Below are positions 1 to 64,000 of a DNA stretch of 64,000 nucleotides, in pieces. A program made the translations under genes and the position numbers. The stretch covers positions 62,001 through 126,000 of the IMG/VR virus record IMGVR_UViG_3300042386_001233. One strand, given 5' to 3'. How positions within the stretch are numbered: the stretch's first letter is position 1; each line of letters opens with the position of its first letter. A model generated the notes under the pieces. The model did no database searches and was not told where the DNA came from. It saw only the letters and a list, made by a program, of their open reading frames with translations.

Positions 1-2
1 TA

Positions 3-3000
3 AGAGTGAGATGTAGTAAATTTAATAGGGTTGCTATTAGTCAGATAGGTGCGGTATTTGTTCCAATTAGTACGGGTTTTACAGTTAGGGAATTTATTGG
101 GATGATAGGATCAGTACCTGAAACAGAGGTTGTTAAATTAGATGAGCTGTATAAATTCTCAACAAAAAGAGCATTTACACAAACAGCCTCTGCAAATTTA
201 AGCATAACTTATAATTTAGAATCTAACACAATAGCCAAAATTTCATCAATATATATTGAAAAAATACGAAGTAATATCTCTGGATGTGAACAGTGCTATA
301 GTTTGTATGAGCCTAAATTACGAGCAGTAAAAACTATGGTATTTACCGGCGCTAGTAGAGTTAGGGCTGTTAGGTATAGTCGTATTAATAAAGCCCCAGA
401 GGGTTTCTTGTTCTATAAATATAAAAGTCAGGCCGGACCAGGACTAATATCTGCTGCTACGATTGAGACGGTAAGTTTTGGATATCCAGATATAACAACA
501 GCACAATCTCCACCCGTAAAAACATACGGAGGGTATAATAATAATGTTATTAATAGTTTTAATATTCAAAATAATATTAATAGCACTGTTTATAGCTCTA
601 CCATTCCTGGTTTATCAAGGCCAACATCAAATACTGGAGATTCTATATCGTTGGCTGCCGCACAACCATCAACACTCCCTCCTGTAACGGGTTTTCCTTT
701 GGATGCGGTTAATGATCAAAGTTCAGCTAAGCACAAACTATGTTATCAACGACAATTGCCATATGTTGGCGGTGGGCCTATAACATTTAATAAAGGAGTT
801 TTACACCCCAACAGCGGATGGATACCACATACCTCTAGTGATTATGCTATTCACGCTAATCGTAGTAGTGTTTTAAAATTTAATCCAGGAGCCAGAAGCA
901 CCTTTAGTTTTATTGGTCCAAAATTATCTAATATTAGCTCAACATCGGCAAATATTTCTGATAATGTTGTTGAGCCAAATACTTTGTCTAGCTCTGTTGA
1001 ACTAAGAATAGCTCCAAATGTTCAATGGAACCCCGCATGCGAATGTGAAGCAAGTGAGGGGGCTGATATAGAACTGTATAACAATAATCAAAAGCATAAA
1101 GAGTCTATCGATACAACAACAAATAGATCATCTCATGGTTATAGATACTTGAACGGAGGACAACCAAAACCGATAGAACGAACAGCACTAACTAATGAAG
1201 CAACATATAATGATGAATTTGGAACAGATCAGGACGATGATACTTTTACGTATTCTTTTGCTGTAACCGGACCAGCATCAGTACCCAGCGAAGTTAATGG
1301 TAGCGACGGCAAAAAACATTTACGAATTCCAACGGTACAAGATTTTGGCATAAAAGATATTGAGGTCAAGCTAAATTTTTTGAACTATATCAATACTAAA
1401 AATCTCGTGATATGGCTTGAAGTTCAGCCTGATGGTACAGAGTTGCGGTCTCGCAAAGCGAATAACTTGGGAATATATCCTTCTCCAATAAGGGCTTCGC
1501 AAAAATTTTTAGATCAAACTATTCCATCTCCCATTGTTTCTGGAACTTCGTATCAACCAGGGTCGTCTTCTTCTCTACTATATAATAATATTCCCAATAC
1601 TAAAATAGCAAATTATTTAGATGGTTTACTTAATGCTGAAAATGATGTTCCTGGTGGACCATTAAGGCTATTATTATTGAATCAAGAACATATAGAAAAT
1701 AATGGATATAATTTTAGCGTTAAATTTACTGACAATGCTTCTAAATATAATGTTCTATATGATCAAAATATCGTAACTGGAACACCAGCAACTACAGCAA
1801 CATTCTTTCCATTAAACCAGCTCGCAGACATAGATAAACAACAAAATATAATTAGACATAACGGAACAGTTAAACCATCCCTAGCAGCCAATTCATACTC
1901 TGATAGACAATCTTGTGAATTTAGTAAAGTCTTGCGAAATAATAGATTAAATATTACAGCAGCTAGTTTTAGCAAATTCAATACTAACACTTTATTTAGA
2001 AACACCCCTCCAGAAACTGGTCCTTGTTCAGAACGATCACCAAAACAAAAACAAGGAGACTTGAACGGTGCTACAAAATTCACTTTAAAAATAATGGTGC
2101 TAGATGAAACAGACGACCTGTCTCCTAATGATACTTTGATAAATAACCAATATCTAACAGGATTATCATCTTCATCAAAAACACAAAGCTCTACTGATAT
2201 TTTCAACTCTTTGTGTAATTGGGAGCTGATACTACATGTCGGGGATGTTCCAAAGTTTGTTCCACATACTAATCCGAACTTGGCTTCTTATGGAAATTGT
2301 GATGTCTTATCTTTATTAGACTATGATAAAAATTTAAAATATCCAGGGTATAGCTTCATTGCTGATTTAACAAATTATCAACACTTATTGCCATTAGCAA
2401 ATATTGACGCTCCAAATACTGCGATAGCAGATACTTCTTTATGCTTAACTAGCAAAAATGATCCAGTGGGCAGAGGTTTTGTTGTTAGGCCTGTAGAATT
2501 TCCTTCATATGCTATTGTACAGATTGTGGCGTCGTTGATACCATCTACTACTGGAACTCTTATAGGAACAGCCACAACCCCAGGATTAGGATATGGTCAA
2601 GGATTTAATGCTATTATTAGTTGGTTTGGAGAAAGTAGATTTTTAAGCAATCTAGAAGATTCTGGTAGACAAATTTTTACACAGTCATATACTAAATATC
2701 CGTTTGGGTCTTCGGAAAAAATTCTACTCAATGTCAAAAAACCAGACTCACTATGGTATTCATTAGAAGCGACTATAATGAAATATCATAATACTCCGAT
2801 TCTTCAGTTAAAAAAACACAACTATGTTAAAGTTCAAAGAGGAGTCAGCAAATACGCCACAGAATTTGGTTTTGGTATAGTTAGTGAATATCAAGAACTA
2901 ATAGATTTAAAGAATATACCAGAAATTTCCTTGTCTTGCGATGGAACTCTACCATTTCCAGCGGCTAGTATCACATATCCTACAACCAACTATGGTAATC

Positions 3001-5684
3001 GTATTATTAATTATGGAGATTTAGTTAATGTTACTGTTACTGGTTGTCCAGCTGGTACTGCTAGTAACGATGGTCTGTATGTTACACTAGATACTGGATG
3101 GACTAAAATTACTGATCAGTCCATAGAGAATCTAACAAAGTCAATCTCCTTTTTAAAACATAATTCAGTATTGTCTTATAGTAATAGCTTATTTTATAAT
3201 GGATTAAATACAGACATAACAGCTTCTAAGGTTATAATTTGCCCTACTCGTATACCATATGATATATTTCTGGTTGGAGATACAGTAGAGTGCTATTCAA
3301 AAGACGATAGACTATTATCTTCTGGGGGCAGTATAACTACTGTTAATATCGTTAAAAAAGGACTAATAAATAAGAATAACAAACTATACTCTGTTTTTGT
3401 ATTAAATGCCGCCATCACTAACCAAGACACTATCTCGCCCACTTCTGCAACAAATACATTACTAGTATACTCTAACAATACAACTAAAGAAAATAGAATT
3501 AGTAAGGATTATAATGCGTGGGGACTTGATTCTAATGGATATATTAAGGAAACTCCTCCATATGCTGGGTTTTCTGCTCATAGTGTTGGTTCTTACGGTA
3601 ATATGTCTCCTTTTGTTAACAAGAATTTATTAGATAAAAATTTTAGATATAACTCACTACAGGCAGCACACAATATCTTAAATAATCATGAAAATGATAA
3701 AATTCAAAAAAATAAATTGATTGTATATAATTATAGTAATGGTTCTCTTTCTGGAATATCTGCTTTTTCTAATGATATGGCCTGTGGATTTTCGTATAAT
3801 GAAAATGATTTATACGATAGTTCTATTTTTCAAACTAAAACTTCTAATGTAGCTATTGCTCCTGAAAACACAAGACAAGTGGATGGCGATTTTAGTAATT
3901 TGTCAGATAGTTTATTTGAGCAAATTAAAAATACAACAGGATACAATGAAACCAATTATTCTTTTATGTATGTTAGAACCTCATCCTCATCAACAAATCG
4001 TGCAGCTGCTACAATTCCATTATCAGGATACGTTACAATAGAGAACAATTATGAAGAGTACGTGCCTATTAAATTTGTAGACTTAACTAATATTATATCA
4101 AGATTAGCTACTATAGATACATTAAAGATACAGACAACACTAGAAAATATTGTTGGAGACGAGAGTCAAACTTCTACTATTCTTGCGTCTTCAAATATTA
4201 AATATATAGAAAAGCATATGAACAAGTTGGTCAAAGACGATCCTAGTAGTTGTCATAGACCCGGAGCTGTTATAGCTGATTGTCCAAAATTAAGAACCCA
4301 AACGAAACTCAATAAACTATATGTAGAGCGGACAGATCTGATTAAATTATTAGAGCAGCAAGCTGTTCAATCTGCGTCGATAACATATTTTGACGATTCT
4401 GGGAATAGACAAACAAGTACTGGCACAATTATTGCAGAGAGTAGTAGTTCTATCTCTTTAGACACTAGTGGAGGCATAACAAAAATTGCTAAATCTAGTA
4501 TTATTAATACAGACACAGAATATGGCTTAGCTAGATCTTTTACAAGAAAAGACCTGTTAGCAGCAGACCATATGCATAAGGTATCGTCGGATATTTTACC
4601 CAAAATAGAACCAGTGATAACTACTAATACTGACAGTAGCATAAATATACAATATTCTGGGGTTAATCTTAATCATTATTGGATTAATATTGACCCAAAA
4701 CAATCTTGTGTTTTAGATTTTACTAGTAATCCTAAAGTATTAGACTCTACAGAATATTTTTGTATAGAAGCCAATGTATCTAGCATGAATGCATTTGGTA
4801 GTACAGTGGTTGCAAATAATAACGTATGTCCAGATTTTGCTTCCAAAGAAAATGTTCCACAATTTCCAAGCGACGCTATCGGAGATGAGGGGTTTTCTTC
4901 GGCAGTATATAGGACATATAAATATACTATTCCTTTCAATACTGTTGAAAGAAACAAAACAGCATTGTCGCGTGAATATCCGGCGATTACTGGTTGGACT
5001 AAATATACCAAAGAAAGATTTTTTAATATAAACGCTGATAATAGCTTAGGCATTGGTGGAGCTGGGGATGAGACAACTGTACAGTCTAAAGAAACATATT
5101 GGATACCACTAATTAATAATACTCCAACCCATAATGATGGTTCGGCAGATACTCAGTCTGTTCCGGGAATCCCACAATGCCAAACTGATTCTCCTAGTCC
5201 TCCTGGGTTTGGTTTAATTGGTTCTGCATTTTCTGGAGGACTTGTGATTGGTGGAGGAAGGGTCGGAACTAGCACCAGAGTACAAAATATTTTCAATCTA
5301 GACGACATAACCTCTATTGATGTTCAAATTAAGAGAATACCAAGAATGTTAAGAGGTTGCGATATACTAGGAACAGTATATAGATATGGTAATCGCAACA
5401 TATTTAGACAACAATCATCATCTAATCCTAGAGTACCTTTTGAAGTAGATGGAATTGGATTGAATGGACCAATAAATAACGGACTATACTGCTGGATTTG
5501 TCTGCAACAGAGACTATCAGATAATAGTCTAAGATACGCTCCCCTTCCTCCTTTTTTTCAACATCAAAACGAAATGATATTTAGGAGCTTTTTTGGTAGT
5601 ATAGATAGGATAGAGAATAGAACAGATCTTATGGTACCCTATTACCCATGGGAGCTTATTCCTTATGAGTATTCAAGAAGTTGA
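3..5684 (+). CDS. Very large virion/tail-associated protein (5'-truncated) with an expanded proprotein-convertase P-domain-like region
   Basis: >1890 aa, Ser/Thr/Asn-rich; frame is open at the window's left edge; IKDIEVKLNF..NLVIWLEVQP..FTDNA..LNG..FTLKIMVLD..LCNWELILH resembles a P-domain beta-sandwich with long insertions. Confidence 0.55.
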   Translation, partial: RVRCSKFNRVAISQIGAVFVPISTGFTVREFIGMIGSVPETEVVKLDELYKFSTKRAFTQTASANLSITYNLESNTIAKISSIYIEKIRSNISGCEQCYSLYEPKLRAVKTMVFTGASRVRAVRYSRINKAPEGFLFYKYKSQAGPGLISAATIETVSFGYPDITTAQSPPVKTYGGYNNNVINSFNIQNNINSTVYSSTIPGLSRPTSNTGDSISLAAAQPSTLPPVTGFPLDAVNDQSSAKHKLCYQRQLPYVGGGPITFNKGVLHPNSGWIPHTSSDYAIHANRSSVLKFNPGARSTFSFIGPKLSNISSTSANISDNVVEPNTLSSSVELRIAPNVQWNPACECEASEGADIELYNNNQKHKESIDTTTNRSSHGYRYLNGGQPKPIERTALTNEATYNDEFGTDQDDDTFTYSFAVTGPASVPSEVNGSDGKKHLRIPTVQDFGIKDIEVKLNFLNYINTKNLVIWLEVQPDGTELRSRKANNLGIYPSPIRASQKFLDQTIPSPIVSGTSYQPGSSSSLLYNNIPNTKIANYLDGLLNAENDVPGGPLRLLLLNQEHIENNGYNFSVKFTDNASKYNVLYDQNIVTGTPATTATFFPLNQLADIDKQQNIIRHNGTVKPSLAANSYSDRQSCEFSKVLRNNRLNITAASFSKFNTNTLFRNTPPETGPCSERSPKQKQGDLNGATKFTLKIMVLDETDDLSPNDTLINNQYLTGLSSSSKTQSSTDIFNSLCNWELILHVGDVPKFVPHTNPNLASYGNCDVLSLLDYDKNLKYPGYSFIADLTNYQHLLPLANIDAPNTAIADTSLCLTSKNDPVGRGFVVRPVEFPSYAIVQIVASLIPSTTGTLIGTATTPGLGYGQGFNAIISWFGESRFLSNLEDSGRQIFTQSYTKYPFGSSEKILLNVKKPDSLWYSLEATIMKYHNTPILQLKKHNYVKVQRGVSKYATEFGFGIVSEYQELIDLKNIPEISLSCDGTLPFPAASITYPTTNYGNRIINYGDLVNVTVTGCPAGTASNDGLYVTLDTGWTKITDQSIENLTKSISFLKHNSVLSYSNSLFYNGLNTDITASKVIICPTRIPYDIFLVGDTVECYSKDDRLLSSGGSITTVNIVKKGLINKNNKLYSVFVLNAAITNQDTISPTSATNTLLVYSNNTTKENRISKDYNAWGLDSNGYIKETPPYAGFSAHSVGSYGNMSPFVNKNLLDKNFRYNSLQAAHNILNNHENDKIQKNKLIVYNYSNGSLSGISAFSNDMACGFSYNENDLYDSSIFQTKTSNVAIAPENTRQVDGDFSNLSDSLFEQIKNTTGYNETNYSFMYVRTSSSSTNRAAATIPLSGYVTIENNYEEYVPIKFVDLTNIISRLATIDTLKIQTTLENIVGDESQTSTILASSNIKYIEKHMNKLVKDDPSSCHRPGAVIADCPKLRTQTKLNKLYVERTDLIKLLEQQAVQSASITYFDDSGNRQTSTGTIIAESSSSISLDTSGGITKIAKSSIINTDTEYGLARSFTRKDLLAADHMHKVSSDILPKIEPVITTNTDSSINIQYSGVNLNHYWINIDPKQSCVLDFTSNPKVLDSTEYFCIEANVSSMNAFGSTVVANNNVCPDFASKENVPQFPSDAIGDEGFSSAVYRTYKYTIPFNTVERNKTALSREYPAITGWTKYTKERFFNINADNSLGIGGAGDETTVQSKETYWIPLINNTPTHNDGSADTQSVPGIPQCQTDSPSPPGFGLIGSAFSGGLVIGGGRVGTSTRVQNIFNLDDITSIDVQIKRIPRMLRGCDILGTVYRYGNRNIFRQQSSSNPRVPFEVDGIGLNGPINNGLYCWICLQQRLSDNSLRYAPLPPFFQHQNEMIFRSFFGSIDRIENRTDLMVPYYPWELIPYEYSRS

Positions 5685-6072
5685 CAACTCTTGGTTTTGT
5701 ACTTTTATTGAAGCTGGTTTAGACACTTATATATGTTCTAAATGTGGAACCAGAATAATGTCAGATGATGGACCACCCCCACTTATGTGCAGTATGCCTT
5801 CTGTCAAAACAGATCAAGAACAGTTAGCATCATTTTCCACAAAAGTTAAAAGCTTCATTAATGCAGCATCGGAGCATTTACAAAATGGAGCAAAACTCTG
5901 CTCTGATGAACAGATAGAACAAAGATATAGAATATGCCATGGTTGTGAGCATTTTATCAACTCTTCTTGCAATAAGTGTGGATGTCCTATTGTTCGCAAT
6001 AAAAGATTTATCAGCAAACTATCTTGGGCTTCTTCCGAATGTCCAGTCGGCAAATGGGGGAAAGAGGATTAA
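5665..6072 (+). CDS. Cys-rich metal-binding protein (DUF6171-like C-terminus)
   Basis: CSKCG plus RYRICHGCEHF..CNKCGC..KLSWASSECPVGKW. Confidence 0.6.
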   Translation: MSIQEVDNSWFCTFIEAGLDTYICSKCGTRIMSDDGPPPLMCSMPSVKTDQEQLASFSTKVKSFINAASEHLQNGAKLCSDEQIEQRYRICHGCEHFINSSCNKCGCPIVRNKRFISKLSWASSECPVGKWGKED

Positions 6073-6084
6073 CTCTTCTTCCCC
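6056..6084. terminator. Hairpin over the overlapping stop codons of two convergent genes
   Basis: GGGGAAAGAG-gattaa-CTCTTCTTCCCC; both stop codons lie in the shared TTAA in the loop. Confidence 0.35.
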
Positions 6085-6428
6085 GCCTTGCCCTCTGCTT
6101 GATCTTTGGACCATTTATGCCAACCCTTGTTAGGCAGTATTGTTCCGTTATCATCTTTCCTCTTTGGAAATAATGTTCCACCCTTTTTGTGTTGACCAAA
6201 AGCAAGAATTGCTCCACAGTCTGCACAGCGAAGTTCATAATAATCATTACCTTCAACGTTTCTAACGATAAATCTTAAATTGGTTGAAGAACACAAGCCA
6301 CACTTTTCTTCTGCAAAAATTTCTTGAATTACGGCTAGTTCCTTAAAAACTTCTTTTTGGCCAGAACCTTCTAATTCAAAGGTTAGTTTATCACTAGCTT
6401 TATATATTACTTTCATAACTATTTCCAA
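6069..6428 (-). CDS. Zinc-ribbon protein
   Basis: CGLC..CADCG motifs. Confidence 0.6.
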   Translation of the reverse strand: MEIVMKVIYKASDKLTFELEGSGQKEVFKELAVIQEIFAEEKCGLCSSTNLRFIVRNVEGNDYYELRCADCGAILAFGQHKKGGTLFPKRKDDNGTILPNKGWHKWSKDQAEGKAGKKS

Positions 6429-7165
6429 TCTTTAGAATACCCAACAATACTATTCGATATCTCATTGGTGTTCTGCTGATACTTAGACAATAGCCTAATT
6501 ACAGTTACAGCATCCTCATGAGAGATTCCGTAAATATTGTCAGTTGGTAGTTGATTATCTGAGAAAAGCCTCATTACATTAATATTAAGTCTCTGGGCCA
6601 TAACGTCAATGAAATTAATCTGATTATTACTAATCTTAGAAACAGTGTTTAAATCAGGATTATCTTCAATTTCCTTAGATATTTCTTCAGCAGCAACTAC
6701 TTTCCTGAGTCTCAATGCTCTACGAAGTGCCCTACCCTCTGCCCTAGTTTCAGCAACAGCTACCGGATGGTTGCGATATATCTTGTCGCAATTACCCCAA
6801 TAAACGTCCGCAGCGCCGTCAACAGTCACAGTATTTAAATCCTGTGTGTCACTTGACTGGTTTTTTAAAAGATAGCTTATAGAATGAATAACGGTGGCTC
6901 TTTTTTCATTGTCTGGACTGGGGGCTTGAGCAACCGCACTGGTTGACGATATTACCTGACAATTTAAGGCCAATTCAAAAATACGACGCAAACCATCTGT
7001 AGTAGGATTGCCAGAAATTTTCTCATCATCAGATAAAAGACCTAGTACATAATCTGTCCATTCTAGATCGGTAATCTTAGGCAACGCTACAACATCACTT
7101 TCGGGAGTTGGTGCTACTTTGTTTTCTACTTCTTTGTCCTTGCTCTTATCAACCTTGGCCATCAT
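6419..7165 (-). CDS. Putative single-strand annealing protein (Rad52/Sak-like)
   Basis: AVAETRAEGRALRRAL motif and a C-terminal ISNNQINFI..AVTVIRLL helical module typical of phage SSAPs. Confidence 0.55.
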   Translation of the reverse strand: MMAKVDKSKDKEVENKVAPTPESDVVALPKITDLEWTDYVLGLLSDDEKISGNPTTDGLRRIFELALNCQVISSTSAVAQAPSPDNEKRATVIHSISYLLKNQSSDTQDLNTVTVDGAADVYWGNCDKIYRNHPVAVAETRAEGRALRRALRLRKVVAAEEISKEIEDNPDLNTVSKISNNQINFIDVMAQRLNINVMRLFSDNQLPTDNIYGISHEDAVTVIRLLSKYQQNTNEISNSIVGYSKDWK

Positions 7166-7168
7166 AAA

Positions 7169-7966
7169 TTAGTCCTCTATAGTTAGAATTAATGGTATTT
7201 TAGATTGCTCACAAGATTTAATTGCTTGTAATAATCTCTCTAAGATAATTGTTCCTCTAGCATTTGAAAAATCTTTTGTTTGTTTGATTCTGATCAGATG
7301 CCACCCCTTACCAGTGATTAGTCCTTCTTTCTTTTTATCGTACTTTATATTTCTGCTCAGAGATTGCTCTCCCCACACTGGCTCAAAATGAGAAGGGCCG
7401 TCAACCTCAATAGCTGTACCAATACTAGGCAGGAACAGGTCGATCTGCAACTTGGTGGTAACAAGAGACTGTTCCTTATGAAACTCCACATGTAAACCAG
7501 AAGATAGCAGGTTCTTTAGTAAGAATTTTTCTAATTTTGATCCAACTTTACTAGATTGTCTTATAGCAACAATAGCTGCTTGTTGCATATTTTCTTTTTG
7601 ATTATGGTCTAATTTTTCCCAATTGGCTTTTGCTTTAGCTTTACGAGATTCTAATTCAGAAGCATCCAATGACTCCCATGAATTAAGAACACCCATACCA
7701 ATTTTATTTTTAATTTCTAACGATCTCTCTTGACCCTTTGTGGGATGCTTGTGTTTTCCTGTATTTAGAGCATTTTTTTGAGCGTCTGACTTATTGCGAA
7801 TTGTTATTTGAAATCTTTTAGCATCTCTTCTAACCTTATTTGCATAAGTTGACCATGCTGTAGCAATGTCAGCAAAGCTTTTATTCAATTCTTCATACCA
7901 TGTTCTGATAATCTTCTCTTTTTCTTTATCAGATAAATTGTCATATATATTTTGAGAGTTCTTCAT
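7169..7966 (-). CDS. Vsr/DUF559-type PD-(D/E)XK endonuclease with N-terminal DNA-binding region (homing-endonuclease-like)
   Basis: SKLEKFL..QIDLFLP..AIEVDGPSHF..D.KK..GWHLIRI. Confidence 0.7.
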   Translation of the reverse strand: MKNSQNIYDNLSDKEKEKIIRTWYEELNKSFADIATAWSTYANKVRRDAKRFQITIRNKSDAQKNALNTGKHKHPTKGQERSLEIKNKIGMGVLNSWESLDASELESRKAKAKANWEKLDHNQKENMQQAAIVAIRQSSKVGSKLEKFLLKNLLSSGLHVEFHKEQSLVTTKLQIDLFLPSIGTAIEVDGPSHFEPVWGEQSLSRNIKYDKKKEGLITGKGWHLIRIKQTKDFSNARGTIILERLLQAIKSCEQSKIPLILTIED

Positions 7967-8399
7967 AAGTAAATTGCTCCACTGTGGCTATTGGGCGTTT
8001 CCAACACATAGAATATAGGTCGTTTAGAACTGGACTGGTTACAATTATATCAAGATTCTCTTGCTCATAAATAGATCTCCACTGTTCATACATTCCGGTA
8101 TTGGTTTGTGTCCAATGGGTATCAGATGTAAATAGTATACGCTTGCTAATATTTGGGAATTGATTACTCAGAATAACACTAGGCATATCAAATAGTATTA
8201 GTTTTCCATCAAAAAACTGTGCTTGTTGAAGATGAAAAATTGGAACATTAAAAGTGTTACTTTTTTCCGAATAACTATTGAACACTACATGTTGCTGGTA
8301 TGGGCGACGTTTAATAAATTGTTCTACAGTATTTAGAATACTGTCATAAGTCTTGTTATTTAAAAGCTTTATTAAGACAAATCCTATATCTTCATTCAT
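7941..8399 (-). CDS. Hypothetical protein, glycosyltransferase-fragment-like
   Basis: Coupled ORF at the end of the GT cluster; Rossmann-like LDIIVTS segment. Confidence 0.4.
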   Translation of the reverse strand: MNEDIGFVLIKLLNNKTYDSILNTVEQFIKRRPYQQHVVFNSYSEKSNTFNVPIFHLQQAQFFDGKLILFDMPSVILSNQFPNISKRILFTSDTHWTQTNTGMYEQWRSIYEQENLDIIVTSPVLNDLYSMCWKRPIATVEQFTYEELSKYI

Positions 8400-9139
8400 A
8401 GTTTAAATAACTCTCTTAAAAATTTGTTATACGTAATATTAGTATGATATGTGTTTTCTGGTAGACTAGAAGTATAGCTATTATCTTTAATTTGGTCTAA
8501 GGAGACAACTATAGCCCCGCAAGACTTTGCCTCATTGGTATAGCTAAATCCAGCATCTTGTTTTAAGTCTAGATAATACTTATGCGTCTGCAATAGATTG
8601 GCTCTATTCTGTTCTGTTAACATACCAAGATTTTGGTAGTGCCTAATACTAGGGCAGTTGAAAAGCTTAATTGGCGTGGAACTATTTGGATATAGCAAAT
8701 CAAGTAGATCGTTAGGAATAGAAGCTAATCCATCCATAAAACAAACTATACCATCTTTTTTATTGTCATTTGTGCTAGTGCTATAAAATAGTTGATCATT
8801 AACCAACCCTAATGGAATAGCTACATCATAAGTATCATCATATCCAATATGGACTACTCTACATTTTTGAGGCAGTAAGGTCTTGACATTCTCATATGAC
8901 TTATTGTCAATATGAAAAAAATAAATGTTGGTACTATCGCTATAGTCCTCACAGAATTGTAAAATTTCTTTATTTACTAGACTGCCAGAGAATATGCAGT
9001 ATTCCGGCTTATGTCTAAAGAATGTTTGATATAGATTATTTCCTATTGATATATCTATTATCATAATATCTTCAAAAGATAAAGCAGAACAGTTTTGAAC
9101 AAACTTTTCCGAGCTTTGCTGTACAAGAATAGATCTCAT
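8396..9139 (-). CDS. Degenerate GT-B glycosyltransferase-like protein
   Basis: C-terminal KYYLD..YTNEAKSCGAIVV resembles an eroded GT-B EX7E region. Confidence 0.45.
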   Translation of the reverse strand: MRSILVQQSSEKFVQNCSALSFEDIMIIDISIGNNLYQTFFRHKPEYCIFSGSLVNKEILQFCEDYSDSTNIYFFHIDNKSYENVKTLLPQKCRVVHIGYDDTYDVAIPLGLVNDQLFYSTSTNDNKKDGIVCFMDGLASIPNDLLDLLYPNSSTPIKLFNCPSIRHYQNLGMLTEQNRANLLQTHKYYLDLKQDAGFSYTNEAKSCGAIVVSLDQIKDNSYTSSLPENTYHTNITYNKFLRELFKL

Positions 9140-9807
9140 ATAAATACTTTAGCTTTTGGCAAATCCTTAATAGTATTGATTTTCATAATTTTGGTTTTAT
9201 TCAGGTAGTGTTTGCTTAATATTGTGTTAGACGATAGCATTTCATTAAGCAACTCAAACAAATACATTTGACTAGTTTTATTTTGTTGAACTATGACCGA
9301 CAAATTATTAATAGCATCCTTATCCAAGTAAACACACTCTGCCCAAGGTTCTGGCAAATCGTAGAAAATATATTCTGTAACAGACTGAGTTAGTGCACAA
9401 CCTAAGTTAAAGTTTTCTTTGGCTTTGTCAAGAAGAAAAAGCTTTGAATGTCCAGACAGCAGTAGTTTATTTAGGGTATTTTTTTTCATCAATATCCCGT
9501 TATTAATAATCAAAAGATGTTTTGGAGAATATTTTTCTAAATACAGTCTTATGGATTCTCCTTGATTAGTTTCTTTGTAGGTTGGATTAAAAGTATATTC
9601 TATACTCAATTCGTCTAGAACAGAATGAACTTTCTCGGCTTCAAATCCAGTAGCAACAGTTATTTGTGTTTTTATATCAAGATTTTTAATATTGTGTATT
9701 TGATATTCTAGTACCTTTGTGTGCTTCTTAATATCTAAAAGGGCTTTTGAGCCTAATGACTTCATCCCTTTTGTTATTTCTGGAACCAGAATCAAAACAT
9801 GTAACAT
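9136..9807 (-). CDS. Degenerate nucleotidyltransferase (NTP_transf/LicC-like)
   Basis: LILVPEITKGMKSLGSKALL..VATGFEAEKV..NPTYKETNQGESI; the canonical AAGxGxR and GD residues are replaced. Confidence 0.6.
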   Translation of the reverse strand: MLHVLILVPEITKGMKSLGSKALLDIKKHTKVLEYQIHNIKNLDIKTQITVATGFEAEKVHSVLDELSIEYTFNPTYKETNQGESIRLYLEKYSPKHLLIINNGILMKKNTLNKLLLSGHSKLFLLDKAKENFNLGCALTQSVTEYIFYDLPEPWAECVYLDKDAINNLSVIVQQNKTSQMYLFELLNEMLSSNTILSKHYLNKTKIMKINTIKDLPKAKVFI

Positions 9808-9811
9808 CGTT

Positions 9812-10228
9812 TTATATACTTACTCTTTCGATATTGATACTAATATTATATTCAGCATAGTTAATATTGATTAGTTTAAAAACGTTTGTATCTAATGTTG
9901 TTAAGATATCTTCGATAATTACTATGTTGTTTTTGCCTCTTAATGAGTCGAAGATTTGGGATGATGGTATTTTAGAATTTAAAAAATCCTCAAATAATTT
10001 CTTAAAGTTAGTTAGACTAATAGTAATCTGTCCTTGAGGCTTAATCTTGGATAGGGACTGTTTGATAATTGTTTGTAAGCTAGATTTTTCTTGGTACTCT
10101 AGACATGAACACAAAATATTATCGGCAGAATGATTTATAATCTGTTCTATGTTATTTGTTAAGATTTTTTGATATCCAGAAATATTAGATACCGGTTCTG
10201 AAATACTAACTATATGATAATTTCTCAT
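9812..10228 (-). CDS. Degenerate class I methyltransferase-like protein
   Basis: ADNILCSCLEY..LSKIKPQGQITI resembles the C-terminal half of a methyltransferase; no GxGxG motif. Confidence 0.4.
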   Translation of the reverse strand: MRNYHIVSISEPVSNISGYQKILTNNIEQIINHSADNILCSCLEYQEKSSLQTIIKQSLSKIKPQGQITISLTNFKKLFEDFLNSKIPSSQIFDSLRGKNNIVIIEDILTTLDTNVFKLININYAEYNISINIERVSI

Positions 10229-11103
10229 GAAACAAAGAACTCCTCAAGTTTTATTTTTTGTAATAGTGTGTTGACGCTGCTATAAAATGCATTAAAGCTA
10301 TGATTGGATTGTATCCATGATTGATTGTGTAAAATATCCTCTTTGCTAAGCTCATCATTAATAATAGAGTTTAGTACTGTGTTAATATTACTATAGTCAA
10401 ATAGTAGTGTTATCCCTTTAATCTCTGGATTATGGCTTGTGGAAGTTATTGTTTTACATCCTAGATATTGGGAAATAAGAACATTCATAGGATTGTATAT
10501 GTCAATACATACTTTATATTTAGACATAATACTATATAGTGTATTGATTGAATCAATATGCTGCAATCCATTGATTATTTGTGCTGTTGGGAATTCATTT
10601 TTAATATGCTGATATAAATTATTAATTTCTTGACTATTATTTGCATTCATAATCAAAATAGATTCTGTTTTCTTTATATTATTAAGATCTTCGAATACTG
10701 GTATTCCATATGGTACTATTATATTCTTTTCATCAATATCACAGCCCCAAGCTTTTAATGTTTGAATATCAGAAAATATTTTTGTTGTATCATGTAATTG
10801 GTTTTTTACTAAAGCAATGTCTTCTTTTTTAAACTTTACCGGAGGACCATTATGGAACCAAACCATATCTATTAAATGCTGATTATGAGCTAGCATTTTG
10901 GTTTGCTGAGTATGCTCCAAGAAATTATTGCTCCAAAACAAGTCATAATAATAGTTTTGTAAACTACTATTTGTCTGATATAGATTAACTTCTAGTAACC
11001 CTGCTAGTAAATCAAAAGTATTATTTGTTGGAGAATACAGAATATTAGTATTTTTATTAACATACTTATATGCTATATTGTATATAGGATTAGAATAACT
11101 CAT
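10225..11103 (-). CDS. Degenerate GT-B glycosyltransferase-like protein
   Basis: IIVPYGI..LYSIMSKYKVCID..YLGCKTI pattern; EX7E absent. Confidence 0.5.
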   Translation of the reverse strand: MSYSNPIYNIAYKYVNKNTNILYSPTNNTFDLLAGLLEVNLYQTNSSLQNYYYDLFWSNNFLEHTQQTKMLAHNQHLIDMVWFHNGPPVKFKKEDIALVKNQLHDTTKIFSDIQTLKAWGCDIDEKNIIVPYGIPVFEDLNNIKKTESILIMNANNSQEINNLYQHIKNEFPTAQIINGLQHIDSINTLYSIMSKYKVCIDIYNPMNVLISQYLGCKTITSTSHNPEIKGITLLFDYSNINTVLNSIINDELSKEDILHNQSWIQSNHSFNAFYSSVNTLLQKIKLEEFFVS

Positions 11104-11104
11104 T

Positions 11105-12106
11105 TTATAGATATTTATTAATGTGATTTGTTTTAAACAAAGAGGCCGTGTTGTGTATCTGTCTCACTTCTAGATATTTTTTAATGCTGCTATTTATTGT
11201 TTGAGAAGATATCTTTAAAGATCCAGCTTGATTAATTTTATTAGACCCATCAGTTAAACTAAAGATATAGTCAGGATCAATCTTGATAATATTCTTCTTT
11301 AAGCTATTGGCTATTTTTAGATTAATACTATTTGATCCATAGTCAACAGCATCAATAAAGACATCTCCAGACTTATGGGCTGCATATATGTTATTTAAGT
11401 CTGATGTTATTGGAGCAATAATGACTCTGTTTATTGAGTATTTTGTGTCCATACTATTGTAAGTTTCTTTGATAAATTTCTCCAATTCAGCCTTTTCAGA
11501 TGAGGATATATCCAGAGTGAACAAAACCAATACTATATCTTTAGATCTTAGATTTCCAATAAATGATACTATAGTATCATATATAACTCTGACATTTGTT
11601 CTATAATTGCATACCATGTATAGTTTTTCACTATTGTTTAGTAGCCCTATATTAAATCCAGCTTTATAAGATGAATCAACATCAAAAACATAATCTATGT
11701 TCTTAACTAGTTTTTGCAATGTGGGGTAAGCTTGAGAAAACCTGATAACATCTGGCTTGTTGTCTACTAATATTCCGTCAAACCTTAGGACTTTATCTAT
11801 AACATCTTTTGGTACAAGGTTCGTATCTATAATTGGTATTAATATGTTTCTGTCTACCGAATCTATAACACAAGCCTTATTCAAAGGAACATGCTGAATA
11901 ACAGTATCAATCTTTGATAAGTGTATATTTTCTTGACGACATAGAGCTTCGTCTATATTCTTTATAGCACATTTACTATCAAGAAATATTGGTCTTAGTG
12001 ATATATTTTTTGATCGGTCGCTAAGCATGTTTTGTATTAATGCTGTTGACCACAATCCATTAATATCTCTTTGTCGATATGGTCCAATGTATAGAGTATT
12101 ATTCAT
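11105..12106 (-). CDS. Degenerate GT4-like glycosyltransferase
   Basis: LYIGPYR..DTVIQH..AHKSGDVFID; EX7E lost. Confidence 0.5.
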   Translation of the reverse strand: MNNTLYIGPYRQRDINGLWSTALIQNMLSDRSKNISLRPIFLDSKCAIKNIDEALCRQENIHLSKIDTVIQHVPLNKACVIDSVDRNILIPIIDTNLVPKDVIDKVLRFDGILVDNKPDVIRFSQAYPTLQKLVKNIDYVFDVDSSYKAGFNIGLLNNSEKLYMVCNYRTNVRVIYDTIVSFIGNLRSKDIVLVLFTLDISSSEKAELEKFIKETYNSMDTKYSINRVIIAPITSDLNNIYAAHKSGDVFIDAVDYGSNSINLKIANSLKKNIIKIDPDYIFSLTDGSNKINQAGSLKISSQTINSSIKKYLEVRQIHNTASLFKTNHINKYL

Positions 12107-12108
12107 TA

Positions 12109-13776
12109 TTAGGTTACGTTTTTCAGGTGTGCGTATGTGATAAAATCTTCATCAAATTTAACATTATTATTCTTAACATTTTCTGCTTGATTATTATTAT
12201 CTATCATAGTATTAATATAGTCAAGAGTATTATTAAAATCAAAAGGAGCCATTGATGTAGCACTAGATTGTACAAATCCATAGTCTGCATTTTTAAGCAG
12301 TTCTAACATTTTGTATGATCCTATGAGTTCTGTTTCTTGGAAATTATTATTGCATATTCCAATAAGTCTATCAAAATGGGTCTGAGGATCAATATTTGAC
12401 TCTTTGATTACTGGTGTCTCATATTTTCCAGTATTCCATTTAGACCTATATCCCTTTGCATCTAATTCGTCAAAATACTTTTCCCATTTTTGAGCAATAT
12501 TATCCCAATTATAGTGCTGATGTGTCAGATCTTGAATTTCATGTCTTAATTTTTCTCTGGTTGGTTTTGGCTTATTGATAAAATCAATTATATAATTAGC
12601 TAAATCATTATTATCTGGATAAACCCGTAAAGCTTTTGTTTCTAGTTCTTTAAATAGAGTTTGTATCTTGATTGGGTAGGCTTTTAATTTTTTAACTATA
12701 TCACACATAGCACTATAATCCACGGTAGCTATCGGCACACCACAAGCCCCAGCCTCCACCTGCGGCATACCAAATCCCTCACAGATTGAGTACTGAACAT
12801 AAAGATCAAATATGTTGTATATGCTACTCAGAGTGTCAGAAGATACACCTTCTGTTACAGATGGAAAGGTCATGCTTTTGCTCATACATTTTACACAAAC
12901 CTTTTGTGGGCCAGTAAATACAGAGCACTGGGTTGTCTTACAGTTTTTACATATATAGGTGAATAGAACCCTATTACTAACTCTTGACTGTCTTAGTAGT
13001 TCAGGAATATCCCAACCCATATCAGGATAGCTAGTATGAAGATATAGATATAGATTCTCTCCCAAAGAACTATTAGAGGCTTCTAATCTATCTAGGACTT
13101 CTCTGAAAGTGGTAAATAATTCTGGTATTAGTTTGCGTTTTTGGTTACGCATAACTGATCCTATTATGATAGAATCAGGAGATAGTCCAAGCTGTTGTTT
13201 AATATCGCTTCTGTTTTTTATCTTAAAGGTATTAATATCCACGCCAGGGGAAGTAGTATCTATATAATTAATCTTGTTAGATGATTGCTCTTTAAGAACT
13301 TCCGCACCCCAATCAGAGTATGTAAAGACTGCATCTGCGTCTAAGAAGGTATCTATCCATTCTTCTTGCTGTGGTGAAGAATCTACTGTTGGCATTAATA
13401 TCCAATGGAAAAATTTTCTAAGAGGAGAGGATCCTTGGTAAGCACTCATCCAATAATCACGAACATCAATAACGATATCTGGTTTAAAGTCCAATAAAAC
13501 CTTTTCAAAACGCCAGCGTCCAAACTGATTGTCTACTCTGGACGAATATTCTTTATGTCTATGGTCTGAATCTTTAACAGCATTGGCGTAGTATTTCCAG
13601 TGAATAGATACATCCCTCGGATCATTAACAAAACCATAAGAAGCGAATTCTGCTATTTCATACTTATTGGTTTTGTGTAAACGAGTTAGTAGTTCTTTTG
13701 CATATATACCGAAACCAGAATGAATAAAACTGGCTTCAGAGCACATCAAGATTTTTAATTTATTGTTTTTTGTCAT
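12109..13776 (-). CDS. GT4 (GT-B) glycosyltransferase with Cys4 insertion
   Basis: SGFGIYA, RNQKRK and FDLYVQYSICEGFGMPQVEAGACGVP (intact EX7E); CKNC..CVKC insertion. Confidence 0.85.
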   Translation of the reverse strand: MTKNNKLKILMCSEASFIHSGFGIYAKELLTRLHKTNKYEIAEFASYGFVNDPRDVSIHWKYYANAVKDSDHRHKEYSSRVDNQFGRWRFEKVLLDFKPDIVIDVRDYWMSAYQGSSPLRKFFHWILMPTVDSSPQQEEWIDTFLDADAVFTYSDWGAEVLKEQSSNKINYIDTTSPGVDINTFKIKNRSDIKQQLGLSPDSIIIGSVMRNQKRKLIPELFTTFREVLDRLEASNSSLGENLYLYLHTSYPDMGWDIPELLRQSRVSNRVLFTYICKNCKTTQCSVFTGPQKVCVKCMSKSMTFPSVTEGVSSDTLSSIYNIFDLYVQYSICEGFGMPQVEAGACGVPIATVDYSAMCDIVKKLKAYPIKIQTLFKELETKALRVYPDNNDLANYIIDFINKPKPTREKLRHEIQDLTHQHYNWDNIAQKWEKYFDELDAKGYRSKWNTGKYETPVIKESNIDPQTHFDRLIGICNNNFQETELIGSYKMLELLKNADYGFVQSSATSMAPFDFNNTLDYINTMIDNNNQAENVKNNNVKFDEDFITYAHLKNVT

Positions 13777-13820
13777 AAAAAATAGACAGGGGCCTGCTCA
13801 TCACAGACCCCCGTTTATTG
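13777..13820 (-). terminator. Rho-independent terminator after ssb
   Basis: Minus strand ACGGGGGTCTG-loop-CAGGCCCCTGT followed by CTATTTTTT. Confidence 0.7.
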
Positions 13821-13841
13821 TTTCCTTACATTCTCATAAGA

Positions 13842-14213
13842 TTAAAACGCTACAGGTTCGGATGAGTCCTGCTTGCTGTTCTTTGTTAAGCGAGTGATCT
13901 TAGAAAAGTTATTTACTCTAACCTTAAGACTACTGTGCTTAACTCCGTCCTTTTCCCAGGTATCGTTCCTTAAAGATCCCTCGACCATAACCAAATCACC
14001 CTTCTTGAATGACTCAGCAATCATCTCGGCACCACTATCCCAAGCTTCACAATTAATGAAAGAAGTAATCTTGTCTTTGTCGCCACTAGCCTTCGTATAT
14101 TCACGAGATACAGCTACTGTAAAATTAACAACAGATGTTTGCTTGCCACCAGTATTAACAATCCTTAATTCTGGATCACGAGCAAGATTACCTCTAAGCA
14201 ATGTAATATTCAT
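13842..14213 (-). CDS. ssb: Single-stranded DNA-binding protein
   Basis: LRGNLARDPELR..FINCEAW..KGDLVMVEGSL and acidic C-tail ending VAF; start moved to ATG 14213, behind an AAGGAG RBS. Confidence 0.95.
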   Translation of the reverse strand: MNITLLRGNLARDPELRIVNTGGKQTSVVNFTVAVSREYTKASGDKDKITSFINCEAWDSGAEMIAESFKKGDLVMVEGSLRNDTWEKDGVKHSSLKVRVNNFSKITRLTKNSKQDSSEPVAF

Positions 14214-14256
14214 ATATATCAAACTCCTTGTAAAAAAGAAATCACGCAACTACTAC

Positions 14257-14284
14257 ATTATAGCAATGAGCCGTTGATTGTCAA
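14257..14284 (-). promoter_or_regulatory. Consensus sigma70 promoter for ssb
   Basis: TTGACA-N16-TATAAT with TGn extended -10. Confidence 0.8.
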
Positions 14285-15906
14285 GTTATAGGCTCAAAAC
14301 ACTTTTCTACGATCAGACCGTCCTTGCTTTTGCTTTTATTTCCTGAAAAGACTAAAATATTACCTATAAATAAATAAGATCTATACTGGGAAAACTGTTC
14401 AGGAAAAAAGACCACAGAATCCAAAGTTCCGTATTGATCCTCTATGGTAACAAAAGCCATCTCTAGACCCGGATTCTTACCGCTCTTAGTTTTAGTAACA
14501 TTAACATTCCCAATCTCTCCTACTAAAACTATGTTTTCTTTTAGCAATGATGTCTTGAATGTTTTACAATTACAATTGGCCATAGTAATATCATAAACAT
14601 CAAGTTTAGAGCATGTGATACCAACCCCTAGTAAATCATTTTCTTGATCTGATAACCATTCTATTTTATCAATTAAGGAGTAAGGCGGATGTCCTAATGA
14701 TCTTATATAGTTCGCTATTGTTTCTTTTCGTCCTCTGATTAGTTTAGTTTCAGTATATAAAGCACTGAGAATGTCTATTATAGTACTATCTATCATGGTC
14801 TTTGAGTAAATATTAAATACCGTTTGCTCTTTTTTGGTTAATCCAGAACATATTTCATATTCGAAGAGCATCTCTGATCTATTTTTCTTATAGTAGTCAA
14901 ATGCGCCGCTACTAATCAAAGCCTTGGCTGCAACAGAGTTTATATTCATCAGAATATTGCCGACCATTTGTGGCCACGTTATATCATTAACATTCGTGTT
15001 CTTTGTTAGTTCTAATATTTTCTTGTATACAGACTGTCCTACCCCCTTTATGTCTGTTAAGCCAAAGTATATCTTTTGATTTTTCAATATGAAAAGCTCA
15101 TTTAAATTTCTAAAGTCAGGAATATGGACTTCTATATCCATCTCCATAGCATTTCTAACCAACTCTTTTATTTCCTGTTGAGGATCTATTTTGTCCTTAG
15201 CGAACCTGAGATATGATGCAAAAAAGATCTTGGGGAAATGTGCTTTAGCATACGCTGATAAATAAGCATTCATTGCATAGCTTATGGAATGACTAGCATT
15301 AAATAAGTATCTTTGTGATTTTTCAATCCATTCGAATATTTGTTCTGCTTCTGGTTCTGATAGTTTCCCAGTCTGCTTAGATCCTTCTATAAACTTCTTA
15401 CGGACTTTTGCCATTTTATCTGCTTGCTTTTTACCAATGGCTTTTCTTAGATCGTCTGCTTCTTGTAAATTGAAACCCGCTAGCTCTTTAGCTATAGACA
15501 TAGCCTGTTCTTGGTAAATCATTTCAGAATAGGTATGTTTTAAGATTGGCTCTAGTGCTGGATGGAAATAGTCAATAGACTCTAAGCCATTCTTTTTATC
15601 TATATAATGATTGCTTACGCTTTTACCATCTCTATGTGCCTCAAGACAACCCGGCCTAAGAATACTGATCAAGCCAGATAGCTGCTCAATATTTTGAGGC
15701 TTTAATTTCCGGGCCATGGTTTGTCCTAATCTGGACTCTAGCTGAAAACATCCTTTAGTATTGCCTTCGGATATCAGTTCCCATGTTTTATAGCATTCTA
15801 AACTAATGTTAGATAGTTTGGGAGAAAATTTTATTTTAGGAAATTCTCCACCCTTATCTAATACTTCAAATTTACATCCACAATCAAATACAAAAGAGTC
15901 TGACAT
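14281..15906 (-). CDS. dnaE: DNA polymerase III alpha, C-terminal half (fingers, HhH, OB)
   Basis: GCFQLES, LRPG, IYQEQAM, ADDLRKAIGKK, YLFNASHS, GLTDIKGVG, MAFVTIEDQYG. Confidence 0.93.
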   Translation of the reverse strand: MSDSFVFDCGCKFEVLDKGGEFPKIKFSPKLSNISLECYKTWELISEGNTKGCFQLESRLGQTMARKLKPQNIEQLSGLISILRPGCLEAHRDGKSVSNHYIDKKNGLESIDYFHPALEPILKHTYSEMIYQEQAMSIAKELAGFNLQEADDLRKAIGKKQADKMAKVRKKFIEGSKQTGKLSEPEAEQIFEWIEKSQRYLFNASHSISYAMNAYLSAYAKAHFPKIFFASYLRFAKDKIDPQQEIKELVRNAMEMDIEVHIPDFRNLNELFILKNQKIYFGLTDIKGVGQSVYKKILELTKNTNVNDITWPQMVGNILMNINSVAAKALISSGAFDYYKKNRSEMLFEYEICSGLTKKEQTVFNIYSKTMIDSTIIDILSALYTETKLIRGRKETIANYIRSLGHPPYSLIDKIEWLSDQENDLLGVGITCSKLDVYDITMANCNCKTFKTSLLKENIVLVGEIGNVNVTKTKSGKNPGLEMAFVTIEDQYGTLDSVVFFPEQFSQYRSYLFIGNILVFSGNKSKSKDGLIVEKCFEPIT

Positions 15907-15908
15907 AT

Positions 15909-16607
15909 TTATCCAACGGTAAATGCTGATTTAAATTTTACTTTATTCGAAATATTACGATGTAGTCTAAGAAAACGAATTAAAATATCTGCCGTATCCT
16001 TAACGTCTTTAAGAGCATCGTGAGCGCCCTCTTTACTAATTCCTAGATAGTCTCTAAGGTTATCTAGTGTATAGTTTTTAAGTTCATTATTTCCTTCAAA
16101 CCAATAAAAAACCAAATTCATCAAATCTATAACATCTCTTGGATAAAAAAGATCTGAACGACCCTCTTTATTAAGATTGTCATATTTTTTACTAAGCCTC
16201 TCCATTATTCGTAAATCAAATCTGTTGATATTATACCCAGCAGCAATCGGAGCAGTAAAACATGATTTTTTACCGCTTGATCGTGAATGATACATATTCA
16301 GATATGATACAAATAATTGCCATCCATTTTCTTGCTTTTGATAGGACTTCCAGTCAGCTAAAATAGCATCTTTAGTACTAGACCTAACTTTCGCATGAAA
16401 GTCTAGAACATCAGAATCTCCATAAGCATAATCAATATTATTTTCTAAAGCTTCTGGCTTTATCGTAATATTAAATTCAGAATCTGGTATAACTTCTAGT
16501 CGATATGGATCGATCATTATAGCAGCAATCTGAACAGGACTACATGTGTCGGGATTAATCCCGTCGGTTTCAAGATCAAATACGCAAATTTTTTGTAAAT
16601 TAGCCAT
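15909..16607 (-). CDS. DEDDh 3'-5' exonuclease (DnaQ/epsilon-like)
   Basis: VFDLETDG, AGYNINRFD, AHDALKDV. Confidence 0.9.
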   Translation of the reverse strand: MANLQKICVFDLETDGINPDTCSPVQIAAIMIDPYRLEVIPDSEFNITIKPEALENNIDYAYGDSDVLDFHAKVRSSTKDAILADWKSYQKQENGWQLFVSYLNMYHSRSSGKKSCFTAPIAAGYNINRFDLRIMERLSKKYDNLNKEGRSDLFYPRDVIDLMNLVFYWFEGNNELKNYTLDNLRDYLGISKEGAHDALKDVKDTADILIRFLRLHRNISNKVKFKSAFTVG

Positions 16608-16779
16608 TTACCACTACTACTGTTGAACCTGGGAAAAATGCCTTCTGGTTATTATCAGCTGCTACTTGACAGTTGATAGATCTGCAACAACTAACTCTGA
16701 CTTCTTCTGTCTTAACGTATTCAACATTGTTAACAGTGAATTTATCACCGAGCACTAATTCTTCAAATTTCTTTTCCAT
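16600..16779 (-). CDS. Small 59-aa protein between the dnaE halves (not in the ORF track)
   Basis: Hand-translated MEKKFEELVLGDKFTVNNVEYVKTEEVRVSCCRSINCQVAADNNQKAFFPGSTVVVVNG; GGAG RBS; overlaps the exonuclease start. Confidence 0.7.
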   Translation of the reverse strand: MEKKFEELVLGDKFTVNNVEYVKTEEVRVSCCRSINCQVAADNNQKAFFPGSTVVVVNG

Positions 16780-16781
16780 GA

Positions 16782-18650
16782 TTATTCTCCATATTTTAAT
16801 ATGTCTGATATTGTCATAATTTTATCCAACATAGCAACGCCCAGAATATCAAATTTAATTAAACCAAGACTTTCTAAATCCTGCATTTCCATACCGGCTA
16901 TGGCCTGTTTATTCTTTGTGTCATATACCATTGGACATACAGAACTAAGTTTTTTGCTACTAATAACTACACCAGCAGCATGTTTAGATTGATTTGACTT
17001 GGTTCCTTCCAGCCTGATTGCTTGCTCAAATCTTTTGGCCAGTGGTCCCTCCAGAACGTTGTCATTAGATATATAGCACCATTCCTTGAGTTTGTCAACA
17101 TTATTTTCTAAAGCCCAACGTATGATAGAAGCTTCTCCAGTATCTTCTTTCATTTCTTGCAATTCGTCTGCAATTTTTGCTTCGTCAGGAATACTTTTAG
17201 TAATTCTGTTCATTTCATCAAAGGATATATTACCATAAACTCTTAAAACTTCCTTTAAAGCTCCTCTACCTTTCATAGTATTAAAAGTTATCATTTGAGA
17301 TACTTTTTCTATTCCATATTTATCTTTAATATAGTCTATGACATATTGTCTTTTGGTAATTGGTACGTCCACATCAATATCTGGCATGGATATATGATCT
17401 GCAGTATTTCTTCCTTCGTTATAAAATCTCTCAAACAACAAATCATACTTAATAGGATTAATATCTGTAATACCGACAAGATATGATACCAAACATCCAG
17501 CAGCACTACCTCTACCCGGTCCTGGTAGCCATCCATTGGACTTAACATAATTGACAATATCTTGAATAATTAAAAAATAACTAGATAATCCAGCACCTTG
17601 TAGAACTTTTAATTCAAACTTGATACGATTAACATAGGTTTCGTGTTCAGACTCTGGAACTTTATCAGCAATCTTTTCTCTCCAGCCATCTCGACAAAGT
17701 TGTCTAAGATATTCGTCTGGATCAGCATTATTGGGACATTCAAACGTTGGAAGGGATGGCTTGCTCAATATATTGTATTCTTCACATAGCGAGTCTACAT
17801 ACAAAGTGTTTTCGATCTCTTCTTCTGTATGAATATCACTCATCTCTTCTGGAGATAGTATGTGATAATTATCTGACTGAAAAAAACAACTCAATGGAAC
17901 ATCTTGATTAGCTAATAGCTTTTTATTCACATCTACTAAAGTAGTCTTCAGATTGTTACATAGTAGAATTCTTTGGTCTATGGCGTCTTCTTTTGTGCAA
18001 TAATGAGCATCTGGTGTGCATATTACTTTTGTTTTTGTTTTACTGCCCAAAGAACGAACAAAATCTGTTATGTCTCTTTGTGCAGGATTGAGTGCTTGGT
18101 CCATAAGCTGTGCTTCTAAAAAGAAGTTCTCTTGACCAAATATTTCTTTCATTTTAGCTACAAAATCTATACCTATCTTATCCATTGTTCCAGACTGGTT
18201 TTCTAATAGATCTGGCAAGAGAGATCCCAAATGACCACAGAACCCTATAATATTCCCATCCAAAAAATTAGCTAGTCTGTCCATACTAATTCTTGGCTTA
18301 TGATAAAAATTTTCTTCTTTATTGGTTTCGGAAGCTATTGAGATTAAATTACGCCACCCCTTTAAATTCTTCGCCAATACTAAAAAATGACTAAGCTTGC
18401 TATTTTCTTTAGTTTTGATGTTAGAATCTTCATGGGAAATATAAAGTTCACAACCTAGTATTGGCTTTATATTTTGAGCTTTAAGAGCTTGGAAAAATTG
18501 AACACATCCAGAAATAGAACCATGATCAGTTAATGCACACGATTTAATCCCAGTGTTAGCACATCTTTGAGCAATCTGATGAGGCTTGCTGATACCGTCC
18601 AATAGGCTGTAGTGAGAGTGTGTATGCAATGCGGCATAAGTTTTAGTCAT
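16782..18650 (-). CDS. dnaE: DNA polymerase III alpha, N-terminal half (PHP, palm, thumb)
   Basis: HTHSHYSLLDG, TDHG, DAHY, GPGRGSAAG, MPDIDVD, GLIKFDILG. Confidence 0.95.
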   Translation of the reverse strand: MTKTYAALHTHSHYSLLDGISKPHQIAQRCANTGIKSCALTDHGSISGCVQFFQALKAQNIKPILGCELYISHEDSNIKTKENSKLSHFLVLAKNLKGWRNLISIASETNKEENFYHKPRISMDRLANFLDGNIIGFCGHLGSLLPDLLENQSGTMDKIGIDFVAKMKEIFGQENFFLEAQLMDQALNPAQRDITDFVRSLGSKTKTKVICTPDAHYCTKEDAIDQRILLCNNLKTTLVDVNKKLLANQDVPLSCFFQSDNYHILSPEEMSDIHTEEEIENTLYVDSLCEEYNILSKPSLPTFECPNNADPDEYLRQLCRDGWREKIADKVPESEHETYVNRIKFELKVLQGAGLSSYFLIIQDIVNYVKSNGWLPGPGRGSAAGCLVSYLVGITDINPIKYDLLFERFYNEGRNTADHISMPDIDVDVPITKRQYVIDYIKDKYGIEKVSQMITFNTMKGRGALKEVLRVYGNISFDEMNRITKSIPDEAKIADELQEMKEDTGEASIIRWALENNVDKLKEWCYISNDNVLEGPLAKRFEQAIRLEGTKSNQSKHAAGVVISSKKLSSVCPMVYDTKNKQAIAGMEMQDLESLGLIKFDILGVAMLDKIMTISDILKYGE

Positions 18651-19687
18651 ACTGTTCCTGGGGCCTTGTATAATCCAATAGAGTGTTTCGGGTGCTTGTA
18701 CAAGTTCATTGTAGTGTCGATTCCGTAAAGATCAAGATCATGTTTTACCTGTTCACACTTTGTCATGGTTTGGCCAACAGAGCATGTTTGACCGTCTCTA
18801 TATTCTGTTATAGGAGTGACATTAGTATTGTCAAAAGTTGTTTTGCCAAAATGACATAATTTGTTACACATCCAGCTTTTATGTAATCTGGGTTTTTTAG
18901 TATTTTTAATAAGTTCGTACTTAGCCCTCAGCATGTTCTCTGTTTCTGCTAAGTCAGAATCATTAAAACATATAGTAAATGGACCTCCATCATTAATAAA
19001 ATAAATAGAGAACATTATATGGTTAATCTTAGGATATAAATGCTTAATAGCATAATGATATATTCTTAATTGAGGATCTCTTTCCAATTTTTCTTGAGTC
19101 TTTTCTTCTCCTGTAGCCCAGTCAAGTCTCCTACCAGTTTTCCAGTCTATAATTTCTATGGTGGTATCATTAACCAGAGTTATTAGGTCAATAGTTCCCT
19201 TAAGAGCTAAATTACCAGTAATCTTCTTATCTTCTACATCATACGAATATTTAGCCCATGGTTTAGATATCTCAAAGTCAAAGTGTTGTTCTGGACATAG
19301 AACATTTCTATTTCTAGGATCAAACATCCCATTGTTAAACTCGATTGCTTTATATACCCAAGCCCGACAATCTTTTAAGTCTTTGGGAGACCATTTATGG
19401 TGCTGTGTTTGTTGAGTATAATAATCGTAGACTTTATCAATAATTTCATCCAGATTATAGCTATGTACATTTATTAAACCAAAGACATCGTCTTCTACAG
19501 TGTCTAGATTGTCTTGTTGTGCCTTTTTAATAACTGCTAAAATTTCTAGAACTTTATGAGTTATTGTTCCTTTATCTGCCTTTTGACCAGACGGACCCCG
19601 CCACCCTAGTACATATTCAGCAAAATATTGCTGTTCACAGAGACTATGAGTATTGTAAGAAGAACTTCTAAAGTATGTTATTATCAT
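18647..19687 (-). CDS. PD-(D/E)XK exonuclease (AddB/Cas4-like)
   Basis: GTITHKVLE, LKGTIDLI, IIDWKTG, QLRIY; N-terminal Cys and C-terminal CNKLC. Confidence 0.85.
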   Translation of the reverse strand: MIITYFRSSSYNTHSLCEQQYFAEYVLGWRGPSGQKADKGTITHKVLEILAVIKKAQQDNLDTVEDDVFGLINVHSYNLDEIIDKVYDYYTQQTQHHKWSPKDLKDCRAWVYKAIEFNNGMFDPRNRNVLCPEQHFDFEISKPWAKYSYDVEDKKITGNLALKGTIDLITLVNDTTIEIIDWKTGRRLDWATGEEKTQEKLERDPQLRIYHYAIKHLYPKINHIMFSIYFINDGGPFTICFNDSDLAETENMLRAKYELIKNTKKPRLHKSWMCNKLCHFGKTTFDNTNVTPITEYRDGQTCSVGQTMTKCEQVKHDLDLYGIDTTMNLYKHPKHSIGLYKAPGTV

Positions 19688-20415
19688 GTAGTGAGTCCTA
19701 AGAGGTTTTCTAGTAATGTTTTAATTTGAGACACCTGATCATATATTGACGAATTAACATTATCTATAACGTAATCAAATTTAGACCAGTCAAATTTATC
19801 TTTATCTAATATGGATTCGCTAAGATGATCAGAATTATGTGGATTTCTAGTTAGTCTTAATACTTTGCCACCAATATTTTGAATTGACTCAACCTCGTTA
19901 GGAAAACGACAGTCTGTAATTATAGCAATATCTGGTTTTTCTCTGACTATTTTAGAGATGGTTGCTTTTACCCAAACGTCAGGATCTAATTTACGAAATA
20001 TGTCCGTTCCTATAATTTGCATAGCATCTCTGCCAGACAGCTGCTTGTTTTCCCATTGCAAATGTGTGGTTTGATTTTTTTCATCATCACTACCATAACA
20101 TTGATTATATTCCAATCCTAGAATATTCATGCAAATGTCTTGTTTTAAAACATCTGCAAAGTTATATATTTTGATTTTACTATATAGTTTTTGCAATAAG
20201 CTTTGGGCATTAATATCTGTCTTTGGTATTATGTGTGGTTGAAATAATCCTTCGTACTCTTTATTTCCGCCAAAATCAGAAAGTAGTATCTGTCCTTCGT
20301 CGTCTAGTAATACCTTTTCTGCCAAGCCTAGTTTAGACAGATGCAGAGATAATATAAAGTTACCAGCTGTTGTTTTGCCGGATTGTTTTCGTCCAGATAT
20401 ACCTAGCACTATCAT
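19684..20415 (-). CDS. Deoxynucleoside monophosphate kinase
   Basis: GRKQSGKTT, FADVLK, R..MQ.IGT..R, ITDCRFPNE, H.SE. Confidence 0.85.
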   Translation of the reverse strand: MIVLGISGRKQSGKTTAGNFILSLHLSKLGLAEKVLLDDEGQILLSDFGGNKEYEGLFQPHIIPKTDINAQSLLQKLYSKIKIYNFADVLKQDICMNILGLEYNQCYGSDDEKNQTTHLQWENKQLSGRDAMQIIGTDIFRKLDPDVWVKATISKIVREKPDIAIITDCRFPNEVESIQNIGGKVLRLTRNPHNSDHLSESILDKDKFDWSKFDYVIDNVNSSIYDQVSQIKTLLENLLGLTT

Positions 20416-21581
20416 ATAGAGTATCCTTGTAGTTGTGGTAAAATATATTCATGAATATCTTTTGTAGACATTTCTGCAATATCGTTTGCTGTTAACTTAA
20501 TGTGTTTAATGTTATATGTTCTACAACATTTTTCTTCTATATTCTTAGCAGCAGCCTCGCCAGCCTTATCATTATCCATAATTGTTACTATGTTCATGGC
20601 TCCAGAAATATCTAATAACATCTTTTGCTTGTGACTTAATGATGCTCCAAAGATTGCCACAGAATTATGTATTCCTGCTTCTTCTAGTCTCCATACATTT
20701 CCAGGACTTTCTACCAGAATCACAGTATGAGAAGACGAGATATGCTCTTTAGCGAACCAATAATTATACAAATACTCTTGTGTTTTAAAGTTTTTATTAT
20801 GTCTCCATTTACAGTACTTCCATACCTCATTGTCAGATGGGCAATCTGATTCGGTTTTATGGAATCCTCCACATTTGATACATTTATTATAGAAGGTTCG
20901 TCCAGTACAACCTGTCATATTTTGACCACTATCATCATAAACAGGAACCACCGCCCTGTCACACATTTCCTTGTTAGGATCTAAGCAGTCTCCAACGTCA
21001 TATTTGCGCAATACGTCCTCACTGAAGCCCCTATTTAAAAAGTATTGAGATGGAATAGACAGAGCTTTAACCACAGATGATCTGGGAACAGTACCAAGAT
21101 TTATTGGCCTATCATTTGATTGAATATTTTTTATGGCATTTATAAAAGTAGATTTTTCTTTGGCTCTTTTTGAGACCTTGATATTGGCCAAATCAGACTT
21201 ACTAAAATCAATAGCAAACTCCAGAGCTTCACCAAAAGATACTACTGGATCTCCTGATTTAGACCATCCCTTTTCATGAGACAAACAACCTCTAATAAAC
21301 CCAATAATAGACGACTTAAAAATTTCTTCACATTGATGGGTTCTGCATTTCCAGTTACCTCTATAAGAGTCTCCTTGATGATACAGATTAAACGCGGAGT
21401 CGTTATCTCCTCCGTGGATTGGACAACTCATGATAACCATTTTATCAAGCATTCTATAAGATGTTATTCCGAGATGACTGAGTAAATTCTCTATATCATC
21501 ACAGACCACATCAGATAGATGCTTTAATTGATGCTGATCATACGAATGGTATTTCTTCTGCTTCTTCTTCATTATATTCAT
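20412..21581 (-). CDS. dnaG: DNA primase (Zn finger + Toprim)
   Basis: CPIHGGDN..WKCRTHQC; YFLNRG; LVESPGNVW; MDNDKAG. Confidence 0.85.
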   Translation of the reverse strand: MNIMKKKQKKYHSYDQHQLKHLSDVVCDDIENLLSHLGITSYRMLDKMVIMSCPIHGGDNDSAFNLYHQGDSYRGNWKCRTHQCEEIFKSSIIGFIRGCLSHEKGWSKSGDPVVSFGEALEFAIDFSKSDLANIKVSKRAKEKSTFINAIKNIQSNDRPINLGTVPRSSVVKALSIPSQYFLNRGFSEDVLRKYDVGDCLDPNKEMCDRAVVPVYDDSGQNMTGCTGRTFYNKCIKCGGFHKTESDCPSDNEVWKYCKWRHNKNFKTQEYLYNYWFAKEHISSSHTVILVESPGNVWRLEEAGIHNSVAIFGASLSHKQKMLLDISGAMNIVTIMDNDKAGEAAAKNIEEKCCRTYNIKHIKLTANDIAEMSTKDIHEYILPQLQGYSI

Positions 21582-23013
21582 TGTTACTAACTATAAATCC
21601 ATCTTTTTTGGTCTGAACGTTGTTAACTAATTCTAAACGAGTTTTACCTTCTACTATTTTGGCACACCAACCCTTCATGTGACAATTAATATAATCATTA
21701 TCGTCTAATCCTCCTCCGTGACGACTAATTAATGGCACTAACTTACGATTCCCATTATCTGGACCATCTTCAGCAATCTCCTCATCTGACTTTCTTTTAA
21801 AGATAGTGAAATTGCTACAGAGCCAAATGATTCTGTCTGATCCGCTAGCGGTATCTGTACTTTCCTTGGAAATACCGTCTCTGTTTAATTGTATAAAGGC
21901 TACTATTGGTACCTTATATTTAACGGCAAAGTTATGTAATGATGTCATCATGAAGCCAAGAACCTGATATTCTTTCATGTCTTGAGAGATACCGGCAGAG
22001 TCCATGAGCTTTAGATAGTCATAAAAAATTACGCACTCTTTAGCTGTGCCGTCATCATTAAGTCCAACCTCTTTAACTATCCACCTCCTCATTAATGCTA
22101 ATTGTTCTTCGAATGATTTGCCAGCAATACTATGATGATACAGTCTACTGGCTTTTAATTCAGCTACAGCTGCTTGCATTTTAGACATAGATCCTGGAGT
22201 ATCTGCAAACTTACCAGTTTCTATTTTGGATATTTCTAGTTCTGATGACATAGCAAGAATACGATGAACGTGGTCTTCCCTAGTCATTTCAGTATCCATA
22301 TTCAATACTGGTATTTTTAACTTACTAGCAATATAATAACCCATATTGTCTGATAGTAATGTCTTGCCCACCTTTGGTCTGGCCGCTATTACATTAACTG
22401 TTCCACGACGCAAACCCCCTCCAATAGACTGGTCATAAACTGGAAATCCTGTAGATATACCAATTTGATCTACTTTATGTTCTTGCAAAAACTTAATATA
22501 ATCATCAATGTCTTTGCCTATAGAAGATGGAGAAGAATCACCGTCAGTTGACAAAGAAGAAGAGAAATTAAAGATAGACTCTTCTGCTATACCTATAATA
22601 GAAGATATATTCTCTGACCCAGTAACATCTAATAGTTGTTCCTGAGCATTCTCTAGTTCTTTATGTAGTAATCTGGCTATTTCTAGCTTCTTGATTTTGG
22701 CAGCAAACTTCCTAACGTTTTCTAGATTAACTGGAAAATCGAATATAGCTTTTAAGTGCTGCGCTTCCTCTTTTTTGGATAAAACGTCTGATAGTCCCAA
22801 CTCTTGGGCAGACGAGTAGATAGATGCTAGATCTAGTTTAGTCTGAGGATTTTTATCACAGATATTCTTAATGCATTTATAAATTATTTGATTGCTGTCA
22901 ATAGTAAATGCGCCTTCTTGGATTATATCACAAATATCCAAGTAGGCATCTTCACCATACTTCAATATACCGCTCAGTACCGCTCTTTCTGCGGAAGGAT
23001 CACATAAAATCAT
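21538..23013 (-). CDS. dnaB: Replicative DNA helicase
   Basis: AERAVL, GISTGF, AARPKVGKT, DTEM, FYDYLKL, QLNR. Confidence 0.95.
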   Translation of the reverse strand: MILCDPSAERAVLSGILKYGEDAYLDICDIIQEGAFTIDSNQIIYKCIKNICDKNPQTKLDLASIYSSAQELGLSDVLSKKEEAQHLKAIFDFPVNLENVRKFAAKIKKLEIARLLHKELENAQEQLLDVTGSENISSIIGIAEESIFNFSSSLSTDGDSSPSSIGKDIDDYIKFLQEHKVDQIGISTGFPVYDQSIGGGLRRGTVNVIAARPKVGKTLLSDNMGYYIASKLKIPVLNMDTEMTREDHVHRILAMSSELEISKIETGKFADTPGSMSKMQAAVAELKASRLYHHSIAGKSFEEQLALMRRWIVKEVGLNDDGTAKECVIFYDYLKLMDSAGISQDMKEYQVLGFMMTSLHNFAVKYKVPIVAFIQLNRDGISKESTDTASGSDRIIWLCSNFTIFKRKSDEEIAEDGPDNGNRKLVPLISRHGGGLDDNDYINCHMKGWCAKIVEGKTRLELVNNVQTKKDGFIVSNNEYNEEEAEEIPFV

Positions 23014-23015
23014 AA

Positions 23016-23423
23016 TTACCCTGCTTGAGTTGAACAGTTATTACATTTGTATCTTGAGGCGCCCTCAAATATTAAACCAGGACTAACAATCTCTGTCTTA
23101 CCACAAATTCTGCATGTTACTTGTACTGGTTCAAACTCTCTCATTCTTGCTACCGGAGGATGTTTTGATAGCTTTTTGTCTATTGAACTATCTTCTTTAT
23201 GCATACTAAACTCTGGCATTTTAGCAAATTTATTTACCGATTCTTCGCTATCATTTTGAGTCCTGCCTCTTTGACGACTCTTTGTCTTCATTTTAGACTT
23301 TGAAGATTTGGTTTCTGTCTTTGCTTCTTGTTCAGGAGTTTGGTCATTGGGCAATAGACTTTGTAGTAGGTTTATTAACAACTTAACATTTTCTGGATTA
23401 TTTAGCACTTCTTTAGGATCCAT
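23016..23423 (-). CDS. Hypothetical protein with C-terminal Zn ribbon
   Basis: CRICG..CNNC. Confidence 0.6.
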   Translation of the reverse strand: MDPKEVLNNPENVKLLINLLQSLLPNDQTPEQEAKTETKSSKSKMKTKSRQRGRTQNDSEESVNKFAKMPEFSMHKEDSSIDKKLSKHPPVARMREFEPVQVTCRICGKTEIVSPGLIFEGASRYKCNNCSTQAG

Positions 23424-23904
23424 GACTCACCTTTGCTCTTTGAATGGACAACATGATATCAGATAAATTCTTTAAACTATTTGCTATATAAGATAGTCTG
23501 TCACTTCTTTGCTTAGCATACTTCTTAATACTGCTCAAAGACTGTGCTTTATCATTATGCTTTATGGCTTGTAAAGATTTTTCAATATAGCCATATCCTT
23601 TATAATTATTCACTTCATCCGCTATTGTCTCTTTAATAGACTCTTCAGCCCAATTCTGTCTGGCAATTTCTCTGTTAATTGTTCTTTGAACATGAAAAGC
23701 AAACTGTCCAAGTCTGTAGGATATTTGAGCACAATCTTCTGGAGATAGCTTCTCAATTTCATCACGAGACATTGTTAAATATGTGTTCATTTCTTGTTCT
23801 GACACACCATATGATTGAGCATACTCTGGCAGCGAAATACTCTTTTCGTATTCGTCAAGCACCTTATCCCAGTGTTGTAAATCTTCTTTCGCACTTCTAT
23901 TCAT
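23413..23904 (-). CDS. Helical protein, possibly UvsY-like recombination mediator
   Basis: Coiled-coil character; located between recA and dnaB. Confidence 0.35.
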   Translation of the reverse strand: MNRSAKEDLQHWDKVLDEYEKSISLPEYAQSYGVSEQEMNTYLTMSRDEIEKLSPEDCAQISYRLGQFAFHVQRTINREIARQNWAEESIKETIADEVNNYKGYGYIEKSLQAIKHNDKAQSLSSIKKYAKQRSDRLSYIANSLKNLSDIMLSIQRAKVSHGS

Positions 23905-24307
23905 TGTTGGTAATCCTTTGTTCCCATACTTCTGGAGATTCCATATATCCTAATACTATATATTTGATTCCATTTTTTTCACACCATTCTTGTTTATCAT
24001 GATCTCTTTTTTGAGACTTGAGAAAAGAAATTCTAGAATTATGATAGAATGGTATGAACTTATAATGCTGCTCTCCATGCACTTCTACCGACATCTTTAA
24101 TAGAGGAATATAAAAATCTAAATACAAAGTTTCCGATTTACGCAATGGTACTGGAACTTCCTCCAGTATTTGCATGGTTGGAAAATTTTTAGTCAGAATC
24201 TTTCTGGCTTCCAGATGAAAAGATGACTTATTTTGCATTTTACCCTTCGCAATGTAACCTGTCAAGTGCCAAGAATGAGAATTCCCATCCAAATCGACTA
24301 TATTCAT
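23897..24307 (-). CDS. Vsr/DUF559-like endonuclease
   Basis: LYLDFYIP..VEVHGEQHY..RDHDKQEWCEKNGI. Confidence 0.75.
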   Translation of the reverse strand: MNIVDLDGNSHSWHLTGYIAKGKMQNKSSFHLEARKILTKNFPTMQILEEVPVPLRKSETLYLDFYIPLLKMSVEVHGEQHYKFIPFYHNSRISFLKSQKRDHDKQEWCEKNGIKYIVLGYMESPEVWEQRITNNE

Positions 24308-25326
24308 TTATTAATTCCTAATACTTCTTTTACAGCATTTTCAACAGTAGCATAAGCGGTAGGATTTTCTAATAGATAGTTTCTTACCTTTTCTGACCCT
24401 TGGAATTTAGGCTTATCCTCTAATACGGTAATAGTATACCAAGCACCACCCTTATGAATAATACCAACATCGGAAGCTAGATTGATAATTTCGGTACATT
24501 TATCAATACCCTGACCGTATCTAATATAACTGGTTGTTGTTGCTCCGGGTGGTCCCAATGCTGAACATATAACTTGCCATTCTATCTCTTGTCCTATTTG
24601 AGTATTATCGGTACCCAGCAACCAAGGCTTGAATGTTTTTGCTCTGAGTTTGATATCAGTCTGATATGCGATAGCTTGCCCAGACTTTTCTTTAAATTCT
24701 GCACCATAACCAGTTGGATTACCCATTAAGTGAGTAATACCAATAACGATATTCTTATTAACAGGAATAACATTAGCGACTTTACGACAAAACTTAGCCA
24801 AAAGTTTAGCCCCGTCTGCTCTTTGCATTTTATCCATATCAGATGTAATTTCTGCTTCTGTACATAATGCAGAGTACGAGTCTATGATTAGAACACATCC
24901 AGGAATTTCATTAATAATTCTTTCTCCAATTTGCAGGTATTCTTCAGCGTGTAGAATCTTGCCTTGCTGAGAACCTATTACATGAAATCTAGAGAGGTCT
25001 AATGCTGGTATTCCTTCAAGATCTCTTTTCTTTAATCTACCTTCAATATTTAGGTAGTACACTTGACGACCTTCTTTAAAAGATCCATAAGCATATTCTA
25101 GTCTTTGTGCCGTTGCAGCAAAGTCTAGTGACGATGTTGTTTTACCACACTTTGGCTGTCCGGTAAGAACAACAAAACTACCCTCGGGTATTCCTCCGTT
25201 GAGAGCGATATCTAAAGCTGGACCAATAGGTATTGTTAAGATTTTTTTATCTACAATAGCATTACCAGACAAAATAATCCCATCACCAAAATTCTTATTA
25301 ACATCTTCTTTTAGCGTTGTAGCCAT
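24304..25326 (-). CDS. recA: RecA/UvsX recombinase
   Basis: LDIALNGGIP, GQPKCGKTT, IIDSYSAL, KGGAWY, KFQG. Confidence 0.92.
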   Translation of the reverse strand: MATTLKEDVNKNFGDGIILSGNAIVDKKILTIPIGPALDIALNGGIPEGSFVVLTGQPKCGKTTSSLDFAATAQRLEYAYGSFKEGRQVYYLNIEGRLKKRDLEGIPALDLSRFHVIGSQQGKILHAEEYLQIGERIINEIPGCVLIIDSYSALCTEAEITSDMDKMQRADGAKLLAKFCRKVANVIPVNKNIVIGITHLMGNPTGYGAEFKEKSGQAIAYQTDIKLRAKTFKPWLLGTDNTQIGQEIEWQVICSALGPPGATTTSYIRYGQGIDKCTEIINLASDVGIIHKGGAWYTITVLEDKPKFQGSEKVRNYLLENPTAYATVENAVKEVLGINK

Positions 25327-25745
25327 TATTCTAAATCTCGTAGTTTGGAAATGATATTTGGTTTACTGTTATTCGCTTTTCTATGTACTATATTATCTTT
25401 ACGATCATAGTCCATAGACAATTCCGTATTTTCCTGCTCCACTATCTTTTGGTATTGGTCTATAATAGCAAGAAGGTGTGGCGCTCGCAAAGAGTAAATC
25501 TTAGCTGATTTGGTATCATTCAAGGCTTTTATAATGGCTTTGGGATGGTATTTTTTAAGTAGTTTATTTGCTGATCCTATTTGGTTCCTATAATATGTTG
25601 ACCACTCTTTAGTCAACCAGAACCTATAGTGTAAATCTATGTTACTTAATTTGGCTTTATGTTCGCATATTATCTCAGTGATATACTGAGCAGCGGACAC
25701 ATCCTTACCATTAGAATACCTGGAGGGGTATTGAGCTTTATGCAT
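25326..25745 (-). CDS. Hypothetical protein
   Basis: 139-aa ORF coupled to recA. Confidence 0.6.
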   Translation of the reverse strand: MHKAQYPSRYSNGKDVSAAQYITEIICEHKAKLSNIDLHYRFWLTKEWSTYYRNQIGSANKLLKKYHPKAIIKALNDTKSAKIYSLRAPHLLAIIDQYQKIVEQENTELSMDYDRKDNIVHRKANNSKPNIISKLRDLE

Positions 25746-26071
25746 TACTTGGACTTGTTTGGTCTAAAAATATTCTTTTCTTGGTTTCTTCCCTGCGATG
25801 ATTCTGCTTGCTTTCTTGTTTCGTCGGCAATTGCTGAAGCATCCTTGGTCATAATTGCTACATTGTTTAATTTCTTACCAGATGTATGGGTAATCATTAA
25901 ACTTTTAGCATTAGGTTTTGGTACAGTATTCATTTGAACATTGGCTTCCAGCACCTCGTTAATCTGCTTTTCTGACACTCCTAGTTCAGTCGATATCTTA
26001 TCAATACCTTCACCAGTGTGACTGAGCCAAAGAATAGCATACTTATTTGCTTTACTTAATTTAGCCATCAA
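25745..26071 (-). CDS. HTH-containing protein
   Basis: GIDKISTELGVSEKQINEVL. Confidence 0.5.
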   Translation of the reverse strand: MMAKLSKANKYAILWLSHTGEGIDKISTELGVSEKQINEVLEANVQMNTVPKPNAKSLMITHTSGKKLNNVAIMTKDASAIADETRKQAESSQGRNQEKNIFRPNKSK

Positions 26072-26448
26072 ATCTTCTCTCTTTCTGCTTTGTTAAGCCA
26101 TAATAAATTTTTAGAACAAAGGAATTGTAAATAACATTCAAATACTGCATAGCTAACCGGAGTAAAACGATTAGTTGGACGACAAGTATTATCAACTATG
26201 CTAGAAGATTTATCTTCTCCTAATTGAGAGATTGGATTATATAGCTTGTTGTTGGTTGATAGTCTAATAAAATATTGTGTAGGATTATTTGTTTTTGTAA
26301 TTTTTTTAGCTAGTACTTTATTGCTATCTGCATTAAGCATAGGGTTGCCACTGGAATCTACGTGGTCTTCATCTCCGACAAGACAGTAAAACTTATAATC
26401 TGTGGTGTCTTGCTTATTGTGATCAATAGTAAAAATGAAATCATTCAT
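26068..26448 (-). CDS. Hypothetical protein, paralogue of 27142..27540
   Basis: Shared CL.G.ED..D, YNPI and Y.QFL...N..WL...ER motifs. Confidence 0.65.
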   Translation of the reverse strand: MNDFIFTIDHNKQDTTDYKFYCLVGDEDHVDSSGNPMLNADSNKVLAKKITKTNNPTQYFIRLSTNNKLYNPISQLGEDKSSSIVDNTCRPTNRFTPVSYAVFECYLQFLCSKNLLWLNKAEREKI

Positions 26449-26800
26449 TATTTATCTCCGATGCTTTCTCTGTTGCTTCTTTATCAGATTCCATAATACA
26501 TTTCTGCAGTTTGTTGAAGAACCCTGCCATGTACTCATGATAGTGCTTGTTCTGAGGTACGGGAACGTGATAATTCTGTTTGCAAATTTCATTAATTCCA
26601 ACAACATTGCCAGTTTCGTCTTGTTCTAAAACCTTAGCAGTTACAGTAATTACCAGCTCGTGTGGACACTCTAAGAGTTTTTCATATTCTTGTTCGATCT
26701 CATTTGATAATGTATTTTGTTTTAATATGCTCTCTAATACTGTATCGATAGCTTTCTTTTCTTCTTCCGAAATATTTTGCTCTGTCATTATTTTGTCCAT
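26441..26800 (-). CDS. Hypothetical acidic protein
   Basis: Coupled ORF in the operon. Confidence 0.55.
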   Translation of the reverse strand: MDKIMTEQNISEEEKKAIDTVLESILKQNTLSNEIEQEYEKLLECPHELVITVTAKVLEQDETGNVVGINEICKQNYHVPVPQNKHYHEYMAGFFNKLQKCIMESDKEATEKASEINNE

Positions 26801-27138
26801 TTGGTTTTTGTTTTAGGTTTTTTAATTTGAGACATTCCTTTAGGTAGATTGGCTATTTCTTCAGGATCTTTGTATGAATTATGTTTCTCGTGCAAAGACA
26901 TTCTTTGATCATCACTTAAAGAATCTCTGTTACGATTAGCTAGATCTCCCAATGTTTTAAGTTCACTAGAGTGTTTTCTTATAGAACAAGAAACGTTGAT
27001 GACATCGTCTTCATAAGATCTTTCTGTATTTTTTGCAGCGCAGTGTTGACACTTGGGGTGTTCTTTATAGTCTGAAAAATGAGCGAATAATTCAAATTTC
27101 TTTTCGCACTTATTGCATATGTAAGTATATGTTGGCAT
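26788..27138 (-). CDS. FmdB-family zinc-ribbon protein
   Basis: MPTYTYICNKCEKKFE..CQHC. Confidence 0.85.
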   Translation of the reverse strand: MPTYTYICNKCEKKFELFAHFSDYKEHPKCQHCAAKNTERSYEDDVINVSCSIRKHSSELKTLGDLANRNRDSLSDDQRMSLHEKHNSYKDPEEIANLPKGMSQIKKPKTKTKWTK

Positions 27139-27141
27139 AAA

Positions 27142-27540
27142 CTATTTTGTGTCTCTCTCTATTTCCTTTAGCCAAGCTATGTTCATAGTATTTAAGAATT
27201 GTATATATTTATCAAATATGATCTTATTGACTTCTTTAAAAGACCACTCTGTTTTACATACCTGGGTAATGATATTGTGTTTTTTGTCTTTGATCTTATG
27301 ATATTGAATAGGATTATATACTTCTCCAGTTGGACTAATTTTTATATAGTACCTATAATATTGACTGACACTACCAAAATGTTTAGGCTTTTTGTTTTGT
27401 ATGCATTTTGCAACAACATGCGGGGAGGATGAGTCAGATAATCTTGATCTATCATTATCATCTATAAAATCTTCACTACCTCTTAAACAAAAATACATTT
27501 CTACATCTTTATCTTGCTTAGCTCGAAATATGTGTTCCAT
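27142..27540 (-). CDS. Hypothetical protein, paralogue of 26068..26448
   Basis: Same shared motifs as 26068..26448. Confidence 0.65.
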   Translation of the reverse strand: MEHIFRAKQDKDVEMYFCLRGSEDFIDDNDRSRLSDSSSPHVVAKCIQNKKPKHFGSVSQYYRYYIKISPTGEVYNPIQYHKIKDKKHNIITQVCKTEWSFKEVNKIIFDKYIQFLNTMNIAWLKEIERDTK

Positions 27541-28135
27541 TACTTTTCTCGTATTGAATAAACGGTTCCCACTCTGATAATACCTGAGTGTTATCTATAC
27601 TAGACAATTCCTTATACCAAGGCAAGTACTCTACTGAGTATTTCGGCTCAACAGGAGATTGTAGTAGTGTCATTCCTGCTTCGTTAGGTGTTTTATTGCC
27701 CTTTTTATGGTTGCATGGTCTACAGGCAGTTACTATATTATGCCAATTAGTAGACGCTTTTCTGTTTGGGGCATATCTACTTTTAGGTATAATATGATCA
27801 TACGTTAATTGAGAATTAGAGCACTTTTGCCCACAATATTGACATGTAAAATTATCTCTAATAAATAGATTATGTCTAGAAAAATTAATCTTTCTACCGT
27901 AGAGATTAAAATATCTGATTGTTCTAGCAACAGATGGGACTGGAAATCTTTTCCCATTTGGACCATGAATATTCTTGTCTTTATAATAGTCTAGTATTTC
28001 AATACCATAACTACTATCGTTTTCATATTTCATAGACCAGACAATAGCCCTCTGCCAAGAGATAATTCGCAGAGGGGTCATGTCCGCATTTAATAATAAA
28101 CACTTACTGTGTTCAGCTTTGTTGCTCATAACCAT
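27518..28135 (-). CDS. HNH endonuclease (McrA-like)
   Basis: LLLNAD..PL, RDNFTCQYCG, TYDHIIPKS, WHNIVTACRPCNHKKG. Confidence 0.92.
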   Translation of the reverse strand: MVMSNKAEHSKCLLLNADMTPLRIISWQRAIVWSMKYENDSSYGIEILDYYKDKNIHGPNGKRFPVPSVARTIRYFNLYGRKINFSRHNLFIRDNFTCQYCGQKCSNSQLTYDHIIPKSRYAPNRKASTNWHNIVTACRPCNHKKGNKTPNEAGMTLLQSPVEPKYSVEYLPWYKELSSIDNTQVLSEWEPFIQYEKSNGTHISS

Positions 28136-28844
28136 CTAGTTTAGATAAGATCTTAGCAATGATTGGATTACGCACTATATCACATGATTCTAGTCTGGCA
28201 CAACCAATCCCGTCTATTCCTTGTAAAGCTTCAATCATACTAGCAAAACCACCCTGTAAATGTCTGTTTAGGTCTGACTGACCAACATCTCCAGTTAGTA
28301 CCATTTTACTATCTGTGCCTGTGCGAGTTATTAACATTTTAAGTTGCTCATAGGAAGAATTCTGACACTCATCTGCTACAATAAAAGCATTATGAAAATT
28401 ACGACCTCTCATTAAACCTAATGGAACAACTTCAATTTTATTGTTTAGCTTTAAGGAAGTATACTGAGCAGTTGATATAAAATAGTTGACTTCATCAAGA
28501 ACAGGCAGAAGGTATGGATGTAATTTTTCTTCTGCCGACCCTGGAAGATAACCTATTTTTTCTCCTGCTTCAATTATAGGCCGAGTTATGATAATTTTCT
28601 TTACTTTTTCGTCAAGAAGATACTCTATAGCCATACCTATAGCAATGTGTGTTTTTCCGCTACCCGCTAACCCTTGACAAAAGGTTATTGTATTTTCTGC
28701 TATGGTTCTAATATACTCTTTTTGATTTTCACTTCTTGGTCTTAATCTATTTCTGTATACATTAACAACCTGCGTAGGCTCTAGAGGATTGGTAAGATTG
28801 ATTACTTTGGACTTCTTTTTGGCAGCTTTGTTGTTTTTTCTCAA
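28113..28844 (-). CDS. phoH: PhoH-family ATPase
   Basis: GLAGSGKT, RP.IEAGE.IGYLPG, MRGRNF, DECQN, GDVGQSD; likely TTG start after AAGGA. Confidence 0.95.
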   Translation of the reverse strand: MRKNNKAAKKKSKVINLTNPLEPTQVVNVYRNRLRPRSENQKEYIRTIAENTITFCQGLAGSGKTHIAIGMAIEYLLDEKVKKIIITRPIIEAGEKIGYLPGSAEEKLHPYLLPVLDEVNYFISTAQYTSLKLNNKIEVVPLGLMRGRNFHNAFIVADECQNSSYEQLKMLITRTGTDSKMVLTGDVGQSDLNRHLQGGFASMIEALQGIDGIGCARLESCDIVRNPIIAKILSKLDGYEQQS

Positions 28845-28893
28845 GAGTATTCCTTTGTAAAAACGGAGTATAATTACCAATTATGCATTAATA

Positions 28894-28900
28894 ATACACC
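28894..28900 (-). promoter_or_regulatory. GGTGTAT motif upstream of the phoH-replication operon
   Basis: GGTGTATTATTAATGCATAAT in the intergenic gap. Confidence 0.6.
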
Positions 28901-28915
28901 ATTGTTAATTTAATA

Positions 28916-29341
28916 TTATTTACCGCTAGAACCGAAGCCACCGTTAGATCTTGAGGTTTCTCCTAAGCTATTGGTCTCTTGAAATGTAACAGAATGATAG
29001 GTTTCAAAAATAATTTGTGCTATCCTATCACCACGTGAGATTTTGAACATATTGTTTTGGTCTGTATTGTACAAAACCACCCCTATTTCTCCTCTATAGC
29101 CGGGATCTATAACTCCAGCCAAGACATCTATACCATTTTTAAATGCTAGTCCAGACCGTGGTGCTATGCGACCATAGATGCCACTGGGCATGGATAGGGA
29201 GATACCTGTGCGAACTAGTTTTCTGGTTAATGGGAAAATAACCATATCTTCTACAGAATACAGGTCAGCACCAGCGTCATCAATATTAGCTCTTGATGGT
29301 GCTTTAGCTAACTCGTTTAGTTTTACAAAATCAATATTCAT
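28916..29341 (-). CDS. dut: Trimeric dUTPase
   Basis: AGADL, RIAPRSG, GVIDPGYRGE, GDRIAQ, RSNGGFGSSG. Confidence 0.97.
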   Translation of the reverse strand: MNIDFVKLNELAKAPSRANIDDAGADLYSVEDMVIFPLTRKLVRTGISLSMPSGIYGRIAPRSGLAFKNGIDVLAGVIDPGYRGEIGVVLYNTDQNNMFKISRGDRIAQIIFETYHSVTFQETNSLGETSRSNGGFGSSGK

Positions 29342-29343
29342 AC

Positions 29344-31536
29344 TTATAGTAGACATGCTCCACCAGCACAGCTGATTTCTTCTATTCCTGCTGTATTGTC
29401 TTCTAGTTCTGATAATTGAGTGTAGTCAACCTTGGTAAACCCATTGAATAGATCACAATAGATCTTCCAATTATATACATCTTTCATGCAATATGTTAAA
29501 CGACGTAAATCAGAATCGAAGTATTTACTAGCAAAATTTGTCATTTTTGTCACAAACTTTAGCTTATTTGGATCGTCTGTTTCTTTAGTCTGATTTAGGC
29601 TGACATAATCACATGCTGCCCACAGATTATTATTAAAGGCATTCAAGCCTAATTCAATTAATCCAGAGCACCACAAGGCAGCATCTCCATATTCCTTTAC
29701 TATTTCTCTGCTAGTATAAACAGTAGTAAAAGGAGCCTGTGGATAATCTTTATCTCCACTTTGTGGTATCAATGATATGCCAGCAAAATATTTTCTATTA
29801 TCATAGATAAATCTAGCAACACTTTCCCATTCATCCGGCTTAACTGTTACTGTATTGCTAACGTTATGACTAAGATAGTCTTGTGTACATAGCGATCTAT
29901 TCTTTCCAGAATATACCCAATTTTTTTGAGTATCTTTAACAACCTTTAGCATCTCTACTGCCGGTAATTGATTCTTTAACTTTGCACCATCGGGTACCTC
30001 AATAGGAAACTTAATAACCTCATCAGTATTGTTAGCAGACCATGATGACTTTTCACATGCCTGTGGGTTTAGTTTCTTAAAGTATTGATACGGTGCTTCT
30101 AAGACATTCGCTTGAACGTGCCTAATATATCTTTTAGCATGGTGCGGGTGTATTCCGGAGCTAGTACCAAGCATACTGCTGCTCGTTCCTTCTGGCTTTA
30201 AACAGGTTACTCTAGCTGCTTGATTAATACCTATAGCTTTAGCCATTAGCTTGTTTGTTTCAACAGCGATCTTTGCTCCGTTCTTTAATGCTTTTTCTGT
30301 TAGCACCAAATCATGTTTTTCCATAGTTCCTGTTAATGAGACTCCCAACAAAGCTTCTCTCTCAAATATCTTACAACTAATTTCTCCAAGATAATCTAGC
30401 TTTGTAAATCCTGCTTGTAAAGTACCAATGATAGCTGCTGCTTTACATCTCTCATAAAAATCTTCTTCATCTTCTATTGATGAGCAGTTAATTGTGGAGA
30501 GATTACATCCTTGCCATCCACTCTTTCCGCTTTCTTCATCCACTGGCCACATACCGACTTCAACGCAAGGATTAAATGTCATTTCTGTAGAATCACTCCA
30601 AATAAATCCTGGCTCTCCGAATTCTTTCACAGACTGCATTAAAGCGTCGAACTCTTCGTATGTTGTTGAATCTTTTATTAGAAGTGCTGAGTTATTGCTT
30701 CTTGCTCTTTGTGGATTGTCCATATACCAATTGCCCGTTTTAGCTTTAGCCATTTCTATATCGTCATGACTGAATAAAGCCAAAGAAGCACTTCGTCGAA
30801 CACCACCAGATAAAACCGCGTCACTACTATGCATGATAATATCATAAGCATCAATTGGTCTAAGTTTCTTTTGACCATTATAGATACATCTATCTAGCAA
30901 AGTTCTGATTTTTTCTAGTCCGTTGGCTAGGGGTTCGTATCCAGGAGCTTTGCCTACTCCGGATGCTAATGATGATCCTTTTGGTCTAATATTGGAATAA
31001 TCAAACACTATGTGACTATTCTTATATTGTTTGAATTCTTCTACTGGCTTACTAAAGTAGGAACTTAGTAATACTCCAAGAGAATTTGCCCAGCCTTCGA
31101 TACTATCTTCAATTACGTATTTTACTGCTTGATCTTCTTTAACATCATGTTCTAGTGACGGTAGCTTGGATACATGATGCTTTTGAACACTGAATCCAGT
31201 ACCGGATCCACAGAGCAGTAACCAAAAACATTCTTGAAAAAATCTTAAGCGATCACAGTATGAACTTGTGCAATTATAGATTTTCGCATGTCTCTTTAGG
31301 ATAGGGTCTCCTCCAAACTGTAGTGCTCTTTGTGATCCAAGCACTTTTCTTTTTAGCATTAGTTCATATGCCCAGTCGATGTCGTTTGTAATGCCCTTGT
31401 CAGCATAAAAGGAATGCATCATATTCTTAACACGATCTACTGCTTCTTTCCATGTTTCTCTGCGATTTTTATCTTCAATCCAACGAGCATATTTGCTAAC
31501 GAAAGTATAGTTCTGTAATTCTTGCAGAGCTGACAT
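29344..31536 (-). CDS. nrdJ: Ribonucleotide reductase, class II (AdoCbl-dependent, RTPR-like)
   Basis: YNC, GGVRRSA, NPCVE, CNL, KPEGTSS and C-terminal CAGGAC; no beta-subunit gene adjacent. Confidence 0.8.
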   Translation of the reverse strand: MSALQELQNYTFVSKYARWIEDKNRRETWKEAVDRVKNMMHSFYADKGITNDIDWAYELMLKRKVLGSQRALQFGGDPILKRHAKIYNCTSSYCDRLRFFQECFWLLLCGSGTGFSVQKHHVSKLPSLEHDVKEDQAVKYVIEDSIEGWANSLGVLLSSYFSKPVEEFKQYKNSHIVFDYSNIRPKGSSLASGVGKAPGYEPLANGLEKIRTLLDRCIYNGQKKLRPIDAYDIIMHSSDAVLSGGVRRSASLALFSHDDIEMAKAKTGNWYMDNPQRARSNNSALLIKDSTTYEEFDALMQSVKEFGEPGFIWSDSTEMTFNPCVEVGMWPVDEESGKSGWQGCNLSTINCSSIEDEEDFYERCKAAAIIGTLQAGFTKLDYLGEISCKIFEREALLGVSLTGTMEKHDLVLTEKALKNGAKIAVETNKLMAKAIGINQAARVTCLKPEGTSSSMLGTSSGIHPHHAKRYIRHVQANVLEAPYQYFKKLNPQACEKSSWSANNTDEVIKFPIEVPDGAKLKNQLPAVEMLKVVKDTQKNWVYSGKNRSLCTQDYLSHNVSNTVTVKPDEWESVARFIYDNRKYFAGISLIPQSGDKDYPQAPFTTVYTSREIVKEYGDAALWCSGLIELGLNAFNNNLWAACDYVSLNQTKETDDPNKLKFVTKMTNFASKYFDSDLRRLTYCMKDVYNWKIYCDLFNGFTKVDYTQLSELEDNTAGIEEISCAGGACLL

Positions 31537-31676
31537 TATGATCTCCTAGTGTTTAGAATCGCCGCTAATCCGATTATAACAGCGGCATGAAAAGAATAAT
31601 TTATAGTGTCAATATTTGTATTAAAAAATCGTTGATACATATATACGACTGTTGAAATGTAAAATGCTATAGACAT
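31536..31676 (-). CDS. Small 46-aa membrane protein (not in the ORF track)
   Basis: MSIAFYISTVVYMYQRFFNTNIDTINYSFHAAVIIGLAAILNTRRS fills the gap exactly; stop overlaps the nrdJ ATG (TAATG). Confidence 0.5.
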   Translation of the reverse strand: MSIAFYISTVVYMYQRFFNTNIDTINYSFHAAVIIGLAAILNTRRS

Positions 31677-31678
31677 GA

Positions 31679-32143
31679 TTATACACCGTTAATATTTTTA
31701 ATCCAAGATAAATCTGGTCTTATCCTAACTATCTTAATGCCGCTCATTTGTACGAATAAATCAAATCTTTTTTTTGCATCTTCATCAAATAAGTGAGTAC
31801 CATGATCATCGGACATTACCACAGAAGTAACACCTTCTTGCCATAAAGCCATAATACAATCATTACAACTTTGACCAGTTACGTACGCTATACCATTATC
31901 TGGCCTAACAACACAATTACTTAAAGCATTTCGTTCTGCATGAATCATCCACGGATATTTTTCTGGGCGAGTCTTTGGAAGGTCATCATCATCTAATCCT
32001 CGGGGGTAACCATTGTAGCCCACGCCAAGAATTCTATTATTCTGATCTGTGATTACGCATCCGTGTTGGGTGTGAATATCATGACTTCTTTGAGACACCA
32101 CCTTTGACAAACCTAAAAAATAATCGGTCCAGATCGGTCTCAT
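31679..32143 (-). CDS. dCMP deaminase
   Basis: RSHD, GYNG, HAERNAL, SCNDC. Confidence 0.9.
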   Translation of the reverse strand: MRPIWTDYFLGLSKVVSQRSHDIHTQHGCVITDQNNRILGVGYNGYPRGLDDDDLPKTRPEKYPWMIHAERNALSNCVVRPDNGIAYVTGQSCNDCIMALWQEGVTSVVMSDDHGTHLFDEDAKKRFDLFVQMSGIKIVRIRPDLSWIKNINGV

Positions 32144-32171
32144 TATTTGTTACTATTTCCGAAGACATTTT

Positions 32172-32230
32172 TCTTGATGCCACACGCATCAAGAGTAGGT
32201 TATTATACGCAGAGGCCATGGATGTAGCAA
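32172..32230 (-). promoter_or_regulatory. sigma70-type promoter followed by a perfect 9-bp inverted repeat
   Basis: TTGCTA-N17-TATAAT (32230-32202); TCTTGATGC-N5-GCATCAAGA (32172-32194). Confidence 0.6.
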
Positions 32231-32239
32231 CAGCTCTGT

Positions 32240-33067
32240 TTAATTTTCTTCTTTGCATCTGCGCTCTAGATTTTCATATAATTCATCATACTCTTTGAGC
32301 ATATAGTGGTGTAACTGATGTGAGTTTTTACTATGTAAAAAAGATCCATAAAAATCAGAAATACCATGAGAGGCTAATTGTTTATGTTCTAGTGTATTTG
32401 ACGCATACTTGATATTTAATTGATTTAATATACAGAATATAAAAAATGCTCTTTCATGAACATATGCGCCAAAAGGATCGTGTCTGAATACTTCTGTCAT
32501 TGGTAGAAACCAATCAACAAACTTATTAAGGATTTGTTTAGATAAGGTTATATTGGTTGTTGTTGGCCAAAATTTATACTGATGTTTGTTAGCGTCTACA
32601 AATTGTTGTAAGTCAATATTGTAAATTTTTTTAAGAGATATTGCTAACCATGGGGTGCTTTTATAGAATACATAATGGTCCGTGAGTGTTTTATTGTATC
32701 CTATAATATAATTATTCTTGTTGTATTTGTTAATTAAACCAGCATTTATTTGATGAAATTTGGTATCAAGTTCTATATCATATTCTAATAAGCAAATATT
32801 CTTATTTTGATAAAGACTGTTTTTGACAACAGCATACCAAGCGACAAAGCTACATAGATAAGGATATTCTTCTAAATTATATTTTAGATTTCTACAAATA
32901 ATAGTTTCGTGATCTAAGTGATTCAGCTTACTTGTTTTTCCATTTCCAACAAATAAGAACTTATAACTAGGAAGATTGCGAAAAATATTTTTATTTATTT
33001 GCTGATTAATAATATCTTGGTCATGACAAACTATAAAATAATCTATCTTACTACCAATAGGATCCAT
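32240..33067 (-). CDS. Putative glycosyltransferase (GT-A-like)
   Basis: YFIVCH, WYAV, LLEYD, HER motifs; located in the glycan island. Confidence 0.5.
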   Translation of the reverse strand: MDPIGSKIDYFIVCHDQDIINQQINKNIFRNLPSYKFLFVGNGKTSKLNHLDHETIICRNLKYNLEEYPYLCSFVAWYAVVKNSLYQNKNICLLEYDIELDTKFHQINAGLINKYNKNNYIIGYNKTLTDHYVFYKSTPWLAISLKKIYNIDLQQFVDANKHQYKFWPTTTNITLSKQILNKFVDWFLPMTEVFRHDPFGAYVHERAFFIFCILNQLNIKYASNTLEHKQLASHGISDFYGSFLHSKNSHQLHHYMLKEYDELYENLERRCKEEN

Positions 33068-33896
33068 TTTCAATATTCCTATATGACTCTGGAGTTTCTT
33101 CTGGGAGTGGCCTAGTCCAGTATTCATTAATAAAATTTTTAGAGCCGTGTCTATTATATTGCGCCCATCTATTTCCCATTATACCAAATAATAATTGGAG
33201 TGCCCCGCCCATATGAATAGCTGTTTTATTCAAATGTTTTTTAATGTAGGCTCCTAACGGAAGACCAAATGCCCCACACCCAATCAGAGCAACATCAAAA
33301 TCTATATTATTGATTTCATCTTGCATTGTATATAAACTATCAAACCAGTCATAATTCATATTATTACCGATATTTTGAATGGCTTTCATTGTTATTAATT
33401 CGAATTCTGGTAAAATATTAGTACCAACAAACAAATGCTGTCTATTCTTATAGTTCTGCTCTATGCTTTTTTGAAATGGATGTATAACTAAGACTCTTTT
33501 GTCTTTTAATGCTTCGGTCCAGGGATTTTGAGGAAAATGATATGGTTCTAATCCCCATAAATAAAAGGGTATAGCATTAGGACAATAGTTAGCAATAAGA
33601 CGACTATAATTAGGGGTACAACCAATGAAAGCTACGAGGTCTAATAACCCAATACAGTCGCTATATTTTTTACTAAAAGCATAAAGATAATCCTGATCAT
33701 TAGGATAAATCCCAGCAGGAGACCGAGAGTTTTGCACCATCTGATTGGTACAGGCTTTATTGTCTAGCAACATAGTACATACAATATCGCACTCTGTTAC
33801 ACCGGATCTGCCAACAAAAAATATTTCTTTTTTCTCAAGACGTTCTTTAATTAAATTATTGCCCTCTATTTCTCTTAAAATATTGATAGTAGTCAT
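33051..33896 (-). CDS. Polysaccharide-biosynthesis protein
   Basis: LEPY..PWT.AL.DKRVLVIHPF; DFDVALIGCGAFGLPL; AIHMGGALQLLFGI.G.RW. Confidence 0.65.
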   Translation of the reverse strand: MTTINILREIEGNNLIKERLEKKEIFFVGRSGVTECDIVCTMLLDNKACTNQMVQNSRSPAGIYPNDQDYLYAFSKKYSDCIGLLDLVAFIGCTPNYSRLIANYCPNAIPFYLWGLEPYHFPQNPWTEALKDKRVLVIHPFQKSIEQNYKNRQHLFVGTNILPEFELITMKAIQNIGNNMNYDWFDSLYTMQDEINNIDFDVALIGCGAFGLPLGAYIKKHLNKTAIHMGGALQLLFGIMGNRWAQYNRHGSKNFINEYWTRPLPEETPESYRNIENGSYW

Positions 33897-35221
33897 AATA
33901 TAGTTTTATTTTGATTGTTTATTAAAAGAGTTATCCAATTAAAGAACTCATCCTGTACATTCATAATACTTGTTGGTTGATAGGGGTCAATTGGTATTTC
34001 TATAACATTTGTTGGCTTAGTTAGCTTGCCAAAAAAAGCCTCTTTACAGTCGTATGTAGAAAGCAATCTTCCCATAGAATAAAAGTCATCCGGGAATACT
34101 CTTCCTTTAGCCATAGTAAATAATGGTATATTATATAAGCATGGTATATTACATCCAGAACAATTAGTTCCAACAACGCCCATACAATAGTTTTGATAAA
34201 AACAAGCCTGTTTTTCAACTGAATATGCTATTAATACTTCTTCTCCATCAACAGATTTAGCCATATTAATTTCACTATCTGTACATGCTACAATAATAGG
34301 ATATAGTCCTCTTTTTTTAATTAGAGCACAAACATCTTTTAATTGTGCCGCAGAAGCCAAACCCGCCCTACGAGTATTATCTGAGTGTATTAAGACCGCA
34401 ATATATTTTTTATTTAAAACTATACCATTAGAATTTTTAAGTAAGATTTTATTGTTTTGAAATAAATCTTTAATAATGTCTGTACCATAGATACTTGGAA
34501 ATGTATTTTTAGAAATGCATCTGGTTAATGATTGATATTTATCAAGTTCGATATTTATACTATTATTGAGGATTACTGATTCTGAGATATGGCGTATATT
34601 ATGCATCCCATGGTTCCATGTGAATATTGGAGACCAATCAACATACCATATTTCATCAAGACCCATAATTTTATTAAAAGGCTTGACAAAAAATTTGGTC
34701 TTTTGATCTAATATTAAAATGTTATAGGTATCTTTAGATATTTCTTTTTGTGTATGTTCTTTAATTCTTACTATCGCTCTTAAGCAGTCTTGGAAGTGCT
34801 CCGTGCAGATAGCATTAGCGATATAGATTGTTTGTGGCTGTTTATTGGATAGTTTTATTTTTTCTAATCTAGTAATATCGTGATTTGTTTTCATGCTCTC
34901 TATACTATGACGAAAAAACTCACGAGCTTTAATTCTAACTTCTGATACATAGTCCCCTTTAGCACTTGGGGCGAGTTGTTCGTTTCCTGTCCAGGCCCCT
35001 TCTGAATTAATAGTTCCAATATATCTATTAAGGGACCACTTATAATTACCACAGCCATGTCTATTAAAATTGTCTGTAAAATCCCAAAATAGATTTTCTA
35101 AAAAGCAATGTACGGAATCACAATGAACGCACTTATAAGAGAATTCTGATCCTATAAATAGAATTTTTTGATGATCTTCCTTTTGGCAATTAGGGCATTT
35201 AAAGGTGGTTAAAGTTAACAT
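33893..35221 (-). CDS. Zn-ribbon fused to GT-B/GT9-like domain
   Basis: CPNC..CVHC N-terminus; YIAVLIH..VVGTNCSG..IP. Confidence 0.4.
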   Translation of the reverse strand: MLTLTTFKCPNCQKEDHQKILFIGSEFSYKCVHCDSVHCFLENLFWDFTDNFNRHGCGNYKWSLNRYIGTINSEGAWTGNEQLAPSAKGDYVSEVRIKAREFFRHSIESMKTNHDITRLEKIKLSNKQPQTIYIANAICTEHFQDCLRAIVRIKEHTQKEISKDTYNILILDQKTKFFVKPFNKIMGLDEIWYVDWSPIFTWNHGMHNIRHISESVILNNSINIELDKYQSLTRCISKNTFPSIYGTDIIKDLFQNNKILLKNSNGIVLNKKYIAVLIHSDNTRRAGLASAAQLKDVCALIKKRGLYPIIVACTDSEINMAKSVDGEEVLIAYSVEKQACFYQNYCMGVVGTNCSGCNIPCLYNIPLFTMAKGRVFPDDFYSMGRLLSTYDCKEAFFGKLTKPTNVIEIPIDPYQPTSIMNVQDEFFNWITLLINNQNKTIL

Positions 35222-35904
35222 TTATTTTTAGCAGCAAACTCTAAACTTTTAATAGTGTCTGATAAGTTTTGTGTTGAGGAGTTATTATTGGTGTCTATAA
35301 AGTATTGAGCAATAGCTTCTAGAGTATTTTTTGATAAGTGCCAAGGGCTAGATATGGACTTTATATTATTAGTATTTTCAGTTATACAAAGAGACTCTTC
35401 TGATATAATTGTGTTTAAATCAATATATTGGGTCTTATTGTTTATTAGAGAAGGCTGAACCACCTCATCAAAATACATTTTTTTTCTCTCTTGAATTCTA
35501 GATCTCATGGATGTAGCACCTATATTGTGGTACATTTCTGATCTATGCCAAGCCGCAGGGGTATCAAAAATCATCATGTTCACATTTAGAGAAGATAAAT
35601 TAAGTAGAATTTCTCTCCATATTTTAAATAGAATAGAAGTTTTTTCGCATAATACTGCCGAGTTTGACCAAGCTGTTAGTACTATTATGTTGGATGGTCT
35701 TAAAGCAGAGAATAGGTAGGTGGTTCCGCACCTTCCCCATTTAACATCAAAAAAGTGATAGTTTTTATGGTTTTTCTTGAAAATCTCTTTTATCTCTAGA
35801 AGATAACAATATCCAACACCCAGAGTAAAATTACCTTCTAGTCCAACAACCTCATCCCAGTCTGAAGATGTTTTAAATTCATTGGTTAAGCTGTCATATT
35901 TCAT
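35215..35904 (-). CDS. Hypothetical protein (possibly SGNH-like)
   Basis: Coupled ORF; C-terminal YIDL..PWHL. Confidence 0.4.
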   Translation of the reverse strand: MKYDSLTNEFKTSSDWDEVVGLEGNFTLGVGYCYLLEIKEIFKKNHKNYHFFDVKWGRCGTTYLFSALRPSNIIVLTAWSNSAVLCEKTSILFKIWREILLNLSSLNVNMMIFDTPAAWHRSEMYHNIGATSMRSRIQERKKMYFDEVVQPSLINNKTQYIDLNTIISEESLCITENTNNIKSISSPWHLSKNTLEAIAQYFIDTNNNSSTQNLSDTIKSLEFAAKNKC

Positions 35905-35975
35905 GTGATATTCTCTATGTAGTTTTTAATATAGTGATTATTAAAATCGGACGATAAAGTTACGAAACTTTCCAT
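35901..35975 (-). pseudogene. 24-aa scar-like mini-ORF
   Basis: MESFVTLSSDFNNHYIKNYIENIT; GAGGT RBS; ATGA overlap with the next gene. Confidence 0.4.
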
Positions 35976-35990
35976 TTTTACCTCTTTTTC

Positions 35991-36578
35991 TTAAATATGT
36001 ACATACCAGCAAGATATTGATTTTTCAAAAACTTGGGCAGAATGGCCGAAAATCTCTTCAACCGCAGTTGAAACCCCTTTTTCTTGATAATCATGTCCTG
36101 AGACGATTCCTCCTTTTTTAATTTTAGGCAACCATGCTTCTATATCTTTTTTTACATAATCGTACCAGTGGTTTCCGTCTATAAAAACAAAATCTAATGA
36201 TTCGTTTTCAAACAATGATGCGGCAGCAGAACTATCACTTTTTATAAGTTCAACAAAATGATTACATCCAACTTTATTTAATCTATTGACAACGAAATTA
36301 TACTTGTATTCACCAAGTTTTTTTAATCTATCTTCGTCAGACAAACCTTTTGTGTCATACAAAGATTCAATTTCTTCTTTGCCTGCCCAGGTGTCAAATA
36401 AATCTACTCCGTAAATTTTTACACCATCTTTGCTTTTGATTTTTTGCGCTAAAAAACTAATTGACAAGCCAAAAAACACACCAACTTCAACAAAAGTTTT
36501 AAAATTTTGTTTTGATATGAATTCGTAAAAGCTAGAATAGTTGAAATAATTAGGTTCATTTTTTACCATTGGCAACAC
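35991..36578 (-). CDS. Class I SAM methyltransferase (Methyltransf_24)
   Basis: VEVGVFFGLS, DFVFIDGNH, GGIVSGHDY. Confidence 0.9.
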   Translation of the reverse strand: MLPMVKNEPNYFNYSSFYEFISKQNFKTFVEVGVFFGLSISFLAQKIKSKDGVKIYGVDLFDTWAGKEEIESLYDTKGLSDEDRLKKLGEYKYNFVVNRLNKVGCNHFVELIKSDSSAAASLFENESLDFVFIDGNHWYDYVKKDIEAWLPKIKKGGIVSGHDYQEKGVSTAVEEIFGHSAQVFEKSISCWYVHI

Positions 36579-36618
36579 CTCTTTTCTTGATTTATATATT
36601 AAGCCTACTTTTATTATC

Positions 36619-37449
36619 CTATACTTCCTTGTAGTTTTTAATCACACCGTTACAGAAATCATTTAAATGCGTATTTATATCAAGAACTTTAGAGCCTCCG
36701 CCATAATGAACCCAATAAAAATCTTCCGGTGCGGAGTTTGGGTCATGTGGATTTTTCAAATAAAATAGGAGAGAAGAGTCAATACCTTTAACTATCAGAT
36801 TACTATTTTTGGATGGAAGATATTCGGTCTTTATTAGTTTTGATAATGCAAAAGCCAATAATTCATCATATGAATTCCTATCCATTTGCTTTTCGTAGTT
36901 AATTAGCGATTGAGATTTTAGAGCATATACTACTCCCAAACACCATTTTTTTTGTTTTTCAACAGACCATTCTATAAGTTCTTCAATAGTAAAACCCCAA
37001 ACTTTGTAAAAGTCATTTGGATCCCATTGTTTTGTGCTTTTTATAATTTTTTCTTTAGCATCGAAGGAGCCACCGTCTCCGACCAACATTTCCGATTCTC
37101 CCAACATATCTTTTACAGCTGAGTTAAAATCAACTTTGCCAAACAAATACATGTCGGAATCAACCCAGCAAATAATTTCTTCTGGATGTTCTTTTGCAAC
37201 TTCAATGCACTTCGTAAATTTTTGCAAGTTTGAACTTGTTCTCCAAACTTTTACTCCTATATTATTCAAAAAATCCAAGTATTTAGATTCTTGTATATCT
37301 GATATTACATAGATATCTTGTGGAAGCAGCCCGCCATTTTTAATCAGTGAAACAGCGTGGGCCGCCGCAAACATCGGATAACGATATTGTCTTTCAAAGG
37401 GCGGTTCTTGGATCCACCCGGTCCATCTTGCAATCATCACTATTTTCAT
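36619..37449 (-). CDS. GT-A glycosyltransferase
   Basis: WVDSD (DxD), DE and VHY motifs. Confidence 0.55.
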   Translation of the reverse strand: MKIVMIARWTGWIQEPPFERQYRYPMFAAAHAVSLIKNGGLLPQDIYVISDIQESKYLDFLNNIGVKVWRTSSNLQKFTKCIEVAKEHPEEIICWVDSDMYLFGKVDFNSAVKDMLGESEMLVGDGGSFDAKEKIIKSTKQWDPNDFYKVWGFTIEELIEWSVEKQKKWCLGVVYALKSQSLINYEKQMDRNSYDELLAFALSKLIKTEYLPSKNSNLIVKGIDSSLLFYLKNPHDPNSAPEDFYWVHYGGGSKVLDINTHLNDFCNGVIKNYKEV

Positions 37450-37458
37450 ATTTATTCC

Positions 37459-37572
37459 TTAATTAAACCTATCAATTAGCCATTTTTCAGACCTACTATT
37501 ACTTGAGGGACCAATTAAATTACACCTAACTAAACTCTTTTTTCCAGCACATATCTGTGTATTAGTTCTCAT
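37459..37572 (-). pseudogene. 37-aa scar-like mini-ORF
   Basis: MRTNTQICAGKKSLVRCNLIGPSSNSRSEKWLIDRFN; fills the gap and overlaps the upstream gene end. Confidence 0.35.
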
Positions 37573-38191
37573 AAGAACGATAAGGGCTTTGAGTATATTT
37601 TTTGTTTTGTCTCCAGTCAACATGTATTAAATCTATATGTTCAAACAAATTAACGATAACAACGCCAGATTTTTCGGCATTTTTTCTAAAATGATTTTCG
37701 CAATGAAGAACTCCCAAGTTCCAATCTTTGTTAAAATCATAACTTATTTTTTTGTACACCCAAGCATCTTGTGAACAAATAGTAGATATGTGTTTTTTAT
37801 TGTCTGGGTTGTGATCTGCTGCTGATGGCACTATATTACCATCTTTGGTCAAATCTTTTCTTGTCAATAAGTACAGTGTTTCTTCCCATTCGTTTATTTT
37901 ATCCAAAAAACACAATGATTCATCAAAATAAACATCAGAATTAGATAGTATTTTTATATCTTCTGGATATTCTTTATCAGCATAGTCCATCCACATTTTA
38001 TAAGAAAGTCTTGTTTGTATTGGAACAACAATCAACTTTTTATTGAAAATTGTGTCAAATTCGCAATTATCAGTAAATAGAACTAGTTTGTCTATTCTTT
38101 CATTAGAAAGGTTTTGATATAAACAGTAAAGATTGTAAGTTAGAATTTCGGGTGTGGCTTTGAACCACTGGGTGAATAGTATTTTATTCAT
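37562..38191 (-). CDS. GT-A-like glycosyltransferase
   Basis: LSNSDVYFD, LTR, SQDAW, G..CEN, H motifs. Confidence 0.6.
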   Translation of the reverse strand: MNKILFTQWFKATPEILTYNLYCLYQNLSNERIDKLVLFTDNCEFDTIFNKKLIVVPIQTRLSYKMWMDYADKEYPEDIKILSNSDVYFDESLCFLDKINEWEETLYLLTRKDLTKDGNIVPSAADHNPDNKKHISTICSQDAWVYKKISYDFNKDWNLGVLHCENHFRKNAEKSGVVIVNLFEHIDLIHVDWRQNKKYTQSPYRSYEN

Positions 38192-38317
38192 TAAGTCCTC
38201 GTGCATACAACTATGTCAGCAGGTTCGGGGATGGTTTCTTTTCCGGGCATTCCTGGGTCGTACTCGCATATAGGGAACGGCTTTTCTAACCATTTCTATA
38301 TTCTGTGTGTTGCTCAT
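38191..38317 (-). pseudogene. Frame-broken remnant of a class I methyltransferase
   Basis: KPFPICEYDPGMPGKETIPEPADIVVCT matches the YDP..P.PAD.VVCTDVLEH motif, out of frame with the ATG at 38317. Confidence 0.6.
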
Positions 38318-38335
38318 GCTTACTCTCTATAAAAT

Positions 38336-38401
38336 TCAGATGTAGATAAACCACGTTTCACATCTACTCCTTTGACTTTGGTCTAATTTAAATTTTTTCA
38401 C
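38336..38401 (-). pseudogene. 21-aa scar-like mini-ORF
   Basis: GTG start overlaps the neuA stop (GTGA); ends ETWFIYI, like a Methyltransf_24 C-terminus (compare SCWYVHI at 35991). Confidence 0.4.
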
Positions 38402-39030
38402 AATAATCTGCGCATCAATTCTAAATCCTCTAGTGTATCTAGTTGAAAACTTCTATATATAGGCATATTTACTATGCCCATTTTCCCGCTATATCTCAAA
38501 CCGGATTTTATTAAGCATTCTCTTTTAGTTATATAAATAGCACCATTTTCTACCCATTTTGCCTCCACATCTTGTCTCATTGGACGAGAAGTTGTGTCCC
38601 AATTGTCTGGACTTGTATTTAAATCCCACCTAGGATTCCAGTGTTCCTCATATGCACTAAAAATTGAATCATATTCGTTTATCATATCTAAACCACGATT
38701 AATATCATCTGGCAAAATTAATGGAGATGTTGGCTGAATAAAAACCAAGATGTCAAAATCTTGAAGACTAGCAAAGTGCAACAATGCTTCTTCGCTTTTG
38801 GATTTGTCTCCTGAAATATTTTCTGGTCGTTTAACTACATTAGATCCTAATTGCATGGCAACGCTAGCAATTTTATCGCAATTAGTGCTAACCCATACAT
38901 CATTGGCTTTGGATGCTTTGGCTGCGTCTATTGTATACTGGATTAAAGGCTTGCCATTAATATCAATGATATTTTTACCTGGTATGCCTTTGCTTCCTCC
39001 TCTAGCTAATATAAGTGTTTTTATATTCAT
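38398..39030 (-). CDS. neuA: Acylneuraminate cytidylyltransferase (CMP-nonulosonate synthetase)
   Basis: ILARGGSKGIPGKNI, QPTSPL, RQD, ENGAIY, LDTLED. Confidence 0.93.
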   Translation of the reverse strand: MNIKTLILARGGSKGIPGKNIIDINGKPLIQYTIDAAKASKANDVWVSTNCDKIASVAMQLGSNVVKRPENISGDKSKSEEALLHFASLQDFDILVFIQPTSPLILPDDINRGLDMINEYDSIFSAYEEHWNPRWDLNTSPDNWDTTSRPMRQDVEAKWVENGAIYITKRECLIKSGLRYSGKMGIVNMPIYRSFQLDTLEDLELMRRLL

Positions 39031-39036
39031 AATGTT

Positions 39037-39081
39037 TTATTTTATTTCTTTTACTCCCCAAATGTGTAGTACTTTTTTCAT
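39037..39081 (-). pseudogene. 14-aa scar-like mini-ORF
   Basis: MKKVLHIWGVKEIK resembles a methyltransferase start (KKVLH) joined to a C-terminus. Confidence 0.35.
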
Positions 39082-39087
39082 TTATTT

Positions 39088-40122
39088 TTAAGCCACTTTA
39101 TATTTTTTAAATATACTTGTATAACCAGATAAAGACTGCTTGCTTAAAATCTGGCATGTTTTTATTATGTTTTCACGCACGCTTTCGTTATTTTCTAAAT
39201 AGTATTTAGTTAAATTATAAATTTCGTTAATTTGTTCATCTAATAATGGAAATGTAAAAACGACAGGGTTTTTATACTCTAGTATTTTTTGGATGTGCAT
39301 AGTTTTATCACTATTACTTTCAAAAAATATACAAGGAGTTCCATTGAGAGATGCCATTATTGATGGATGAAATCGTCCAGAAATATAAACCTGAGCCATT
39401 TGTAGTTCTTTCATTCCCTGGTCTATATCACATTCTTTCGGTATTAATTCAAAGCCATGATCTTTAGCCAATTGTTCCATCCAATAATCTCCACCGCAGT
39501 TTTGCACTAATTTTACTTTTGCTAGTCCAGAAATCTTATCTATTAATTTTAAATATGATAATTTTTTATTTTCTATTTGATCATGATTAGGAGGAGATGA
39601 TCCCCCGCCCAGCAAAATATAATCTCCTGTTTTTATTCTGTGAGATTGCCAAGTAAACAACGCATCCGGGATATATGAATAGTCTAATTTGCTATCAATT
39701 AAATAACCCGAAATCGGATCTCTAATCACCAATTCACAACACTTAGACCAAGCTTTAAGTGCCCTATTATACGTTTCGTTATCAAAAGGAGTCTTTGGGC
39801 ATTTTGAAATCATTGCATTGACATATAAACATTTTTTGTTTATTTTGCCACAATATTCAATAACCATTAGATGTTTATCAAAATCATTCCTAATAGGAGA
39901 TCTAAATATTGGACTTCCTTCTCCATTAATTATTACTATGTCACATTCTTTTATATTTTTTTCTATTTTTGTAAAATCAGTTTTTATCAGTTCATTATTG
40001 CCAATCTTTAAAATTTTATCGGGTTTTAAAGCAGATTGTATTATTTGTAACAATGCTTTTGGAGTGGATCGACACCCCCAATTAAGCTGGTCTACATTAT
40101 ACCCTATATATAAAATTTTCAT
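39088..40122 (-). CDS. Polysaccharide pyruvyl transferase-like protein
   Basis: NWGC, IINGEG, IRDPIS, PDALF, ISGRFH..IMA...GTP. Confidence 0.8.
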   Translation of the reverse strand: MKILYIGYNVDQLNWGCRSTPKALLQIIQSALKPDKILKIGNNELIKTDFTKIEKNIKECDIVIINGEGSPIFRSPIRNDFDKHLMVIEYCGKINKKCLYVNAMISKCPKTPFDNETYNRALKAWSKCCELVIRDPISGYLIDSKLDYSYIPDALFTWQSHRIKTGDYILLGGGSSPPNHDQIENKKLSYLKLIDKISGLAKVKLVQNCGGDYWMEQLAKDHGFELIPKECDIDQGMKELQMAQVYISGRFHPSIMASLNGTPCIFFESNSDKTMHIQKILEYKNPVVFTFPLLDEQINEIYNLTKYYLENNESVRENIIKTCQILSKQSLSGYTSIFKKYKVA

Positions 40123-40943
40123 TTTCTTAAACTACCCCTCTTTATTTTTTCATTTTCAAATAATATTCTTGGACCAATAGGATATTTTGTAGAATTTTCT
40201 ATATCCCTAATGCCTTTTACTAACTTAAATACACCAGCAGGCTCCAAACTACTTAAATGGTCACTACCCCACATATTATGATTCAATGTAATGTGCCTCT
40301 CGATCCATTCTGCTCCTATTGCTACGGCAGCAAAAGTAGAAACTAATCCATATTCATGGCCACTATAACCTATTTCTTTATTTTTCCATTTATTTTTAAG
40401 CCATTTGATATAGTTTAAGTTTATTTCTTCTACCGGACAAGGATATGTACTATTAGTATGCATTATAATGTCTGGATTGCATTCGTTTATACATCTACTT
40501 ATTTCTTCTTCAGTGCTCATGCCCGTAGAGATTATAAGTGTTTTGAATTTATTTCTAACATATTTACACAAATCTAAGTCTGTGATAGAAGCAGATGCTA
40601 TCTTAGTAATGTCTGAGTATTTGCTCATGATTTCAGCGCTGGGTTTGTCCCATACACTAGCAAAAAAAATAATATTTTTATTGTCAGCGTATTCTTTAAT
40701 TTCTTTAATTTGTGCTTCTTCAAACTCTATCTTTTTTTTGTAGTCTAGATAAGACATGTCTCCCCAAGTAGTAGATCTAATTTTATTTTTTTGATTTTCT
40801 GGAACACAAAGCTCTGGAGTTCGTTTTTGAATTTTTACAAAATCACACCCAGCAATAGACGCTATGTCTATTAATTGTTTGCATATATTAGCATCGCCAT
40901 TATGATTAATGCCTATCTCGGCTATGATTTTAGTTTTAAACAA
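40119..40943 (-). CDS. neuB: N-acetylneuraminate/nonulosonate synthase (no SAF domain)
   Basis: IAEIGINHNG, VKIQKR, KIASA, STGMS, HTNSTYP, GYSGHE, IERHITL, GSDH. Confidence 0.95.
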   Translation of the reverse strand: MFKTKIIAEIGINHNGDANICKQLIDIASIAGCDFVKIQKRTPELCVPENQKNKIRSTTWGDMSYLDYKKKIEFEEAQIKEIKEYADNKNIIFFASVWDKPSAEIMSKYSDITKIASASITDLDLCKYVRNKFKTLIISTGMSTEEEISRCINECNPDIIMHTNSTYPCPVEEINLNYIKWLKNKWKNKEIGYSGHEYGLVSTFAAVAIGAEWIERHITLNHNMWGSDHLSSLEPAGVFKLVKGIRDIENSTKYPIGPRILFENEKIKRGSLRK

Positions 40944-41223
40944 GGGTATTGTCCCGTTCTGTCTCTATGGGTTCTAAAAATATTACTCCGCGCCTTGCTC
41001 CTGCGGCTTCTTCATTGTATCTGTAGACGTATTTGTCTTTGCCATATACTATATCAAAAAATTGGATGACTGGTGGGCCGAATCTACACATATACTCTGT
41101 TGTTATTCCTTCAAAACTTCCAGTTTCTAATAGTAAATCAGGCTTATGCTTTTCAATTAGTTTACTATATTCTGCTTGTAAGAAGTAATCTCCATTAAAA
41201 GGATTTAACCCTAATGTATTCAT
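40936..41223 (-). pseudogene. Internally deleted methyltransferase-like gene
   Basis: LLETGSFEGITT SAM-binding start joined directly to a terminal segment; the central DxH region is missing; only 95 aa. Confidence 0.5.
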
Positions 41224-41243
41224 GTGTTTAATTCCTTATTATT

Positions 41244-41963
41244 TTACTGTACTGTGTTTTTGAAAAATTTTAAACCTGTTATTAAACTATTTGGTGTGCC
41301 GTTATATACCGATACGCCTCTTTTTTCACACAATTCGCCATACTCACGGTATGAATTATTCATTTGATTCAGTATATTTTTTTGTCTTTCAAGATCTGAA
41401 TCGTTACAAACGCCTCCACGGCCCGTAAACCAAAACCACTCATTATACCCCATCCTAGACAAAACACTCTGAGATTCATCATAAAAATGTTTTGTTTCAC
41501 CAATATGGTTTACCCAACTATGATCTATTCCCATAACAAGTACTTGGTCAATGCTCTCTTGCTTAGCAACATAATAACCCATTTGCAAACCAATCTGAGC
41601 TATAGTTTCATAATGTCCCATGCGGTTTGGTATAGTTTCTGGGAATTGTCCATCATTATCCCAATAAATAACTTCATTATTTACAAATAAATTGTTATTT
41701 GTAACAATATGCTTATCCTTGATATGAATTAATACTTTTGTTTTTTTGTTTACACAAGTTTCACACTCTTTAAACCACGCAACTCCCATTTCATAAGTAA
41801 TAGGATGGTGCAAATGTCCAAAAATATGATACTTTACATTCATATTCTGAAATTCTGGGTGAACAAAAAAATTACTAATTGTAACACAAGGATTATCTTT
41901 TATTTTTTTTAAATCTTGGTCCTTAATAGATGGGCCGCAAGCAAATACATAGCAAGTTTTCAT
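41244..41963 (-). CDS. Maf/DUF115-like (nonulosonate) transferase
   Basis: CYVFACGPSI..DL, ISNF, MGIDHSW, HFY, VYNGTP.S. Confidence 0.65.
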   Translation of the reverse strand: MKTCYVFACGPSIKDQDLKKIKDNPCVTISNFFVHPEFQNMNVKYHIFGHLHHPITYEMGVAWFKECETCVNKKTKVLIHIKDKHIVTNNNLFVNNEVIYWDNDGQFPETIPNRMGHYETIAQIGLQMGYYVAKQESIDQVLVMGIDHSWVNHIGETKHFYDESQSVLSRMGYNEWFWFTGRGGVCNDSDLERQKNILNQMNNSYREYGELCEKRGVSVYNGTPNSLITGLKFFKNTVQ

Positions 41964-42038
41964 ATATAATATTTTTTATAAGTTTTTATTGTTTCGTTAA
42001 AGTAATCATCATATATTGTTTTTAATGGTAATATTTCA

Positions 42039-42110
42039 TTATACATACTCAATGATGTATACTCTTGATGCATTACAACATTTCGCAATTATCAACAAAT
42101 AGTACTTCAT
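42039..42110 (-). pseudogene. 23-aa scar-like mini-ORF
   Basis: MKYYLLIIAKCCNASRVYIIEYV; ATGA overlap with the epimerase stop. Confidence 0.3.
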
Positions 42111-42958
42111 TTATGCCTCATGTGAAACTTAATTGTTTTGGACAGCCCATAATCCATATCAGTGTAATCAAATTTAAAGTTAGTATTTTTTGGAGAGTTA
42201 GCCGAAACAATTTGTTTTGAATTGTTGTATTTTATATCTATGCTCCTATTCATCTTATCCATAATAAGTTCATGTAGATTTTTTATTGTTATTGTATTCT
42301 TTGTATTAAAAACTATCTTATTACAATACACATTATTGTTTAAAAGGTGTTCTACTATTTTCAATATGTCATCTATGTATAATAAGTTAACTTGAGTTTT
42401 TTCATTACAATCAACAAATACTTTATCGTAGTTAGAAATCTTAAATATGGAAGCAGGAACAATCCTACTTTGTTCGCTAAATAAATCGTGCTCTCCATAG
42501 GCATTAGTCAAAAAAAGACACAATATCTTTATTTGTTCGGAGTAAGCTTTGATATAATAGTCTAAAACTTTCTTTGATAACAAATACCCAGAGTTGTTTT
42601 TTATCTCTGATAGATGAACATCACTTTCACTATATTGTTCGGCATCTCCGAAAACTCTGTATGTTGAAAATACTACTAATTTTGTTTTGAATTTTGAGCA
42701 CACAGAAAAAACATTGTGTAGAATTTTGTTGTTTCTTTCAAATATTTCTAAGTCATCAATATTACCTATGGAACTGCCGACCACTCCAGCACAGTTGATA
42801 ACGACTGTTGGCCTTATGCTATTAAGGTAAACAAACAATTCTTCATAATTTTCTAAGTTCAGATTGTCATTATAAAATACTTGGGAGTTGAATTTGCTTA
42901 TGAAATTCTTGCCAAAAAAGCCCCTTGATCCCAATATTAAAACTTTTTCTGCGTTCAT
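42107..42958 (-). CDS. NAD-dependent epimerase/reductase (GDP-L-fucose synthase-like SDR)
   Basis: GSRGFFG, VINCAGVVG, YLLSK, TNAYGEHD. Confidence 0.85.
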   Translation of the reverse strand: MNAEKVLILGSRGFFGKNFISKFNSQVFYNDNLNLENYEELFVYLNSIRPTVVINCAGVVGSSIGNIDDLEIFERNNKILHNVFSVCSKFKTKLVVFSTYRVFGDAEQYSESDVHLSEIKNNSGYLLSKKVLDYYIKAYSEQIKILCLFLTNAYGEHDLFSEQSRIVPASIFKISNYDKVFVDCNEKTQVNLLYIDDILKIVEHLLNNNVYCNKIVFNTKNTITIKNLHELIMDKMNRSIDIKYNNSKQIVSANSPKNTNFKFDYTDMDYGLSKTIKFHMRHK

Positions 42959-43674
42959 GTCTTTATAGCAAAAGCTACTCCGTAACCAATCTCAGTAAAA
43001 CAATAATCAGTTAAGTTATTATGTTTGCTTATTACAGATTTCCATACATCTAATAAATAGCGGTGTTGAGGATGAGATATGTCATCAAAAACAAGAACTC
43101 CACCCACAGAAAGATAAGGTATAACATCTTCTAAATCTTTGGTTGCCCCCTCCGCAGAGTGATCTCCGTCTACGGTAATTAAATCAAATTTCAAATCTGA
43201 ATTTGTATTAAAAAAAGACGGTAATGTTTCATGACTGTTGCCGTTGATAAAATGAACTTTGCCACAATGTTCATGACGAGATAATTCTTGTTGTACAAAA
43301 TTTGATCCGGGATTATCCATATTGGCATAATTAGACACCCACATATCAAAAGCACAAATATCAACCGAAGGACATCCTCTTACAACAGTGCACGCAGACC
43401 GACCACGACGAACCCCTATTTCTAAATAATTTTTTGGCTTTAAAACTTTAGAAGCAGAGTATAATACATTGATAATATCCAAATAGAACCAATTTTTTCC
43501 ATAAAGATTAATACATTTGTTATACCATCTGTCAAGATATTTAACATAATCGTCTGTTGCTAATTGACGATGAAAAGATAGAATCTCTTGCCATGTTTCA
43601 TGGCTAGATGCTATATTAACCAAAGTAGCAGGATTCAAAAAAGCTTCACCGTAAAATTTTTTAGTCATATTCAT
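42955..43674 (-). CDS. Class I SAM methyltransferase (Methyltransf_24)
   Basis: YLEIGVRRGRS, FDLITVDGDHS, GGVLVFDD. Confidence 0.9.
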   Translation of the reverse strand: MNMTKKFYGEAFLNPATLVNIASSHETWQEILSFHRQLATDDYVKYLDRWYNKCINLYGKNWFYLDIINVLYSASKVLKPKNYLEIGVRRGRSACTVVRGCPSVDICAFDMWVSNYANMDNPGSNFVQQELSRHEHCGKVHFINGNSHETLPSFFNTNSDLKFDLITVDGDHSAEGATKDLEDVIPYLSVGGVLVFDDISHPQHRYLLDVWKSVISKHNNLTDYCFTEIGYGVAFAIKT

Positions 43675-43711
43675 TTCCTTTAAGAAATCTTCTATCGTTC
43701 CAAGAACTCAT
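43661..43711 (-). pseudogene. 16-aa scar-like mini-ORF
   Basis: MSSWNDRRFLKGNEYD; TGATG coupling upstream and overlap with the next ATG. Confidence 0.3.
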
Positions 43712-44421
43712 CAACATTTCTCCTTTGTCAAAAATTCTTCAATTGTAATCAAATTCAAGTAATAATTTCTTTTTGCGGCAAATTTATTGAACTCATAAAA
43801 AGGATTATCAAATTCGCAACACTTTTGACTTCCTTTTTTTATTATGCCCACCCCCATATCTTCGGTGTTCACAGAGTACATCTCTAAATCTGGTCTTGTT
43901 ACTCTCATCTTGTAGAAAGTTTTCCAAACAGTTCCATTCCAATATCCCAAATTAAAACCATAAGTGACTTTGTCAAATTGATTTGTTGAGACTTTGTACT
44001 GATAATCTTCTCGGGCAGTATGAATAGTTGCTGGATTTATGTCGTGAACTACAATTATCCCAGACGGACTCAGGTGGTTTAAGGAATTTAGTATGTCTTT
44101 TTCAACTTGCTCAGCAAGATGCAAGCCGTCAATAAATATTATGTCCCACTTATAATCTTTGTTTAAGTCCAAAGAACCCATATCAAGTAATTCAAAGAAT
44201 TTATCTGATGTAAATTTGTATGTTATTTTGTGATATTCTTCTGCAATTTTAGGATCATAATATTTTTCGTGTCCAGGGTCCACGGAATGTTTTGTGGGAC
44301 ATTCTATTTTATTAAAACATTCATCCGGTATTCTGACCCCTATTTCTAGATAGTTTTTGAATTTTTTGGTTTTTATCAAGTAATTTATTATATCATTTCT
44401 CCACATCACAATTGCCTCCAA
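43711..44421 (-). CDS. Class I SAM methyltransferase (Methyltransf_24)
   Basis: YLEIGV, SVDP, DIIFIDGLH, IVVHD, WNGTVWK. Confidence 0.9.
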   Translation of the reverse strand: MEAIVMWRNDIINYLIKTKKFKNYLEIGVRIPDECFNKIECPTKHSVDPGHEKYYDPKIAEEYHKITYKFTSDKFFELLDMGSLDLNKDYKWDIIFIDGLHLAEQVEKDILNSLNHLSPSGIIVVHDINPATIHTAREDYQYKVSTNQFDKVTYGFNLGYWNGTVWKTFYKMRVTRPDLEMYSVNTEDMGVGIIKKGSQKCCEFDNPFYEFNKFAAKRNYYLNLITIEEFLTKEKC

Positions 44422-45316
44422 AGATATTGTAGAACATAGTTCCTGGTTTTATTTTTAACTTCATATCAGTATTAATGTATAATTTTGCATTGTTCTTATC
44501 CATCATCTCTCTGTGTAGGTTTATATGGTCATTATCGTCTGTTGGTTCTGAAAAATTTCTGGCATCAACACCTACATTGCATTTGCTGTCTTGACAAATT
44601 CCACACTTGTGCAAGCCCAAGTAGCTGCAACCCTTCATGCTCTTTAATCTGTATAGTCCCATGCCATTGAAACAAGACTGAACTGGTACTAGTTTGTCAT
44701 TTGATCTAGACGCTTCAAATATAATTTTACTGAATGTCTTTGTGTGTTGTCTGTAGTCCTGCTTCGGATAATAGCAAGTAGAAAAAACATTATTGGCAAA
44801 ATACGAGTCTTTGTGTCTTAATGCCCAGTAATCAAAGTAGTAAAAATCTTCATTGATACAACCCATCATGTCCCATTCATCAAGATCGTATTGAAAGCAT
44901 GTTAAAATTCCATCAATGCTTATCTCCCAAAAAACTTCATCTAAATCACAGTGCAAAGCATACTCATAAGTATTTTCTAGGCTGTTTTCAAATATGTATT
45001 TTAGAATAGAGTTTCTACAATAAGCTAATCTTTGTGTTCTAGAAGGCATTGTGTTTGCTAGACCATCTTCCAAGATGATGTGTTTTTTTATTTTGCTGCT
45101 ACTTTTTTTCCAATCTTTTAGTAGATTTCTTGTTTTGTCTGATGAATCATTTTCAAAAATAATGCACAGTACATTATCAAAAACATCAGATATCTTGTCA
45201 ATATTTGAAAAAGACTTTGCGAAATGTTCTTCTATGTTCCTTATTGAACCATAGATGATCAAGTTTGTTTTTTTAACCTTGTTTTTAGCTTCGTCTGGAG
45301 ATGATATTTTTTTCAT
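44393..45316 (-). CDS. GT-A glycosyltransferase (CAP59/GT69-like)
   Basis: IFENDSSDKT, RLAYCRN, DLD, DYWALR, VQSCFNG, H. Confidence 0.75.
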   Translation of the reverse strand: MKKISSPDEAKNKVKKTNLIIYGSIRNIEEHFAKSFSNIDKISDVFDNVLCIIFENDSSDKTRNLLKDWKKSSSKIKKHIILEDGLANTMPSRTQRLAYCRNSILKYIFENSLENTYEYALHCDLDEVFWEISIDGILTCFQYDLDEWDMMGCINEDFYYFDYWALRHKDSYFANNVFSTCYYPKQDYRQHTKTFSKIIFEASRSNDKLVPVQSCFNGMGLYRLKSMKGCSYLGLHKCGICQDSKCNVGVDARNFSEPTDDNDHINLHREMMDKNNAKLYINTDMKLKIKPGTMFYNIFGGNCDVEK

Positions 45317-45347
45317 ATTTGTAGATTAGAAACCCATGTTTTTCTGC

Positions 45348-46157
45348 TTATGTTGAGAAATATTGGATTACTTTATTGTTAAAACTTTCTTTTCTATTGT
45401 ACTGATGAATAATTGAATACACCTTATTCAGATTGTCTGTGATTTTGATTCCGTCAATATTAATTCCATGACTATTGATTAGCTTATCAGAAAAACCAAA
45501 ACCAGCAGCTAACATCAGGCTAAAATTACTAGGAGCAAATTGATAGTTATAAGGATAAGGATATTGTTTAGAATAGATTATTTTCATTAATATTCCTTGG
45601 TCTGATCCGGTAAAACAACGATGTGTCTTATCGTGTTCAGAAACAATTAGACTACAAATAATATCTAAAGAAGTTTTGTCTCCTGCAATTATACCACTAT
45701 TAATTATTGGCTCTTCTATAAAACGATCTGCTATCTCATAACCATAAACATTTTTAATAATGTCATAATTCCACTGTATATCTTTAATTAAAGCATTTTC
45801 AGACGACAAAACCAACCCAGATTGATACGTTTCTAAGTCTAAGAAAGGATCTTTTTGCAAATAAACATCTGTGCAATCACTCAGTATTATATGGTGATAC
45901 GTAGTTTGACTAAGGTATTCTTTATATGCTTGAAATCTATCTATATAAAGGCTATCGATTTGTTTCTTGATTTTGACAATTGAAACATCGTAATCTTTTG
46001 CAAATTCTTTTATCTCTTCTCCCGAACCATCGTCAGAAGCATCTAGCAGAACAGTATCAAAGCTTTTATTTTTTAAGGAATAAGAGCTCTTTATAAACAC
46101 CTTTATTCCTTCAAGAGATTTTACGTTATAAAAATAACCAATTAATAAGTTTTTCAT
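45348..46157 (-). CDS. GT-A glycosyltransferase
   Basis: RF..Y, LSDCTDVYLQKDPF, INSGIIAG, DQG, HQYNR. Confidence 0.75.
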   Translation of the reverse strand: MKNLLIGYFYNVKSLEGIKVFIKSSYSLKNKSFDTVLLDASDDGSGEEIKEFAKDYDVSIVKIKKQIDSLYIDRFQAYKEYLSQTTYHHIILSDCTDVYLQKDPFLDLETYQSGLVLSSENALIKDIQWNYDIIKNVYGYEIADRFIEEPIINSGIIAGDKTSLDIICSLIVSEHDKTHRCFTGSDQGILMKIIYSKQYPYPYNYQFAPSNFSLMLAAGFGFSDKLINSHGINIDGIKITDNLNKVYSIIHQYNRKESFNNKVIQYFST

Positions 46158-46789
46158 AGTTTACCAATCCAATTATTTAAAAATTGATTTATAACCCTTG
46201 TTCTATTGTGTAGATAAATTCCCCAGTATTTATTATTTTTTTGTGATTCCTCCAAAGAAAACTCTGGCATACTTTGGGAAAGATCATATGTCCGAATATC
46301 CAAGTTTTTTTCCTCTTCTATCGTACTTTTACATAAATTACAGTTTAGTATAAGATGCATTTCAAATTTAAGCTTGGGATTTTTTCTAGTTAAAAATTGA
46401 TAAATGTTTTTTGACAACTTTATTTCATCTAGTTGCTCTGGTGTTGGCTTTGTTTTTAAAGAGGAACAATCAAAATGATGGTTAGAAGAATGGCCCAGCC
46501 TAATGAAAAGTAACTCATCGTTAACGGAATCTATTAATTGAAACAATCTCTCAATTCTTCTTTCATATTTTGTAATGTCTTTAGGAAAAGAATCATGCAT
46601 AAAGCGAATATAGTCGGTAGAACTTTCTCCATCGTTAGGGAAAAAATTATCGAACTTATTTTCCAATAAAATATCTATTCCATAGTAAGAAACTACCCAA
46701 TCAAAAGGATACGCTTCTTGTCTTATATTTTTATCTTTAAAATAACTGGCTAAAGAACAGTCTACGCCTAAAGATACTATGTGTTTCAT
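46154..46789 (-). CDS. DUF1796 putative papain-like cysteine peptidase
   Basis: SLGVDC, R..AYPFDW, F.H, KYERRIERL, LFIR. Confidence 0.8.
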   Translation of the reverse strand: MKHIVSLGVDCSLASYFKDKNIRQEAYPFDWVVSYYGIDILLENKFDNFFPNDGESSTDYIRFMHDSFPKDITKYERRIERLFQLIDSVNDELLFIRLGHSSNHHFDCSSLKTKPTPEQLDEIKLSKNIYQFLTRKNPKLKFEMHLILNCNLCKSTIEEEKNLDIRTYDLSQSMPEFSLEESQKNNKYWGIYLHNRTRVINQFLNNWIGKL

Positions 46790-46803
46790 TTATAAATACC
46801 TGC

Positions 46804-47064
46804 TTAAGCTGGTGGTGCTGGTAGGGCCGTTCTTGTACAATTGCCACCCTCATTAACAAAACAATACGCATCACCATTACTAAAAACAGTAAAACCTAAC
46901 ATCTGAGCCACGGTCTTAAATTCTTCTGAAACATCCTCATACTTGGTGGGACGATAAACAACCGCACCATTCATCCCAAGAAAAGTAAGATATCTTCTCA
47001 CTGTATAACTAGTATCTTTTGGGATCTTAAAACCATCACTCTTGGTATATTCATCTTCTGTCAT
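46804..47064 (-). CDS. Hypothetical protein
   Basis: 86-aa ORF with ATGA coupling. Confidence 0.5.
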   Translation of the reverse strand: MTEDEYTKSDGFKIPKDTSYTVRRYLTFLGMNGAVVYRPTKYEDVSEEFKTVAQMLGFTVFSNGDAYCFVNEGGNCTRTALPAPPA

Positions 47065-48116
47065 AAAACTTCCTTTGGTAATAGGCTTACATAATAGCTT
47101 TTAAATTGTTCTTTAAAAGAATCACACTGCCCTAGCGCCGACAAGAAAGACTCAAGCATTCCTTGTTTATTTTTTGGATTGGTATTTTTTTGCCACCATT
47201 TCCATGCGTTCAAAGAAATGAAATCATAAAACTCTCTATCTTGAAGCTTAGCATATGCGTCTACAAAAGACGACGGGCTTTGTAAATCAAATGCCACATA
47301 ATGATAATCAGGAATCAGCGGGTCGGCATATCCGATCTCAAACTTGGGAGATATACACGGAATACATTGGGCAAAATATTCATATTCTCTGTAGCAGGCG
47401 AGTCCCAGGCCGGGAAGAGTTAATCCTATTCTAGATCTAGATAGTTTTTCTTGGTAGTCTTGATACATTTTTTGAATAATAATATCTGCATAAACCAAGC
47501 CCTCAATACCTTTTGTTAAACCAAAAGGAACTGAACATAGACCAATATAAGACATCGGAGGAAAATATTTTTCAAGTAATCTGCAACTCTCTGAGCGTAC
47601 CATACCAGTATCTCTATTTGTTCTATCTGTTCCAGTGAATATTAAGTTTATATCTTTGTCAAAATTAGAAATCCAATTTTCACATGGCTTTGTTTTCCAT
47701 CTTCCATATTCCCAGGCGTGTCCAACCCATGGTACAACCTTATGTCTACAGCCTCCTAAAGTTTTACTTTTTTCATCATTGTCAATTCCTATACCTTTGT
47801 TATTATAAAAGCCTTCTTTCTCTCTATACGCATATTTAACAATAAACCAAGCATCAAAGTCATTTATAGCCGGAGTAATATAAGAAGTCTCTCTTTCATC
47901 TATTACAATAGGTTTACATCCCTCTATTCTGATAATAGTATAATGTTGACCGTGTGGATTCCCAAATTGTTCTTTTACGCATGGTCTGGAGTTGAGAGAG
48001 ATTTTCCAGTCTAGTTTTGACTCTAGTTCTTTAAAAAGTATACGGTACATCCAATCTACATAAGGGAAAAAAGTATTCTCTGCTGATCCCCTCATTGCTT
48101 GAATAGTAACGTTCAT
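47061..48116 (-). CDS. GT-B glycosyltransferase-like protein
   Basis: YQEKLSRSRIGLTLPGLG..CYREYE..LIPDYHYV. Confidence 0.65.
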   Translation of the reverse strand: MNVTIQAMRGSAENTFFPYVDWMYRILFKELESKLDWKISLNSRPCVKEQFGNPHGQHYTIIRIEGCKPIVIDERETSYITPAINDFDAWFIVKYAYREKEGFYNNKGIGIDNDEKSKTLGGCRHKVVPWVGHAWEYGRWKTKPCENWISNFDKDINLIFTGTDRTNRDTGMVRSESCRLLEKYFPPMSYIGLCSVPFGLTKGIEGLVYADIIIQKMYQDYQEKLSRSRIGLTLPGLGLACYREYEYFAQCIPCISPKFEIGYADPLIPDYHYVAFDLQSPSSFVDAYAKLQDREFYDFISLNAWKWWQKNTNPKNKQGMLESFLSALGQCDSFKEQFKSYYVSLLPKEVL

Positions 48117-48838
48117 TTAGTAATCTCCTTCAGAATACCAGTTTTATAGTATTCTCTAATAGCTTGGGCATAATCAGCCTTAGGAGGATCTCCTCCTTTA
48201 TAATATTTATTTCTTAGGTCAATGGGGTGCCATTGATGATAAAGGTCTGTGTCTGTTTCTCGAAACACTTTTAATCCATTTTTAATACAATTGTAAAGGA
48301 ATATAGTATCTTCTCCACCCCAACAATTCATAGAAATCCAAGGTGGCAACTTCAATAGATCTTTATGCCTAATCCATAAGTTACCCACACTCTCTAAAAC
48401 CTTATGTCCATTCAACCCATCTTCTGCCAAAAAATATGGAGCAAAAAACCCGACAGCATTGTCCGTGTTAAATCTAGCCTCTATACGCTCAATAAAAGAC
48501 TTTGTTACTATCACATCAACATCTAAATAGACTAAAAAGTCATCTTCAGTAAACAAATCACGAGAATAATTTAGACCCTCCCCCTTATCAAAAAATTCCG
48601 AATTTGTTTGAATTATCTCATAGTCTAGTTTGTCTTTTAATTTATTGGGCATCCAGTCGTATAAAGGATAGTCGTCAGAATGAAAATCATAAACATAAAG
48701 CTTATAATTAAATGAAGAGCTTGAGATAGCATTTATTATAGAATCTATACAATTAGGATAAAGATACAGCGTTTGCTGCCCATCTATTATCTTAGATCTA
48801 TTTTTAATAACTTGAAATATATTAATAGTCTGTGTCAT
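48113..48838 (-). CDS. GT2/GT7-like glycosyltransferase
   Basis: DFHSDD, GLN, YLDVD, WGGED, HQWH. Confidence 0.8.
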   Translation of the reverse strand: MTQTINIFQVIKNRSKIIDGQQTLYLYPNCIDSIINAISSSSFNYKLYVYDFHSDDYPLYDWMPNKLKDKLDYEIIQTNSEFFDKGEGLNYSRDLFTEDDFLVYLDVDVIVTKSFIERIEARFNTDNAVGFFAPYFLAEDGLNGHKVLESVGNLWIRHKDLLKLPPWISMNCWGGEDTIFLYNCIKNGLKVFRETDTDLYHQWHPIDLRNKYYKGGDPPKADYAQAIREYYKTGILKEITK

Positions 48839-48841
48839 AAA

Positions 48842-49090
48842 TTACCAATTATAACGAACCCAACTACCAAGAAAATCTGAGGTTTTATTTTTGATACTTT
48901 CAATTTCATTTAATAGCGTTGATTCTACTCTTTCAATCTTTAATATCTTTTCTACTAATTCGCCATTCTGTGTTTCTAGTCTCATTATGACCTGAAAACA
49001 CAAAGAAAGCATCCTTTGGATTTCAGCATCCTGTTCTGTATTATTTGTTGGCTTATAATTTTCTAATAACTTTTTTATATCTTCGTACAT
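48842..49090 (-). CDS. Small coiled-coil protein
   Basis: 82 aa with heptad pattern. Confidence 0.5.
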   Translation of the reverse strand: MYEDIKKLLENYKPTNNTEQDAEIQRMLSLCFQVIMRLETQNGELVEKILKIERVESTLLNEIESIKNKTSDFLGSWVRYNW

Positions 49091-49100
49091 AATTGACTCC

Positions 49101-50288
49101 TTAATGTAAAACGCTTATTTCGGATAAACAAAGTTCTGAACATGGTCTATTTTTTGTATACAAAATAAATTTGATAGAGGAAAGCATAGTGTCTTCTGAG
49201 CAACTAATATAATCTTTAATATTAATAGAGTATGATGATACAAAATCTGTTTTGAATGGTATTCTTATTCGTTGAGTTTTTTGTTCTGTTTCATCATTAA
49301 TAAATGTTAGCTCTAAATCAGTAGGTATTTCTTGTTCTGACATCCATCCTTTGATAATAATTTGGTCACTGTTTTTAATTAAAACATTGGTCTCTATATA
49401 AAAAATAGTCCAATCATATATTCCTGTTGTATTGCAGGATAGATATTTTGTGCCGCTGTGGTCTTCTTTGATAAGAAGTTTTTTATAATCAGAGTTGACT
49501 ACAAAAGAGTCCTTATAATAGCCACATGGATAAAATCCGTTTCCAAAAAAAACAGTTTTATCGCTATCCGGGGTGGGATATTTGGGCGACGGAAATAATA
49601 GTTCACACCTATGAATAAGAGTATTTCTTCTATCTGTGAAATTTGGTCTTGTTGAAATTTTAGAATCTATTTTAGCAGGAAGCTCAATGTATCCGTCTTT
49701 ATCTGGGATTGGTAGGACCAGAGGTTTTTTACCAGATAGGTGGGTTGTTATATAACTAAATACAATATCTTCTCCATTCAAATTAGTGTTGACATCATAA
49801 AAAACAACATCAGACAATTTACAATATTCAACAGCATATAGCTTATCGAAGCATGTCGTTCTAGTGAGAACAACATCTACTTCTGTTGGTTCTTTAACAT
49901 TCTCTATTCTTCCTGGCCCCGGAGCACAGGTATATAATCCATTTTGAGGAATACGTCCTTCATAAGTATAAATTCTAGAATAGTCTCTTTCAAAGTGATT
50001 AATTAGGTTTTTTATATTTTTTTCCGATAATAAGATATCGTCATCGTTTACTATAACACATCTATTAGACGCTAAAAGAGCACCGATAAATCTAGTATTT
50101 AATCCAAAATCACTATTACAATTAATGGTTTTAACTTTGGATAAATTTAAATTAGAGACATAAAAAAACGAATTATTATTCCAAACAATTATTTCTTTAA
50201 CGCAACTATACTCTTGATATGCGGATAAAATAGTATTAATATTTTCAGGTCTATCCCAAGACATCATAACTATTGAACACTGTGTCAT
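49101..50288 (-). CDS. GT64/EXTL-like glycosyltransferase with C-terminal beta-domain
   Basis: SWDRPEN, EIIVWNN, RF, NDDD, GEDIVFS. Confidence 0.7.
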   Translation of the reverse strand: MTQCSIVMMSWDRPENINTILSAYQEYSCVKEIIVWNNNSFFYVSNLNLSKVKTINCNSDFGLNTRFIGALLASNRCVIVNDDDILLSEKNIKNLINHFERDYSRIYTYEGRIPQNGLYTCAPGPGRIENVKEPTEVDVVLTRTTCFDKLYAVEYCKLSDVVFYDVNTNLNGEDIVFSYITTHLSGKKPLVLPIPDKDGYIELPAKIDSKISTRPNFTDRRNTLIHRCELLFPSPKYPTPDSDKTVFFGNGFYPCGYYKDSFVVNSDYKKLLIKEDHSGTKYLSCNTTGIYDWTIFYIETNVLIKNSDQIIIKGWMSEQEIPTDLELTFINDETEQKTQRIRIPFKTDFVSSYSINIKDYISCSEDTMLSSIKFILYTKNRPCSELCLSEISVLH

Positions 50289-51115
50289 TATGAAGAGACC
50301 TTTTCTTCTACTATGAGAGGACTATTAAATAGAATATTTTTATTTTTCCCCCAGTAATGCACTATTTTACATGTGGTGGAAGGGTCGTTTTTAAGAGTAG
50401 TTTGTAGTTTGTTTTCTTTATTTCTGTACCATTCATTTATCATAGATCCGGCCGTGTTGTGGTCAATAGTGAAGTTTTTGTGTGAGTAGTCATATTTGAT
50501 GTGGTCTAAATAGCTTTTGATTATAGACTGATCAGTTCCCGGTATAATTTGATTAGAATTATGAAACCTAGGAATAAAATTGATAGACATAGCAAATCTA
50601 TAAATTTTATCCCAGTTATATATTAGATGTTTTGGATCATTCATAATGAACACACCAGAATTAATAAACGGAGGTAGAAAAATTGTTTCTGCTGGTATGT
50701 TTGGTTCATGGTCCAAGAAAAAAATTTGATCTTTGGTGGTTTCAAAAATACTGTTTAACTTGTCTATTGATCCTACTATAAATGCATCACAATCCATAAA
50801 CAAAAAAGGAAAATTAATTTGAGTAGTATTATATAGTTTAAATAAGAAGTTATGGTTAGAAATTACCATGTGTGCTTCGCAACCAAAATGAATACTTTCT
50901 GTGTGAGCAAATTTTTTGACTATCACAGATTTAAAAACACAGGTATCAGAAGATAGTATGGATTTTTTGAGACCATCTGGAAGAGGTTTAAAACTATAAA
51001 TATATACTGTGTCATATTTAGATAGCCATATTTTACATTGTTTGATCCAAGTGTAACATAGGTCAAAACTTTGTTTTTTTGACCAGTCATAGTTCATAAT
51101 TGTAACAATATTCAT
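50288..51115 (-). CDS. GT8-like glycosyltransferase
   Basis: FKL, FMDCD, INSGVF, DQS, HYWG. Confidence 0.75.
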   Translation of the reverse strand: MNIVTIMNYDWSKKQSFDLCYTWIKQCKIWLSKYDTVYIYSFKPLPDGLKKSILSSDTCVFKSVIVKKFAHTESIHFGCEAHMVISNHNFLFKLYNTTQINFPFLFMDCDAFIVGSIDKLNSIFETTKDQIFFLDHEPNIPAETIFLPPFINSGVFIMNDPKHLIYNWDKIYRFAMSINFIPRFHNSNQIIPGTDQSIIKSYLDHIKYDYSHKNFTIDHNTAGSMINEWYRNKENKLQTTLKNDPSTTCKIVHYWGKNKNILFNSPLIVEEKVSS

Positions 51116-53013
51116 TTTTCTGTACTTTCTTTGGCCGGTGCCGAGTCCTTATTTTTAGCAGATGTCCAGCCCTTATGGAAAAGTATAGCTTCTGGATATT
51201 TTTTAATCAATCCCTTTTTACTTAAAAAGCTATCTTTTACAAATTCATGATATTCAGGATTATTTTGTTTATTTACACACCACCAAGAAGGGTAAAAATA
51301 TTTATGATTTAATATATTGACACTAATATCTGATTGCAAAGAATCAAACACAGACTGAACAAAATCTGGCCCAGTTGCCGCTACAACTCCATGTTTTCTA
51401 TTATTATCATATGAAATTCTCATTTGACCAATAAGATAAGCTATAATTGGATTCTGTATTGTTGCACCAAAAACCCCATTGGCACACCGTGTTGTGTTCT
51501 CATTTAAATATCCTTTGCCTATTTTTTTTCCTGTTTTTTCATAAGCAATTAGTATTCCGTAAGATGTTAGGTGCTGGATACTCAATAAAGATTTATCACC
51601 TAACCATATAGTATCAGAATCTATAAAAATACCACCAAACTGATTTAAGATTTCTACTCTAGCAATATCGGACTTACAATCGTATTGTGTTTCTTTGTCA
51701 AAAAGATCCCTATTGATCATCTTGAGATTCTTCAACTTTGCATCATCCCATAAAATATATCTAAAACCAGGATACTGTTTCATATAATCTACAGAAAAAG
51801 TTTTCATCATCTTTTTAATTGGTATGGGTATTGGTCCACCGATCCATATTTGATGAATAACAGGAGGAATAGTCCATCTAAAATCTCTGAAATAGTTTTT
51901 AGCAAAGCCTACGAACTCTGTTTTATCCATGTTGGCTACAGTTTTATCCATCTGTTCTATAGCATATATATCCATTGAGCTAATAGGGTCATCGTATCTA
52001 GTCTCTGGTGCTAGCCAAAAGTTAGGCCAGTTTTTGTTTCTTTTGGCCAGCATAAATTCTTTAGGAATATTATGACAAGACGGTAGTGGTTCTACTCCTG
52101 GAATATCAAACTGTATTTTTTTTCTAATCTTATAAATAGTCCTGTCTTTAGATCCATAGGATAAGCTTTTTAGATAAGTTGTGTCGTTAGACATATTTAA
52201 GTGATCGGGTATATTATGCTTAATAATTTCTTGATCAACTCTAACCATCTTTCCTAATTTAAACGCTATCTGACTAAATTCATCATCACAATAGTATCCA
52301 GTGTAACAGGGGTTGTATATGGGTTTAATTTGATTATAAAGTTTATTGCCGATAATTGCTAAGGTATTAGTTTTTTTATTATCTCCTGTATCAAACCATA
52401 ATACTCCGTCTAATCCTGGAAAATGTTTAATCATATTATCGATAATAATTTGATCATATCCATATTTTGTTACTATCATGTCATCAGAAGATAATATTAG
52501 TATATCAAATTGAACATGATCTATATGTAGATTGTACGCTTCTATTTTTGATCTGGTGTCCGCATAACAAATAGTCAGATTATCATAAGAATTTAATTTA
52601 GCAATAATTTTAGGATTATTCGTTAAAATATCATTATTGTCAACAGTAACAATAAAATGAATATTATCTTTATTTTGAGCATTCTCTGAAAAAGACTTAA
52701 TAGAATCTAATAACTGTTTTGGTCTACTAAGAGTTGGAATTTTAATCAATATTTTTTTATTGATACTAGATAATATTTCTGCATACTGGTCAGCATCTGT
52801 TTCTATTACCCTTGACCGAGCAAAGATCCTTTTTTCTCTATTTCCAAAGAATAGAAAATGCTCAATAGCACTTTTCTCGTTGTTTATTCCTGCTAGATTT
52901 AAATCTTGATTTTGCTCTAAATAATACTGCCAGTCAAAATTTTTAGGAAGTAGATGTATATATTTTTGCACCTCTTTTTCTATGAGATGACTACTGATCC
53001 ACTTATGAGTCAT
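51112..53013 (-). CDS. Multidomain glycosyltransferase (N-terminal YL..N.DL module + GT2-like + GT32/DXD)
   Basis: FDWQYYLEQNQDL..HF..G.REKR; SSDDM; IPPVIHQIWIG, SDIARVEIL..FGGIFIDSD, TGP. Confidence 0.85.
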   Translation of the reverse strand: MTHKWISSHLIEKEVQKYIHLLPKNFDWQYYLEQNQDLNLAGINNEKSAIEHFLFFGNREKRIFARSRVIETDADQYAEILSSINKKILIKIPTLSRPKQLLDSIKSFSENAQNKDNIHFIVTVDNNDILTNNPKIIAKLNSYDNLTICYADTRSKIEAYNLHIDHVQFDILILSSDDMIVTKYGYDQIIIDNMIKHFPGLDGVLWFDTGDNKKTNTLAIIGNKLYNQIKPIYNPCYTGYYCDDEFSQIAFKLGKMVRVDQEIIKHNIPDHLNMSNDTTYLKSLSYGSKDRTIYKIRKKIQFDIPGVEPLPSCHNIPKEFMLAKRNKNWPNFWLAPETRYDDPISSMDIYAIEQMDKTVANMDKTEFVGFAKNYFRDFRWTIPPVIHQIWIGGPIPIPIKKMMKTFSVDYMKQYPGFRYILWDDAKLKNLKMINRDLFDKETQYDCKSDIARVEILNQFGGIFIDSDTIWLGDKSLLSIQHLTSYGILIAYEKTGKKIGKGYLNENTTRCANGVFGATIQNPIIAYLIGQMRISYDNNRKHGVVAATGPDFVQSVFDSLQSDISVNILNHKYFYPSWWCVNKQNNPEYHEFVKDSFLSKKGLIKKYPEAILFHKGWTSAKNKDSAPAKESTEK

Positions 53014-53933
53014 GATCCTATATATGTATTATTGGCTATTTTTACATATTTTCTAGTGTGTGGTTTGGTTAAATGATTCCAAACTATAGTAAATGTGCCC
53101 TCATCTCTATGCAATAGTCTACCTCTTACTTGAATATCCTCTTCTAAAAAAACATATCCACTATTTGTTATAGACAAATGCAGTTTATTCGTTGGAGATT
53201 TGGTATTTATTACACGAATAGTTTGATATTTTGCATAGTCTGTTAGTAAACCGTAGTGCTCACATATATAGCCAAATATTCTTTCTAGACTATGAGAGTA
53301 TGTAGCTCCTTTATTGTCTCTGACATATCCGACTTCTTGTCTCAGAAGGGGATCTAGATAACTTATAGAGCCCTTATTTAAAAAATTGTTGTACAGACTA
53401 CTTTTACCCATAAACATAGTACCAGCAGCGAACACTCTATTTTTTATGCTCTCTTTGGGTATTTGATAATATTGTAGGATCTCATCAATTTTGTTAGAGT
53501 TTGGACCCTCTTGATTTTTGAAGAGCAGAGCACGATGGCTAATTAAGCCAATTTTTTCGTGTTTTTGTAATCGATTAATGTTAGTATAAAAATTATTTCC
53601 ATTATTTCCTATTAAAGAATGAAGAAGAACTTTTCTCCACTCTATTTTATTCATTAGTATACTTTTTTTAGAATGAATTTTTAGAAATATATCTTGTTTA
53701 CAAGAATTATTAACAAAATCATTAATGAACGATAGAATATCAGCACCGGCATTAGGATAGTGACTGATTTTTAGATGTGGAAAGCCGCGTTCTGCTAAAT
53801 AAATTACTTCTTTAGTCTGAGTATCATGGCATAGTCCAAGATGAAGAACAATATTTTCTTTTATTGGAGACAACAGACTATAAAATTCATCCCATAAATC
53901 TATATGATACAGCCACAGATAAACATCGACCAT
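53010..53933 (-). CDS. Rhamnan synthesis F (RgpF)-like protein
   Basis: N.GADI..F, LKIHSKKS, WR..L, FAAGTMF, HSLER. Confidence 0.8.
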   Translation of the reverse strand: MVDVYLWLYHIDLWDEFYSLLSPIKENIVLHLGLCHDTQTKEVIYLAERGFPHLKISHYPNAGADILSFINDFVNNSCKQDIFLKIHSKKSILMNKIEWRKVLLHSLIGNNGNNFYTNINRLQKHEKIGLISHRALLFKNQEGPNSNKIDEILQYYQIPKESIKNRVFAAGTMFMGKSSLYNNFLNKGSISYLDPLLRQEVGYVRDNKGATYSHSLERIFGYICEHYGLLTDYAKYQTIRVINTKSPTNKLHLSITNSGYVFLEEDIQVRGRLLHRDEGTFTIVWNHLTKPHTRKYVKIANNTYIGS

Positions 53934-53942
53934 AAGGAAATA

Positions 53943-54200
53943 CTATTTACTAGTCGTAATTTTATTATAAAGCACAAGAGATAATGTCGCACCAGCAACA
54001 CCCATAAAAATACCTGCTGGACTTAGGCTACTATATTGACCAATCATATATAATATGGCTCCGCCCATGTAAGATCCTGCAACTCCTAGAGCTACGGTTT
54101 TAACAAAGCCGAAATTTTCTTCGCCAGGAACTAGGCTCTTAGCGATAGATCCAACGAATAAACCATAGACACACCATACTAATATATTAAACATTGGCAT
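53943..54200 (-). CDS. GlsB/YeaQ/YmgE (transglycosylase-associated) membrane protein
   Basis: W.VYGL.VG.IAK.LVPG..LGVAGSYMGG. Confidence 0.85.
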   Translation of the reverse strand: MPMFNILVWCVYGLFVGSIAKSLVPGEENFGFVKTVALGVAGSYMGGAILYMIGQYSSLSPAGIFMGVAGATLSLVLYNKITTSK

Positions 54201-54585
54201 TCTCCACTAGTGTTTGAATCTCATCATCCGTGAGAATTTCTCCTGTTTCTAACAAAGCATCCAGAATACTTAATGAGTATTTATTATAATCTTCTTTGTT
54301 CATTTCTCTACGAAGAATTTTTTTAATTCTCATTTTAGTAAACCAACCTTTTCTTGAACTAAAGGTTTTTATTTGTTCACCATACATTGAATATTTATCT
54401 TGTGCTGTAGATTGGGAGGTTAGTTTATTCTTATTACATTCTTGTAGTATTCTTACACATGTTAGTATTATGCTTATCATCATTAAAATAGTAACAATAG
54501 CAAATCCGTACATATCGTCTTTAGGTACAGTAGACTTTTCTAAAATTTTAATAGCTATAGCTTTGAGTTTTTCATTATCAGCCAT
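54187..54585 (-). CDS. Membrane-anchored hypothetical protein
   Basis: TM segment FAIVTILMMISIILTCV; likely start MADNEK behind AGGAG. Confidence 0.55.
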   Translation of the reverse strand: MADNEKLKAIAIKILEKSTVPKDDMYGFAIVTILMMISIILTCVRILQECNKNKLTSQSTAQDKYSMYGEQIKTFSSRKGWFTKMRIKKILRREMNKEDYNKYSLSILDALLETGEILTDDEIQTLVENANV

Positions 54586-54590
54586 AGTAT

Positions 54591-54950
54591 TTATCTCCTT
54601 GGTGTTTTGGGAATTGGACAGTTTCCGTCTGGGCAATTTATTGGAGCTGAGTATATCTTGATTGGAGGAGCTGATGGAGTAATTGATTTGATTGGTCCCA
54701 CAGAAAGAGAACCTTTATCAATTTCACAATATGTGCAATCAATTTTAAGAATACCATCACCACTCATATACCAACCCTTACCCTTGCAAATTGGACAATC
54801 TTTTCTTTTATACTTTTGGGTGACTTCCTGTACATGCTTGGCTTTAATAATGCCTCCAGCAAGAGTCACAGGGGCTGTTGTGGAGCCATAGTAACTAGAC
54901 TCAGCAAACAACAAACTAACACAGAATAAACCAACAAATAATTTATTCAT
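54591..54950 (-). CDS. Exported protein with DnaJ-like Cys motif
   Basis: Signal peptide; CPICKGKG..GDG..CTYC; C-terminal CPDGNCP. Confidence 0.6.
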   Translation of the reverse strand: MNKLFVGLFCVSLLFAESSYYGSTTAPVTLAGGIIKAKHVQEVTQKYKRKDCPICKGKGWYMSGDGILKIDCTYCEIDKGSLSVGPIKSITPSAPPIKIYSAPINCPDGNCPIPKTPRR

Positions 54951-54951
54951 T

Positions 54952-55134
54952 TTATTTTCTCCATGGAAGAATATTGTCTACCAAATCTCTTAAAGGTTTT
55001 TTTGGTTTTGGCTTAACAGGACCATCTGGCTTATTCTCAGGAGAATTTTTATTAAATATCTTGATAATAGCCAAAATAAAATTTAGAAGCATTTGTATTG
55101 CTCTATTTAGAGCTATTCTATCTATTAATCTCAT
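54952..55134 (-). CDS. Small membrane-associated protein
   Basis: Hydrophobic helix plus Pro/Lys-rich tail; first gene after a GGTGTAT motif. Confidence 0.55.
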   Translation of the reverse strand: MRLIDRIALNRAIQMLLNFILAIIKIFNKNSPENKPDGPVKPKPKKPLRDLVDNILPWRK

Positions 55135-55172
55135 AGAAATAATCTCTGTAGAAAGGAAGGATTATAGTATAA

Positions 55173-55210
55173 ATACACCAATTATAATTTAGTTTGTTTT
55201 TTAGGTGTAT
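55173..55210. promoter_or_regulatory. Back-to-back divergent GGTGTAT motifs
   Basis: Minus strand GGTGTATTTATACTATAAT (55179); plus strand GGTGTATCCTTTATTATGAT (55204). Confidence 0.65.
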
Positions 55211-55281
55211 CCTTTATTATGATACATTCAACCCTCTAATTGGGGGTAACTTCTAATGTAAATTTTAAAAAGGCTAACTTT

Positions 55282-55452
55282 ATGACATATGATAATGATG
55301 GACCGATTTATAGTGTTTTGAATGGGAAACCGTGTTATTGCTGCAATTCGTGGGGGACCTGCGACAATTTTGGAGAGGCTATGTGTGCCAATATTGATGG
55401 CATATGCTACGGCGACTTCGAAACTTGTTGGGCCAATTTAGGAGATTGCTAA
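55282..55452 (+). CDS. 56-aa 8-Cys peptide
   Basis: MTYDNDGPIYSVLNGKPCYCCNSWGTCDNFGEAMCANIDGICYGDFETCWANLGDC; has its own upstream motif. Confidence 0.6.
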   Translation: MTYDNDGPIYSVLNGKPCYCCNSWGTCDNFGEAMCANIDGICYGDFETCWANLGDC

Positions 55453-55487
55453 AATCTATCCTGGATATAATCTTTGATTATGTCGTA

Positions 55488-55530
55488 GATAAATCCGCCC
55501 CATAGTATTATTACTCCTGTGGCGGTCAGT
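55488..55530. terminator. Hairpin between convergent genes
   Basis: CCGCC...GGCGG stem with inner AGTA/TACT pairing. Confidence 0.4.
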
Positions 55531-55534
55531 TTTC

Positions 55535-56458
55535 TTATAGATAATCTTCGAATCCGTAGCTCGGTAGTTTTTGTAAAGGAAAGCCATCAAAACCACTAAA
55601 AGCATAAGAGCCATTAGCAGATAGCATTCCAGCAGCAACATCAGCGTGGATTAAAAACGACCCTTCTGGAATAGGACCCCATTCTGGATGTCCACCATCA
55701 TTCCATTTACCCCAGCTATTTTGAACGAGAAAAGCTGGTTCACTACCAGTATCATCACAAGCTATCCAGGCCATACAATGACCCCAGTTACCAGATGTTC
55801 TAGCAAATCCCTTTTTATCTCTAGTATTGCTAAATCCATAATTAGAGCATACAGCTAATCCATAACCATTAGCTAAAGCATCACGGGCTTCTTCTACTGT
55901 TCGTATTAATGAAGCAGTCTTGATCTGGTGATCGTTAGAGAGATCTAGTACTTTATCTGGAAGACCTCTACCGCCCCAGCCCGCCCCTAAATTACCATTA
56001 TATTTACTGAAATCTACAAAACCATAATTCTTTCTCACTACAAGACCACCAACCTTACTAACAAATTCAGCTGCTCTAGCACAACTCATACCCTGTCCAC
56101 TAAACCCTCTATATCCATAGATAGCTTCTGTTGCACCCCTTGCTATCCAATCCTCTCTCTCATTATGTATATCTATTTCTACAGCTCGGGTTACATCACA
56201 AGCATTTCGCGTTCCGTGACTAACACAATCTCCAGTAGTTTGTCTTTCATTATAAGGATGTTTATCAAACTTTAACACACTTTTGTATGGTGTTGAAAGC
56301 TTACCTTTGCCACTACCACTAATTTTTTTACTAGCATCTCCAAATAATGGATACTTGGAAGTTTCCATTAAGTGATCAAACACATGCTGTTCAAATAAAC
56401 AACCGCTAAAACCCTTACGATAATTGTCATATAATTCTTTTGGAGTATATCGTGGCAT
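55535..56458 (-). CDS. Papain-fold (C1-like) cysteine peptidase
   Basis: QTTGDCVSHG, WGHCM, QNSWG (Q/C/H/N catalytic set). Confidence 0.85.
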   Translation of the reverse strand: MPRYTPKELYDNYRKGFSGCLFEQHVFDHLMETSKYPLFGDASKKISGSGKGKLSTPYKSVLKFDKHPYNERQTTGDCVSHGTRNACDVTRAVEIDIHNEREDWIARGATEAIYGYRGFSGQGMSCARAAEFVSKVGGLVVRKNYGFVDFSKYNGNLGAGWGGRGLPDKVLDLSNDHQIKTASLIRTVEEARDALANGYGLAVCSNYGFSNTRDKKGFARTSGNWGHCMAWIACDDTGSEPAFLVQNSWGKWNDGGHPEWGPIPEGSFLIHADVAAGMLSANGSYAFSGFDGFPLQKLPSYGFEDYL

Positions 56459-56949
56459 TATTTTGATCCCATGTTACAAGCCCAAGCTAAAGCATTAAGA
56501 CCTTCTGCAGCTTTAACTCGTAGCTCTTTGGATAGTAGAATATGATCATCGCCTATAGCTGCAACAACAACTTCTTTAGCTTCTTTTGCTAAATCTGGAT
56601 ATTTGCCTTTTATGTCTAGTTTAAGCATCACACCAGCTAAGCTATTTGCTTGACGAATTTCTTCAGTACTCTTAACTACTTCGTCTTCTCCATCAAGCTC
56701 CACAAGCTTTGCCAAATCAATGTAAAGATCTCTAAGTCTTTTAGCATCGTTTTTAGCCCCTGCTTCTTTTAGAAGAACAACAACATCATCTGCTTCTTTT
56801 TTGACGGCTGGGTCTGTTGGTTCTGGTAGCTCTAAAACATCAACTACTGCTGGTTTGTTTGGACCAAGAATATTTGAAAAGTCTGGCTTAAGCAAACCAA
56901 CAACAATTAATAGACCAGCTAATACTAGTAGTACGTTTTTTTGATTCAT
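56458..56949 (-). CDS. N-terminally membrane-anchored helical protein
   Basis: Signal-anchor VLLVLAGLLIVVGLL. Confidence 0.6.
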   Translation of the reverse strand: MNQKNVLLVLAGLLIVVGLLKPDFSNILGPNKPAVVDVLELPEPTDPAVKKEADDVVVLLKEAGAKNDAKRLRDLYIDLAKLVELDGEDEVVKSTEEIRQANSLAGVMLKLDIKGKYPDLAKEAKEVVVAAIGDDHILLSKELRVKAAEGLNALAWACNMGSK

Positions 56950-57338
56950 GATACCTTATCCTCATTTTGTTTACTGCATACATTGGGACTTAAATATGGG
57001 AACATCTGGTCTGCTACCTTAACAGCTTCAGAACATCCGCTCTGAACAGCAAGATCACGAGTTTGCTTCCATGAAACTACTAGCTTAAAAAATGTATCTT
57101 CTGAATCTGTTTTCTTTGGAACAACAACAGGAGAAACAGCAGGAACATTTACTACTGGGAGAGAAGTATTGTCTGTTGCTCCTCTGAGTTTTTCAATCAT
57201 AGAACCTAATAGCTTTTGTACTGGATTAAGCTTATCCTTAAACATAACCCATAGTACGATACCAACACCAGCATATAGAGCCAAGTCCATTGTGCTCAAT
57301 CTACTACTAAACTCTTGGAAACTTTCTGTAAAATTCAT
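56946..57338 (-). CDS. Membrane protein
   Basis: TM segment LALYAGVGIVLWVMF. Confidence 0.6.
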   Translation of the reverse strand: MNFTESFQEFSSRLSTMDLALYAGVGIVLWVMFKDKLNPVQKLLGSMIEKLRGATDNTSLPVVNVPAVSPVVVPKKTDSEDTFFKLVVSWKQTRDLAVQSGCSEAVKVADQMFPYLSPNVCSKQNEDKVS

Positions 57339-57349
57339 TTTAGCCTCTC

Positions 57350-57775
57350 TTATTTATCTGAAACTGATGGAGTTTTATCTACGTCCGGAGTAATTACAAC
57401 ACTTGGATCAATGAAAATGCCATTATTCCTAAAAGTAATGACAAAAGCATCAATTGAAGAACTTACTAAAAGCATTAACAATTGCTTGACATACTTCTGT
57501 ATAATAGGCTGTAAAAGTTTTGGCACAAATGGAAAATTCACTAAAGTAAAAACTTGATCATAAAAGTTGCTAATCATAGTCATAGCAAGTGTTTTTTTAT
57601 CAACCCCTTTAAGAGAGGGGTTATTATCTTCTATCTTTTGAATTACTTCGGCTGTAGCCAATTGCAATACGTTCCATGCTTGTGGCATTGCTACTGCTTT
57701 GGCGTTTTTAAGTATTTCTTTAGCTTTAGCTACTAAATTTCCAAGATCATTTACTGGCAGGTTTTGGTTTTCCAT
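57350..57775 (-). CDS. Hypothetical protein (holin-associated type)
   Basis: G.DKK.LA motif, amphipathic helices. Confidence 0.45.
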   Translation of the reverse strand: MENQNLPVNDLGNLVAKAKEILKNAKAVAMPQAWNVLQLATAEVIQKIEDNNPSLKGVDKKTLAMTMISNFYDQVFTLVNFPFVPKLLQPIIQKYVKQLLMLLVSSSIDAFVITFRNNGIFIDPSVVITPDVDKTPSVSDK

Positions 57776-58079
57776 TTGTTTTTCTCTTTTTTCTTACTGT
57801 TGCTGGTTTGTCGTTCTTTTTGTTTGCTTCTTTTCTTTCTTCTGGAGTGGCTGTACTCCACCAAGTCTTTTTTAGGTCTGTTCTTCCTTTTACATATTTA
57901 AATAATACAGTTAGCTGTCCAATAATAAGGATTGTTGCTTCTAGACCTCTTGTAGTTTCTTGAATTAGGTCTTCTTTTTGAGAATTTTCACCTATAAGAC
58001 CCATAAGATATAATCCGCTAAAAATAAAACTAACTACTGTAAACCAAAATTCTGAACTTTTCCAACCGGGCTTAATCAT
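57747..58079 (-). CDS. Putative holin
   Basis: KPGWKSSEFW, two TM segments, basic C-tail. Confidence 0.55.
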   Translation of the reverse strand: MIKPGWKSSEFWFTVVSFIFSGLYLMGLIGENSQKEDLIQETTRGLEATILIIGQLTVLFKYVKGRTDLKKTWWSTATPEERKEANKKNDKPATVRKKRKTNGKPKPASK

Positions 58080-58121
58080 AATAGTTTATCTCCTATGTTA
58101 AAGACTGCTATTATATACTAT

Positions 58122-58128
58122 ATACACC
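58122..58128 (-). promoter_or_regulatory. GGTGTAT motif upstream of the holin/peptidase operon
   Basis: GGTGTATATAGTATATAAT followed by an AGGAG RBS. Confidence 0.65.
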
Positions 58129-58129
58129 G

Positions 58130-58825
58130 CTACAAGATCTTATCTGATTTAGCAATATTCAAATCCCACCACAATGGCTGCATATTAGTATAGTGAAAAC
58201 AAATTTTTTGCTGTTCTGGATCAGAAAGGTCAAAACTGGCGCATGGAATTATGTGGTCAATATGCCATCCTTTGGGGCCATAGGCTTCCCAGTTCAGTCT
58301 AGGATCTTTATAAAATTGTGATTCCAGATGTTGTTTAAACTCTTCAATAGAACAACCCAATAATTCTGTTGTAGCTTGAGATTTATAGTATCCTTTAATA
58401 CTAGCTACTATTCTTTTTTGTAAAATACTTTTTAACCTATAAGAAAGATCAGAATAATATTTTTTATGCTGCCACTTATTTGCACTTTGTCTAATTTTTT
58501 CTTTATTATTAATCCTATAATTTTTCATATACTCGGGCTTATTTAGTCTTTGTTCTTTCTGATAAGCTAGCTTAGTTTCTCGTTGTCTTGAATATCTTTG
58601 TTTATCTATTGTTTTATTATGCTCTTTATTTTTAATTTTATAGTCTTTAGATTTTTTTATTCTATCTTCTCTATTTTTAATATATCTATTGTGCTGATTA
58701 GCCTTATCACAACTTTTACACTGAGCTAGTTTGCCATATTTACCAGTTTTACTATTCGGAAAATCATTAAGTTGTTTTGTAATATTACATTGATTACATG
58801 TTTTGGTTTGAGTCATAATAAACAC
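58130..58825 (-). CDS. HNH homing-type endonuclease
   Basis: KTCNQC..CKSC; LLGCSIEEFKQHLESQF; WHIDHIIPCASF..CFHYTNMQPLW..N..K. Confidence 0.85.
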   Translation of the reverse strand: MFIMTQTKTCNQCNITKQLNDFPNSKTGKYGKLAQCKSCDKANQHNRYIKNREDRIKKSKDYKIKNKEHNKTIDKQRYSRQRETKLAYQKEQRLNKPEYMKNYRINNKEKIRQSANKWQHKKYYSDLSYRLKSILQKRIVASIKGYYKSQATTELLGCSIEEFKQHLESQFYKDPRLNWEAYGPKGWHIDHIIPCASFDLSDPEQQKICFHYTNMQPLWWDLNIAKSDKIL

Positions 58826-58834
58826 GGTTTAGTA

Positions 58835-59707
58835 TTATGCGTTTTGATCAACAAATCCGAAACAAACCGTACAATAATTTTCACTAACAGTATAATTGAA
58901 AGTTACAGTAGTTACAGTTCCATCTATTCGAATTATATTATATCCTTCTTCTCCGGTAAACTGAGAATATTGTGTAGCATTTACTGGATTTTGATATGTT
59001 GTAAGTGTTTCCCATATTGGAGTAAATGATGCTGATACTTGTACAGGAACTGGGGTACCTCCTTGACCAACGCTAGCAAATGCAACCAACGCGTCGGTAA
59101 CAGGTTGACTAAAAGTTGCAGTAAAAATACCAGATTGAGTATTCTTAATTTGAGTTCCACTAAGTGGTACTCCGTAAGCTTCGGGGAAGGTTGTGCCACC
59201 AACCATACCATCGTGGGCATCCATACCTCCGCCAGTTTGTGTTATTGAGATTGTGATATTGTTTTGACCAATTCCAGAAGCGGAGGTTGAAGTAACAGAG
59301 CTGATATTCATCCACTGAAACCCAGAACTACCAAAACTACAAAACTTCTCACCAGAATAAGGAGCTGGCCAGTTTACTAACCAAGGATAGCTTGCATAAC
59401 TATATGCTCTCGTAATCTCCCCTTCTGCTCCAATATAAAGCCATACTCCTGTCTCGTATCGGACAGTTTCGTCTCCATAGGTATAGGTCTCACGACCATA
59501 AGGAGCATATCCAATAGGAGCAAGAGTTCTGTCACCAGAAACCCATCCTATCATTTTGACACTAGCAACTGAATCTGTACAACTTTCTGATGTACTTCCA
59601 AATACTAGATTCTCGCCAAGGAATATTTTAGAAACACTATTATCTCCTAATTTAATAGAAGTTATGTTAGAGTTACTTAAAAATATATCACTATTTACTG
59701 TTGGCAT
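58835..59707 (-). CDS. Virion/tail-fibre-associated mosaic protein
   Basis: N-terminal IKLGDNSVSKIFLGENLVF module plus beta-rich domains. Confidence 0.5.
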   Translation of the reverse strand: MPTVNSDIFLSNSNITSIKLGDNSVSKIFLGENLVFGSTSESCTDSVASVKMIGWVSGDRTLAPIGYAPYGRETYTYGDETVRYETGVWLYIGAEGEITRAYSYASYPWLVNWPAPYSGEKFCSFGSSGFQWMNISSVTSTSASGIGQNNITISITQTGGGMDAHDGMVGGTTFPEAYGVPLSGTQIKNTQSGIFTATFSQPVTDALVAFASVGQGGTPVPVQVSASFTPIWETLTTYQNPVNATQYSQFTGEEGYNIIRIDGTVTTVTFNYTVSENYCTVCFGFVDQNA

Positions 59708-59719
59708 ACAAATTTATCC

Positions 59720-59980
59720 TTAGCCATTAACTATGTATAGTGTATTAGTATCTTTTGTAGCAAGAGCATCGTAGTTGCTTTGAGAAATACTAATCATATT
59801 TGTTATACGAATAGAATTATTAACTAAGCTAGTATTGCTTTGAACTAAACCAGAATGAAGAACAGATACTGGGACTTTTTTTGTTAAAGCAGACCCTGAT
59901 GGATCGTCCATAATTAAAAATATATCATCACTAGTCAGAGCACTAGCTGCTGGAAATTCATTAATACGTTGTATACTCAT
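59720..59980 (-). CDS. Small tail-fibre-associated protein
   Basis: RINEFP..DDIFLIMD..TKKV and SQSNYDALATKDTNTLYIV motifs. Confidence 0.6.
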   Translation of the reverse strand: MSIQRINEFPAASALTSDDIFLIMDDPSGSALTKKVPVSVLHSGLVQSNTSLVNNSIRITNMISISQSNYDALATKDTNTLYIVNG

Positions 59981-60193
59981 TTAACCACCTATTACTGTTT
60001 GGTCGCCGACTAATTGAACAAAAATACCATTATAGAATCTATTATCATATTTTGTTTCAATATCACTAATTGTTGGAGTGTTTTTAACATACGTGTCGAT
60101 TGTTGAGTATTCTCCGGTAACTGTTGTTGTAACAACGGTTGTTCCGTTTTTTATTTGATTAGCACTAATTGCTTTATTTATATCGTTTGCCAT
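59981..60193 (-). CDS. Hypothetical small protein
   Basis: 70-aa ORF packed in the operon. Confidence 0.55.
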   Translation of the reverse strand: MANDINKAISANQIKNGTTVVTTTVTGEYSTIDTYVKNTPTISDIETKYDNRFYNGIFVQLVGDQTVIGG

Positions 60194-60196
60194 AAA

Positions 60197-60514
60197 TTAC
60201 CTTTCTATTCTGTCTTCTAAAGTTTCTAAAGTTTTGCCAAGCATTGCTATTTGAATTTTCAGTTCTGTCATAACTTCTGTATTTCTTTGAAGAGCCAGCG
60301 CGAAAGCTGCTTGACTTTCTTTGTTAGAAGCTAACCTTTCCATAATAAATTGTTTATCATGAAGGTATGGAGATTGTGTTTCTATCATAACCAAAACCTC
60401 TGATTTAGTTGCCATATTTCTACCAATAGCCACCCAAAATCCAACCATTGTTACTATAATTCCAATACTTGTTGTGGCTATGTTCTCCCAGAAATGAATA
60501 ATGGTTTCAGACAT
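60197..60514 (-). CDS. TM + coiled-coil protein
   Basis: TM segment IGIIVTMVGFWV; C-terminal heptads. Confidence 0.6.
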   Translation of the reverse strand: MSETIIHFWENIATTSIGIIVTMVGFWVAIGRNMATKSEVLVMIETQSPYLHDKQFIMERLASNKESQAAFALALQRNTEVMTELKIQIAMLGKTLETLEDRIER

Positions 60515-60563
60515 TATGGAAGCCTTTTATAAGATTTTTAGAAAGTGTTATTCTTTAGATATA

Positions 60564-60570
60564 ATACACC
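60564..60570 (-). promoter_or_regulatory. GGTGTAT motif
   Basis: GGTGTATTATATCTAAAGAAT immediately after a terminator. Confidence 0.6.
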
Positions 60571-60573
60571 TAT

Positions 60574-60608
60574 AAAAAAAGAACCAGAAAGATGATTCCT
60601 GGTTCTCT
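60574..60608 (-). terminator. Rho-independent terminator
   Basis: Minus strand AGAACCAGGAA-TCATC-TTTCTGGTTCT followed by a T-run. Confidence 0.75.
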
Positions 60609-60634
60609 TCTTATTGGTAGAATTTAATTAACTA

Positions 60635-61177
60635 TTAGCCATTTTTAGCTGGATAGTTTTTTGCAATAGCAACAGGAGCGCCACTCTTGAATCTCATAGA
60701 ACCGGGAACGCTTCTGGTGGGACTAGCAGCATTATCTGTACCTGGGGTTTCTGTAACAGCTGTTGGGGCAGTTGTGAACCTACCTGTGTAAAGACTAAAG
60801 TAGCCAGCTCTGATAGCGGTTGCGGTGCCGGGTGATCTGTAGCTTTCTCTCTTGTTAATGCTTCTTAATTGACCAGGAACATTAGCTGTAGTTGATAAAG
60901 CACTACTGGCAACTCCACCAAGCTCTGAGGTTACTTTGGCAGTTATGGGCTTGACATGATCGTGGGCGATAGTTCCTTCAGAAATAGCCTTGTTTGTGTA
61001 ATCTCCATCAATAACTGTTGAAGCGAAAACACCAACATTTACTTGTCCTAGTGAACTATTCTCTAAGACAGAGGATACTGTGCCGACTCTTTTAGCTGTA
61101 CCGTGATTATTATTTGTAGAGCTACCACTCCAGTATGTGCCTGTTGAGGCTGCTCCACCTTGTTGAATTGTAGCCAT
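60635..61177 (-). CDS. Ala/Thr/Ser/Gly-rich probable virion protein, monocistronic
   Basis: Low-complexity composition; GGAG RBS; own motif and terminator. Confidence 0.55.
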   Translation of the reverse strand: MATIQQGGAASTGTYWSGSSTNNNHGTAKRVGTVSSVLENSSLGQVNVGVFASTVIDGDYTNKAISEGTIAHDHVKPITAKVTSELGGVASSALSTTANVPGQLRSINKRESYRSPGTATAIRAGYFSLYTGRFTTAPTAVTETPGTDNAASPTRSVPGSMRFKSGAPVAIAKNYPAKNG

Positions 61178-61233
61178 TTTATAAAACTCCATGAAGATTT
61201 AAGGAAAGAAACAAGTATATACTTATTATTCGT

Positions 61234-61240
61234 ATACACC
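61234..61240 (-). promoter_or_regulatory. GGTGTAT motif
   Basis: GGTGTATACGAATAATAAG in the intergenic gap. Confidence 0.6.
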
Positions 61241-61253
61241 TAAAAACAGAGAA

Positions 61254-61895
61254 TTAGCTATTTATTAGCTGTAAACCGTTTAGGGAATTGATTCTTAAAC
61301 CGTATAATTGGTTATTTTTAACCATTTTTAGATGATTACTATTCCACAAATTACCATTACAGATAATATTGATATTTGGAACTTTCTTATTAATTAGAGC
61401 AGAAGCTATGATATTGTCGCCAATATCGTCTAAAGAGTATCCAGTTGAGGGATAGATTGTTTTAACATTAAAGTCATATAAGATTTGGGCAACTTTATAG
61501 AGCAGCTCGTAGGAGTATTGCCTATATTCTAAAACGTATCTTAGTTCAACATTTAGGGAAGAACATAGATTAGTTAATTGTTTAATGTCATCCCTAAACT
61601 TATCATACTTCCTGTTGCACAATAGCTGTGCTGGGCAAACTGCCTCAATTATATCAACATTATTTTTTAAACAAAAATCAACTACTGATAGTCTGGATTT
61701 TATATCTAACACACCCATTGGATAATCTATCGGGCAAGAAATCTTTGCAGCATTGTTTACTAAAGACTTTACAAGTCTGGCATATGGCGGAAGTACAGAT
61801 ATTGTCTGCACATTGTGTTTTAAAGCTTCTGTTAAGTTGCCTTGAATTTCGGCATCATTAGAAGCGATATCATAATATGAATATTCTAATAGCAT
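61254..61895 (-). CDS. DeoC (deoxyribose-phosphate aldolase)-like protein lacking catalytic lysines
   Basis: PIDYPMG, RYVLE, TIYPSTG (vs FIKTSTG), IICNGN (vs VKASGG). Confidence 0.7.
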   Translation of the reverse strand: MLLEYSYYDIASNDAEIQGNLTEALKHNVQTISVLPPYARLVKSLVNNAAKISCPIDYPMGVLDIKSRLSVVDFCLKNNVDIIEAVCPAQLLCNRKYDKFRDDIKQLTNLCSSLNVELRYVLEYRQYSYELLYKVAQILYDFNVKTIYPSTGYSLDDIGDNIIASALINKKVPNINIICNGNLWNSNHLKMVKNNQLYGLRINSLNGLQLINS

Positions 61896-62566
61896 TATTT
61901 TTTAAGTGAGTCTATATTGGGATATTTTTTAGTGCCAAGAATACCATCGGCAAAGCCGTAATATACTGCTTCTTCAGCCGTTAATATCCAATCGCATTTA
62001 TTAGCAAGTTGTGAGACTATGTGTTTTTTTGCCATCATTTTTTTCCAATTTTTCTCTTTAGCTATCATACTATTCATACACCTGTCAGTAAAAATATCAA
62101 CCATCTTATCACACTCGTTTTCGTTCCATCTAATGCCAGCCGCAGCAGCTTTGCTGTGTTCCCCATCCATACTAAATGACCCATAATGAATCATAACATG
62201 TGTATTTGGCATCAATATTCTAAGGTCGGCAGCTTGTAATAAAACACTACTAGAAGATTCTGCTTTAGCATAAGCGAGGATGATAACTTTAGCTTTTGAT
62301 GCCCTGACAGCATCATACATACCTAGGCAGTCTTGCCAGTCTCCTCCTGGTAAATGCATATGAACTAAAATTGGTTCTAGAGATAATAGGTTTAAGTACC
62401 TGAGATTTTTTTCAAGTACTATAGCAGACCTATAGTCAACACCACCTTCTTCACTATCTCCTAAATATGAATGTAGATATATTTCTCTGTTTTTTGTATC
62501 TATATTATATGAGTGTATTGATTGTAATTCGCTTTCAAGTTCAGTAAATGATTTGGCTGTTGACAT
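61895..62566 (-). CDS. clpP: ClpP-like serine protease
   Basis: REIYL, HLPGG, AESSS (Ser), VMIH (His), DWILTAEEAVYYGFAD (Asp). Confidence 0.85.
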   Translation of the reverse strand: MSTAKSFTELESELQSIHSYNIDTKNREIYLHSYLGDSEEGGVDYRSAIVLEKNLRYLNLLSLEPILVHMHLPGGDWQDCLGMYDAVRASKAKVIILAYAKAESSSSVLLQAADLRILMPNTHVMIHYGSFSMDGEHSKAAAAGIRWNENECDKMVDIFTDRCMNSMIAKEKNWKKMMAKKHIVSQLANKCDWILTAEEAVYYGFADGILGTKKYPNIDSLKK

Positions 62567-62568
62567 TG

Positions 62569-63000
62569 TTATGATAGCTCCGAGTATACTCTCTTATTTA
62601 TATCTCTCATTACCGAAGAATCATCAAAAGCTTTACCAACAGCAATTCGGAATCTGTATCTAGTAAAAATATCTAGGGTTTCAACCCCATCGGTTTTTTC
62701 GATAACATCAGCAACTTTATGAGTAATATCAAAGTTAGTATGCCCAATCCAAAAATTAAAAATCTTTCCACTCATAGTATTATCAGTGACTGGTATAATG
62801 CCCATTGGCGTAGCAATAACTTTTACTCTTTGTGTTGTATTAATTATTTTATTCTCTTGCTCCTCATCATTAATGTTTTCAGTAGTACCATCTGATTCTT
62901 GTTCTTCATAATCTGCAAGATATGGATCATGCTCCAGCTCTTCTGCGTCATCAGATCCAAATGGATCAAGCCACTTTTGCCATGAGATAAGATTGATCAT
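62569..63000 (-). CDS. Acidic hypothetical protein
   Basis: D/E-rich linker; C-terminal DGVE..RYRFRIAVGKAF domain. Confidence 0.6.
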   Translation of the reverse strand: MINLISWQKWLDPFGSDDAEELEHDPYLADYEEQESDGTTENINDEEQENKIINTTQRVKVIATPMGIIPVTDNTMSGKIFNFWIGHTNFDITHKVADVIEKTDGVETLDIFTRYRFRIAVGKAFDDSSVMRDINKRVYSELS

Positions 63001-63039
63001 ATAATTGATACTTTGTTTAAACTCTTATTTTTTTTAGAG

Positions 63040-63066
63040 ATACCATGTATAATACACCCATGGTAT
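63040..63066 (-). promoter_or_regulatory. GGTGTAT motif enclosed by an 8-bp inverted repeat
   Basis: ATACCATG-[TATAATACACC]-CATGGTAT. Confidence 0.6.
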
Positions 63067-63096
63067 AGTAATAAGAAATTGGCCGACAAACAACAG

Positions 63097-63513
63097 CTAT
63101 TTGGAGTTAAATACAGATCTTGGTCTGATTAGTGGGCCATTATCAATTAGTTTTTTCTCAAATTCGGTTTTTATAACATCATAATATGATAGAACATTAT
63201 CATAAAATAATTGCTCTTTATCATTATTCGTGTTTTTGATTTTATTACGAATTGTTGTCAATAATTTTGGTTCCATTAGATTATTAGTAACATAAATCAA
63301 CAATTCTGCAAATTTCTCTGCTTCTGTTGAAATTTCAACTAGAGATAATTTATCTAACTTTGGATGCAAAACTATGATATCAACCATGTCGTCTGGATGT
63401 AGAATTACACTTAGACTATGCATCTCCTCTGCTATAGACTCTTCTTGGGTTTTTTCTTTAGCCACAGAGGGCTGTTTTTTACTTAGCCAATAACGAAAGA
63501 GTTCTTGTAGCAT
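63097..63513 (-). CDS. Hypothetical protein
   Basis: 138 aa, ends PLIRPRSVF. Confidence 0.55.
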   Translation of the reverse strand: MLQELFRYWLSKKQPSVAKEKTQEESIAEEMHSLSVILHPDDMVDIIVLHPKLDKLSLVEISTEAEKFAELLIYVTNNLMEPKLLTTIRNKIKNTNNDKEQLFYDNVLSYYDVIKTEFEKKLIDNGPLIRPRSVFNSK

Positions 63514-63829
63514 TTGGTGGTAGTATATCGGTGTTAAGATCTATGGTTCTAGTATAGCTATTTATTATAGTAGTTTCATAATTAACAAAACAAATATAAT
63601 ATATATCAAGCTGAGAAGTTATGATAATGTCAACTAATTTAGGATTTGTTCCAGAGGTTTCTTTTATACATCTATTCAACAGCATTGATAGAAGCTCATT
63701 AATGTCTTGATTAGGCTCTAGTTCAACAGAAGGCAGTCTTAGAGTATAATCAGCTAATGAGAGTATCTCATATCTGTTCTTGGAATGAATAAAAATTGGA
63801 ATAATAAGATTAAGCTGTGCATTTATCAT
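63479..63829 (-). CDS. Hypothetical protein (possibly degenerate NUDIX fold)
   Basis: Likely start MINAQL overlapping the sigma-like gene end; YEILS..LRLPSVEL. Confidence 0.4.
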   Translation of the reverse strand: MINAQLNLIIPIFIHSKNRYEILSLADYTLRLPSVELEPNQDINELLSMLLNRCIKETSGTNPKLVDIIITSQLDIYYICFVNYETTIINSYTRTIDLNTDILPPNATRTLSLLAK

Positions 63830-64000
63830 AAGATCGAATAATATCCAGTGCTCTCTTAATGTTTTGCCTAATTGCTTCTCTAGAGACACCAAACTTTTTA
63901 CCAATATATGACAAAGTATGATTTTCTAGATAATACATTTTAATCTGTATTTTCTGTTTGTCAGATAAAATGCTATTATTCAGTAGCTGATCGATGCTTG
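63810..64000 (-). CDS. Sigma70 region-4-like C-terminus of a probable phage sigma factor (5'-truncated; not in the ORF track)
   Basis: Hand-translated ..LSDKQKIQIKMYYLENHTLSYIGKKFGVSREAIRQNIKRALDIIRS..*, a classic region 4.2 HTH. Confidence 0.8.
   Translation of the reverse strand, partial: SIDQLLNNSILSDKQKIQIKMYYLENHTLSYIGKKFGVSREAIRQNIKRALDIIRSYDKCTA

What the first reader, a model, noticed from the sequence alone, without database searches (positions are those of the whole stretch)
7941..13776. One intact Cys4-insertion GT4 plus six eroded glyco-enzyme homologues inside the replication module
Seen: between ssb and the SSAP/nuclease genes lie seven tightly packed, uninterrupted ORFs. Only the GT4 keeps its EX7E motif, and it carries a CKNC..CVKC insertion. 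Three GT-B-like ORFs, a nucleotidyltransferase-like ORF (no GxGxR or GD), a methyltransferase-like ORF (no GxGxG) and a GT-fragment-like ORF have lost catalytic signatures but are not broken. Established: T4 DNA alpha/beta-glucosyltransferases are GT-B enzymes. Inference: this block, far from the glycan island, may be an undescribed multi-subunit system, for example DNA or replisome glycosylation with pseudo-enzyme scaffolds.
Basis: partly seen in the sequence, partly recalled or inferred. Interest (0 to 1): 0.72.

Follow-up and report, generated by a model that had tools for sequence, protein, structure and literature searches.

The report
Phage glycosyltransferase module with degenerate partners
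A widespread, uncultured lake jumbo phage keeps, next to its DNA-replication genes, one fully intact sugar-transferring enzyme and six companion genes, three of which come from working sugar enzymes that lost their usual catalytic residues yet stay under selection; what the module glycosylates is unknown, and DNA looks unlikely.

Summary
Seven tightly packed minus-strand ORFs (7941-13776) lie between ssb and a conserved nuclease gene in a complete 243.8-kb jumbo phage. The 555-aa protein is a canonical GT4 with invariant R/K and EX7E residues and a confidently modelled Cys4 insertion. F333, E292 and B247 have GT-B folds. A152 is one GT-B half. C223 is sugar-nucleotidyltransferase-like. D138 resembles the rear part of a SAM methyltransferase.

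The block keeps its gene order in about 60 IMG/VR relatives. dN/dS is 0.03-0.24, so the genes are not decaying.

The new result is the direction of the erosion. Deeper relatives still carry the canonical residues: R-K and E-x7-E/D in F, the GT1-type Glu in E, and GD/DG in C. The window's lineage lost them stepwise, and F lost them at least twice. It gained new fixed motifs instead: KKED in E, and EITKGMKSxGSK, near-fixed, in C.

The genome has ThyX. It lacks a ThyA-type hydroxymethylase or hydroxylase, a TET/JBP or other tested dioxygenase, and a C5 methylase. It also lacks lipid-carrier priming transferases and a Wzx flippase. DNA glycosylation is therefore not supported, though it is not excluded.

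My best reading is a cytoplasmic glycosylation module with one catalytic GT4 and repurposed, probably non-catalytic, partners. The acceptor is unknown. This is a new variant of phage glycosylation cassettes.

The parts
12109..13776 (-). GT4 glycosyltransferase, 555 aa. It is a core gene of the lineage and the only canonically catalytic member of the block.
   Evidence: Pfam Glycos_transf_1 3.6e-12, above cut-off, and phrog_2170 5e-31. The AF2 model has pLDDT 89 and a GT-B fold plus a C-terminal helical extension; the top PDB match is 3oy2, E 1e-16. About 90 invariant columns in 30 homologues. dN/dS is about 0.04. 866 clusters at 50% identity score E<1e-30.
12754..12780 (-). EX7E motif of the GT4 (E333 to E341).
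   Evidence: Both Glu are invariant. In relatives an intein with LAGLIDADG is inserted just after residues 331-333.
12886..12951 (-). Cys4 (CxxC...CxxC) beta-hairpin insertion in the C-terminal domain of the GT4 (C276, C279, C294, C297).
   Evidence: Read directly from the sequence. Modelled as short strands at pLDDT >90. The Cys are conserved in the main clade; the distant clade keeps the insertion but only C276.
11105..12106 (-). F333: GT-B paralogue of the GT4 with all four canonical donor-binding/catalytic residues lost.
   Evidence: hhalign to the GT4 gives 89% probability over residues 1-333 vs 6-431; E333 aligns with G257 and E341 with I265. Outgroup orthologues keep R-K and E-x7-E/D and hit Pfam GT1. 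The motif was lost at least twice on the GT4 tree. dN/dS 0.08-0.17 in unsaturated pairs.
10225..11103 (-). E292: compact GT-B protein that lost the conserved C-domain Glu and gained an invariant KKED motif (residues 92-95, window 10819-10830).
   Evidence: AF2 model pLDDT 92; Foldseek SenB, HepE and GlgM at E about 1e-7. Orthologues in L086, L085 and L073 are Pfam GT1 proteins with the Glu-bearing LEAM/LESM motif. K92, E94 and D95 are invariant. dN/dS 0.09-0.18.
9812..10228 (-). D138: small protein resembling the part of a class I SAM methyltransferase after motif I. No GxGxG in any clade.
   Evidence: Its profile matches PDB 3dli at 0.0033, and 14 of the 18 listed hits are SAM methyltransferases, all aligned after motif I. 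Alignment with outgroups. dN/dS 0.06-0.24.
9136..9807 (-). C223: sugar-nucleotidyltransferase-like protein. The metal-binding Asp of the GD motif is lost, and the N-terminal motif EITKGMKSxGSK (residues 10-21, window 9745-9780) is near-fixed.
   Evidence: NCBIfam NTP-transferase and GlmU models at 3e-6 to 7e-5, below cut-offs. PDB profile hits to IspD, GlmU and UGPase. Outgroups keep AGD, DG or DD. dN/dS 0.04-0.11.
8396..9139 (-). B247: compact GT-B protein that keeps the second Glu of the GT-B signature (E203-A204..C207-G208). It may still be an enzyme.
   Evidence: Its own ESM Atlas model aligns to GT4 proteins at TM 0.71-0.77. E203 aligns with GT4 E341 in hhalign. Column counts. Seen only in the main clade.
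7941..8399 (-). A152: stand-alone single Rossmann-like half of a GT-B fold.
   Evidence: Atlas model pTM 0.86, TM 0.69-0.76 to one domain of GT4-type proteins. Present in the distant clade too. dN/dS 0.03-0.12.
13786..13814 (-). GC-rich hairpin followed by a T-run (intrinsic terminator or attenuator) between ssb and the GT4 start codon.
   Evidence: 12-bp stem with 7 GC pairs. Sequence. A hairpin with differing sequence occupies this position across the main clade. One metatranscriptome contig spans it.
14257..14284 (-). Consensus sigma-70 promoter (TTGACA-16-TATAAT with extended TG) driving ssb, and by read-through probably the block.
   Evidence: 12 of 12 match. Sequence.
13842..14213 (-). 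ssb, the upstream boundary of the block. The real ATG is at 14213, preceded by AGGAG.
   Evidence: Pfam SSB 1.4e-25. Start read from the sequence.
7169..7966 (-). Conserved core gene with a C-terminal Vsr-like nuclease domain, the downstream boundary of the block. It overlaps A152 by 26 nt.
   Evidence: phrog_559 3.4e-13. Weak match to the AbaSI N-terminal domain, E 0.063. Many invariant columns.

Best explanation
The block is a conserved glycosylation module of a large, uncultured lineage of lake jumbo phages.

Shown:
- One gene, the 555-aa GT4, is a canonical retaining-type GT-B enzyme and a slowly evolving core gene.
- F, E and C descend from working enzymes: two GT4/GT1-type transferases and a sugar-1-phosphate nucleotidyltransferase.
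- In the window's lineage those three lost their canonical catalytic residues stepwise. All seven genes stay intact, syntenic and under purifying selection.
- E acquired a new invariant motif and C a near-invariant one.

Inferred:
- The GT4 transfers a sugar from a host-made NDP-sugar to a conserved acceptor in the cytoplasm.
- The degenerate paralogues no longer extend a glycan. They serve as non-catalytic or re-purposed partners that recognise the acceptor, act as scaffolds or chaperones, or bind ligand. The non-catalytic GT-B protein GtfB plays such a role for the GT4 enzyme GtfA.
- B247, which keeps the signature Glu, may add a second sugar.
- Transcription probably comes from the strong ssb promoter by partial read-through of a conserved terminator. 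That would mean low-level expression during the replication phase.
- The acceptor is more likely a protein (phage or host) than DNA, because the genome has no known means of making a hydroxylated base and no lipid-carrier machinery.
For: Conservation:
- Synteny of all seven genes in about 60 IMG/VR loci with GT identity from 92% down to 51%. F, D, C and A persist in a clade at about 40%.
- dN/dS is 0.03-0.24 for the six partners against about 0.04 for the GT4 and DnaE.

Folds and families.

Direction of the erosion:
- Outgroups L058, L070-L075, L085 and L086 keep R-K and E-x7-E/D in F. L073, L085 and L086 keep the Glu-bearing LEAM/LESM motif in E. C keeps a GD-type Asp in seven of nine outgroup rows, including L058, L085 and L086.
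- The window's clade has variable, unconstrained residues at those positions.
- On the GT4 tree the E and C losses precede the F loss, and F is lost at least twice.
- New constrained motifs: KKED and EITKGMKSxGSK.

Acceptor:
- No ThyA-type gene, Tet_JBP, PF13640/PF13759 dioxygenase or C5 methylase; ThyX is present.
- No Bac_transf, WecA-type transferase or Wzx.
- No segment in any of the seven proteins reaches transmembrane-like hydrophobicity (maximum 19-residue Kyte-Doolittle mean 1.32).

Expression: promoter, conserved terminator and a bridging RNA-library contig.

Precedents: a distantly related GT (24% identity) lies in the head-gene module of cyanophage S-CBS4, two genes from a methyltransferase. 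Virion glycosylation is reported for mycobacteriophages (cited in PMC12619734).
Against: - No physical evidence of a complex. The GT4+F333 prediction gave no answer.
- Loss of canonical residues does not prove loss of activity. The new invariant motifs in E and C could be alternative active sites, and B247 keeps the signature Glu.
- The acceptor is not identified by any test.
- The position inside the replication module, a dNMP kinase 6 kb upstream and the make-up of several GT4-like GTs plus a nucleotidyltransferase resemble proven DNA arabinosylation clusters (PMC13326640).
- The RNA evidence is two short contigs from one library at low depth.
Confidence: 0.45

Rival explanations
1. DNA (or replisome) glycosylation. 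The GT4 would put a sugar on a modified base in replicating phage DNA, and the partners would help extend or target the modification, protecting the genome from host nucleases.
For: - The block lies in the replication and nucleotide-metabolism module: ssb, split DnaE, exonucleases, dNMP kinase, primase, helicase, UvsX, RNR.
- Its make-up parallels the experimentally characterised DLP3, RB69 and RL38J1 clusters. Those hold several GT4-like GT-B enzymes whose best structural matches are the same proteins found here (MshA, BshA, SPS, tll1591, 7qsg), plus a sugar nucleotidyltransferase and kinases (PMC13326640, section 25).
- The accessory GT set varies between clades, as in the glyco-diverse T-even phages.
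- A conserved Vsr-like nuclease is translationally coupled downstream.
Against: - The complete genome has no ThyA-type homologue, which is the source of hmC, hmU and 5hoC in all characterised cases.
- It has no Tet_JBP or other tested 2OG dioxygenase and no C5 methylase.
- It encodes ThyX, so it makes ordinary dTMP.
- T4 alpha- and beta-GT are not among the 50 best PDB matches.
- Illumina assemblies of this phage are clean and deep in many lakes, although that does not exclude modification.
Confidence: 0.12
2. Remodelling of a host envelope glycan (LPS, capsule or cell-wall polymer) early in infection. This would block superinfection or stop progeny from adsorbing to debris, using the host's lipid-carrier machinery.
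For: - This is the usual reading of paralogous GT clusters with NDP-sugar enzymes in jumbo phages (PMC7824862, section 3.4.10).
- In distant relatives the block holds RgpF-, DUF5672- and GT2-type enzymes typical of polysaccharide synthesis.
- The window also carries a large glycan island with NeuB, a CMP-transferase, a pyruvyl transferase and methyltransferases.
- Early, sigma-70-driven expression would fit.
Against: - The GT4, including its acceptor-side N-domain, is as conserved as the DNA polymerase across a very broad lineage. That is unexpected for an enzyme acting on variable host surface glycans.
- The genome has no priming phosphoglycosyl transferase and no flippase.
- None of the seven proteins has a membrane-spanning segment.
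Confidence: 0.2
3. All seven proteins are still enzymes. The erosion would be a change of catalytic residues and substrates, for example a new donor or an inverting-like mechanism, so that the block is a divergent but fully enzymatic pathway.
For: - New invariant polar motifs arose as the old ones were lost: KKED in E292 and the Lys-rich EITKGMKSxGSK in C223, where Lys could replace the canonical Arg.
- B247 keeps E203-A204.
- E292's best structural matches are SenB enzymes, compact GT-B proteins.
- Purifying selection is as strong as for many enzymes.
Against: - F333 has no invariant polar residue at all, only Q71 and L193 at 90% or more. All four canonical positions vary freely.
- D138 lacks the SAM-binding half of the fold in every clade.
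- C223 lost the metal-binding Asp, with N/S/G variation at that position.
Confidence: 0.18
4. The six partners are decaying remnants drifting neutrally after loss of function.
For: They evolve two to four times faster than the GT4. Canonical motifs are gone.
Against: - dN/dS is 0.03-0.24 in unsaturated pairs.
- There are no frameshifts or stops in about 60 loci, and protein lengths vary little.
- New invariant motifs exist.
- The genes persist at depths where synonymous sites are saturated.
Confidence: 0.02

Closest known systems
GtfA-GtfB (Gtf1-Gtf2) O-GlcNAc transferase of streptococcal serine-rich repeat adhesins (from my own knowledge; GtfA structure 4pqg appears and TIGR02918)
   Same: A catalytic GT4 enzyme is encoded next to a GT-B-fold paralogue that lacks the catalytic residues and is nevertheless required.
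   Different: - Similarity to GtfA is weak (E 1e-3 to 2e-5, around the EX7E region only).
- No DUF1975 insertion and no serine-rich substrate gene were seen.
- Here there are up to five degenerate partners, not one.
- Complex formation is untested.
DNA poly-arabinosylation and glycosylation clusters of phages DLP3, RB69 and RL38J1 (PMC13326640), and TET-associated DNA glycosyltransferases (bioRxiv 10.1101/2023.12.21.572611)
   Same: - Several GT4-like GT-B transferases sit with a sugar nucleotidyltransferase among nucleotide-metabolism genes.
- The best structural matches are the same (MshA, BshA, SPS, tll1591).
- A dNMP kinase lies nearby.
   Different: - No thymidylate-synthase homologue, TET or methylase to create the acceptor base. 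A dCTPase was not searched for.
- Most of the transferases here lack catalytic residues.
Virus-encoded capsid glycosylation: chlorovirus GTs such as B736L (3oy2) and A075L (PMC11571054), and mycobacteriophage virion glycosylation (Freeman et al. 2023, cited in PMC12619734)
   Same: - The best solved-structure match of the GT4 is chlorovirus B736L.
- These are cytoplasmic, lipid-carrier-independent glycosylation systems run by virus-encoded GT-B enzymes.
- The phage also carries a large glycan island.
   Different: - Identity is only 16%.
- The block lies in the replication module, not among structural genes.
- No glycosylated virion protein is known for this lineage.
Glycan gene clusters of jumbo (cyano)phages, interpreted as surface-polysaccharide modification systems (PMC7824862)
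   Same: Paralogous GT genes with NDP-sugar enzymes, polymorphic between related phages.
   Different: - The GT4 and its partners are core, syntenic and slowly lost, rather than sporadic.
- Most members are catalytically degenerate.

Membership tests
CAZy GT4 / Pfam Glycos_transf_1 (for the 555-aa protein) | Score above the curated Pfam gathering threshold | tested here: met
   46.6 bits against a cut-off of 26.4.
CAZy GT4 / Pfam Glycos_transf_1 (for the 555-aa protein) | GT-B two-Rossmann fold | tested here: met
   AF2 model pLDDT 89. Foldseek finds 3oy2, GlgM, SPS, MshA and BshA at E 1e-16 to 1e-12.
CAZy GT4 / Pfam Glycos_transf_1 (for the 555-aa protein) | EX7E motif and the Arg/Lys pair that binds the donor phosphates | tested here: met
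   E333, E341, R210 and K215 are invariant in 30 homologues.
CAZy GT4 / Pfam Glycos_transf_1 (for the 555-aa protein) | Retaining glycosyl transfer from an NDP-sugar | not testable with these tools
   Needs an enzyme assay.
GT4/GT1-type glycosyltransferase (for F333) | Homology to, and the fold of, GT-B GT4 enzymes | tested here: met
   hhalign 89% to the GT4. PDB 2f9f at 4e-4. It hits the genome's other GT1 at 3e-9.
GT4/GT1-type glycosyltransferase (for F333) | EX7E and R/K residues | tested here: not met
   The window has N-V / G...I at those positions. The positions vary across the clade, and outgroups keep RK / E...E(D).
GT4/GT1-type glycosyltransferase (for E292) | GT-B fold and orthology to Pfam GT1 proteins | tested here: met
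   The E292 profile hits the L086 GT1 protein at 7e-8.
GT4/GT1-type glycosyltransferase (for E292) | Conserved C-domain Glu (LEAM motif) | tested here: not met
   At the column aligned to the outgroup Glu, main-clade sequences carry I, F, Y, C, L, V, S or M (I in the window).
Sugar-1-phosphate nucleotidyltransferase, Pfam NTP_transferase (for C223) | Score above curated thresholds | tested here: not met
   Pfam 13 bits against 21.2. NCBIfam 22-27 bits against cut-offs of 290-370.
Sugar-1-phosphate nucleotidyltransferase, Pfam NTP_transferase (for C223) | G-x-G-x-R...K signature and the metal-binding Asp (GD) | tested here: not met
   The signature is EITKGMKSxGSK instead. The Asp is replaced by N, S or G in the main clade and kept in most outgroups.
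Class I SAM-dependent methyltransferase (for D138) | Motif I (GxGxG) SAM-binding loop | tested here: not met
   Absent in all 36 aligned members and in the two outgroup proteins. Profile matches cover only the region after motif I.
T4-type DNA glucosyltransferases (alpha-GT, beta-GT) and DNA base glycosylation systems | A phage-encoded route to a hydroxylated base (ThyA-type hydroxymethylase or hydroxylase, or methylase plus TET/JBP) | tested here: not met
   No match in the complete genome. ThyX is present.
T4-type DNA glucosyltransferases (alpha-GT, beta-GT) and DNA base glycosylation systems | Specific structural similarity to known DNA glycosyltransferases | tested here: not met
   None among the 50 best PDB, 30 best Swiss-Prot or 50 best BFVD matches listed.
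T4-type DNA glucosyltransferases (alpha-GT, beta-GT) and DNA base glycosylation systems | Glycosylated nucleosides in virion DNA | not testable with these tools
   Needs LC-MS or raw nanopore signal.
GtfA/GtfB-type catalytic GT plus non-catalytic GT-B partner | A stable hetero-complex of the two proteins | tested here: inconclusive
   The complex prediction scored 0.00 and the verdict was 'no answer'.
Moraphages (PMC12619734), a described lineage of large aquatic phages with four core GT orthogroups | Heat-shock (DnaK) genes reported in all members | tested here: not met
   No HSP70 in the complete genome. This single marker was the only membership test run.

The most novel reading that the evidence does not exclude
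The block is a dedicated multi-subunit glycosylation machine in which a single catalytic GT4 is served by up to five pseudo-enzyme descendants of a former glycan-assembly pathway. It acts during replication on phage DNA or on a replication or packaging protein, through an acceptor chemistry that does not depend on any known hydroxylated-base pathway.
Probability: 0.1. Interest if true: 0.85.

Novelty: new variant of a known kind. Interest (0 to 1): 0.6.

Why it matters
Phage glycosyltransferase cassettes are known. I found no described case in which most members of a pathway turn stepwise and repeatedly into intact, selected, catalytically degenerate proteins around one conserved enzyme.

The lineage is abundant. 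This very phage is found at full identity in 23 lake metagenome runs from 2018 to 2024. The GT4 family spans at least 866 clusters at 50% identity. The unknown function is therefore ecologically widespread.

The frequent inteins in the GT4, including one inside the catalytic motif, mark it as a gene as conserved as replication proteins. Relatives with intact and with eroded motifs both exist, so the comparison offers a natural experiment on how pseudo-enzymes arise. It also gives clear constructs for biochemistry.

Tried and rejected
- Megablast of 7000-15000 against GenBank phages found nothing. tblastn with F333 also found nothing.
- Pfam and PHROG scans of the six partners alone gave nothing significant.
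- Profile searches of PDB sequences were empty or at chance level for E292, B247, A152, the extra gene X and o6419.
- Complex prediction for GT4+F333 returned 'no answer'. It is not used as evidence either way.
- Membership in the described 'moraphage' lineage was considered, because that lineage has four core GT orthogroups. It is not supported by the one marker tested, HSP70.
- I looked for paralogues of the block families elsewhere in the genome. Only the second GT1, just outside the window, relates to F333 and the GT4.
- I tested whether the cyanophage S-CBS4 and S-EIV1 neighbours of the related GT belong to the block's families. They do not.
- Neutral decay was rejected on dN/dS.
- The Cys4 insertion as an essential zinc site was rejected as a general feature. 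The distant clade keeps the insertion without the cysteines.

Full report
**Setting.** The window is bases 62001-126000 of a single 243,821-bp virus record with direct terminal repeats, rated complete. GC content is about 33%. The region lies at the end of a long minus-strand replication and nucleotide module. That module holds a class I-type ribonucleotide reductase, PhoH, a UvsX-like recombinase, a DnaB-like helicase, a primase, a dNMP kinase and a PD-(D/E)XK exonuclease. It also holds a DnaE-type polymerase split into two ORFs with a DnaQ-like exonuclease between them, and ssb.

**The observation.** Seven minus-strand ORFs fill 7941-13776 with gaps of -4 to +4 nt. Taken alone, only the 555-aa protein matches a family above threshold: Glycos_transf_1 at 46.6 bits against a cut-off of 26.4, and phrog_2170 at 5e-31. 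Its EX7E motif (E333, E341) and the R210/K215 pair are invariant in 30 diverse homologues. The CKNC...CVKC insertion is there and is modelled confidently as a small beta structure in the C-terminal domain.

- F333: iterated profiles pull in the GT4. Profile-profile alignment covers the whole GT-B core at 86-89% probability. The profile finds GT1 C-domains in the PDB at 4e-4 and the genome's other GT1 at 3e-9.
- E292: the AlphaFold model (pLDDT 92) is a compact GT-B. Its best matches are SenB, HepE, GlgM, PimA and BshA, with E about 1e-7.
- B247: the ESM Atlas holds a model of this exact protein. It aligns over its full length to GT4-type enzymes at TM 0.71-0.77.
- A152: the Atlas model (pTM 0.86) equals one Rossmann half of such enzymes.
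- C223: it matches NTP-transferase and GlmU models at 3e-6 to 7e-5, far below their cut-offs. As a profile it matches IspD, GlmU and UGPase.
- D138: its profile matches SAM methyltransferases (3dli at 0.0033, and 14 of 18 listed hits). Only the region behind motif I is matched.

**Conservation.**
- A scan of IMG/VR with the GT4 returned 80 loci at 38-100% identity.
- In every locus long enough, the same genes follow in the same order between ssb and a conserved nuclease gene.
- The partners diverge much faster than the GT4: 25-50% identity where the GT4 is at 60-70% and SSB at about 80%. They never break.
- In unsaturated pairs dN/dS is 0.03-0.24 for the partners and about 0.04 for the GT4 and DnaE. 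That rules out neutral decay.
- Most relatives carry an eighth gene between D and C, about 240-260 aa with an N-terminal cysteine cluster. The window's sub-clade lacks it.
- A clade with the GT4 at about 40% identity keeps F, D, C and A. It has other glycosyltransferases (DUF5672, RgpF, a clear GT1) where E and B stand in the window.
- Two still more distant contigs show GT4, then GT1 (F), then GT1 (E), then D, X, a GT2 and C.
- The GT4 family is very large, with 866 clusters at 50% identity scoring E<1e-30.
- About a quarter of the best 150 GT4 matches carry long insertions at two fixed sites, one after residues about 101-111 and one inside EX7E. One insertion at the EX7E site, in L063, was checked and is an intein with a LAGLIDADG domain.

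**Direction of the erosion, the main new result.** Aligning the orthologues shows that the missing catalytic signatures are a derived state.
- F: the outgroups (L058, L070-L075, L085, L086), and in part L048/49/52, have R-K and E-x7-E/D. All others, including the window, have variable residues at all four positions.
- E: the outgroup proteins are Pfam GT1 members with a Glu-bearing LEAM/LESM motif. The main clade has I, F, Y, C, L, V, S or M at the aligned column. It has an invariant K-K-E-D in the N-terminal domain, where the outgroups vary.
- C: most outgroup proteins (seven of nine rows) have AGD, DG or DD at the metal-binding position of sugar nucleotidyltransferases. The main clade has N, S or G there. 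Its N-terminal motif is near-fixed as EITKGMKSxGSK.
- D: motif I is missing in every clade.
- Tree: on a GT4 tree the losses in E and C map to the base of a 46-row clade. The loss in F maps to a 41-row clade containing the window, and independently to L054/L055.
- B247: it keeps Y200..E203-A204..C207-G208 in 30 of 31 sequences, and E203 aligns with the GT4's E341. It may still be active.

**Expression signals.**
- A perfect sigma-70 promoter with an extended -10 precedes ssb.
- A 12-bp GC-rich hairpin with a T-run lies between ssb and the GT4 start codon.
- A hairpin of differing sequence occupies this position throughout the main clade. In the distant clade the GT4 directly abuts the upstream gene.
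- In one lake metatranscriptome only the ssb area of the 5.9-kb stretch is represented. One 246-nt contig runs from ssb across the hairpin 85 nt into the GT4.
- I read this as high ssb expression with partial read-through into the block. The evidence is thin.

**What it acts on.**
Those hold several GT4-like enzymes with the same structural neighbours, a nucleotidyltransferase and kinases (PMC13326640).
- Those clusters, and the TET-linked systems (10.1101/2023.12.21.572611), all depend on an enzyme that creates a hydroxyl on the base. The complete genome has no ThyA-type gene, no Tet_JBP, no PF13640 or PF13759 oxygenase and no C5 methylase. It does encode ThyX.
- The genome also lacks priming phosphoglycosyl transferases and a Wzx flippase. 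None of the seven proteins has a membrane segment. The GT4's acceptor-side domain is as conserved as the polymerase across the lineage. Together these argue against a variable host surface glycan.
- The window also has a large glycan island with NeuB, a CMP-transferase, a pyruvyl transferase, methyltransferases and five or more GTs including RgpF. The same families sit inside the block in distant relatives.
- The GT4's best solved-structure match is a chlorovirus GT. A distant homologue in cyanophage S-CBS4 lies among head genes, two genes from a methyltransferase.
- I therefore favour a cytoplasmic, probably protein, acceptor. This is inference only.

**Verdict.** There is a conserved, undescribed module built around one catalytic GT4, with partners that behave like pseudo-enzymes. 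DNA glycosylation lacks its known prerequisites. I rate it a new variant of phage glycosylation cassettes, of moderate to high interest, with clear experiments available.

Noticed in passing
window 14281-18650 (-): The DnaE-type polymerase is split. The PHP and core part is at 16782-18650 and the fingers/HhH/OB part at 14281-15906, with a 59-aa ORF and a DnaQ-like exonuclease gene between them. A relative (L086) has an intein in the C-terminal part and a dCMP deaminase gene inserted.
   Followed up: partly
relatives of window 12109-13776 (e.g. L063:10004-12868; P0001, P0035, P0043): About a quarter of the 150 best GT4 homologues carry long insertions at two fixed sites, after about aa 101-111 and inside the EX7E motif after aa 331-333. 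Some carry both (1270-1330 aa). The one checked, at the EX7E site in L063, is an intein with a LAGLIDADG domain. Inteins in a glycosyltransferase are unusual.
   Followed up: partly
window 13786-13814 and 14257-14284 (-): ssb is framed by a 12/12 sigma-70 consensus promoter with an extended TG and by a GC hairpin terminator, found across the main clade, that ends 10 nt before the GT4 ATG. The GT4 has no visible Shine-Dalgarno sequence. The consensus promoter argues for a host with a standard sigma-70 and against Bacteroidota.
   Followed up: partly
window 32240-53933 (-): A large glycan island: GT-D-like protein, CMP-sugar cytidylyltransferase, polysaccharide pyruvyl transferase, NeuB, NAD-dependent epimerase, two Methyltransf_24 proteins, CAP59-like, GT64, DXD-type and RgpF-type glycosyltransferases. 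The genome has no priming transferase and no flippase.
   Followed up: partly
L006:13941-14696 and about 45 other loci, between the D and C genes: Most relatives have an eighth gene (240-274 aa) with invariant C8, C11, C23 and C51 and no family or PDB match. The window's sub-clade has lost it.
   Followed up: partly
window 6419-7966 (-): Two very conserved core genes follow the block. o7169 has an invariant-rich N-terminal domain and a Vsr-like nuclease C-domain (weak AbaSI N-domain match). o6419 is at 62-83% identity across the clade, with no family, PHROG or PDB match.
   Followed up: partly
window 6-5684 (+): A 1892-aa ORF on the opposite strand with no PHROG match.
   Followed up: no
window 8400-14300 (runs X1-X23): This exact sequence occurs at 100% of sampled words in 23 lake-water metagenome runs from 2018 to 2024. 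Two of them were laid on the stretch and gave assembled depths of 24-68x with no differences. The phage is persistent and abundant in lakes.
   Followed up: partly
G000:C1:179226-179825 (outside the window): A ThyX flavin-dependent thymidylate synthase (E 2e-47) is the only thymidylate-synthase-type gene in the genome.
   Followed up: no
window 27518-28135 (-): A free-standing HNH endonuclease gene between PhoH and small ORFs in the replication module. It is likely a mobile homing endonuclease.
   Followed up: no

What the first reader, a model, noticed from the sequence alone, without database searches (positions are those of the whole stretch)
14281..18650. Intein-less split DnaE with an exonuclease and a 59-aa Cys protein between the halves
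Seen: the N-half ends just after GLIKFDILG, so it holds all three palm aspartates. The C-half starts with a novel MSDSFVFDCGCKF extension before GCFQLES. Neither end shows intein motifs, and the site used by cyanobacterial split DnaE inteins (Y-C/L-FN-x-SH) is uninterrupted here. The gap holds a DEDDh exonuclease and an untracked 59-aa ORF with CC..C. Inference: a non-covalent multi-chain replicase, in which the CxC and CC..C motifs might form an inter-subunit metal clasp.
Basis: partly seen in the sequence, partly recalled or inferred. Interest (0 to 1): 0.62.

Follow-up and report, generated by a model that had tools for sequence, protein, structure and literature searches.

The report
Two-piece phage DNA polymerase III
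A 244-kb lake-water phage encodes its only detectable DNA polymerase as two separate proteins with a proofreading exonuclease gene between them, an intein-free split shared by hundreds of uncultured phages, whereas the proposed cysteine "metal clasp" to the 59-aa protein is not supported.

Summary
On the minus strand lie DnaE-N (PHP + palm, 622 aa), a 59-aa ORF (s59), a DEDDh exonuclease (232 aa) and DnaE-C (fingers + HhH + OB, 541 aa). They are tightly packed, with no intein, no Rfam intron and no terminator between them.

The split is real. Four lake metagenome runs from 2018-2024 each hold the stretch in one contig with no differences. All 80 close IMG/VR loci keep the gene order, and at least 586 viral contigs encode a C-half relative. 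Of the 150 best 50%-identity cluster representatives, 141 end at this break. All four genes are under purifying selection (dN/dS 0.05-0.15). No other polymerase was found in the complete genome.

The catalytic aspartates sit on the N chain and the RKAIGKK stretch that aligns with E. coli RRAMGKK sits on the C chain, so a non-covalent two-chain enzyme is the best reading. Association of the chains is inferred, not shown.

The rare unsplit relatives nest inside split clades, which points to secondary re-fusion. A cultured Rossellomorea phage has the same break independently.

The "clasp" idea fails on phyletic pattern. Only CC is invariant in s59, and the C-half CxC...C hairpin also occurs without s59. 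The role of s59, an SH3-like barrel, remains open. I found no published description of this split.

The parts
16782..18650 (-). DnaE-N: PHP domain plus palm/thumb of a C-family (Pol III alpha) polymerase, 622 aa. It carries all three catalytic aspartates: D424 and D426 (17373-17381) and D601 (16848-16850). It ends about 20 residues after the KFD motif.
   Evidence: Pfam PHP and DNA_pol3_alpha. D424/D426/D601 are invariant. dN/dS 0.05.
16600..16779 (-). s59: a 59-aa all-beta protein. C31-C32 falls between predicted strands 19-30 and 33-39. The gene starts 2 nt after the DnaE-N stop and overlaps the exonuclease start by 8 nt (ATGGCTAA).
   Evidence: A real gene: dN/dS 0.15. 57 distinct homologues, with F14, K23, C31, C32 and N36 invariant. 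AF2 model pLDDT 94. SH3-like barrel matches. No Pfam, PHROG or PDB sequence match.
15909..16607 (-). DEDDh (DnaQ/epsilon-like) 3'-5' exonuclease, 232 aa.
   Evidence: Pfam RNase_T at 47.5 bits against a cut-off of 24. PHROG 192 'DNA polymerase exonuclease subunit'. D11, E13, D131, H196 and D201 are invariant. dN/dS 0.06.
14281..15906 (-). DnaE-C: fingers, HhH and a C-terminal OB-like part, 541 aa. It carries RKAIGKK (residues 154-160), which aligns with E. coli RRAMGKK.
   Evidence: Pfam DNA_pol3_finger and HHH_6; the OB hit is below cut-off. Residues 32-347 align to E. coli alpha 587-899 and Taq alpha 648-954. dN/dS 0.06.
15814..15906 (-). Split-specific N-terminal extension of DnaE-C (residues 1-31). 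It is predicted to form short beta-strands with C9-G10-C11 between them. C38 just downstream is also invariant.
   Evidence: C9, G10, C11, F13, F27 and C38 are invariant in 33 sequences. The extension is absent from unsplit relatives. AF2 gives strands 4-6 and 12-17 with pLDDT about 75-79.
15289..15309 (-). The YLFNASH site. It is uninterrupted here. Relatives P0029 and P0051 carry a split-intein N fragment at this position.
13842..14249 (-). SSB, the next gene in the replication module. The true start is probably the internal MNITLL...
   Evidence: Pfam SSB E 1e-25. Its position after DnaE-C is conserved in the loci that extend far enough to show it.
18647..19687 (-). PD-(D/E)XK (Cas4-like) nuclease immediately upstream of DnaE-N. 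Part of the conserved module DnaB - primase - dNMP kinase - nuclease - DnaE-N.
   Evidence: Pfam PDDEXK_1. Synteny.

Best explanation
The window holds the replication module of a complete 243.8-kb freshwater phage genome. In it the C-family polymerase (DnaE / Pol III alpha) is encoded as two separately translated polypeptides that must assemble non-covalently.

Where the break lies. It falls in the stretch between the helix after the third catalytic Asp and the start of the region that aligns with the E. coli fingers (roughly E. coli alpha 575-586, by alignment).

How the active site is divided. The N chain supplies the PHP domain and the palm carboxylates (D424, D426, D601). The C chain supplies the fingers, including RKAIGKK, which aligns with E. 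coli RRAMGKK. From general knowledge of Pol III alpha this is the triphosphate-binding stretch. The C chain also supplies the HhH and a C-terminal OB-like part. Neither chain alone should polymerise.

Expression. The four genes DnaE-N, s59, exonuclease and DnaE-C are packed with 2-nt gaps or an 8-nt overlap and have no terminator between them. They are therefore very probably co-transcribed and translationally coupled. The DEDDh exonuclease is most likely the epsilon-like proofreading subunit.

Evolution. The split is old. It is ancestral to a large family of uncultured phage DnaEs. The gap has become a landing pad that holds different extra genes in different lineages: s59, an unrelated small protein ('sX'), UDG, or TnpB. 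Rare unsplit relatives are secondary re-fusions.

Open parts. s59 is a lineage-specific SH3-like accessory protein. Its most likely role is as a partner of the exonuclease or polymerase (theta-like in role, not in fold), but its partner is not established. The C-half's Cys3 extension is a split-associated feature of unknown ligand chemistry.

Shown versus inferred. Shown: gene structure, conservation, selection, absence of inteins and of Rfam introns, absence of another polymerase family, and phyletic patterns. Inferred: physical association of the chains, proofreading by the exonuclease, co-transcription, and the role of s59.
For: Domain split: Pfam places PHP + palm in one ORF and fingers + HhH in the other. 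The PDB alignment places the C-half start at E. coli alpha 587.

Assembly is sound: four runs from 2018-2024 each hold the whole 4.5 kb in one contig with 0 differences and no joined form.

Conservation:
- 80 of 80 close loci keep the order PDDEXK - N - s59 - exo - C, followed by SSB wherever the locus reaches that far.
- At least 586 IMG/VR stretches encode a C-half relative. 83 of 84 analysed loci are split, with the exonuclease directly upstream of the C-half or kept in an N-s59-exo block.
- 141 of the 150 best 50%-cluster representatives (37-67% identity) end at the same point.

Selection: dN/dS is 0.05 (N), 0.15 (s59), 0.06 (exo) and 0.06 (C). Catalytic and finger residues are invariant.

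Only polymerase found: one PF07733 hit, and no PolA or PolB, in the complete genome with direct terminal repeats.

No joining mechanism:
- No Hint or intein domain in the window proteins, while inteins are detected in relatives.
- No Rfam intron.
- In relatives the halves lie up to 6.8 kb apart, with TnpB, UDG and other genes between them.

Coupled junctions and no internal terminator.

Tree: the unsplit forms make two small clades (support 0.99 and 0.87) nested inside split-only clades.

Independent case: the same break occurs in cultured Rossellomorea phage phiT1, gp20 | gp19 | gp18.
Against: - No direct evidence that the two chains bind. No N+C complex or fold was computed, and the single complex job went to exonuclease + s59 and gave no verdict.
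- No RNA data: none of the 24 runs holding the stretch is recorded as RNA. Co-transcription and the absence of RNA-level joining therefore rest on sequence alone.
- No clamp or clamp loader was found by Pfam, so how processivity is achieved is unknown.
- The AF2 model of the C-half alone is poor for residues 52-111.
- The tree uses FastTree on the N-half region only, rooted on distant outgroups, and several deep nodes are weakly supported.
Confidence: 0.82

Rival explanations
1. One reading: the CC(..C) of s59 and the CxC of the DnaE-C N-terminus jointly bind a metal and hold the subunits together.
For: C31-C32 of s59 is invariant in 57 distinct sequences and lies between two predicted strands. 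C9, C11 and C38 of DnaE-C are invariant and lie in a split-specific extension. Two ligands from one chain plus two or three from the other would be a plausible ligand count.
Against: - The third Cys of s59 alternates with Ala.
- The CxC...C motif persists in lineages that lack s59: L085, L089 and L097 carry the unrelated sX protein, and L122 has no small ORF.
- An s59-like protein exists without CC (L132).
- L145 has s59 but no CxC as its ORF start was called.
- Some split lineages have neither feature (L084, L126 group).
- s59 stays with the exonuclease gene when insertions separate the genes (L074; L115).
- The s59 + C-half pair itself was never folded.
Confidence: 0.1
2. The two halves are covalently joined after all, by a non-canonical intein, RNA trans- or cis-splicing, or translational bypass, so the working enzyme is a single chain.
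For: Relatives in the same family do use inteins, including split inteins at the FNxSH site. Phage DnaE genes elsewhere are annotated in several pieces with gaps, for example Bacillus phage vB_BceM_WH1 gp235-237.
Against: - No Hint or intein signal at either end. The N chain ends ...KYGE and the C chain starts MSDSF, without the usual intein-junction residues (my reading of the sequence).
- The intervening DNA consists of two protein-coding genes under purifying selection. Their 2-nt spacers and 8-nt overlap leave no room for intron structure.
- No Rfam intron.
- In relatives the gap varies from 0.68 to 6.8 kb with unrelated gene content.
Confidence: 0.03
3. The halves are remnants or have diverged to separate jobs (for example a PHP nuclease and a DNA-binding factor), and the phage replicates with the host polymerase.
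For: No clamp or clamp loader was detected in the phage. Association of the halves is untested.
Against: - Very low dN/dS for both halves (0.05-0.06).
- Polymerase catalytic Asp residues and the finger residues R154, K155, G158, K159 and K160 are invariant across relatives down to 59-69% identity.
- The genes sit in a full replication module of DnaB, primase, SSB and exonuclease.
- No other polymerase is present.
- Some descendants re-fused into a normal single-chain DnaE, which implies the halves still formed one enzyme.
Confidence: 0.04

Closest known systems
Bacterial DnaE (Pol III alpha; E. coli, T. aquaticus, M. tuberculosis structures 5FKU, 2HPI, 5LEW) with the epsilon (DnaQ) proofreader
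   Same: The same domain series: PHP, palm with three Asp, fingers with an RRxxGKK-type motif, HhH and a C-terminal OB-like part. The C-half aligns to E. coli 587-899 at E 6e-45. A separate DEDDh exonuclease is encoded beside it.
   Different: One polypeptide in bacteria, two here. The phage adds about 20-30 residues at the break. The nine PHP ligand positions appear conserved here by my reading of the sequence, which I did not test. No clamp, clamp loader or theta was found in the phage.
Cyanobacterial split-intein DnaE (Ssp/Npu DnaE)
   Same: dnaE is encoded as two genes.
   Different: There the pieces carry split-intein halves, are ligated by protein trans-splicing and break at the FN-x-SH region. 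Here there is no intein and the break is about 200 residues earlier. Relatives P0029 and P0051 do appear to have a split-intein N fragment at FNK|C and FNA|C.
Split 'minimal' Pol III alpha of group 2.2 jumbo phages (Iyer et al. 2021, PMC7824862)
   Same: An intein-less split of a Pol III alpha catalytic module in large phages. It was inferred computationally.
   Different: That one is described as a minimal version split into NTP-binding and Mg/DNA-binding subdomains. Its pieces are encoded by distant genes and it accompanies a family B replicase. Here a full-length DnaE with PHP, HhH and OB is split at the palm/fingers junction. The genes lie in one operon, and no family A or B polymerase is present.
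Rossellomorea phage phiT1 gp20 / gp19 / gp18 (GenBank PV767480)
   Same: The same break point...KFDLLGLKTLKVIQNSVDQINQGVAV* then MFDILDIPLDD.... A small ORF lies between the halves, and both halves are annotated 'DNA polymerase III subunit alpha'.
   Different: A 52.8-kb phage of a Bacillaceae host, only about 30-34% identical, lying among the outgroups in the tree. There is no exonuclease between the halves, the 49-aa ORF has no Cys and is unrelated to s59, and there is no CxC extension.
Other naturally split phage polymerases (for example the chimallivirus split polymerase, bioRxiv 2026, PMC13648687)
   Same: A replicative polymerase assembled from separately encoded chains, with accessory subunits encoded nearby.
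   Different: Different polymerase families, so different folds and different break points. I saw only the abstract.
PolC of Firmicutes
   Same: A DEDDh exonuclease is embedded 'inside' a C-family polymerase gene.
   Different: In PolC the exonuclease is an in-frame domain inserted in the PHP domain of a single chain (general knowledge). Here it is a separate cistron between palm and fingers.

Membership tests
C-family DNA polymerase, DnaE type (Pol III alpha) | N-terminal PHP domain | tested here: met
   PF02811 E 6e-35, residues 8-181 of DnaE-N.
C-family DNA polymerase, DnaE type (Pol III alpha) | Pol-beta-like palm with three catalytic aspartates | tested here: met
   PF07733 E 5e-75. PDIDVD (D424, D426) and KFD (D601) are invariant in 34 sequences.
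C-family DNA polymerase, DnaE type (Pol III alpha) | Fingers domain with the RRxxGKK-type motif, followed by HhH | tested here: met
   PF17657 E 9e-44 and PF14579 E 8e-10 in DnaE-C. RKAIGKK aligns to E. coli RRAMGKK. R154, K155, G158, K159 and K160 are invariant.
C-family DNA polymerase, DnaE type (Pol III alpha) | C-terminal OB fold | tested here: inconclusive
   PF01336 scores 23.4 bits, below the cut-off of 27. The AF2 model shows a five-strand beta region at 459-537.
C-family DNA polymerase, DnaE type (Pol III alpha) | All domains on one polypeptide | tested here: not met
   There are two ORFs with two other genes between them. It is therefore a split variant of the family, not the canonical architecture.
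Split-intein DnaE | Hint/intein fragments at the C-end of the N piece and the N-end of the C piece | tested here: not met
   No intein or Hint family at E <= 0.01. The same scan detects inteins in relatives.
Split-intein DnaE | Break at the FN-x-SH site | tested here: not met
   RYLFNASHS is continuous inside DnaE-C.
DnaQ-like DEDDh 3'-5' exonuclease | Exo I (DxE), Exo II (D) and Exo III (Hx4D) motifs | tested here: met
   D11, E13, D131, H196 and D201 are invariant in 49 and in 24 sequences. PF00929 scores 47.5 bits against a cut-off of 24.
Split minimal Pol III alpha of group 2.2 jumbo phages (Iyer et al. 2021) | A minimal catalytic module without PHP, pieces encoded far apart, coexisting with a family B polymerase | tested here: not met
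   PHP is present, the genes lie in one operon, and there is no PF00136 hit in the genome.
Theta (HolE) / HOT subunit | A small helical protein homologous to HolE that binds epsilon | tested here: not met
   The s59 model is all-beta with an SH3-like barrel and has no Pfam hit. Binding to the exonuclease got no verdict. Any likeness to theta would be in role only.
Zinc ribbon / knuckle | Four Cys/His ligands on two knuckles | tested here: inconclusive
   There are only three invariant Cys in the DnaE-C head and two in s59. No consistent fourth ligand was found in DnaE-N.

The most novel reading that the evidence does not exclude
A large, mostly uncultured clade of aquatic phages replicates with an obligately heteromeric C-family polymerase whose active site is built across two chains. 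The split-specific Cys3 extension on the C chain may be a metal-dependent latch onto the N chain. Small lineage-specific proteins (s59, sX) may be interchangeable adaptor subunits that tie the epsilon-like exonuclease to the split core. On this reading the gene gap acts as an evolvable 'slot' for replisome accessories, and the fission can be reversed, since it was re-fused twice.
Probability: 0.2. Interest if true: 0.65.

Novelty: new variant of a known kind. Interest (0 to 1): 0.5.

Why it matters
Pol III alpha has been studied as a single chain. A natural version cut between palm and fingers, conserved in many lineages, shows that the C-family active site can be assembled from two polypeptides. 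It also marks that position as a permissive fission point, used at least twice independently: in this family and in phiT1.

It offers a ready-made system for studying palm-fingers communication, for engineering split C-family polymerases, and for asking how an epsilon-like proofreader and small accessory proteins are recruited without tau, clamp or theta.

For annotation, it explains why hundreds of viral contigs carry two 'DNA polymerase III alpha' genes that are neither pseudogenes nor assembly errors. PF07733 was already noted as the marker of a large group of marine jumbo phages (PMC9123017), but the split was not mentioned in the passages I retrieved.

Tried and rejected
- Complex prediction of exonuclease (A5) + s59 (A6) + Zn, with s59 as partner. 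Scores were 0.01 and 0.10 against a mark of 0.32, so no verdict. This is not evidence either way.
- No N+C or s59+C-half complex could be run because the cap is one job. The only juxtaposition was a display alignment of junction segments in a local script.
- Sequence searches for s59 found nothing informative. There were no hits in Pfam, PHROGs or a PDB profile search. The word search found only close 59-aa relatives named 'hypothetical protein'. The ESM Atlas returned its own viral clusters.
- Fold searches for s59 give only a generic SH3-like / Tudor / KOW / EF-P domain I likeness: Foldseek PDB E about 0.09, VIA Z <= 5.1, and BFVD uncharacterised small phage proteins at TM about 0.8.
- Search for a fourth metal ligand in DnaE-N that co-varies with the CxC motif. 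C255 and H274 looked promising (0 of 10 and 3 of 10 in CxC-less sequences, against 82 of 95 and 91 of 95). But 13 of the 95 CxC-bearing sequences lack C255, and the CxC-less set amounts to only a few lineages. I judged this not convincing.
- Nucleotide search against GenBank phages found no match.
- The top tblastn 'phage' hits from human faecal samples proved to be unsplit DnaEs of about 1166 aa. One is followed by an ORF that looks like a bacterial phosphofructokinase to me, which I did not test.
- Single-protein scans with the L084 and L085 C-halves found 0 and 2 loci. The alignment-based scan was needed instead.
- Seven literature searches found no description of an intein-less full-length DnaE split in phages. 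The library is limited to open-access papers and bioRxiv.
- Rfam gave only a sub-threshold snoRNA chance hit in the region.

Full report
**What is there**

On the minus strand of the window lies a replication module:

| Gene | Coordinates | Size |
|---|---|---|
| DnaB | 21538-23013 | 491 aa |
| Toprim primase | 20412-21581 | 389 aa |
| dNMP kinase | 19684-20415 | 243 aa |
| PD-(D/E)XK nuclease | 18647-19687 | 346 aa |
| DnaE-N | 16782-18650 | 622 aa |
| s59 | 16600-16779 | 59 aa |
| DEDDh exonuclease | 15909-16607 | 232 aa |
| DnaE-C | 14281-15906 | 541 aa |
| SSB | 13842-14249 | 135 aa |

- DnaE-N carries PHP (E 6e-35) and the Pol III alpha palm family PF07733 (E 5e-75).
- DnaE-C carries the finger domain PF17657 (E 9e-44), HHH_6 and a sub-threshold OB hit.
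- DnaE-N ends 21 residues after the KFD motif. DnaE-C residues 32-347 align with E. coli alpha 587-899 and Taq alpha 648-954.
- The break therefore lies between the helix after the third catalytic Asp and the start of the region aligning with the E. coli fingers.

**The junctions**

The junction DNA reads as follows:
- ...GGA GAA TAA tc ATG: the last codons of DnaE-N look like a Shine-Dalgarno sequence for s59.
- ATGGCTAA: an 8-nt overlap between s59 and the exonuclease.
- GGA TAA at ATG: exonuclease to DnaE-C.

No terminator-like site lies between the four genes on the coding strand. The first one follows SSB at 13814-13786.

**Not an artefact**

- The window belongs to a 243,821-bp viral record with direct terminal repeats, estimated complete.
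- Twenty-four lake or freshwater metagenome runs hold the 4.5-kb stretch completely.
- In four of them (2018, 2020, 2023, 2024) it lies in one contig with no differences and no joined form. The single 'joint' row is a 20-base side match of an unrelated contig with 1228 other letters between.
- All of these runs may include the window's own source sample, but they are separate runs and assemblies.

**Conservation**

- A scan of IMG/VR with DnaE-N found 226 relatives. All 80 kept loci (67-100% identity) have the order nuclease - N - s59 - exo - C, as far as each locus extends, and SSB follows wherever the locus reaches that far. Spacers are mostly 2 nt or short overlaps.
- Pooled pairwise dN/dS is 0.05 (N), 0.15 (s59), 0.06 (exo) and 0.06 (C).
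- An exhaustive phmmer search of 1.84 billion 50%-identity cluster representatives returned 27,676 hits. Of the best 150 (37-67% identity), 141 end within 25 residues of the same point.
- A profile-guided scan with C-halves found at least 586 viral stretches. Of 84 analysed loci, 83 are split.

**A composite active site, and the only polymerase found**

- D424, D426 and D601 (PDIDVD and KFD) are invariant in the N chain.
- RKAIGKK, which aligns with E. coli RRAMGKK, is in the C chain, and five of its seven residues are invariant. From general knowledge of Pol III alpha these are, respectively, the metal-binding carboxylates and the triphosphate-binding finger residues.
- The genome has one PF07733 hit and no family A or B polymerase. 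It also has no detectable beta clamp or clamp loader.
- Two chains that must assemble is therefore the economical reading. Association itself was not tested.

**No joining mechanism**

- Pfam finds no intein or Hint domain in the window proteins.
- The same library detects Intein_splicing, LAGLIDADG and Hint in relatives. These relatives carry contiguous inteins at positions equivalent to residue 67 and residues 381/382.
- In P0029 and P0051 the protein ends ...FNK|CLDPTT and ...FNA|CLSPST with a partial intein domain below the Pfam cut-off. This looks like a split-intein N fragment at the FN-x-SH site. That site is uninterrupted in the window.
- Rfam finds no intron.
- In distant relatives the halves are 0.68 to 6.8 kb apart. 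The genes between them include TnpB, UDG and others. This excludes any fixed splicing element.

**Evolution**

- Four near relatives are unsplit: P0035 (1133 aa), P0062 (1151 aa), P0108 (1102 aa) and P0028 (1396 aa, with an intein).
- At the junction they lack the 25-30 residues that the split forms carry.
- P0035 sits in the same synteny (dNMP kinase, nuclease, DnaE, SSB, glycosyltransferase), with an exonuclease-like stretch about 4 kb downstream.
- I built a FastTree LG+gamma tree of the N-half region. Inteins were stripped by profile alignment. The tree has 143 tips and is rooted on Geobacillus phage GBK1, Streptomyces phage Faust and two unsplit DnaEs from faecal contigs.
- In that tree the unsplit forms, together with the two split-intein forms, make two small clades (support 0.99 and 0.87). 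Both are nested deep inside split-only clades.
- The parsimonious reading is that the split is ancestral to this family and was reversed twice. Caveats: one gene region, approximate supports, distant root.
- Independently, cultured Rossellomorea phage phiT1 (PV767480) has gp20 (573 aa), gp19 (49 aa) and gp18 (469 aa) broken at the same position. It has no exonuclease and no Cys motif, and it groups with the outgroups. This position is thus a recurrent permissive fission point.

**The cysteine motifs**

- In s59 only F14, K23, C31, C32 and N36 are invariant. The third Cys of 'CC..C' alternates with Ala.
- In DnaE-C, C9, G10, C11, F13, F27 and C38 are invariant. They lie in an N-terminal extension that AF2 predicts as short strands (pLDDT about 75-79) and that unsplit relatives lack.

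The phyletic pattern speaks against a clasp between s59 and the C-half:
- The s59 profile hits about two-thirds of the 84 broader loci.
- Other lineages have a different small family directly after DnaE-N, here called sX. It is 71-92 aa with the pattern GC.IEY..LSLC...YQVH[SC]D. It occurs either with the CxC motif (L085, L089, L097) or without it (L112, L114, the L126 group).
- L122 has CxC but no small ORF.
- L132 has an s59-like protein without CC.
- L084 has neither feature.
- When insertions separate the genes, s59 stays with the exonuclease (L074, L115), and sX stays with DnaE-N (L085).

I looked for a fourth ligand in DnaE-N and found nothing consistent.

**What s59 is**

- It is a confidently predicted all-beta protein (pLDDT 94).
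- It has a generic SH3-like barrel likeness: EF-P domain I, eIF5A, Tudor, KOW, FeoA and the IdeR SH3 domain, with Foldseek E about 0.09 and VIA Z <= 5.1.
- It has closer fold matches (TM about 0.8) to many uncharacterised small phage proteins.
- By my count of its charged residues it is roughly neutral, so I do not favour a DNA-binding role.
- I tested exonuclease + s59 + Zn with the one complex job. The score was under the mark and gives no verdict. Its role stays open. An accessory that binds the exonuclease or polymerase is my best guess, at about 0.3-0.4.

**Comparison with what is known**

- The enzyme is a member of the DnaE family by every domain test, except that it is not one polypeptide.
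- It is not a split-intein DnaE.
- It differs from the split 'minimal' Pol III alpha that Iyer et al. inferred in group 2.2 jumbo phages. That one is described as having no PHP, being encoded by distant genes and sitting beside a family B replicase (PMC7824862).
- Weinheimer and Aylward noted PF07733 as the marker of a large, mostly metagenomic group of marine jumbo phages. The passages I retrieved do not mention a split (PMC9123017).
- Source databases already label both halves 'DNA polymerase-3 subunit alpha'.
- Seven literature searches found no description of this architecture.

**Verdict**

The split is real, ancient, widespread and functional, and intein-free. It is a new variant of a known kind, the naturally split phage polymerases. 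The multi-chain replicase reading is well supported by comparative evidence. The specific s59/C-half metal clasp is not. The Cys3 extension and the small proteins in the gap remain unexplained.

Noticed in passing
window 14257-14284 (-): A perfect sigma-70 consensus (TTGACA, 16 nt, TATAAT, with TG) overlaps the last codons of DnaE-C, just upstream of SSB. A strong terminator-like hairpin follows SSB at 13786-13814.
   Followed up: no
L085:7885-8160, L126:6080-6304, L114:6110-6349, L097:6116-6331, L089:5494-5742: A second, unrelated small protein family ('sX', 71-92 aa; GC.IEY..LSLC.L...YQVH[SC]D..FS..Y..A..KF.ELK) takes the place of s59 directly after DnaE-N in other lineages. It has no Pfam or PHROG match.
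   Followed up: partly
L084:8329-9693: A TnpB-like gene (Cas12f1-like_TNB, 454 aa) together with UDG sits between the two DnaE halves in a relative at 44% identity.
   Followed up: no
P0160 (762 aa): A DnaE-N homologue fused at the split point to a circularly permuted YpsA SLOG domain (PF12694, E 2e-35).
   Followed up: no
L049, L051, L057 (s59/exonuclease junction, about 8044-8052): In these loci the exonuclease frame has no ATG, GTG or TTG at the usual position after s59. The frame stays open back into s59, which suggests a non-canonical start or a frameshift.
   Followed up: no
L126, L139, L140, L143, L158 (DnaE-N): This CxC-less lineage has lost several PHP metal-ligand positions (H42 to I, H215 to Y, and gaps at H87 and H139). 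This suggests an inactivated PHP domain.
   Followed up: no
P0030, P0031, P0036, P0039, P0043, P0048, P0050, P0056, P0073 and others: Many DnaE-N homologues carry contiguous inteins at positions equivalent to window residues 67 and 381/382, some with LAGLIDADG domains. P0073 has two.
   Followed up: partly
L157:5492-6157 and L132:5909-6286: Longer s59-like proteins. One is 222 aa with KSCCSPGYNC and an acidic tail. The other is 126 aa without CC but with a C-terminal Cys-rich acidic tail (CDEDCDEGCGSCD), and it matches PHROG 2183 at E 1e-4.
   Followed up: no
L173 (Bacillus phage vB_BceM_WH1, LC597490 194353-198551): DnaE is annotated as three CDS (gp235, gp236, gp237) separated by gaps of about 0.7 and 0.4 kb. 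This is a different kind of fragmentation, possibly by introns.
   Followed up: no
window 3-5684 (+): An ORF of about 1,890 aa runs off the 5' end of the window on the opposite strand to the replication module.
   Followed up: no
window 12109-13776 (-) and L085, L086: A glycosyltransferase of about 550 aa follows SSB in the window and in relatives at 37-48% identity. The synteny therefore extends beyond the replication genes.
   Followed up: no

What the first reader, a model, noticed from the sequence alone, without database searches (positions are those of the whole stretch)
28894..64000. Candidate phage-specific promoter (GGTGTAT + AT-rich tail) paired with a phage sigma-factor-like gene at the window edge
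Seen: GGTGTAT sits in intergenic gaps at 28894, 55173, 55204 (+ strand), 58122, 60564, 61234 and 63052, plus a copy at the dCMP-deaminase stop (31681). Each points toward the downstream gene and is followed by an AT-rich stretch, sometimes TATAAT/CATAAT. A 7-mer could occur a few times by chance in 64 kb (one copy at ~12843 is in coding sequence), but gaps are a very small part of this window. Also seen: an untracked ORF at 63810-64000 encodes a sigma70 region-4 HTH. Inference: a phage sigma factor or activator and its cognate promoter drive the replication, lysis, virion and ClpP operons, while host-type promoters drive ssb and the nucleotide genes.
Basis: partly seen in the sequence, partly recalled or inferred. 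Interest (0 to 1): 0.75.

Follow-up and report, generated by a model that had tools for sequence, protein, structure and literature searches.

The report
Phage promoter motif GGTGTAT with phage sigma
A short DNA signal (GGTGTAT) sits in front of most middle and late gene blocks of this uncultured 244-kb lake phage and its distant relatives, and is most likely the start signal read by a phage-made sigma factor like the one already studied in coliphage phiEco32, so it is a real but not unprecedented kind of system.

Summary
The window has 13 copies against 5.7 expected; 12 lie on the gene strand and 6-7 fall in the 2.5% of bases that are intergenic (P about 4e-7). Unbiased counting makes GGTGTAT the most enriched upstream 7-mer in the whole 243.8-kb phage genome, in 28 relatives, and in several very distant phages with GC from 30 to 41%. 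It is one block: T-N-RGKGTAH, then about 9 G-free bases, with no -35 box. It lies a median 39 nt before start codons. It is always co-oriented with the gene, often just after a terminator, and is held or swapped for a working variant at orthologous sites.

The edge ORF is a complete 199-aa sigma with sigma2, a 3.2-like linker and sigma4. It is a remote full-length member of the phiEco32 gp36 family, whose proven promoter (AATGTATA) shares the TGTAT core.

The sigma-promoter pairing is inferred, not shown. The genome encodes a second sigma-like protein that nearly always co-occurs, and host sigma70 is not excluded. This is a new member of a known kind.

The parts
28894..28900 (-). GGTGTAT, intergenic. 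It lies 13-49 nt upstream of the PhoH-like gene (28113-28880), which heads a gap-poor - strand block running through RecA (24304-25326), DnaB (21538-23013) and the split PolIII alpha (16782-18650, 14281-15906).
31681..31687 (-). GGTGTATAAT overlapping the dCMP-deaminase stop codon. It lies directly upstream of a 46-aa ORF and the ribonucleotide reductase gene (29344-31536). It is a likely embedded promoter.
37520..37526 (-). GGTGTAA, a working variant of the motif. It is intergenic, 70 nt upstream of gene 36619-37449.
55173..55179 (-). GGTGTAT facing left in a divergent gap, 39 nt upstream of gene 54952-55134 and the block behind it.
55204..55210 (+). GGTGTAT facing right in the same divergent gap, upstream of the small + strand ORF 55240/55282-55452. 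With 55173 it forms back-to-back divergent promoters.
58122..58128 (-). GGTGTATATAGTATATAAT, intergenic, 42 nt upstream of gene 57747-58079.
60564..60570 (-). GGTGTAT, 49 nt upstream of gene 60197-60514. It lies immediately downstream of a terminator-like hairpin plus T-run (60574-60605). Relatives have AGTGTAT at this site.
61234..61240 (-). GGTGTAT, 41-56 nt upstream of the 185-aa gene 60635-61192. This is the only gene in the stretch laid (58000-63900) with lake metatranscriptome contigs. Distant relatives have GGGGTAT at the same place.
63052..63058 (-). GGTGTAT, 51 nt upstream of gene 62569-63000 and the ClpP-like protease gene 61895-62566. It is preceded by the clade-conserved element TTACTATA (63064-63071).
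63810..64000 (-). The 3' part (sigma4 helix-turn-helix) of the 199-aa sigma factor gene 'sigma-A'. The full gene is window 63810-64409, genome 125810-126409.
14257..14284 (-). Host-type promoter TTGACA-N17(TGc)-TATAAT in front of ssb (13842-14249). Listed as the contrast class.
62076..62082 (-). GGTGTAT inside the ClpP-like coding sequence (codons ..AGG TGT ATG..). Probably not a promoter. The same applies to 12843, 30147(+), 40229 and 45417.

Best explanation
GGTGTAT (more exactly T-N-R-G-K-G-T-A-H followed by about 9 G-free A/T-rich bases) is the single-block, -10-type core of the phage's own promoter class. It lies about 40 nt before the first start codon of middle and late operons. These include nucleotide metabolism, replication, the ClpP-like protease block, head genes and the giant tail/virion genes. 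Host core RNA polymerase reads it when loaded with a phage-encoded sigma.

The best candidate is the 199-aa sigma at the window edge (sigma-A). It has a sigma2 domain, a 3.2-like linker and a sigma4 domain, and is a remote full-length relative of phiEco32 gp36.

Proposed order of events:
1. Host sigma70 fires near-consensus TTGACA-N17-TAGAAT early promoters clustered at 159-216 kb. It also fires a conserved TTGACA-N17-TAAAAT promoter hidden inside the gene upstream of sigma-A.
2. Sigma-A accumulates.
3. Its sigma2 helix (Y72, R73, W79) holds the fork junction at the TGTA core, as gp36 does.
4. The A/T tract melts and transcription starts roughly 8-11 nt after the motif.

Shown: the motif's enrichment, orientation, spacing and deep conservation; the sigma's domain make-up; the host-type promoters. 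Inferred: that the motif is a promoter; which sigma reads it (sigma-A about 0.5); the register and the start site.
For: Motif as a promoter:
- It is the top upstream 7-mer genome-wide: 11 observed against 1.1 expected, P 2.5e-8.
- It is the top upstream 7-mer in 28 relatives: 51 against 3.85 expected.
- It lies almost only on the gene strand in relatives.
- 61 intergenic copies are co-oriented with a nearby downstream gene against 10 that are not. Only five variants share this behaviour: GGTGTAT, AGTGTAT, GGGGTAT, GGTGTAA and GGTGTAC.
- The logo is a single block with no -35.
- The distance to the start codon has a median of 39 nt and an IQR of 32-46.
- At orthologous gaps the motif is kept or swapped for a working variant while the flanks diverge.
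- At the portal gene's 3' end, ATG GTG TAT is kept in nearly all of about 22 relatives (two read GTG TAC) and Val is always GTG.
- Window copies form a divergent pair (55173/55204), and one copy follows a terminator.
- The generic sigma70 scan is not enriched here: 46 against 42.

Deep conservation: the motif is top or near-top in phages whose sigma-A-type protein (28-39% identical to the subgroup query) belongs to a distant branch of the family, at GC 30-41%. It is not top in two further contigs of GC 44-47%. This argues for a phage-borne reader.

Sigma-A:
- Sigma70_r4 scores 42 bits.
- The PDB profile aligns residues 92-193 to SigA regions 3.2-4.2.
- The AF2 model has pLDDT 80.5, and all top Foldseek hits are whole sigma factors.
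- It matches phrog_1740 over residues 37-194. gp36 is a phrog_1740 member at E 2e-45.
- hhalign places Y72/R73/W79 on gp36 Y83/R84/W90. Those residues stack on -12T and -11G in the gp36 open complex (PMC12276001).
- gp36 promoters read (t)AATGTATA(t/c) in the phiEco32 genome, sharing TGTAT(A).
- The family has 1348 cluster representatives, and most listed ones keep an ADW(R/K)(W/F)...YRNQCAIWAI-type signature.
- The host-type promoter inside the upstream gene is kept at synonymous sites in 21 relatives.
- In record G003 the other sigma's helix has diverged (W76K), sigma-A's helix is kept, and the motif is strongest.
Against: - No transcript 5' ends are available. The two lake metatranscriptomes gave only three short contigs, two of them (151 and 223 nt) inside gene 60635-61192.
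- A second sigma-like gene (sigma-B) has an equally invariant region 2 and a conserved host-type promoter. It co-occurs with sigma-A in every sufficiently complete distant record tested.
- In record G004 sigma-A's recognition helix has diverged but the motif persists.
- The similarity between sigma-A and gp36 is not significant on its own: hhalign E 0.008, probability 5%. gp36's base-reading residues E79, H80, S91, S94 and N95 are not conserved.
- Sigma-A keeps sigma70-like -35-reading residues (SREAIRQ), yet no -35 box accompanies the motif in this clade.
- In distant phages the element is GGTG+TATAAT, and in G008/G009 it sits at the right distance from TTGACT. Host sigma70 could therefore read it.
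- Early host-type promoters often carry the same RGTG-TA core.
Confidence: 0.55

Rival explanations
1. The motif is a phage promoter, but it is read by the second phage sigma-like protein, sigma-B (225 aa, genome 227096-227773, outside the window). Sigma-A then serves another, rarer promoter set or is a regulator.
For: - Sigma-B has a sigma2 domain (Pfam Sigma70_r2 at 22-24 bits; phrog_1740 over residues 22-93).
- It gives weak full-length sigma fold matches.
- Its region 2 is invariant across relatives, and it is better conserved than sigma-A in distant phages that keep the motif (E 1e-101 and 1e-87).
- It has a clade-conserved pure host-type promoter, so it is made early.
- It heads the terminase-portal-head block.
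- Its poorly defined sigma4 would suit a promoter without a -35.
- In G004 sigma-A's helix diverged while the motif stayed.
Against: - In G003 sigma-B's recognition helix is heavily diverged (the fork-junction Trp is lost), yet the motif is strongest there.
- GGTGTAT is the top 7-mer in G007, where only the sigma-A-type gene was found, but that record is 79% complete.
- Sigma-B matches the gp36 family over one domain only and lacks the Y-R pair.
- No third abundant motif was found that could serve as sigma-A's own target.
Confidence: 0.2
2. The motif is an unusual extended -10 promoter read by host sigma70: GGTG at -16 to -13 plus TAT... at -12. It may be helped by a phage factor that blocks -35 recognition, giving a T4 AsiA-type switch from -35-dependent early promoters to -35-independent ones. 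The phage sigmas would then do something else.
For: - In distant relatives the element is GGTG+TATAAT(A).
- In G008/G009 it lies 12 nt downstream of TTGACT, giving a 16-nt sigma70 spacer.
- The phage's own early promoters read TTGACA-N13-RGTG-TAGAAT, so they share GTGTA.
- The motif persists when either phage sigma's helix diverges.
Against: - In this clade the position that would be -7 is T in only 54% of sites, and -9 prefers T. That is poor for a -35-less sigma70 promoter.
- TG abuts the hexamer instead of the canonical TGn.
- The same GGTG is kept in phages of GC 30-47%, which presumably infect different hosts. A host-specific spacer preference does not explain this.
- phiEco32 promoters look similar (TGTATAT), yet gp36 is reported to read them (PMC12276001).
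Confidence: 0.15
3. The motif is not a promoter. It could be an operator for a phage DNA-binding regulator, or an RNA-level signal in 5' leaders such as a processing or stability site.
For: No 5'-end data exist. The position 30-45 nt before start codons would also fit a leader element.
Against: - There is no dyad symmetry and no conserved RNA pairing around it; the logo is a single asymmetric block.
- It occurs right after terminators and as a back-to-back divergent pair, where a new transcript must begin.
- It resembles a -10 element down to TATAAT in distant clades.
- Embedded copies at the 3' ends of upstream genes (portal, glycosyltransferase, dCMP deaminase) fit internal promoters.
Confidence: 0.07

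Closest known systems
Coliphage phiEco32 gp36 sigma and its middle/late promoters (AATGTA centred at -11.5; PMC12276001)
   Same: - The sigma is about 200 aa with a sigma2-like N-domain, a 3.2-like linker and a sigma4-like C-domain. Both proteins hit phrog_1740.
- The fork-junction residues Y-R-x5-W align.
- The promoter is one short block around -10 with a TGTAT(A) core and no reported -35 consensus.
- Early genes use host sigma70 promoters.
   Different: - The two bases upstream of TGTA are GG here and AA in phiEco32.
- gp36's base-contacting residues are not conserved.
- Sequence similarity is marginal (hhalign E 0.008).
- Sigma-A keeps a sigma70-like region 4.2.
- This phage is a 244-kb uncultured lake phage with a second sigma-like gene.
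- No gp79-like partner was looked for.
T4 late transcription (gp55 with gp33; promoter TATAAATA)
   Same: The promoter is a single -10-type block without a -35, read by a small diverged phage sigma on host core RNAP. It drives the virion genes.
   Different: Sigma-A has a clear sigma4 domain. No gp55, gp33 or clamp-coupling evidence was found. The motif also heads nucleotide and replication genes, so it is not late-only.
Extended -10 (TGnTATAAT) sigma70 promoters and the T4 AsiA-type early-to-middle switch
   Same: An upstream extension of the -10 hexamer replaces the -35. In distant relatives the hexamer is a perfect TATAAT.
   Different: TG abuts the hexamer, the extension is GGTG, and the 3' half of the hexamer is degenerate in this clade. 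No AsiA or MotA homologue was searched for or seen.
ECF (group 4) sigma factors
   Same: Two-domain sigma2 plus sigma4 architecture. Its own promoter carries the cognate core (AGGGTAA), which hints at autoregulation.
   Different: There is no bipartite AAC/CGT-type promoter and no adjacent anti-sigma was identified. Region 4.2 resembles primary sigmas.

Membership tests
sigma70-family sigma factor (the edge ORF, sigma-A) | sigma4 domain (regions 4.1-4.2 helix-turn-helix) | tested here: met
   Pfam Sigma70_r4 at E 5.9e-11, 42.2 bits against a cut-off of 24.1, over residues 148-192. A genome-level search agrees.
sigma70-family sigma factor (the edge ORF, sigma-A) | sigma2 domain (region 2: core binding and -10 recognition) | tested here: met
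   Pfam Sigma70_r2 is not detected. However, the AF2 model (pLDDT 80.5) aligns over its full length to SigA, SigH, sigmaS and ECF chains at probability 1.00. phrog_1740 covers residues 37-194. The family signature ADWRF...YSYRNQCAIWAI is shared with gp36's WRF...YR....IW.I.
sigma70-family sigma factor (the edge ORF, sigma-A) | region 3.2-like linker between the two domains | tested here: met
   The profile against PDB aligns residues 92-193 to SigA regions 3.2-4.2. The model is disordered at residues 91-108.
sigma70-family sigma factor (the edge ORF, sigma-A) | binds core RNA polymerase and directs initiation | not testable with these tools
   This needs biochemistry.
phiEco32 gp36-type phage sigma (phrog_1740) | profile membership over both domains | tested here: met
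   Sigma-A hits phrog_1740 at E 3.5e-7, residues 37-194 onto profile positions 79-215. gp36 hits at E 1.9e-45, residues 1-213 onto profile positions 28-229. The match is weak but in register.
phiEco32 gp36-type phage sigma (phrog_1740) | fork-junction residues Y83, R84 and W90 | tested here: met
   hhalign pairs them with Y72, R73 and W79, which are invariant in 38 homologues. The alignment itself is not statistically significant.
phiEco32 gp36-type phage sigma (phrog_1740) | base-reading residues E79, H80, S91, S94 and N95 | tested here: not met
   They align to T68, L69, A80, T83 and Y84. Specificity must therefore be achieved differently, which fits GG instead of AA upstream of TGTA.
phiEco32 gp36-type promoter | single conserved block with TGTA at -12 to -9 and no -35 consensus | tested here: inconclusive
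   The single block and the TGTAT core are shown. The register relative to the start site cannot be set without 5' ends.
extended -10 sigma70 promoter | TG at -15/-14, one free base, then a TAnnnT hexamer with strongly conserved -11A and -7T | tested here: not met
   TG abuts the hexamer. The would-be -7 position is T in 54% of 69 sites. In distant clades the hexamer is TATAAT, so the test is not met for this clade only.
bacterial/phage promoter (generic) | transcripts start at a fixed short distance downstream | not testable with these tools
   For RNA runs, none was listed on the first query. Two metatranscriptomes held only short contigs inside gene 60635-61192.

The most novel reading that the evidence does not exclude
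A large, uncultured clade of lake phages (about 110-244 kb, GC 30-47%) may share an ancient three-part transcription kit. The kit has one 7-nt core (RGKGTAH) and two co-inherited phage sigmas. The same core is also built into host-type early promoters (TTGACA-N13-RGTG-TAGAAT) and into sigma-A's own promoter. One DNA element would then be read first by host sigma70 (with a -35) and later by a phage sigma (without one). This would be a graded hand-over rather than separate promoter classes, with the two phage sigmas dividing or co-reading the same core.
Probability: 0.25. Interest if true: 0.65.

Novelty: new member of a known kind. Interest (0 to 1): 0.45.

Why it matters
The result gives a ready-made, testable promoter map for a 244-kb uncultured lake phage and its whole clade: 9 sites in the window and about 25 in the genome. 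No isolate has a terminase closer than 26% identity.

It links a very large uncharacterised family of about 200-aa metagenomic sigma factors (1348 cluster representatives) to the one structurally studied example, phiEco32 gp36. It also suggests that the TGTA(T) core is a family trait, with the two upstream bases setting specificity.

Practically, the motif improves operon and gene-start calls. It flags promoters embedded in coding sequence at the portal, glycosyltransferase and dCMP-deaminase 3' ends. It also offers a sigma/promoter pair that may act independently of host promoters and could be tested in vitro with E. coli core RNAP.

Tried and rejected
1. RNA evidence. The first run search listed no RNA run. 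The second found two lake metatranscriptomes, but they gave only three short contigs: two at 100% identity inside gene 60635-61192 and one partial 32-nt match (2 mismatches) near 59094-59125. They carry no 5'-end information.
2. Literature search for the motif string returned only primer hits. The original phiEco32 promoter paper is not held.
3. Near-identity and protein searches of isolated phages found no useful relative.
4. TACTATA/TTACTATA as a second, sigma-B-specific promoter class. It is common (116 copies) and not enriched in the genome. Its strong conservation is essentially confined to one orthologous gap, upstream of 62569-63000. It was kept only as a side note.
5. A sigma28-like reading of the early promoters (AAGTTT-N12/13-GCCGATAA). 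Only 3 strict matches exist. The general feature is a conserved CGATAA in the spacer.
6. Telling sigma-A from sigma-B by phyletic pattern. Both co-occur wherever records are complete enough. The records lacking sigma-B are 62-84% complete fragments.
7. Telling them apart by co-variation of recognition helix and motif. G003 favours sigma-A, G004 does not.
8. Contigs of distant sigma homologues fetched by exact-protein look-up were mostly too short to use.
9. The generic sigma70 promoter scan of 54000-64000 is at chance level.
10. My RBS-based start refinement created some false gaps, so enrichment was re-checked with the conservative long-ORF map.

Full report
WHAT THE WINDOW IS. The window is bases 62001-126000 of a single 243,821-bp virus record with direct terminal repeats, rated 100% complete, at GC 35.6%. 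The same sequence occurs at 100% word identity in 18 lake-water metagenome runs. No isolated phage is close: the large terminase is at most 26% identical to Bacillus siphophage terminases.

From about 6.0 kb to the right end, almost every gene in the window is on the - strand. The window carries the following genes:
- SSB, a split PolIII alpha, DnaB and RecA
- a PhoH-like protein, dUTPase, class-I-like ribonucleotide reductase and dCMP deaminase
- glycosyltransferases and endonuclease VII
- a ClpP-like protease
- many genes of unknown function

THE OBSERVATION. The total is 13 copies against 5.7 expected, with 12 on the gene strand. Six copies lie strictly within the 2.5% of bases that are intergenic (binomial P 4e-7). 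A seventh, 55173, is covered only by an antisense ORF that is probably spurious.

The copy at 31681 overlaps the dCMP-deaminase stop codon and lies 4 nt before the next ATG, ahead of the ribonucleotide reductase gene. The pair 55173(-)/55204(+) faces outwards in a divergent gap. The copy at 60564 follows a hairpin plus T-run.

UNBIASED TESTS. I called genes over the whole genome and counted all 7-mers in oriented upstream gaps.
- In the genome, GGTGTAT ranks first: 11 gaps against 1.1 expected, P 2.5e-8.
- The sigma protein retrieved 44 related IMG/VR loci at 59-100% identity. In these loci the motif occurs about five times per 20 kb on the gene strand and almost never on the other strand.
- In 28 non-redundant loci it is again the top upstream 7-mer: 51 against 3.85 expected.
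- A logo of 69 distinct intergenic sites shows one block only. T is favoured at position -2, then GGTGTAT, then about nine positions nearly free of G. No upstream box is present.
- Among all single-base variants, only GGTGTAT, AGTGTAT, GGGGTAT, GGTGTAA and GGTGTAC are found mostly in co-oriented gaps (22-43% of copies against 0-6% for the others). The core is therefore R-G-K-G-T-A-H, with G2, G4, T5 and A6 fixed.
- The motif ends a median 39 nt (IQR 32-46) before the start codon.

CONSERVATION AT ORTHOLOGOUS SITES. At orthologous gaps the motif is the conserved island. Upstream of the 185-aa gene, relatives have tttaGGTGTAT or tttGGGGTATA at the same spot. Upstream of the 105-aa gene they have GGTGTAT or AGTGTAT.

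Some copies are embedded in coding sequence:
- The last codons of the portal gene read ATG GTG TAT in nearly all of about 22 relatives (two read GTG TAC). Val is always GTG despite the A/T-rich codon usage. This site lies ahead of the head genes.
- In most relatives a copy sits in the last codons of a glycosyltransferase gene, ahead of the operon that ends with the sigma gene.

In the full genome the motif or its GGTGTAA variant also heads the giant virion-gene blocks (genome 2798, 7532, 40589) and the head block (235126, 238345). The motif therefore serves both middle-type and late-type genes.

DEEP CONSERVATION. A profile of the sigma family finds 1348 cluster representatives, nearly all about 200-220 aa and matching end to end. 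Most listed ones share the signature EDAIS.VA..IM.ADWRW ... YSYRNQCAIWAI and a sigma4 helix-turn-helix.

I fetched 25 IMG/VR loci for a distant subgroup whose sigma is 28-39% identical to the subgroup query. In six of about twenty groups GGTGTAT is again the first or near-first upstream 7-mer. It is also first in the whole contig G007; all of these have GC 30-41%. It is not top in whole-contig counts of G008 and G009 (GC 44-47%).

In these phages the element reads GGTG+TATAAT(A). In two contigs of GC 44-47% it lies 12 nt downstream of TTGACT, which is a full -35/-10 geometry.

THE SIGMA AT THE EDGE (sigma-A). The ORF continues beyond the window to 64409 and encodes 199 aa.
- Sigma70_r4 is clear.
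- A 38-sequence profile aligns residues 92-193 to regions 3.2-4.2 of primary sigmas.
- Pfam region 2 is not detected. However, the AlphaFold model (pLDDT 80.5) has an N-terminal helical domain, a disordered linker (residues 91-108) and a C-terminal helical domain. Its best PDB matches are all whole sigma factors.
- PHROG 1740, 'RNA polymerase sigma factor', covers residues 37-194.
- Region 4.2 reads SREAIRQ, close to the VTRERIRQ of primary sigmas. From general knowledge, that segment contacts TTGACA.

THE CLOSEST STUDIED SYSTEM. phiEco32 gp36 is a 214-aa sigma with the same three-part build. According to PMC12276001:
- middle and late promoters carry AATGTA centred at -11.5;
- W90 stacks on the -12T base pair, Y83 stacks on -11G, and R84 holds the -13 phosphate;
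- S91, S94 and N95 read -14 to -12;
- the C-domain touches the -35 region although no -35 consensus is known.

gp36 is a strong member of phrog_1740. A profile-sequence alignment of sigma-A to gp36 is weak (E 0.008, probability 5%). It nevertheless lines up DVA...WRF and places Y72, R73 and W79 on Y83, R84 and W90. gp36's base-reading residues are replaced. In the phiEco32 genome the promoter-like copies read (t)AATGTATA(t/c). The two systems therefore share TGTAT(A) and differ in the two bases upstream, GG here and AA there. This is the main reason to pair sigma-A with the motif.

HOW THE SIGMA IS MADE. A perfect TTGACA-N17-TAAAAT lies inside the gene upstream of sigma-A, about 260 nt before its start (window 64661-64689, outside the window). 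In 21 relatives Leu is always TTG there, Thr is ACA in all but one, and Gly is always GGT, while neighbouring synonymous sites vary. The promoter is therefore under selection. Its -16 to -10 stretch, AGGGTAA, fits the motif core, which hints at autoregulation.

Strong host-type promoters (TTGACA-N16-18-TAnnnT) cluster on the - strand at 159-216 kb, among small early-type genes. One also stands before ssb.

WHAT COMPLICATES THE PAIRING. The genome holds a second sigma-like gene, sigma-B, at genome 227096-227773 (225 aa).
- It has Sigma70_r2 at the cut-off, phrog_1740 over its N-domain, a Cys-rich insert and a C-terminal three-helix bundle. Its full-length fold matches to sigmas are weak.
- It follows a conserved small ORF and a clade-conserved host-type promoter. 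It heads the terminase-portal-head block.
- Its region 2 is as invariant as sigma-A's.
- It co-occurs with sigma-A in distant records G001-G004 and G006. It was not found in G007-G010, which are 62-84% complete fragments.
- Helix-against-motif comparison is split. In G003 sigma-B has lost its fork-junction Trp while sigma-A's helix and the motif are intact. In G004 the reverse holds for sigma-A.

Host sigma70 also cannot be dismissed. The early promoters often end their spacer with RGTG before TAGAAT, and the distant form is GGTG+TATAAT. Against this, in this clade the would-be -7 position is T in only 54% of sites, TG abuts the hexamer, and the GGTG extension is constant across phages that presumably infect different hosts.

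VERDICT. The motif is real and far beyond chance, and it has every sequence-level property of a promoter. I put promoter status at about 0.85 or higher. That a phage sigma reads it is likely. I estimate sigma-A at about 0.5, sigma-B at about 0.2, and host sigma70 with or without a cofactor at about 0.15.

The mechanism is of a known kind, a phage sigma with a single-block -10-type promoter as in phiEco32. It is found here in a large uncultured phage clade with its own core sequence and a second sigma.

Noticed in passing
outside the window: genome 227096-227773 (+) = L010:7096-7773: A second sigma-like gene (225 aa) with a sigma2 domain, a Cys-rich insert of CxxC type and a C-terminal helical bundle. 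It is preceded by a conserved small ORF and a clade-conserved TTGACA-N16/17-TAYTATAAT promoter. It is followed by a 'D5-like' regulator, GDP-mannose dehydratase, ERCC4 nuclease, terminase and portal genes.
   Followed up: yes
outside the window: genome about 168-216 kb, - strand (e.g. 198644, 204443, 209330): Early promoters are near-consensus TTGACA-N17-TAGAAT. They carry a conserved (G/C)CGATA(A/C) block inside the spacer, and often AAGTTT upstream. Three copies match the flagellar sigma28 pattern AAGTTT-N12/13-GCCGATAA. A conserved spacer in a sigma70 promoter is unusual and is unexplained.
   Followed up: partly
outside the window: genome 197.5-216.5 kb: About 15 copies of an inverted-repeat element: aagGACTTACG, a roughly 25-nt G+C-rich loop, then c/tTAAGTCctt. 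They lie between small early genes on both strands and could be terminators or a mobile/REP-like repeat.
   Followed up: no
outside the window: genome 193756-199910, - strand: Six copies of a roughly 45-nt repeat ending in ...GGATTTGG...(a/g)taGTCAGCGAg, upstream of small ORFs. Function unknown.
   Followed up: no
window 63064-63071 (-) and orthologous gaps in relatives: TTACTATA lies 5-15 nt upstream of the GGTGTAT/GGGGTAT site before gene 62569-63000. It is kept in nearly all relatives, including those that lack the GGTGTAT copy. It may be a second, host-type -10 of a tandem promoter.
   Followed up: partly
window 14281-18650 (-): DNA polymerase III alpha is split into two ORFs: PHP plus NTPase domains at 16782-18650, and finger/HhH/OB at 14281-15906. 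Two small ORFs lie between them (15909-16607 and 16600-16779), which suggests an inserted mobile element or a naturally split polymerase.
   Followed up: no
window 6-5684 (+) and genome 13704-33068: Giant virion-type ORFs. The window opens inside a 2660-aa gene (genome 59702-67684). A 6454-aa ORF lies further left.
   Followed up: no
window 60658-60955: In the stretch laid (58000-63900), the only full-identity lake-metatranscriptome contigs (two runs) fall inside the 185-aa Ala/Gly/Ser/Thr-rich gene 60635-61192; a third contig matches only 32 nt near 59094-59125. The gene is presumably very highly expressed and may encode a virion or decoration protein. No family hit was found.
   Followed up: partly
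window 63479-63904 (-) against 63097-63513 (-): Between the sigma gene and the next motif there are two overlapping ORFs in different frames and a 296-nt stretch with no confident gene. Some relatives have a single roughly 148-aa gene here. This could be a frameshift, two small genes or a non-coding stretch.
   Followed up: no
outside the window: genome 235126-235132 (+), and relatives L068-L138: A GGTGTAT copy is built into the last codons of the portal gene (M-V-Y). The Val codon is invariably GTG across about 22 relatives of 55-98% protein identity. This is an example of a promoter constrained inside coding sequence.
   Followed up: yes
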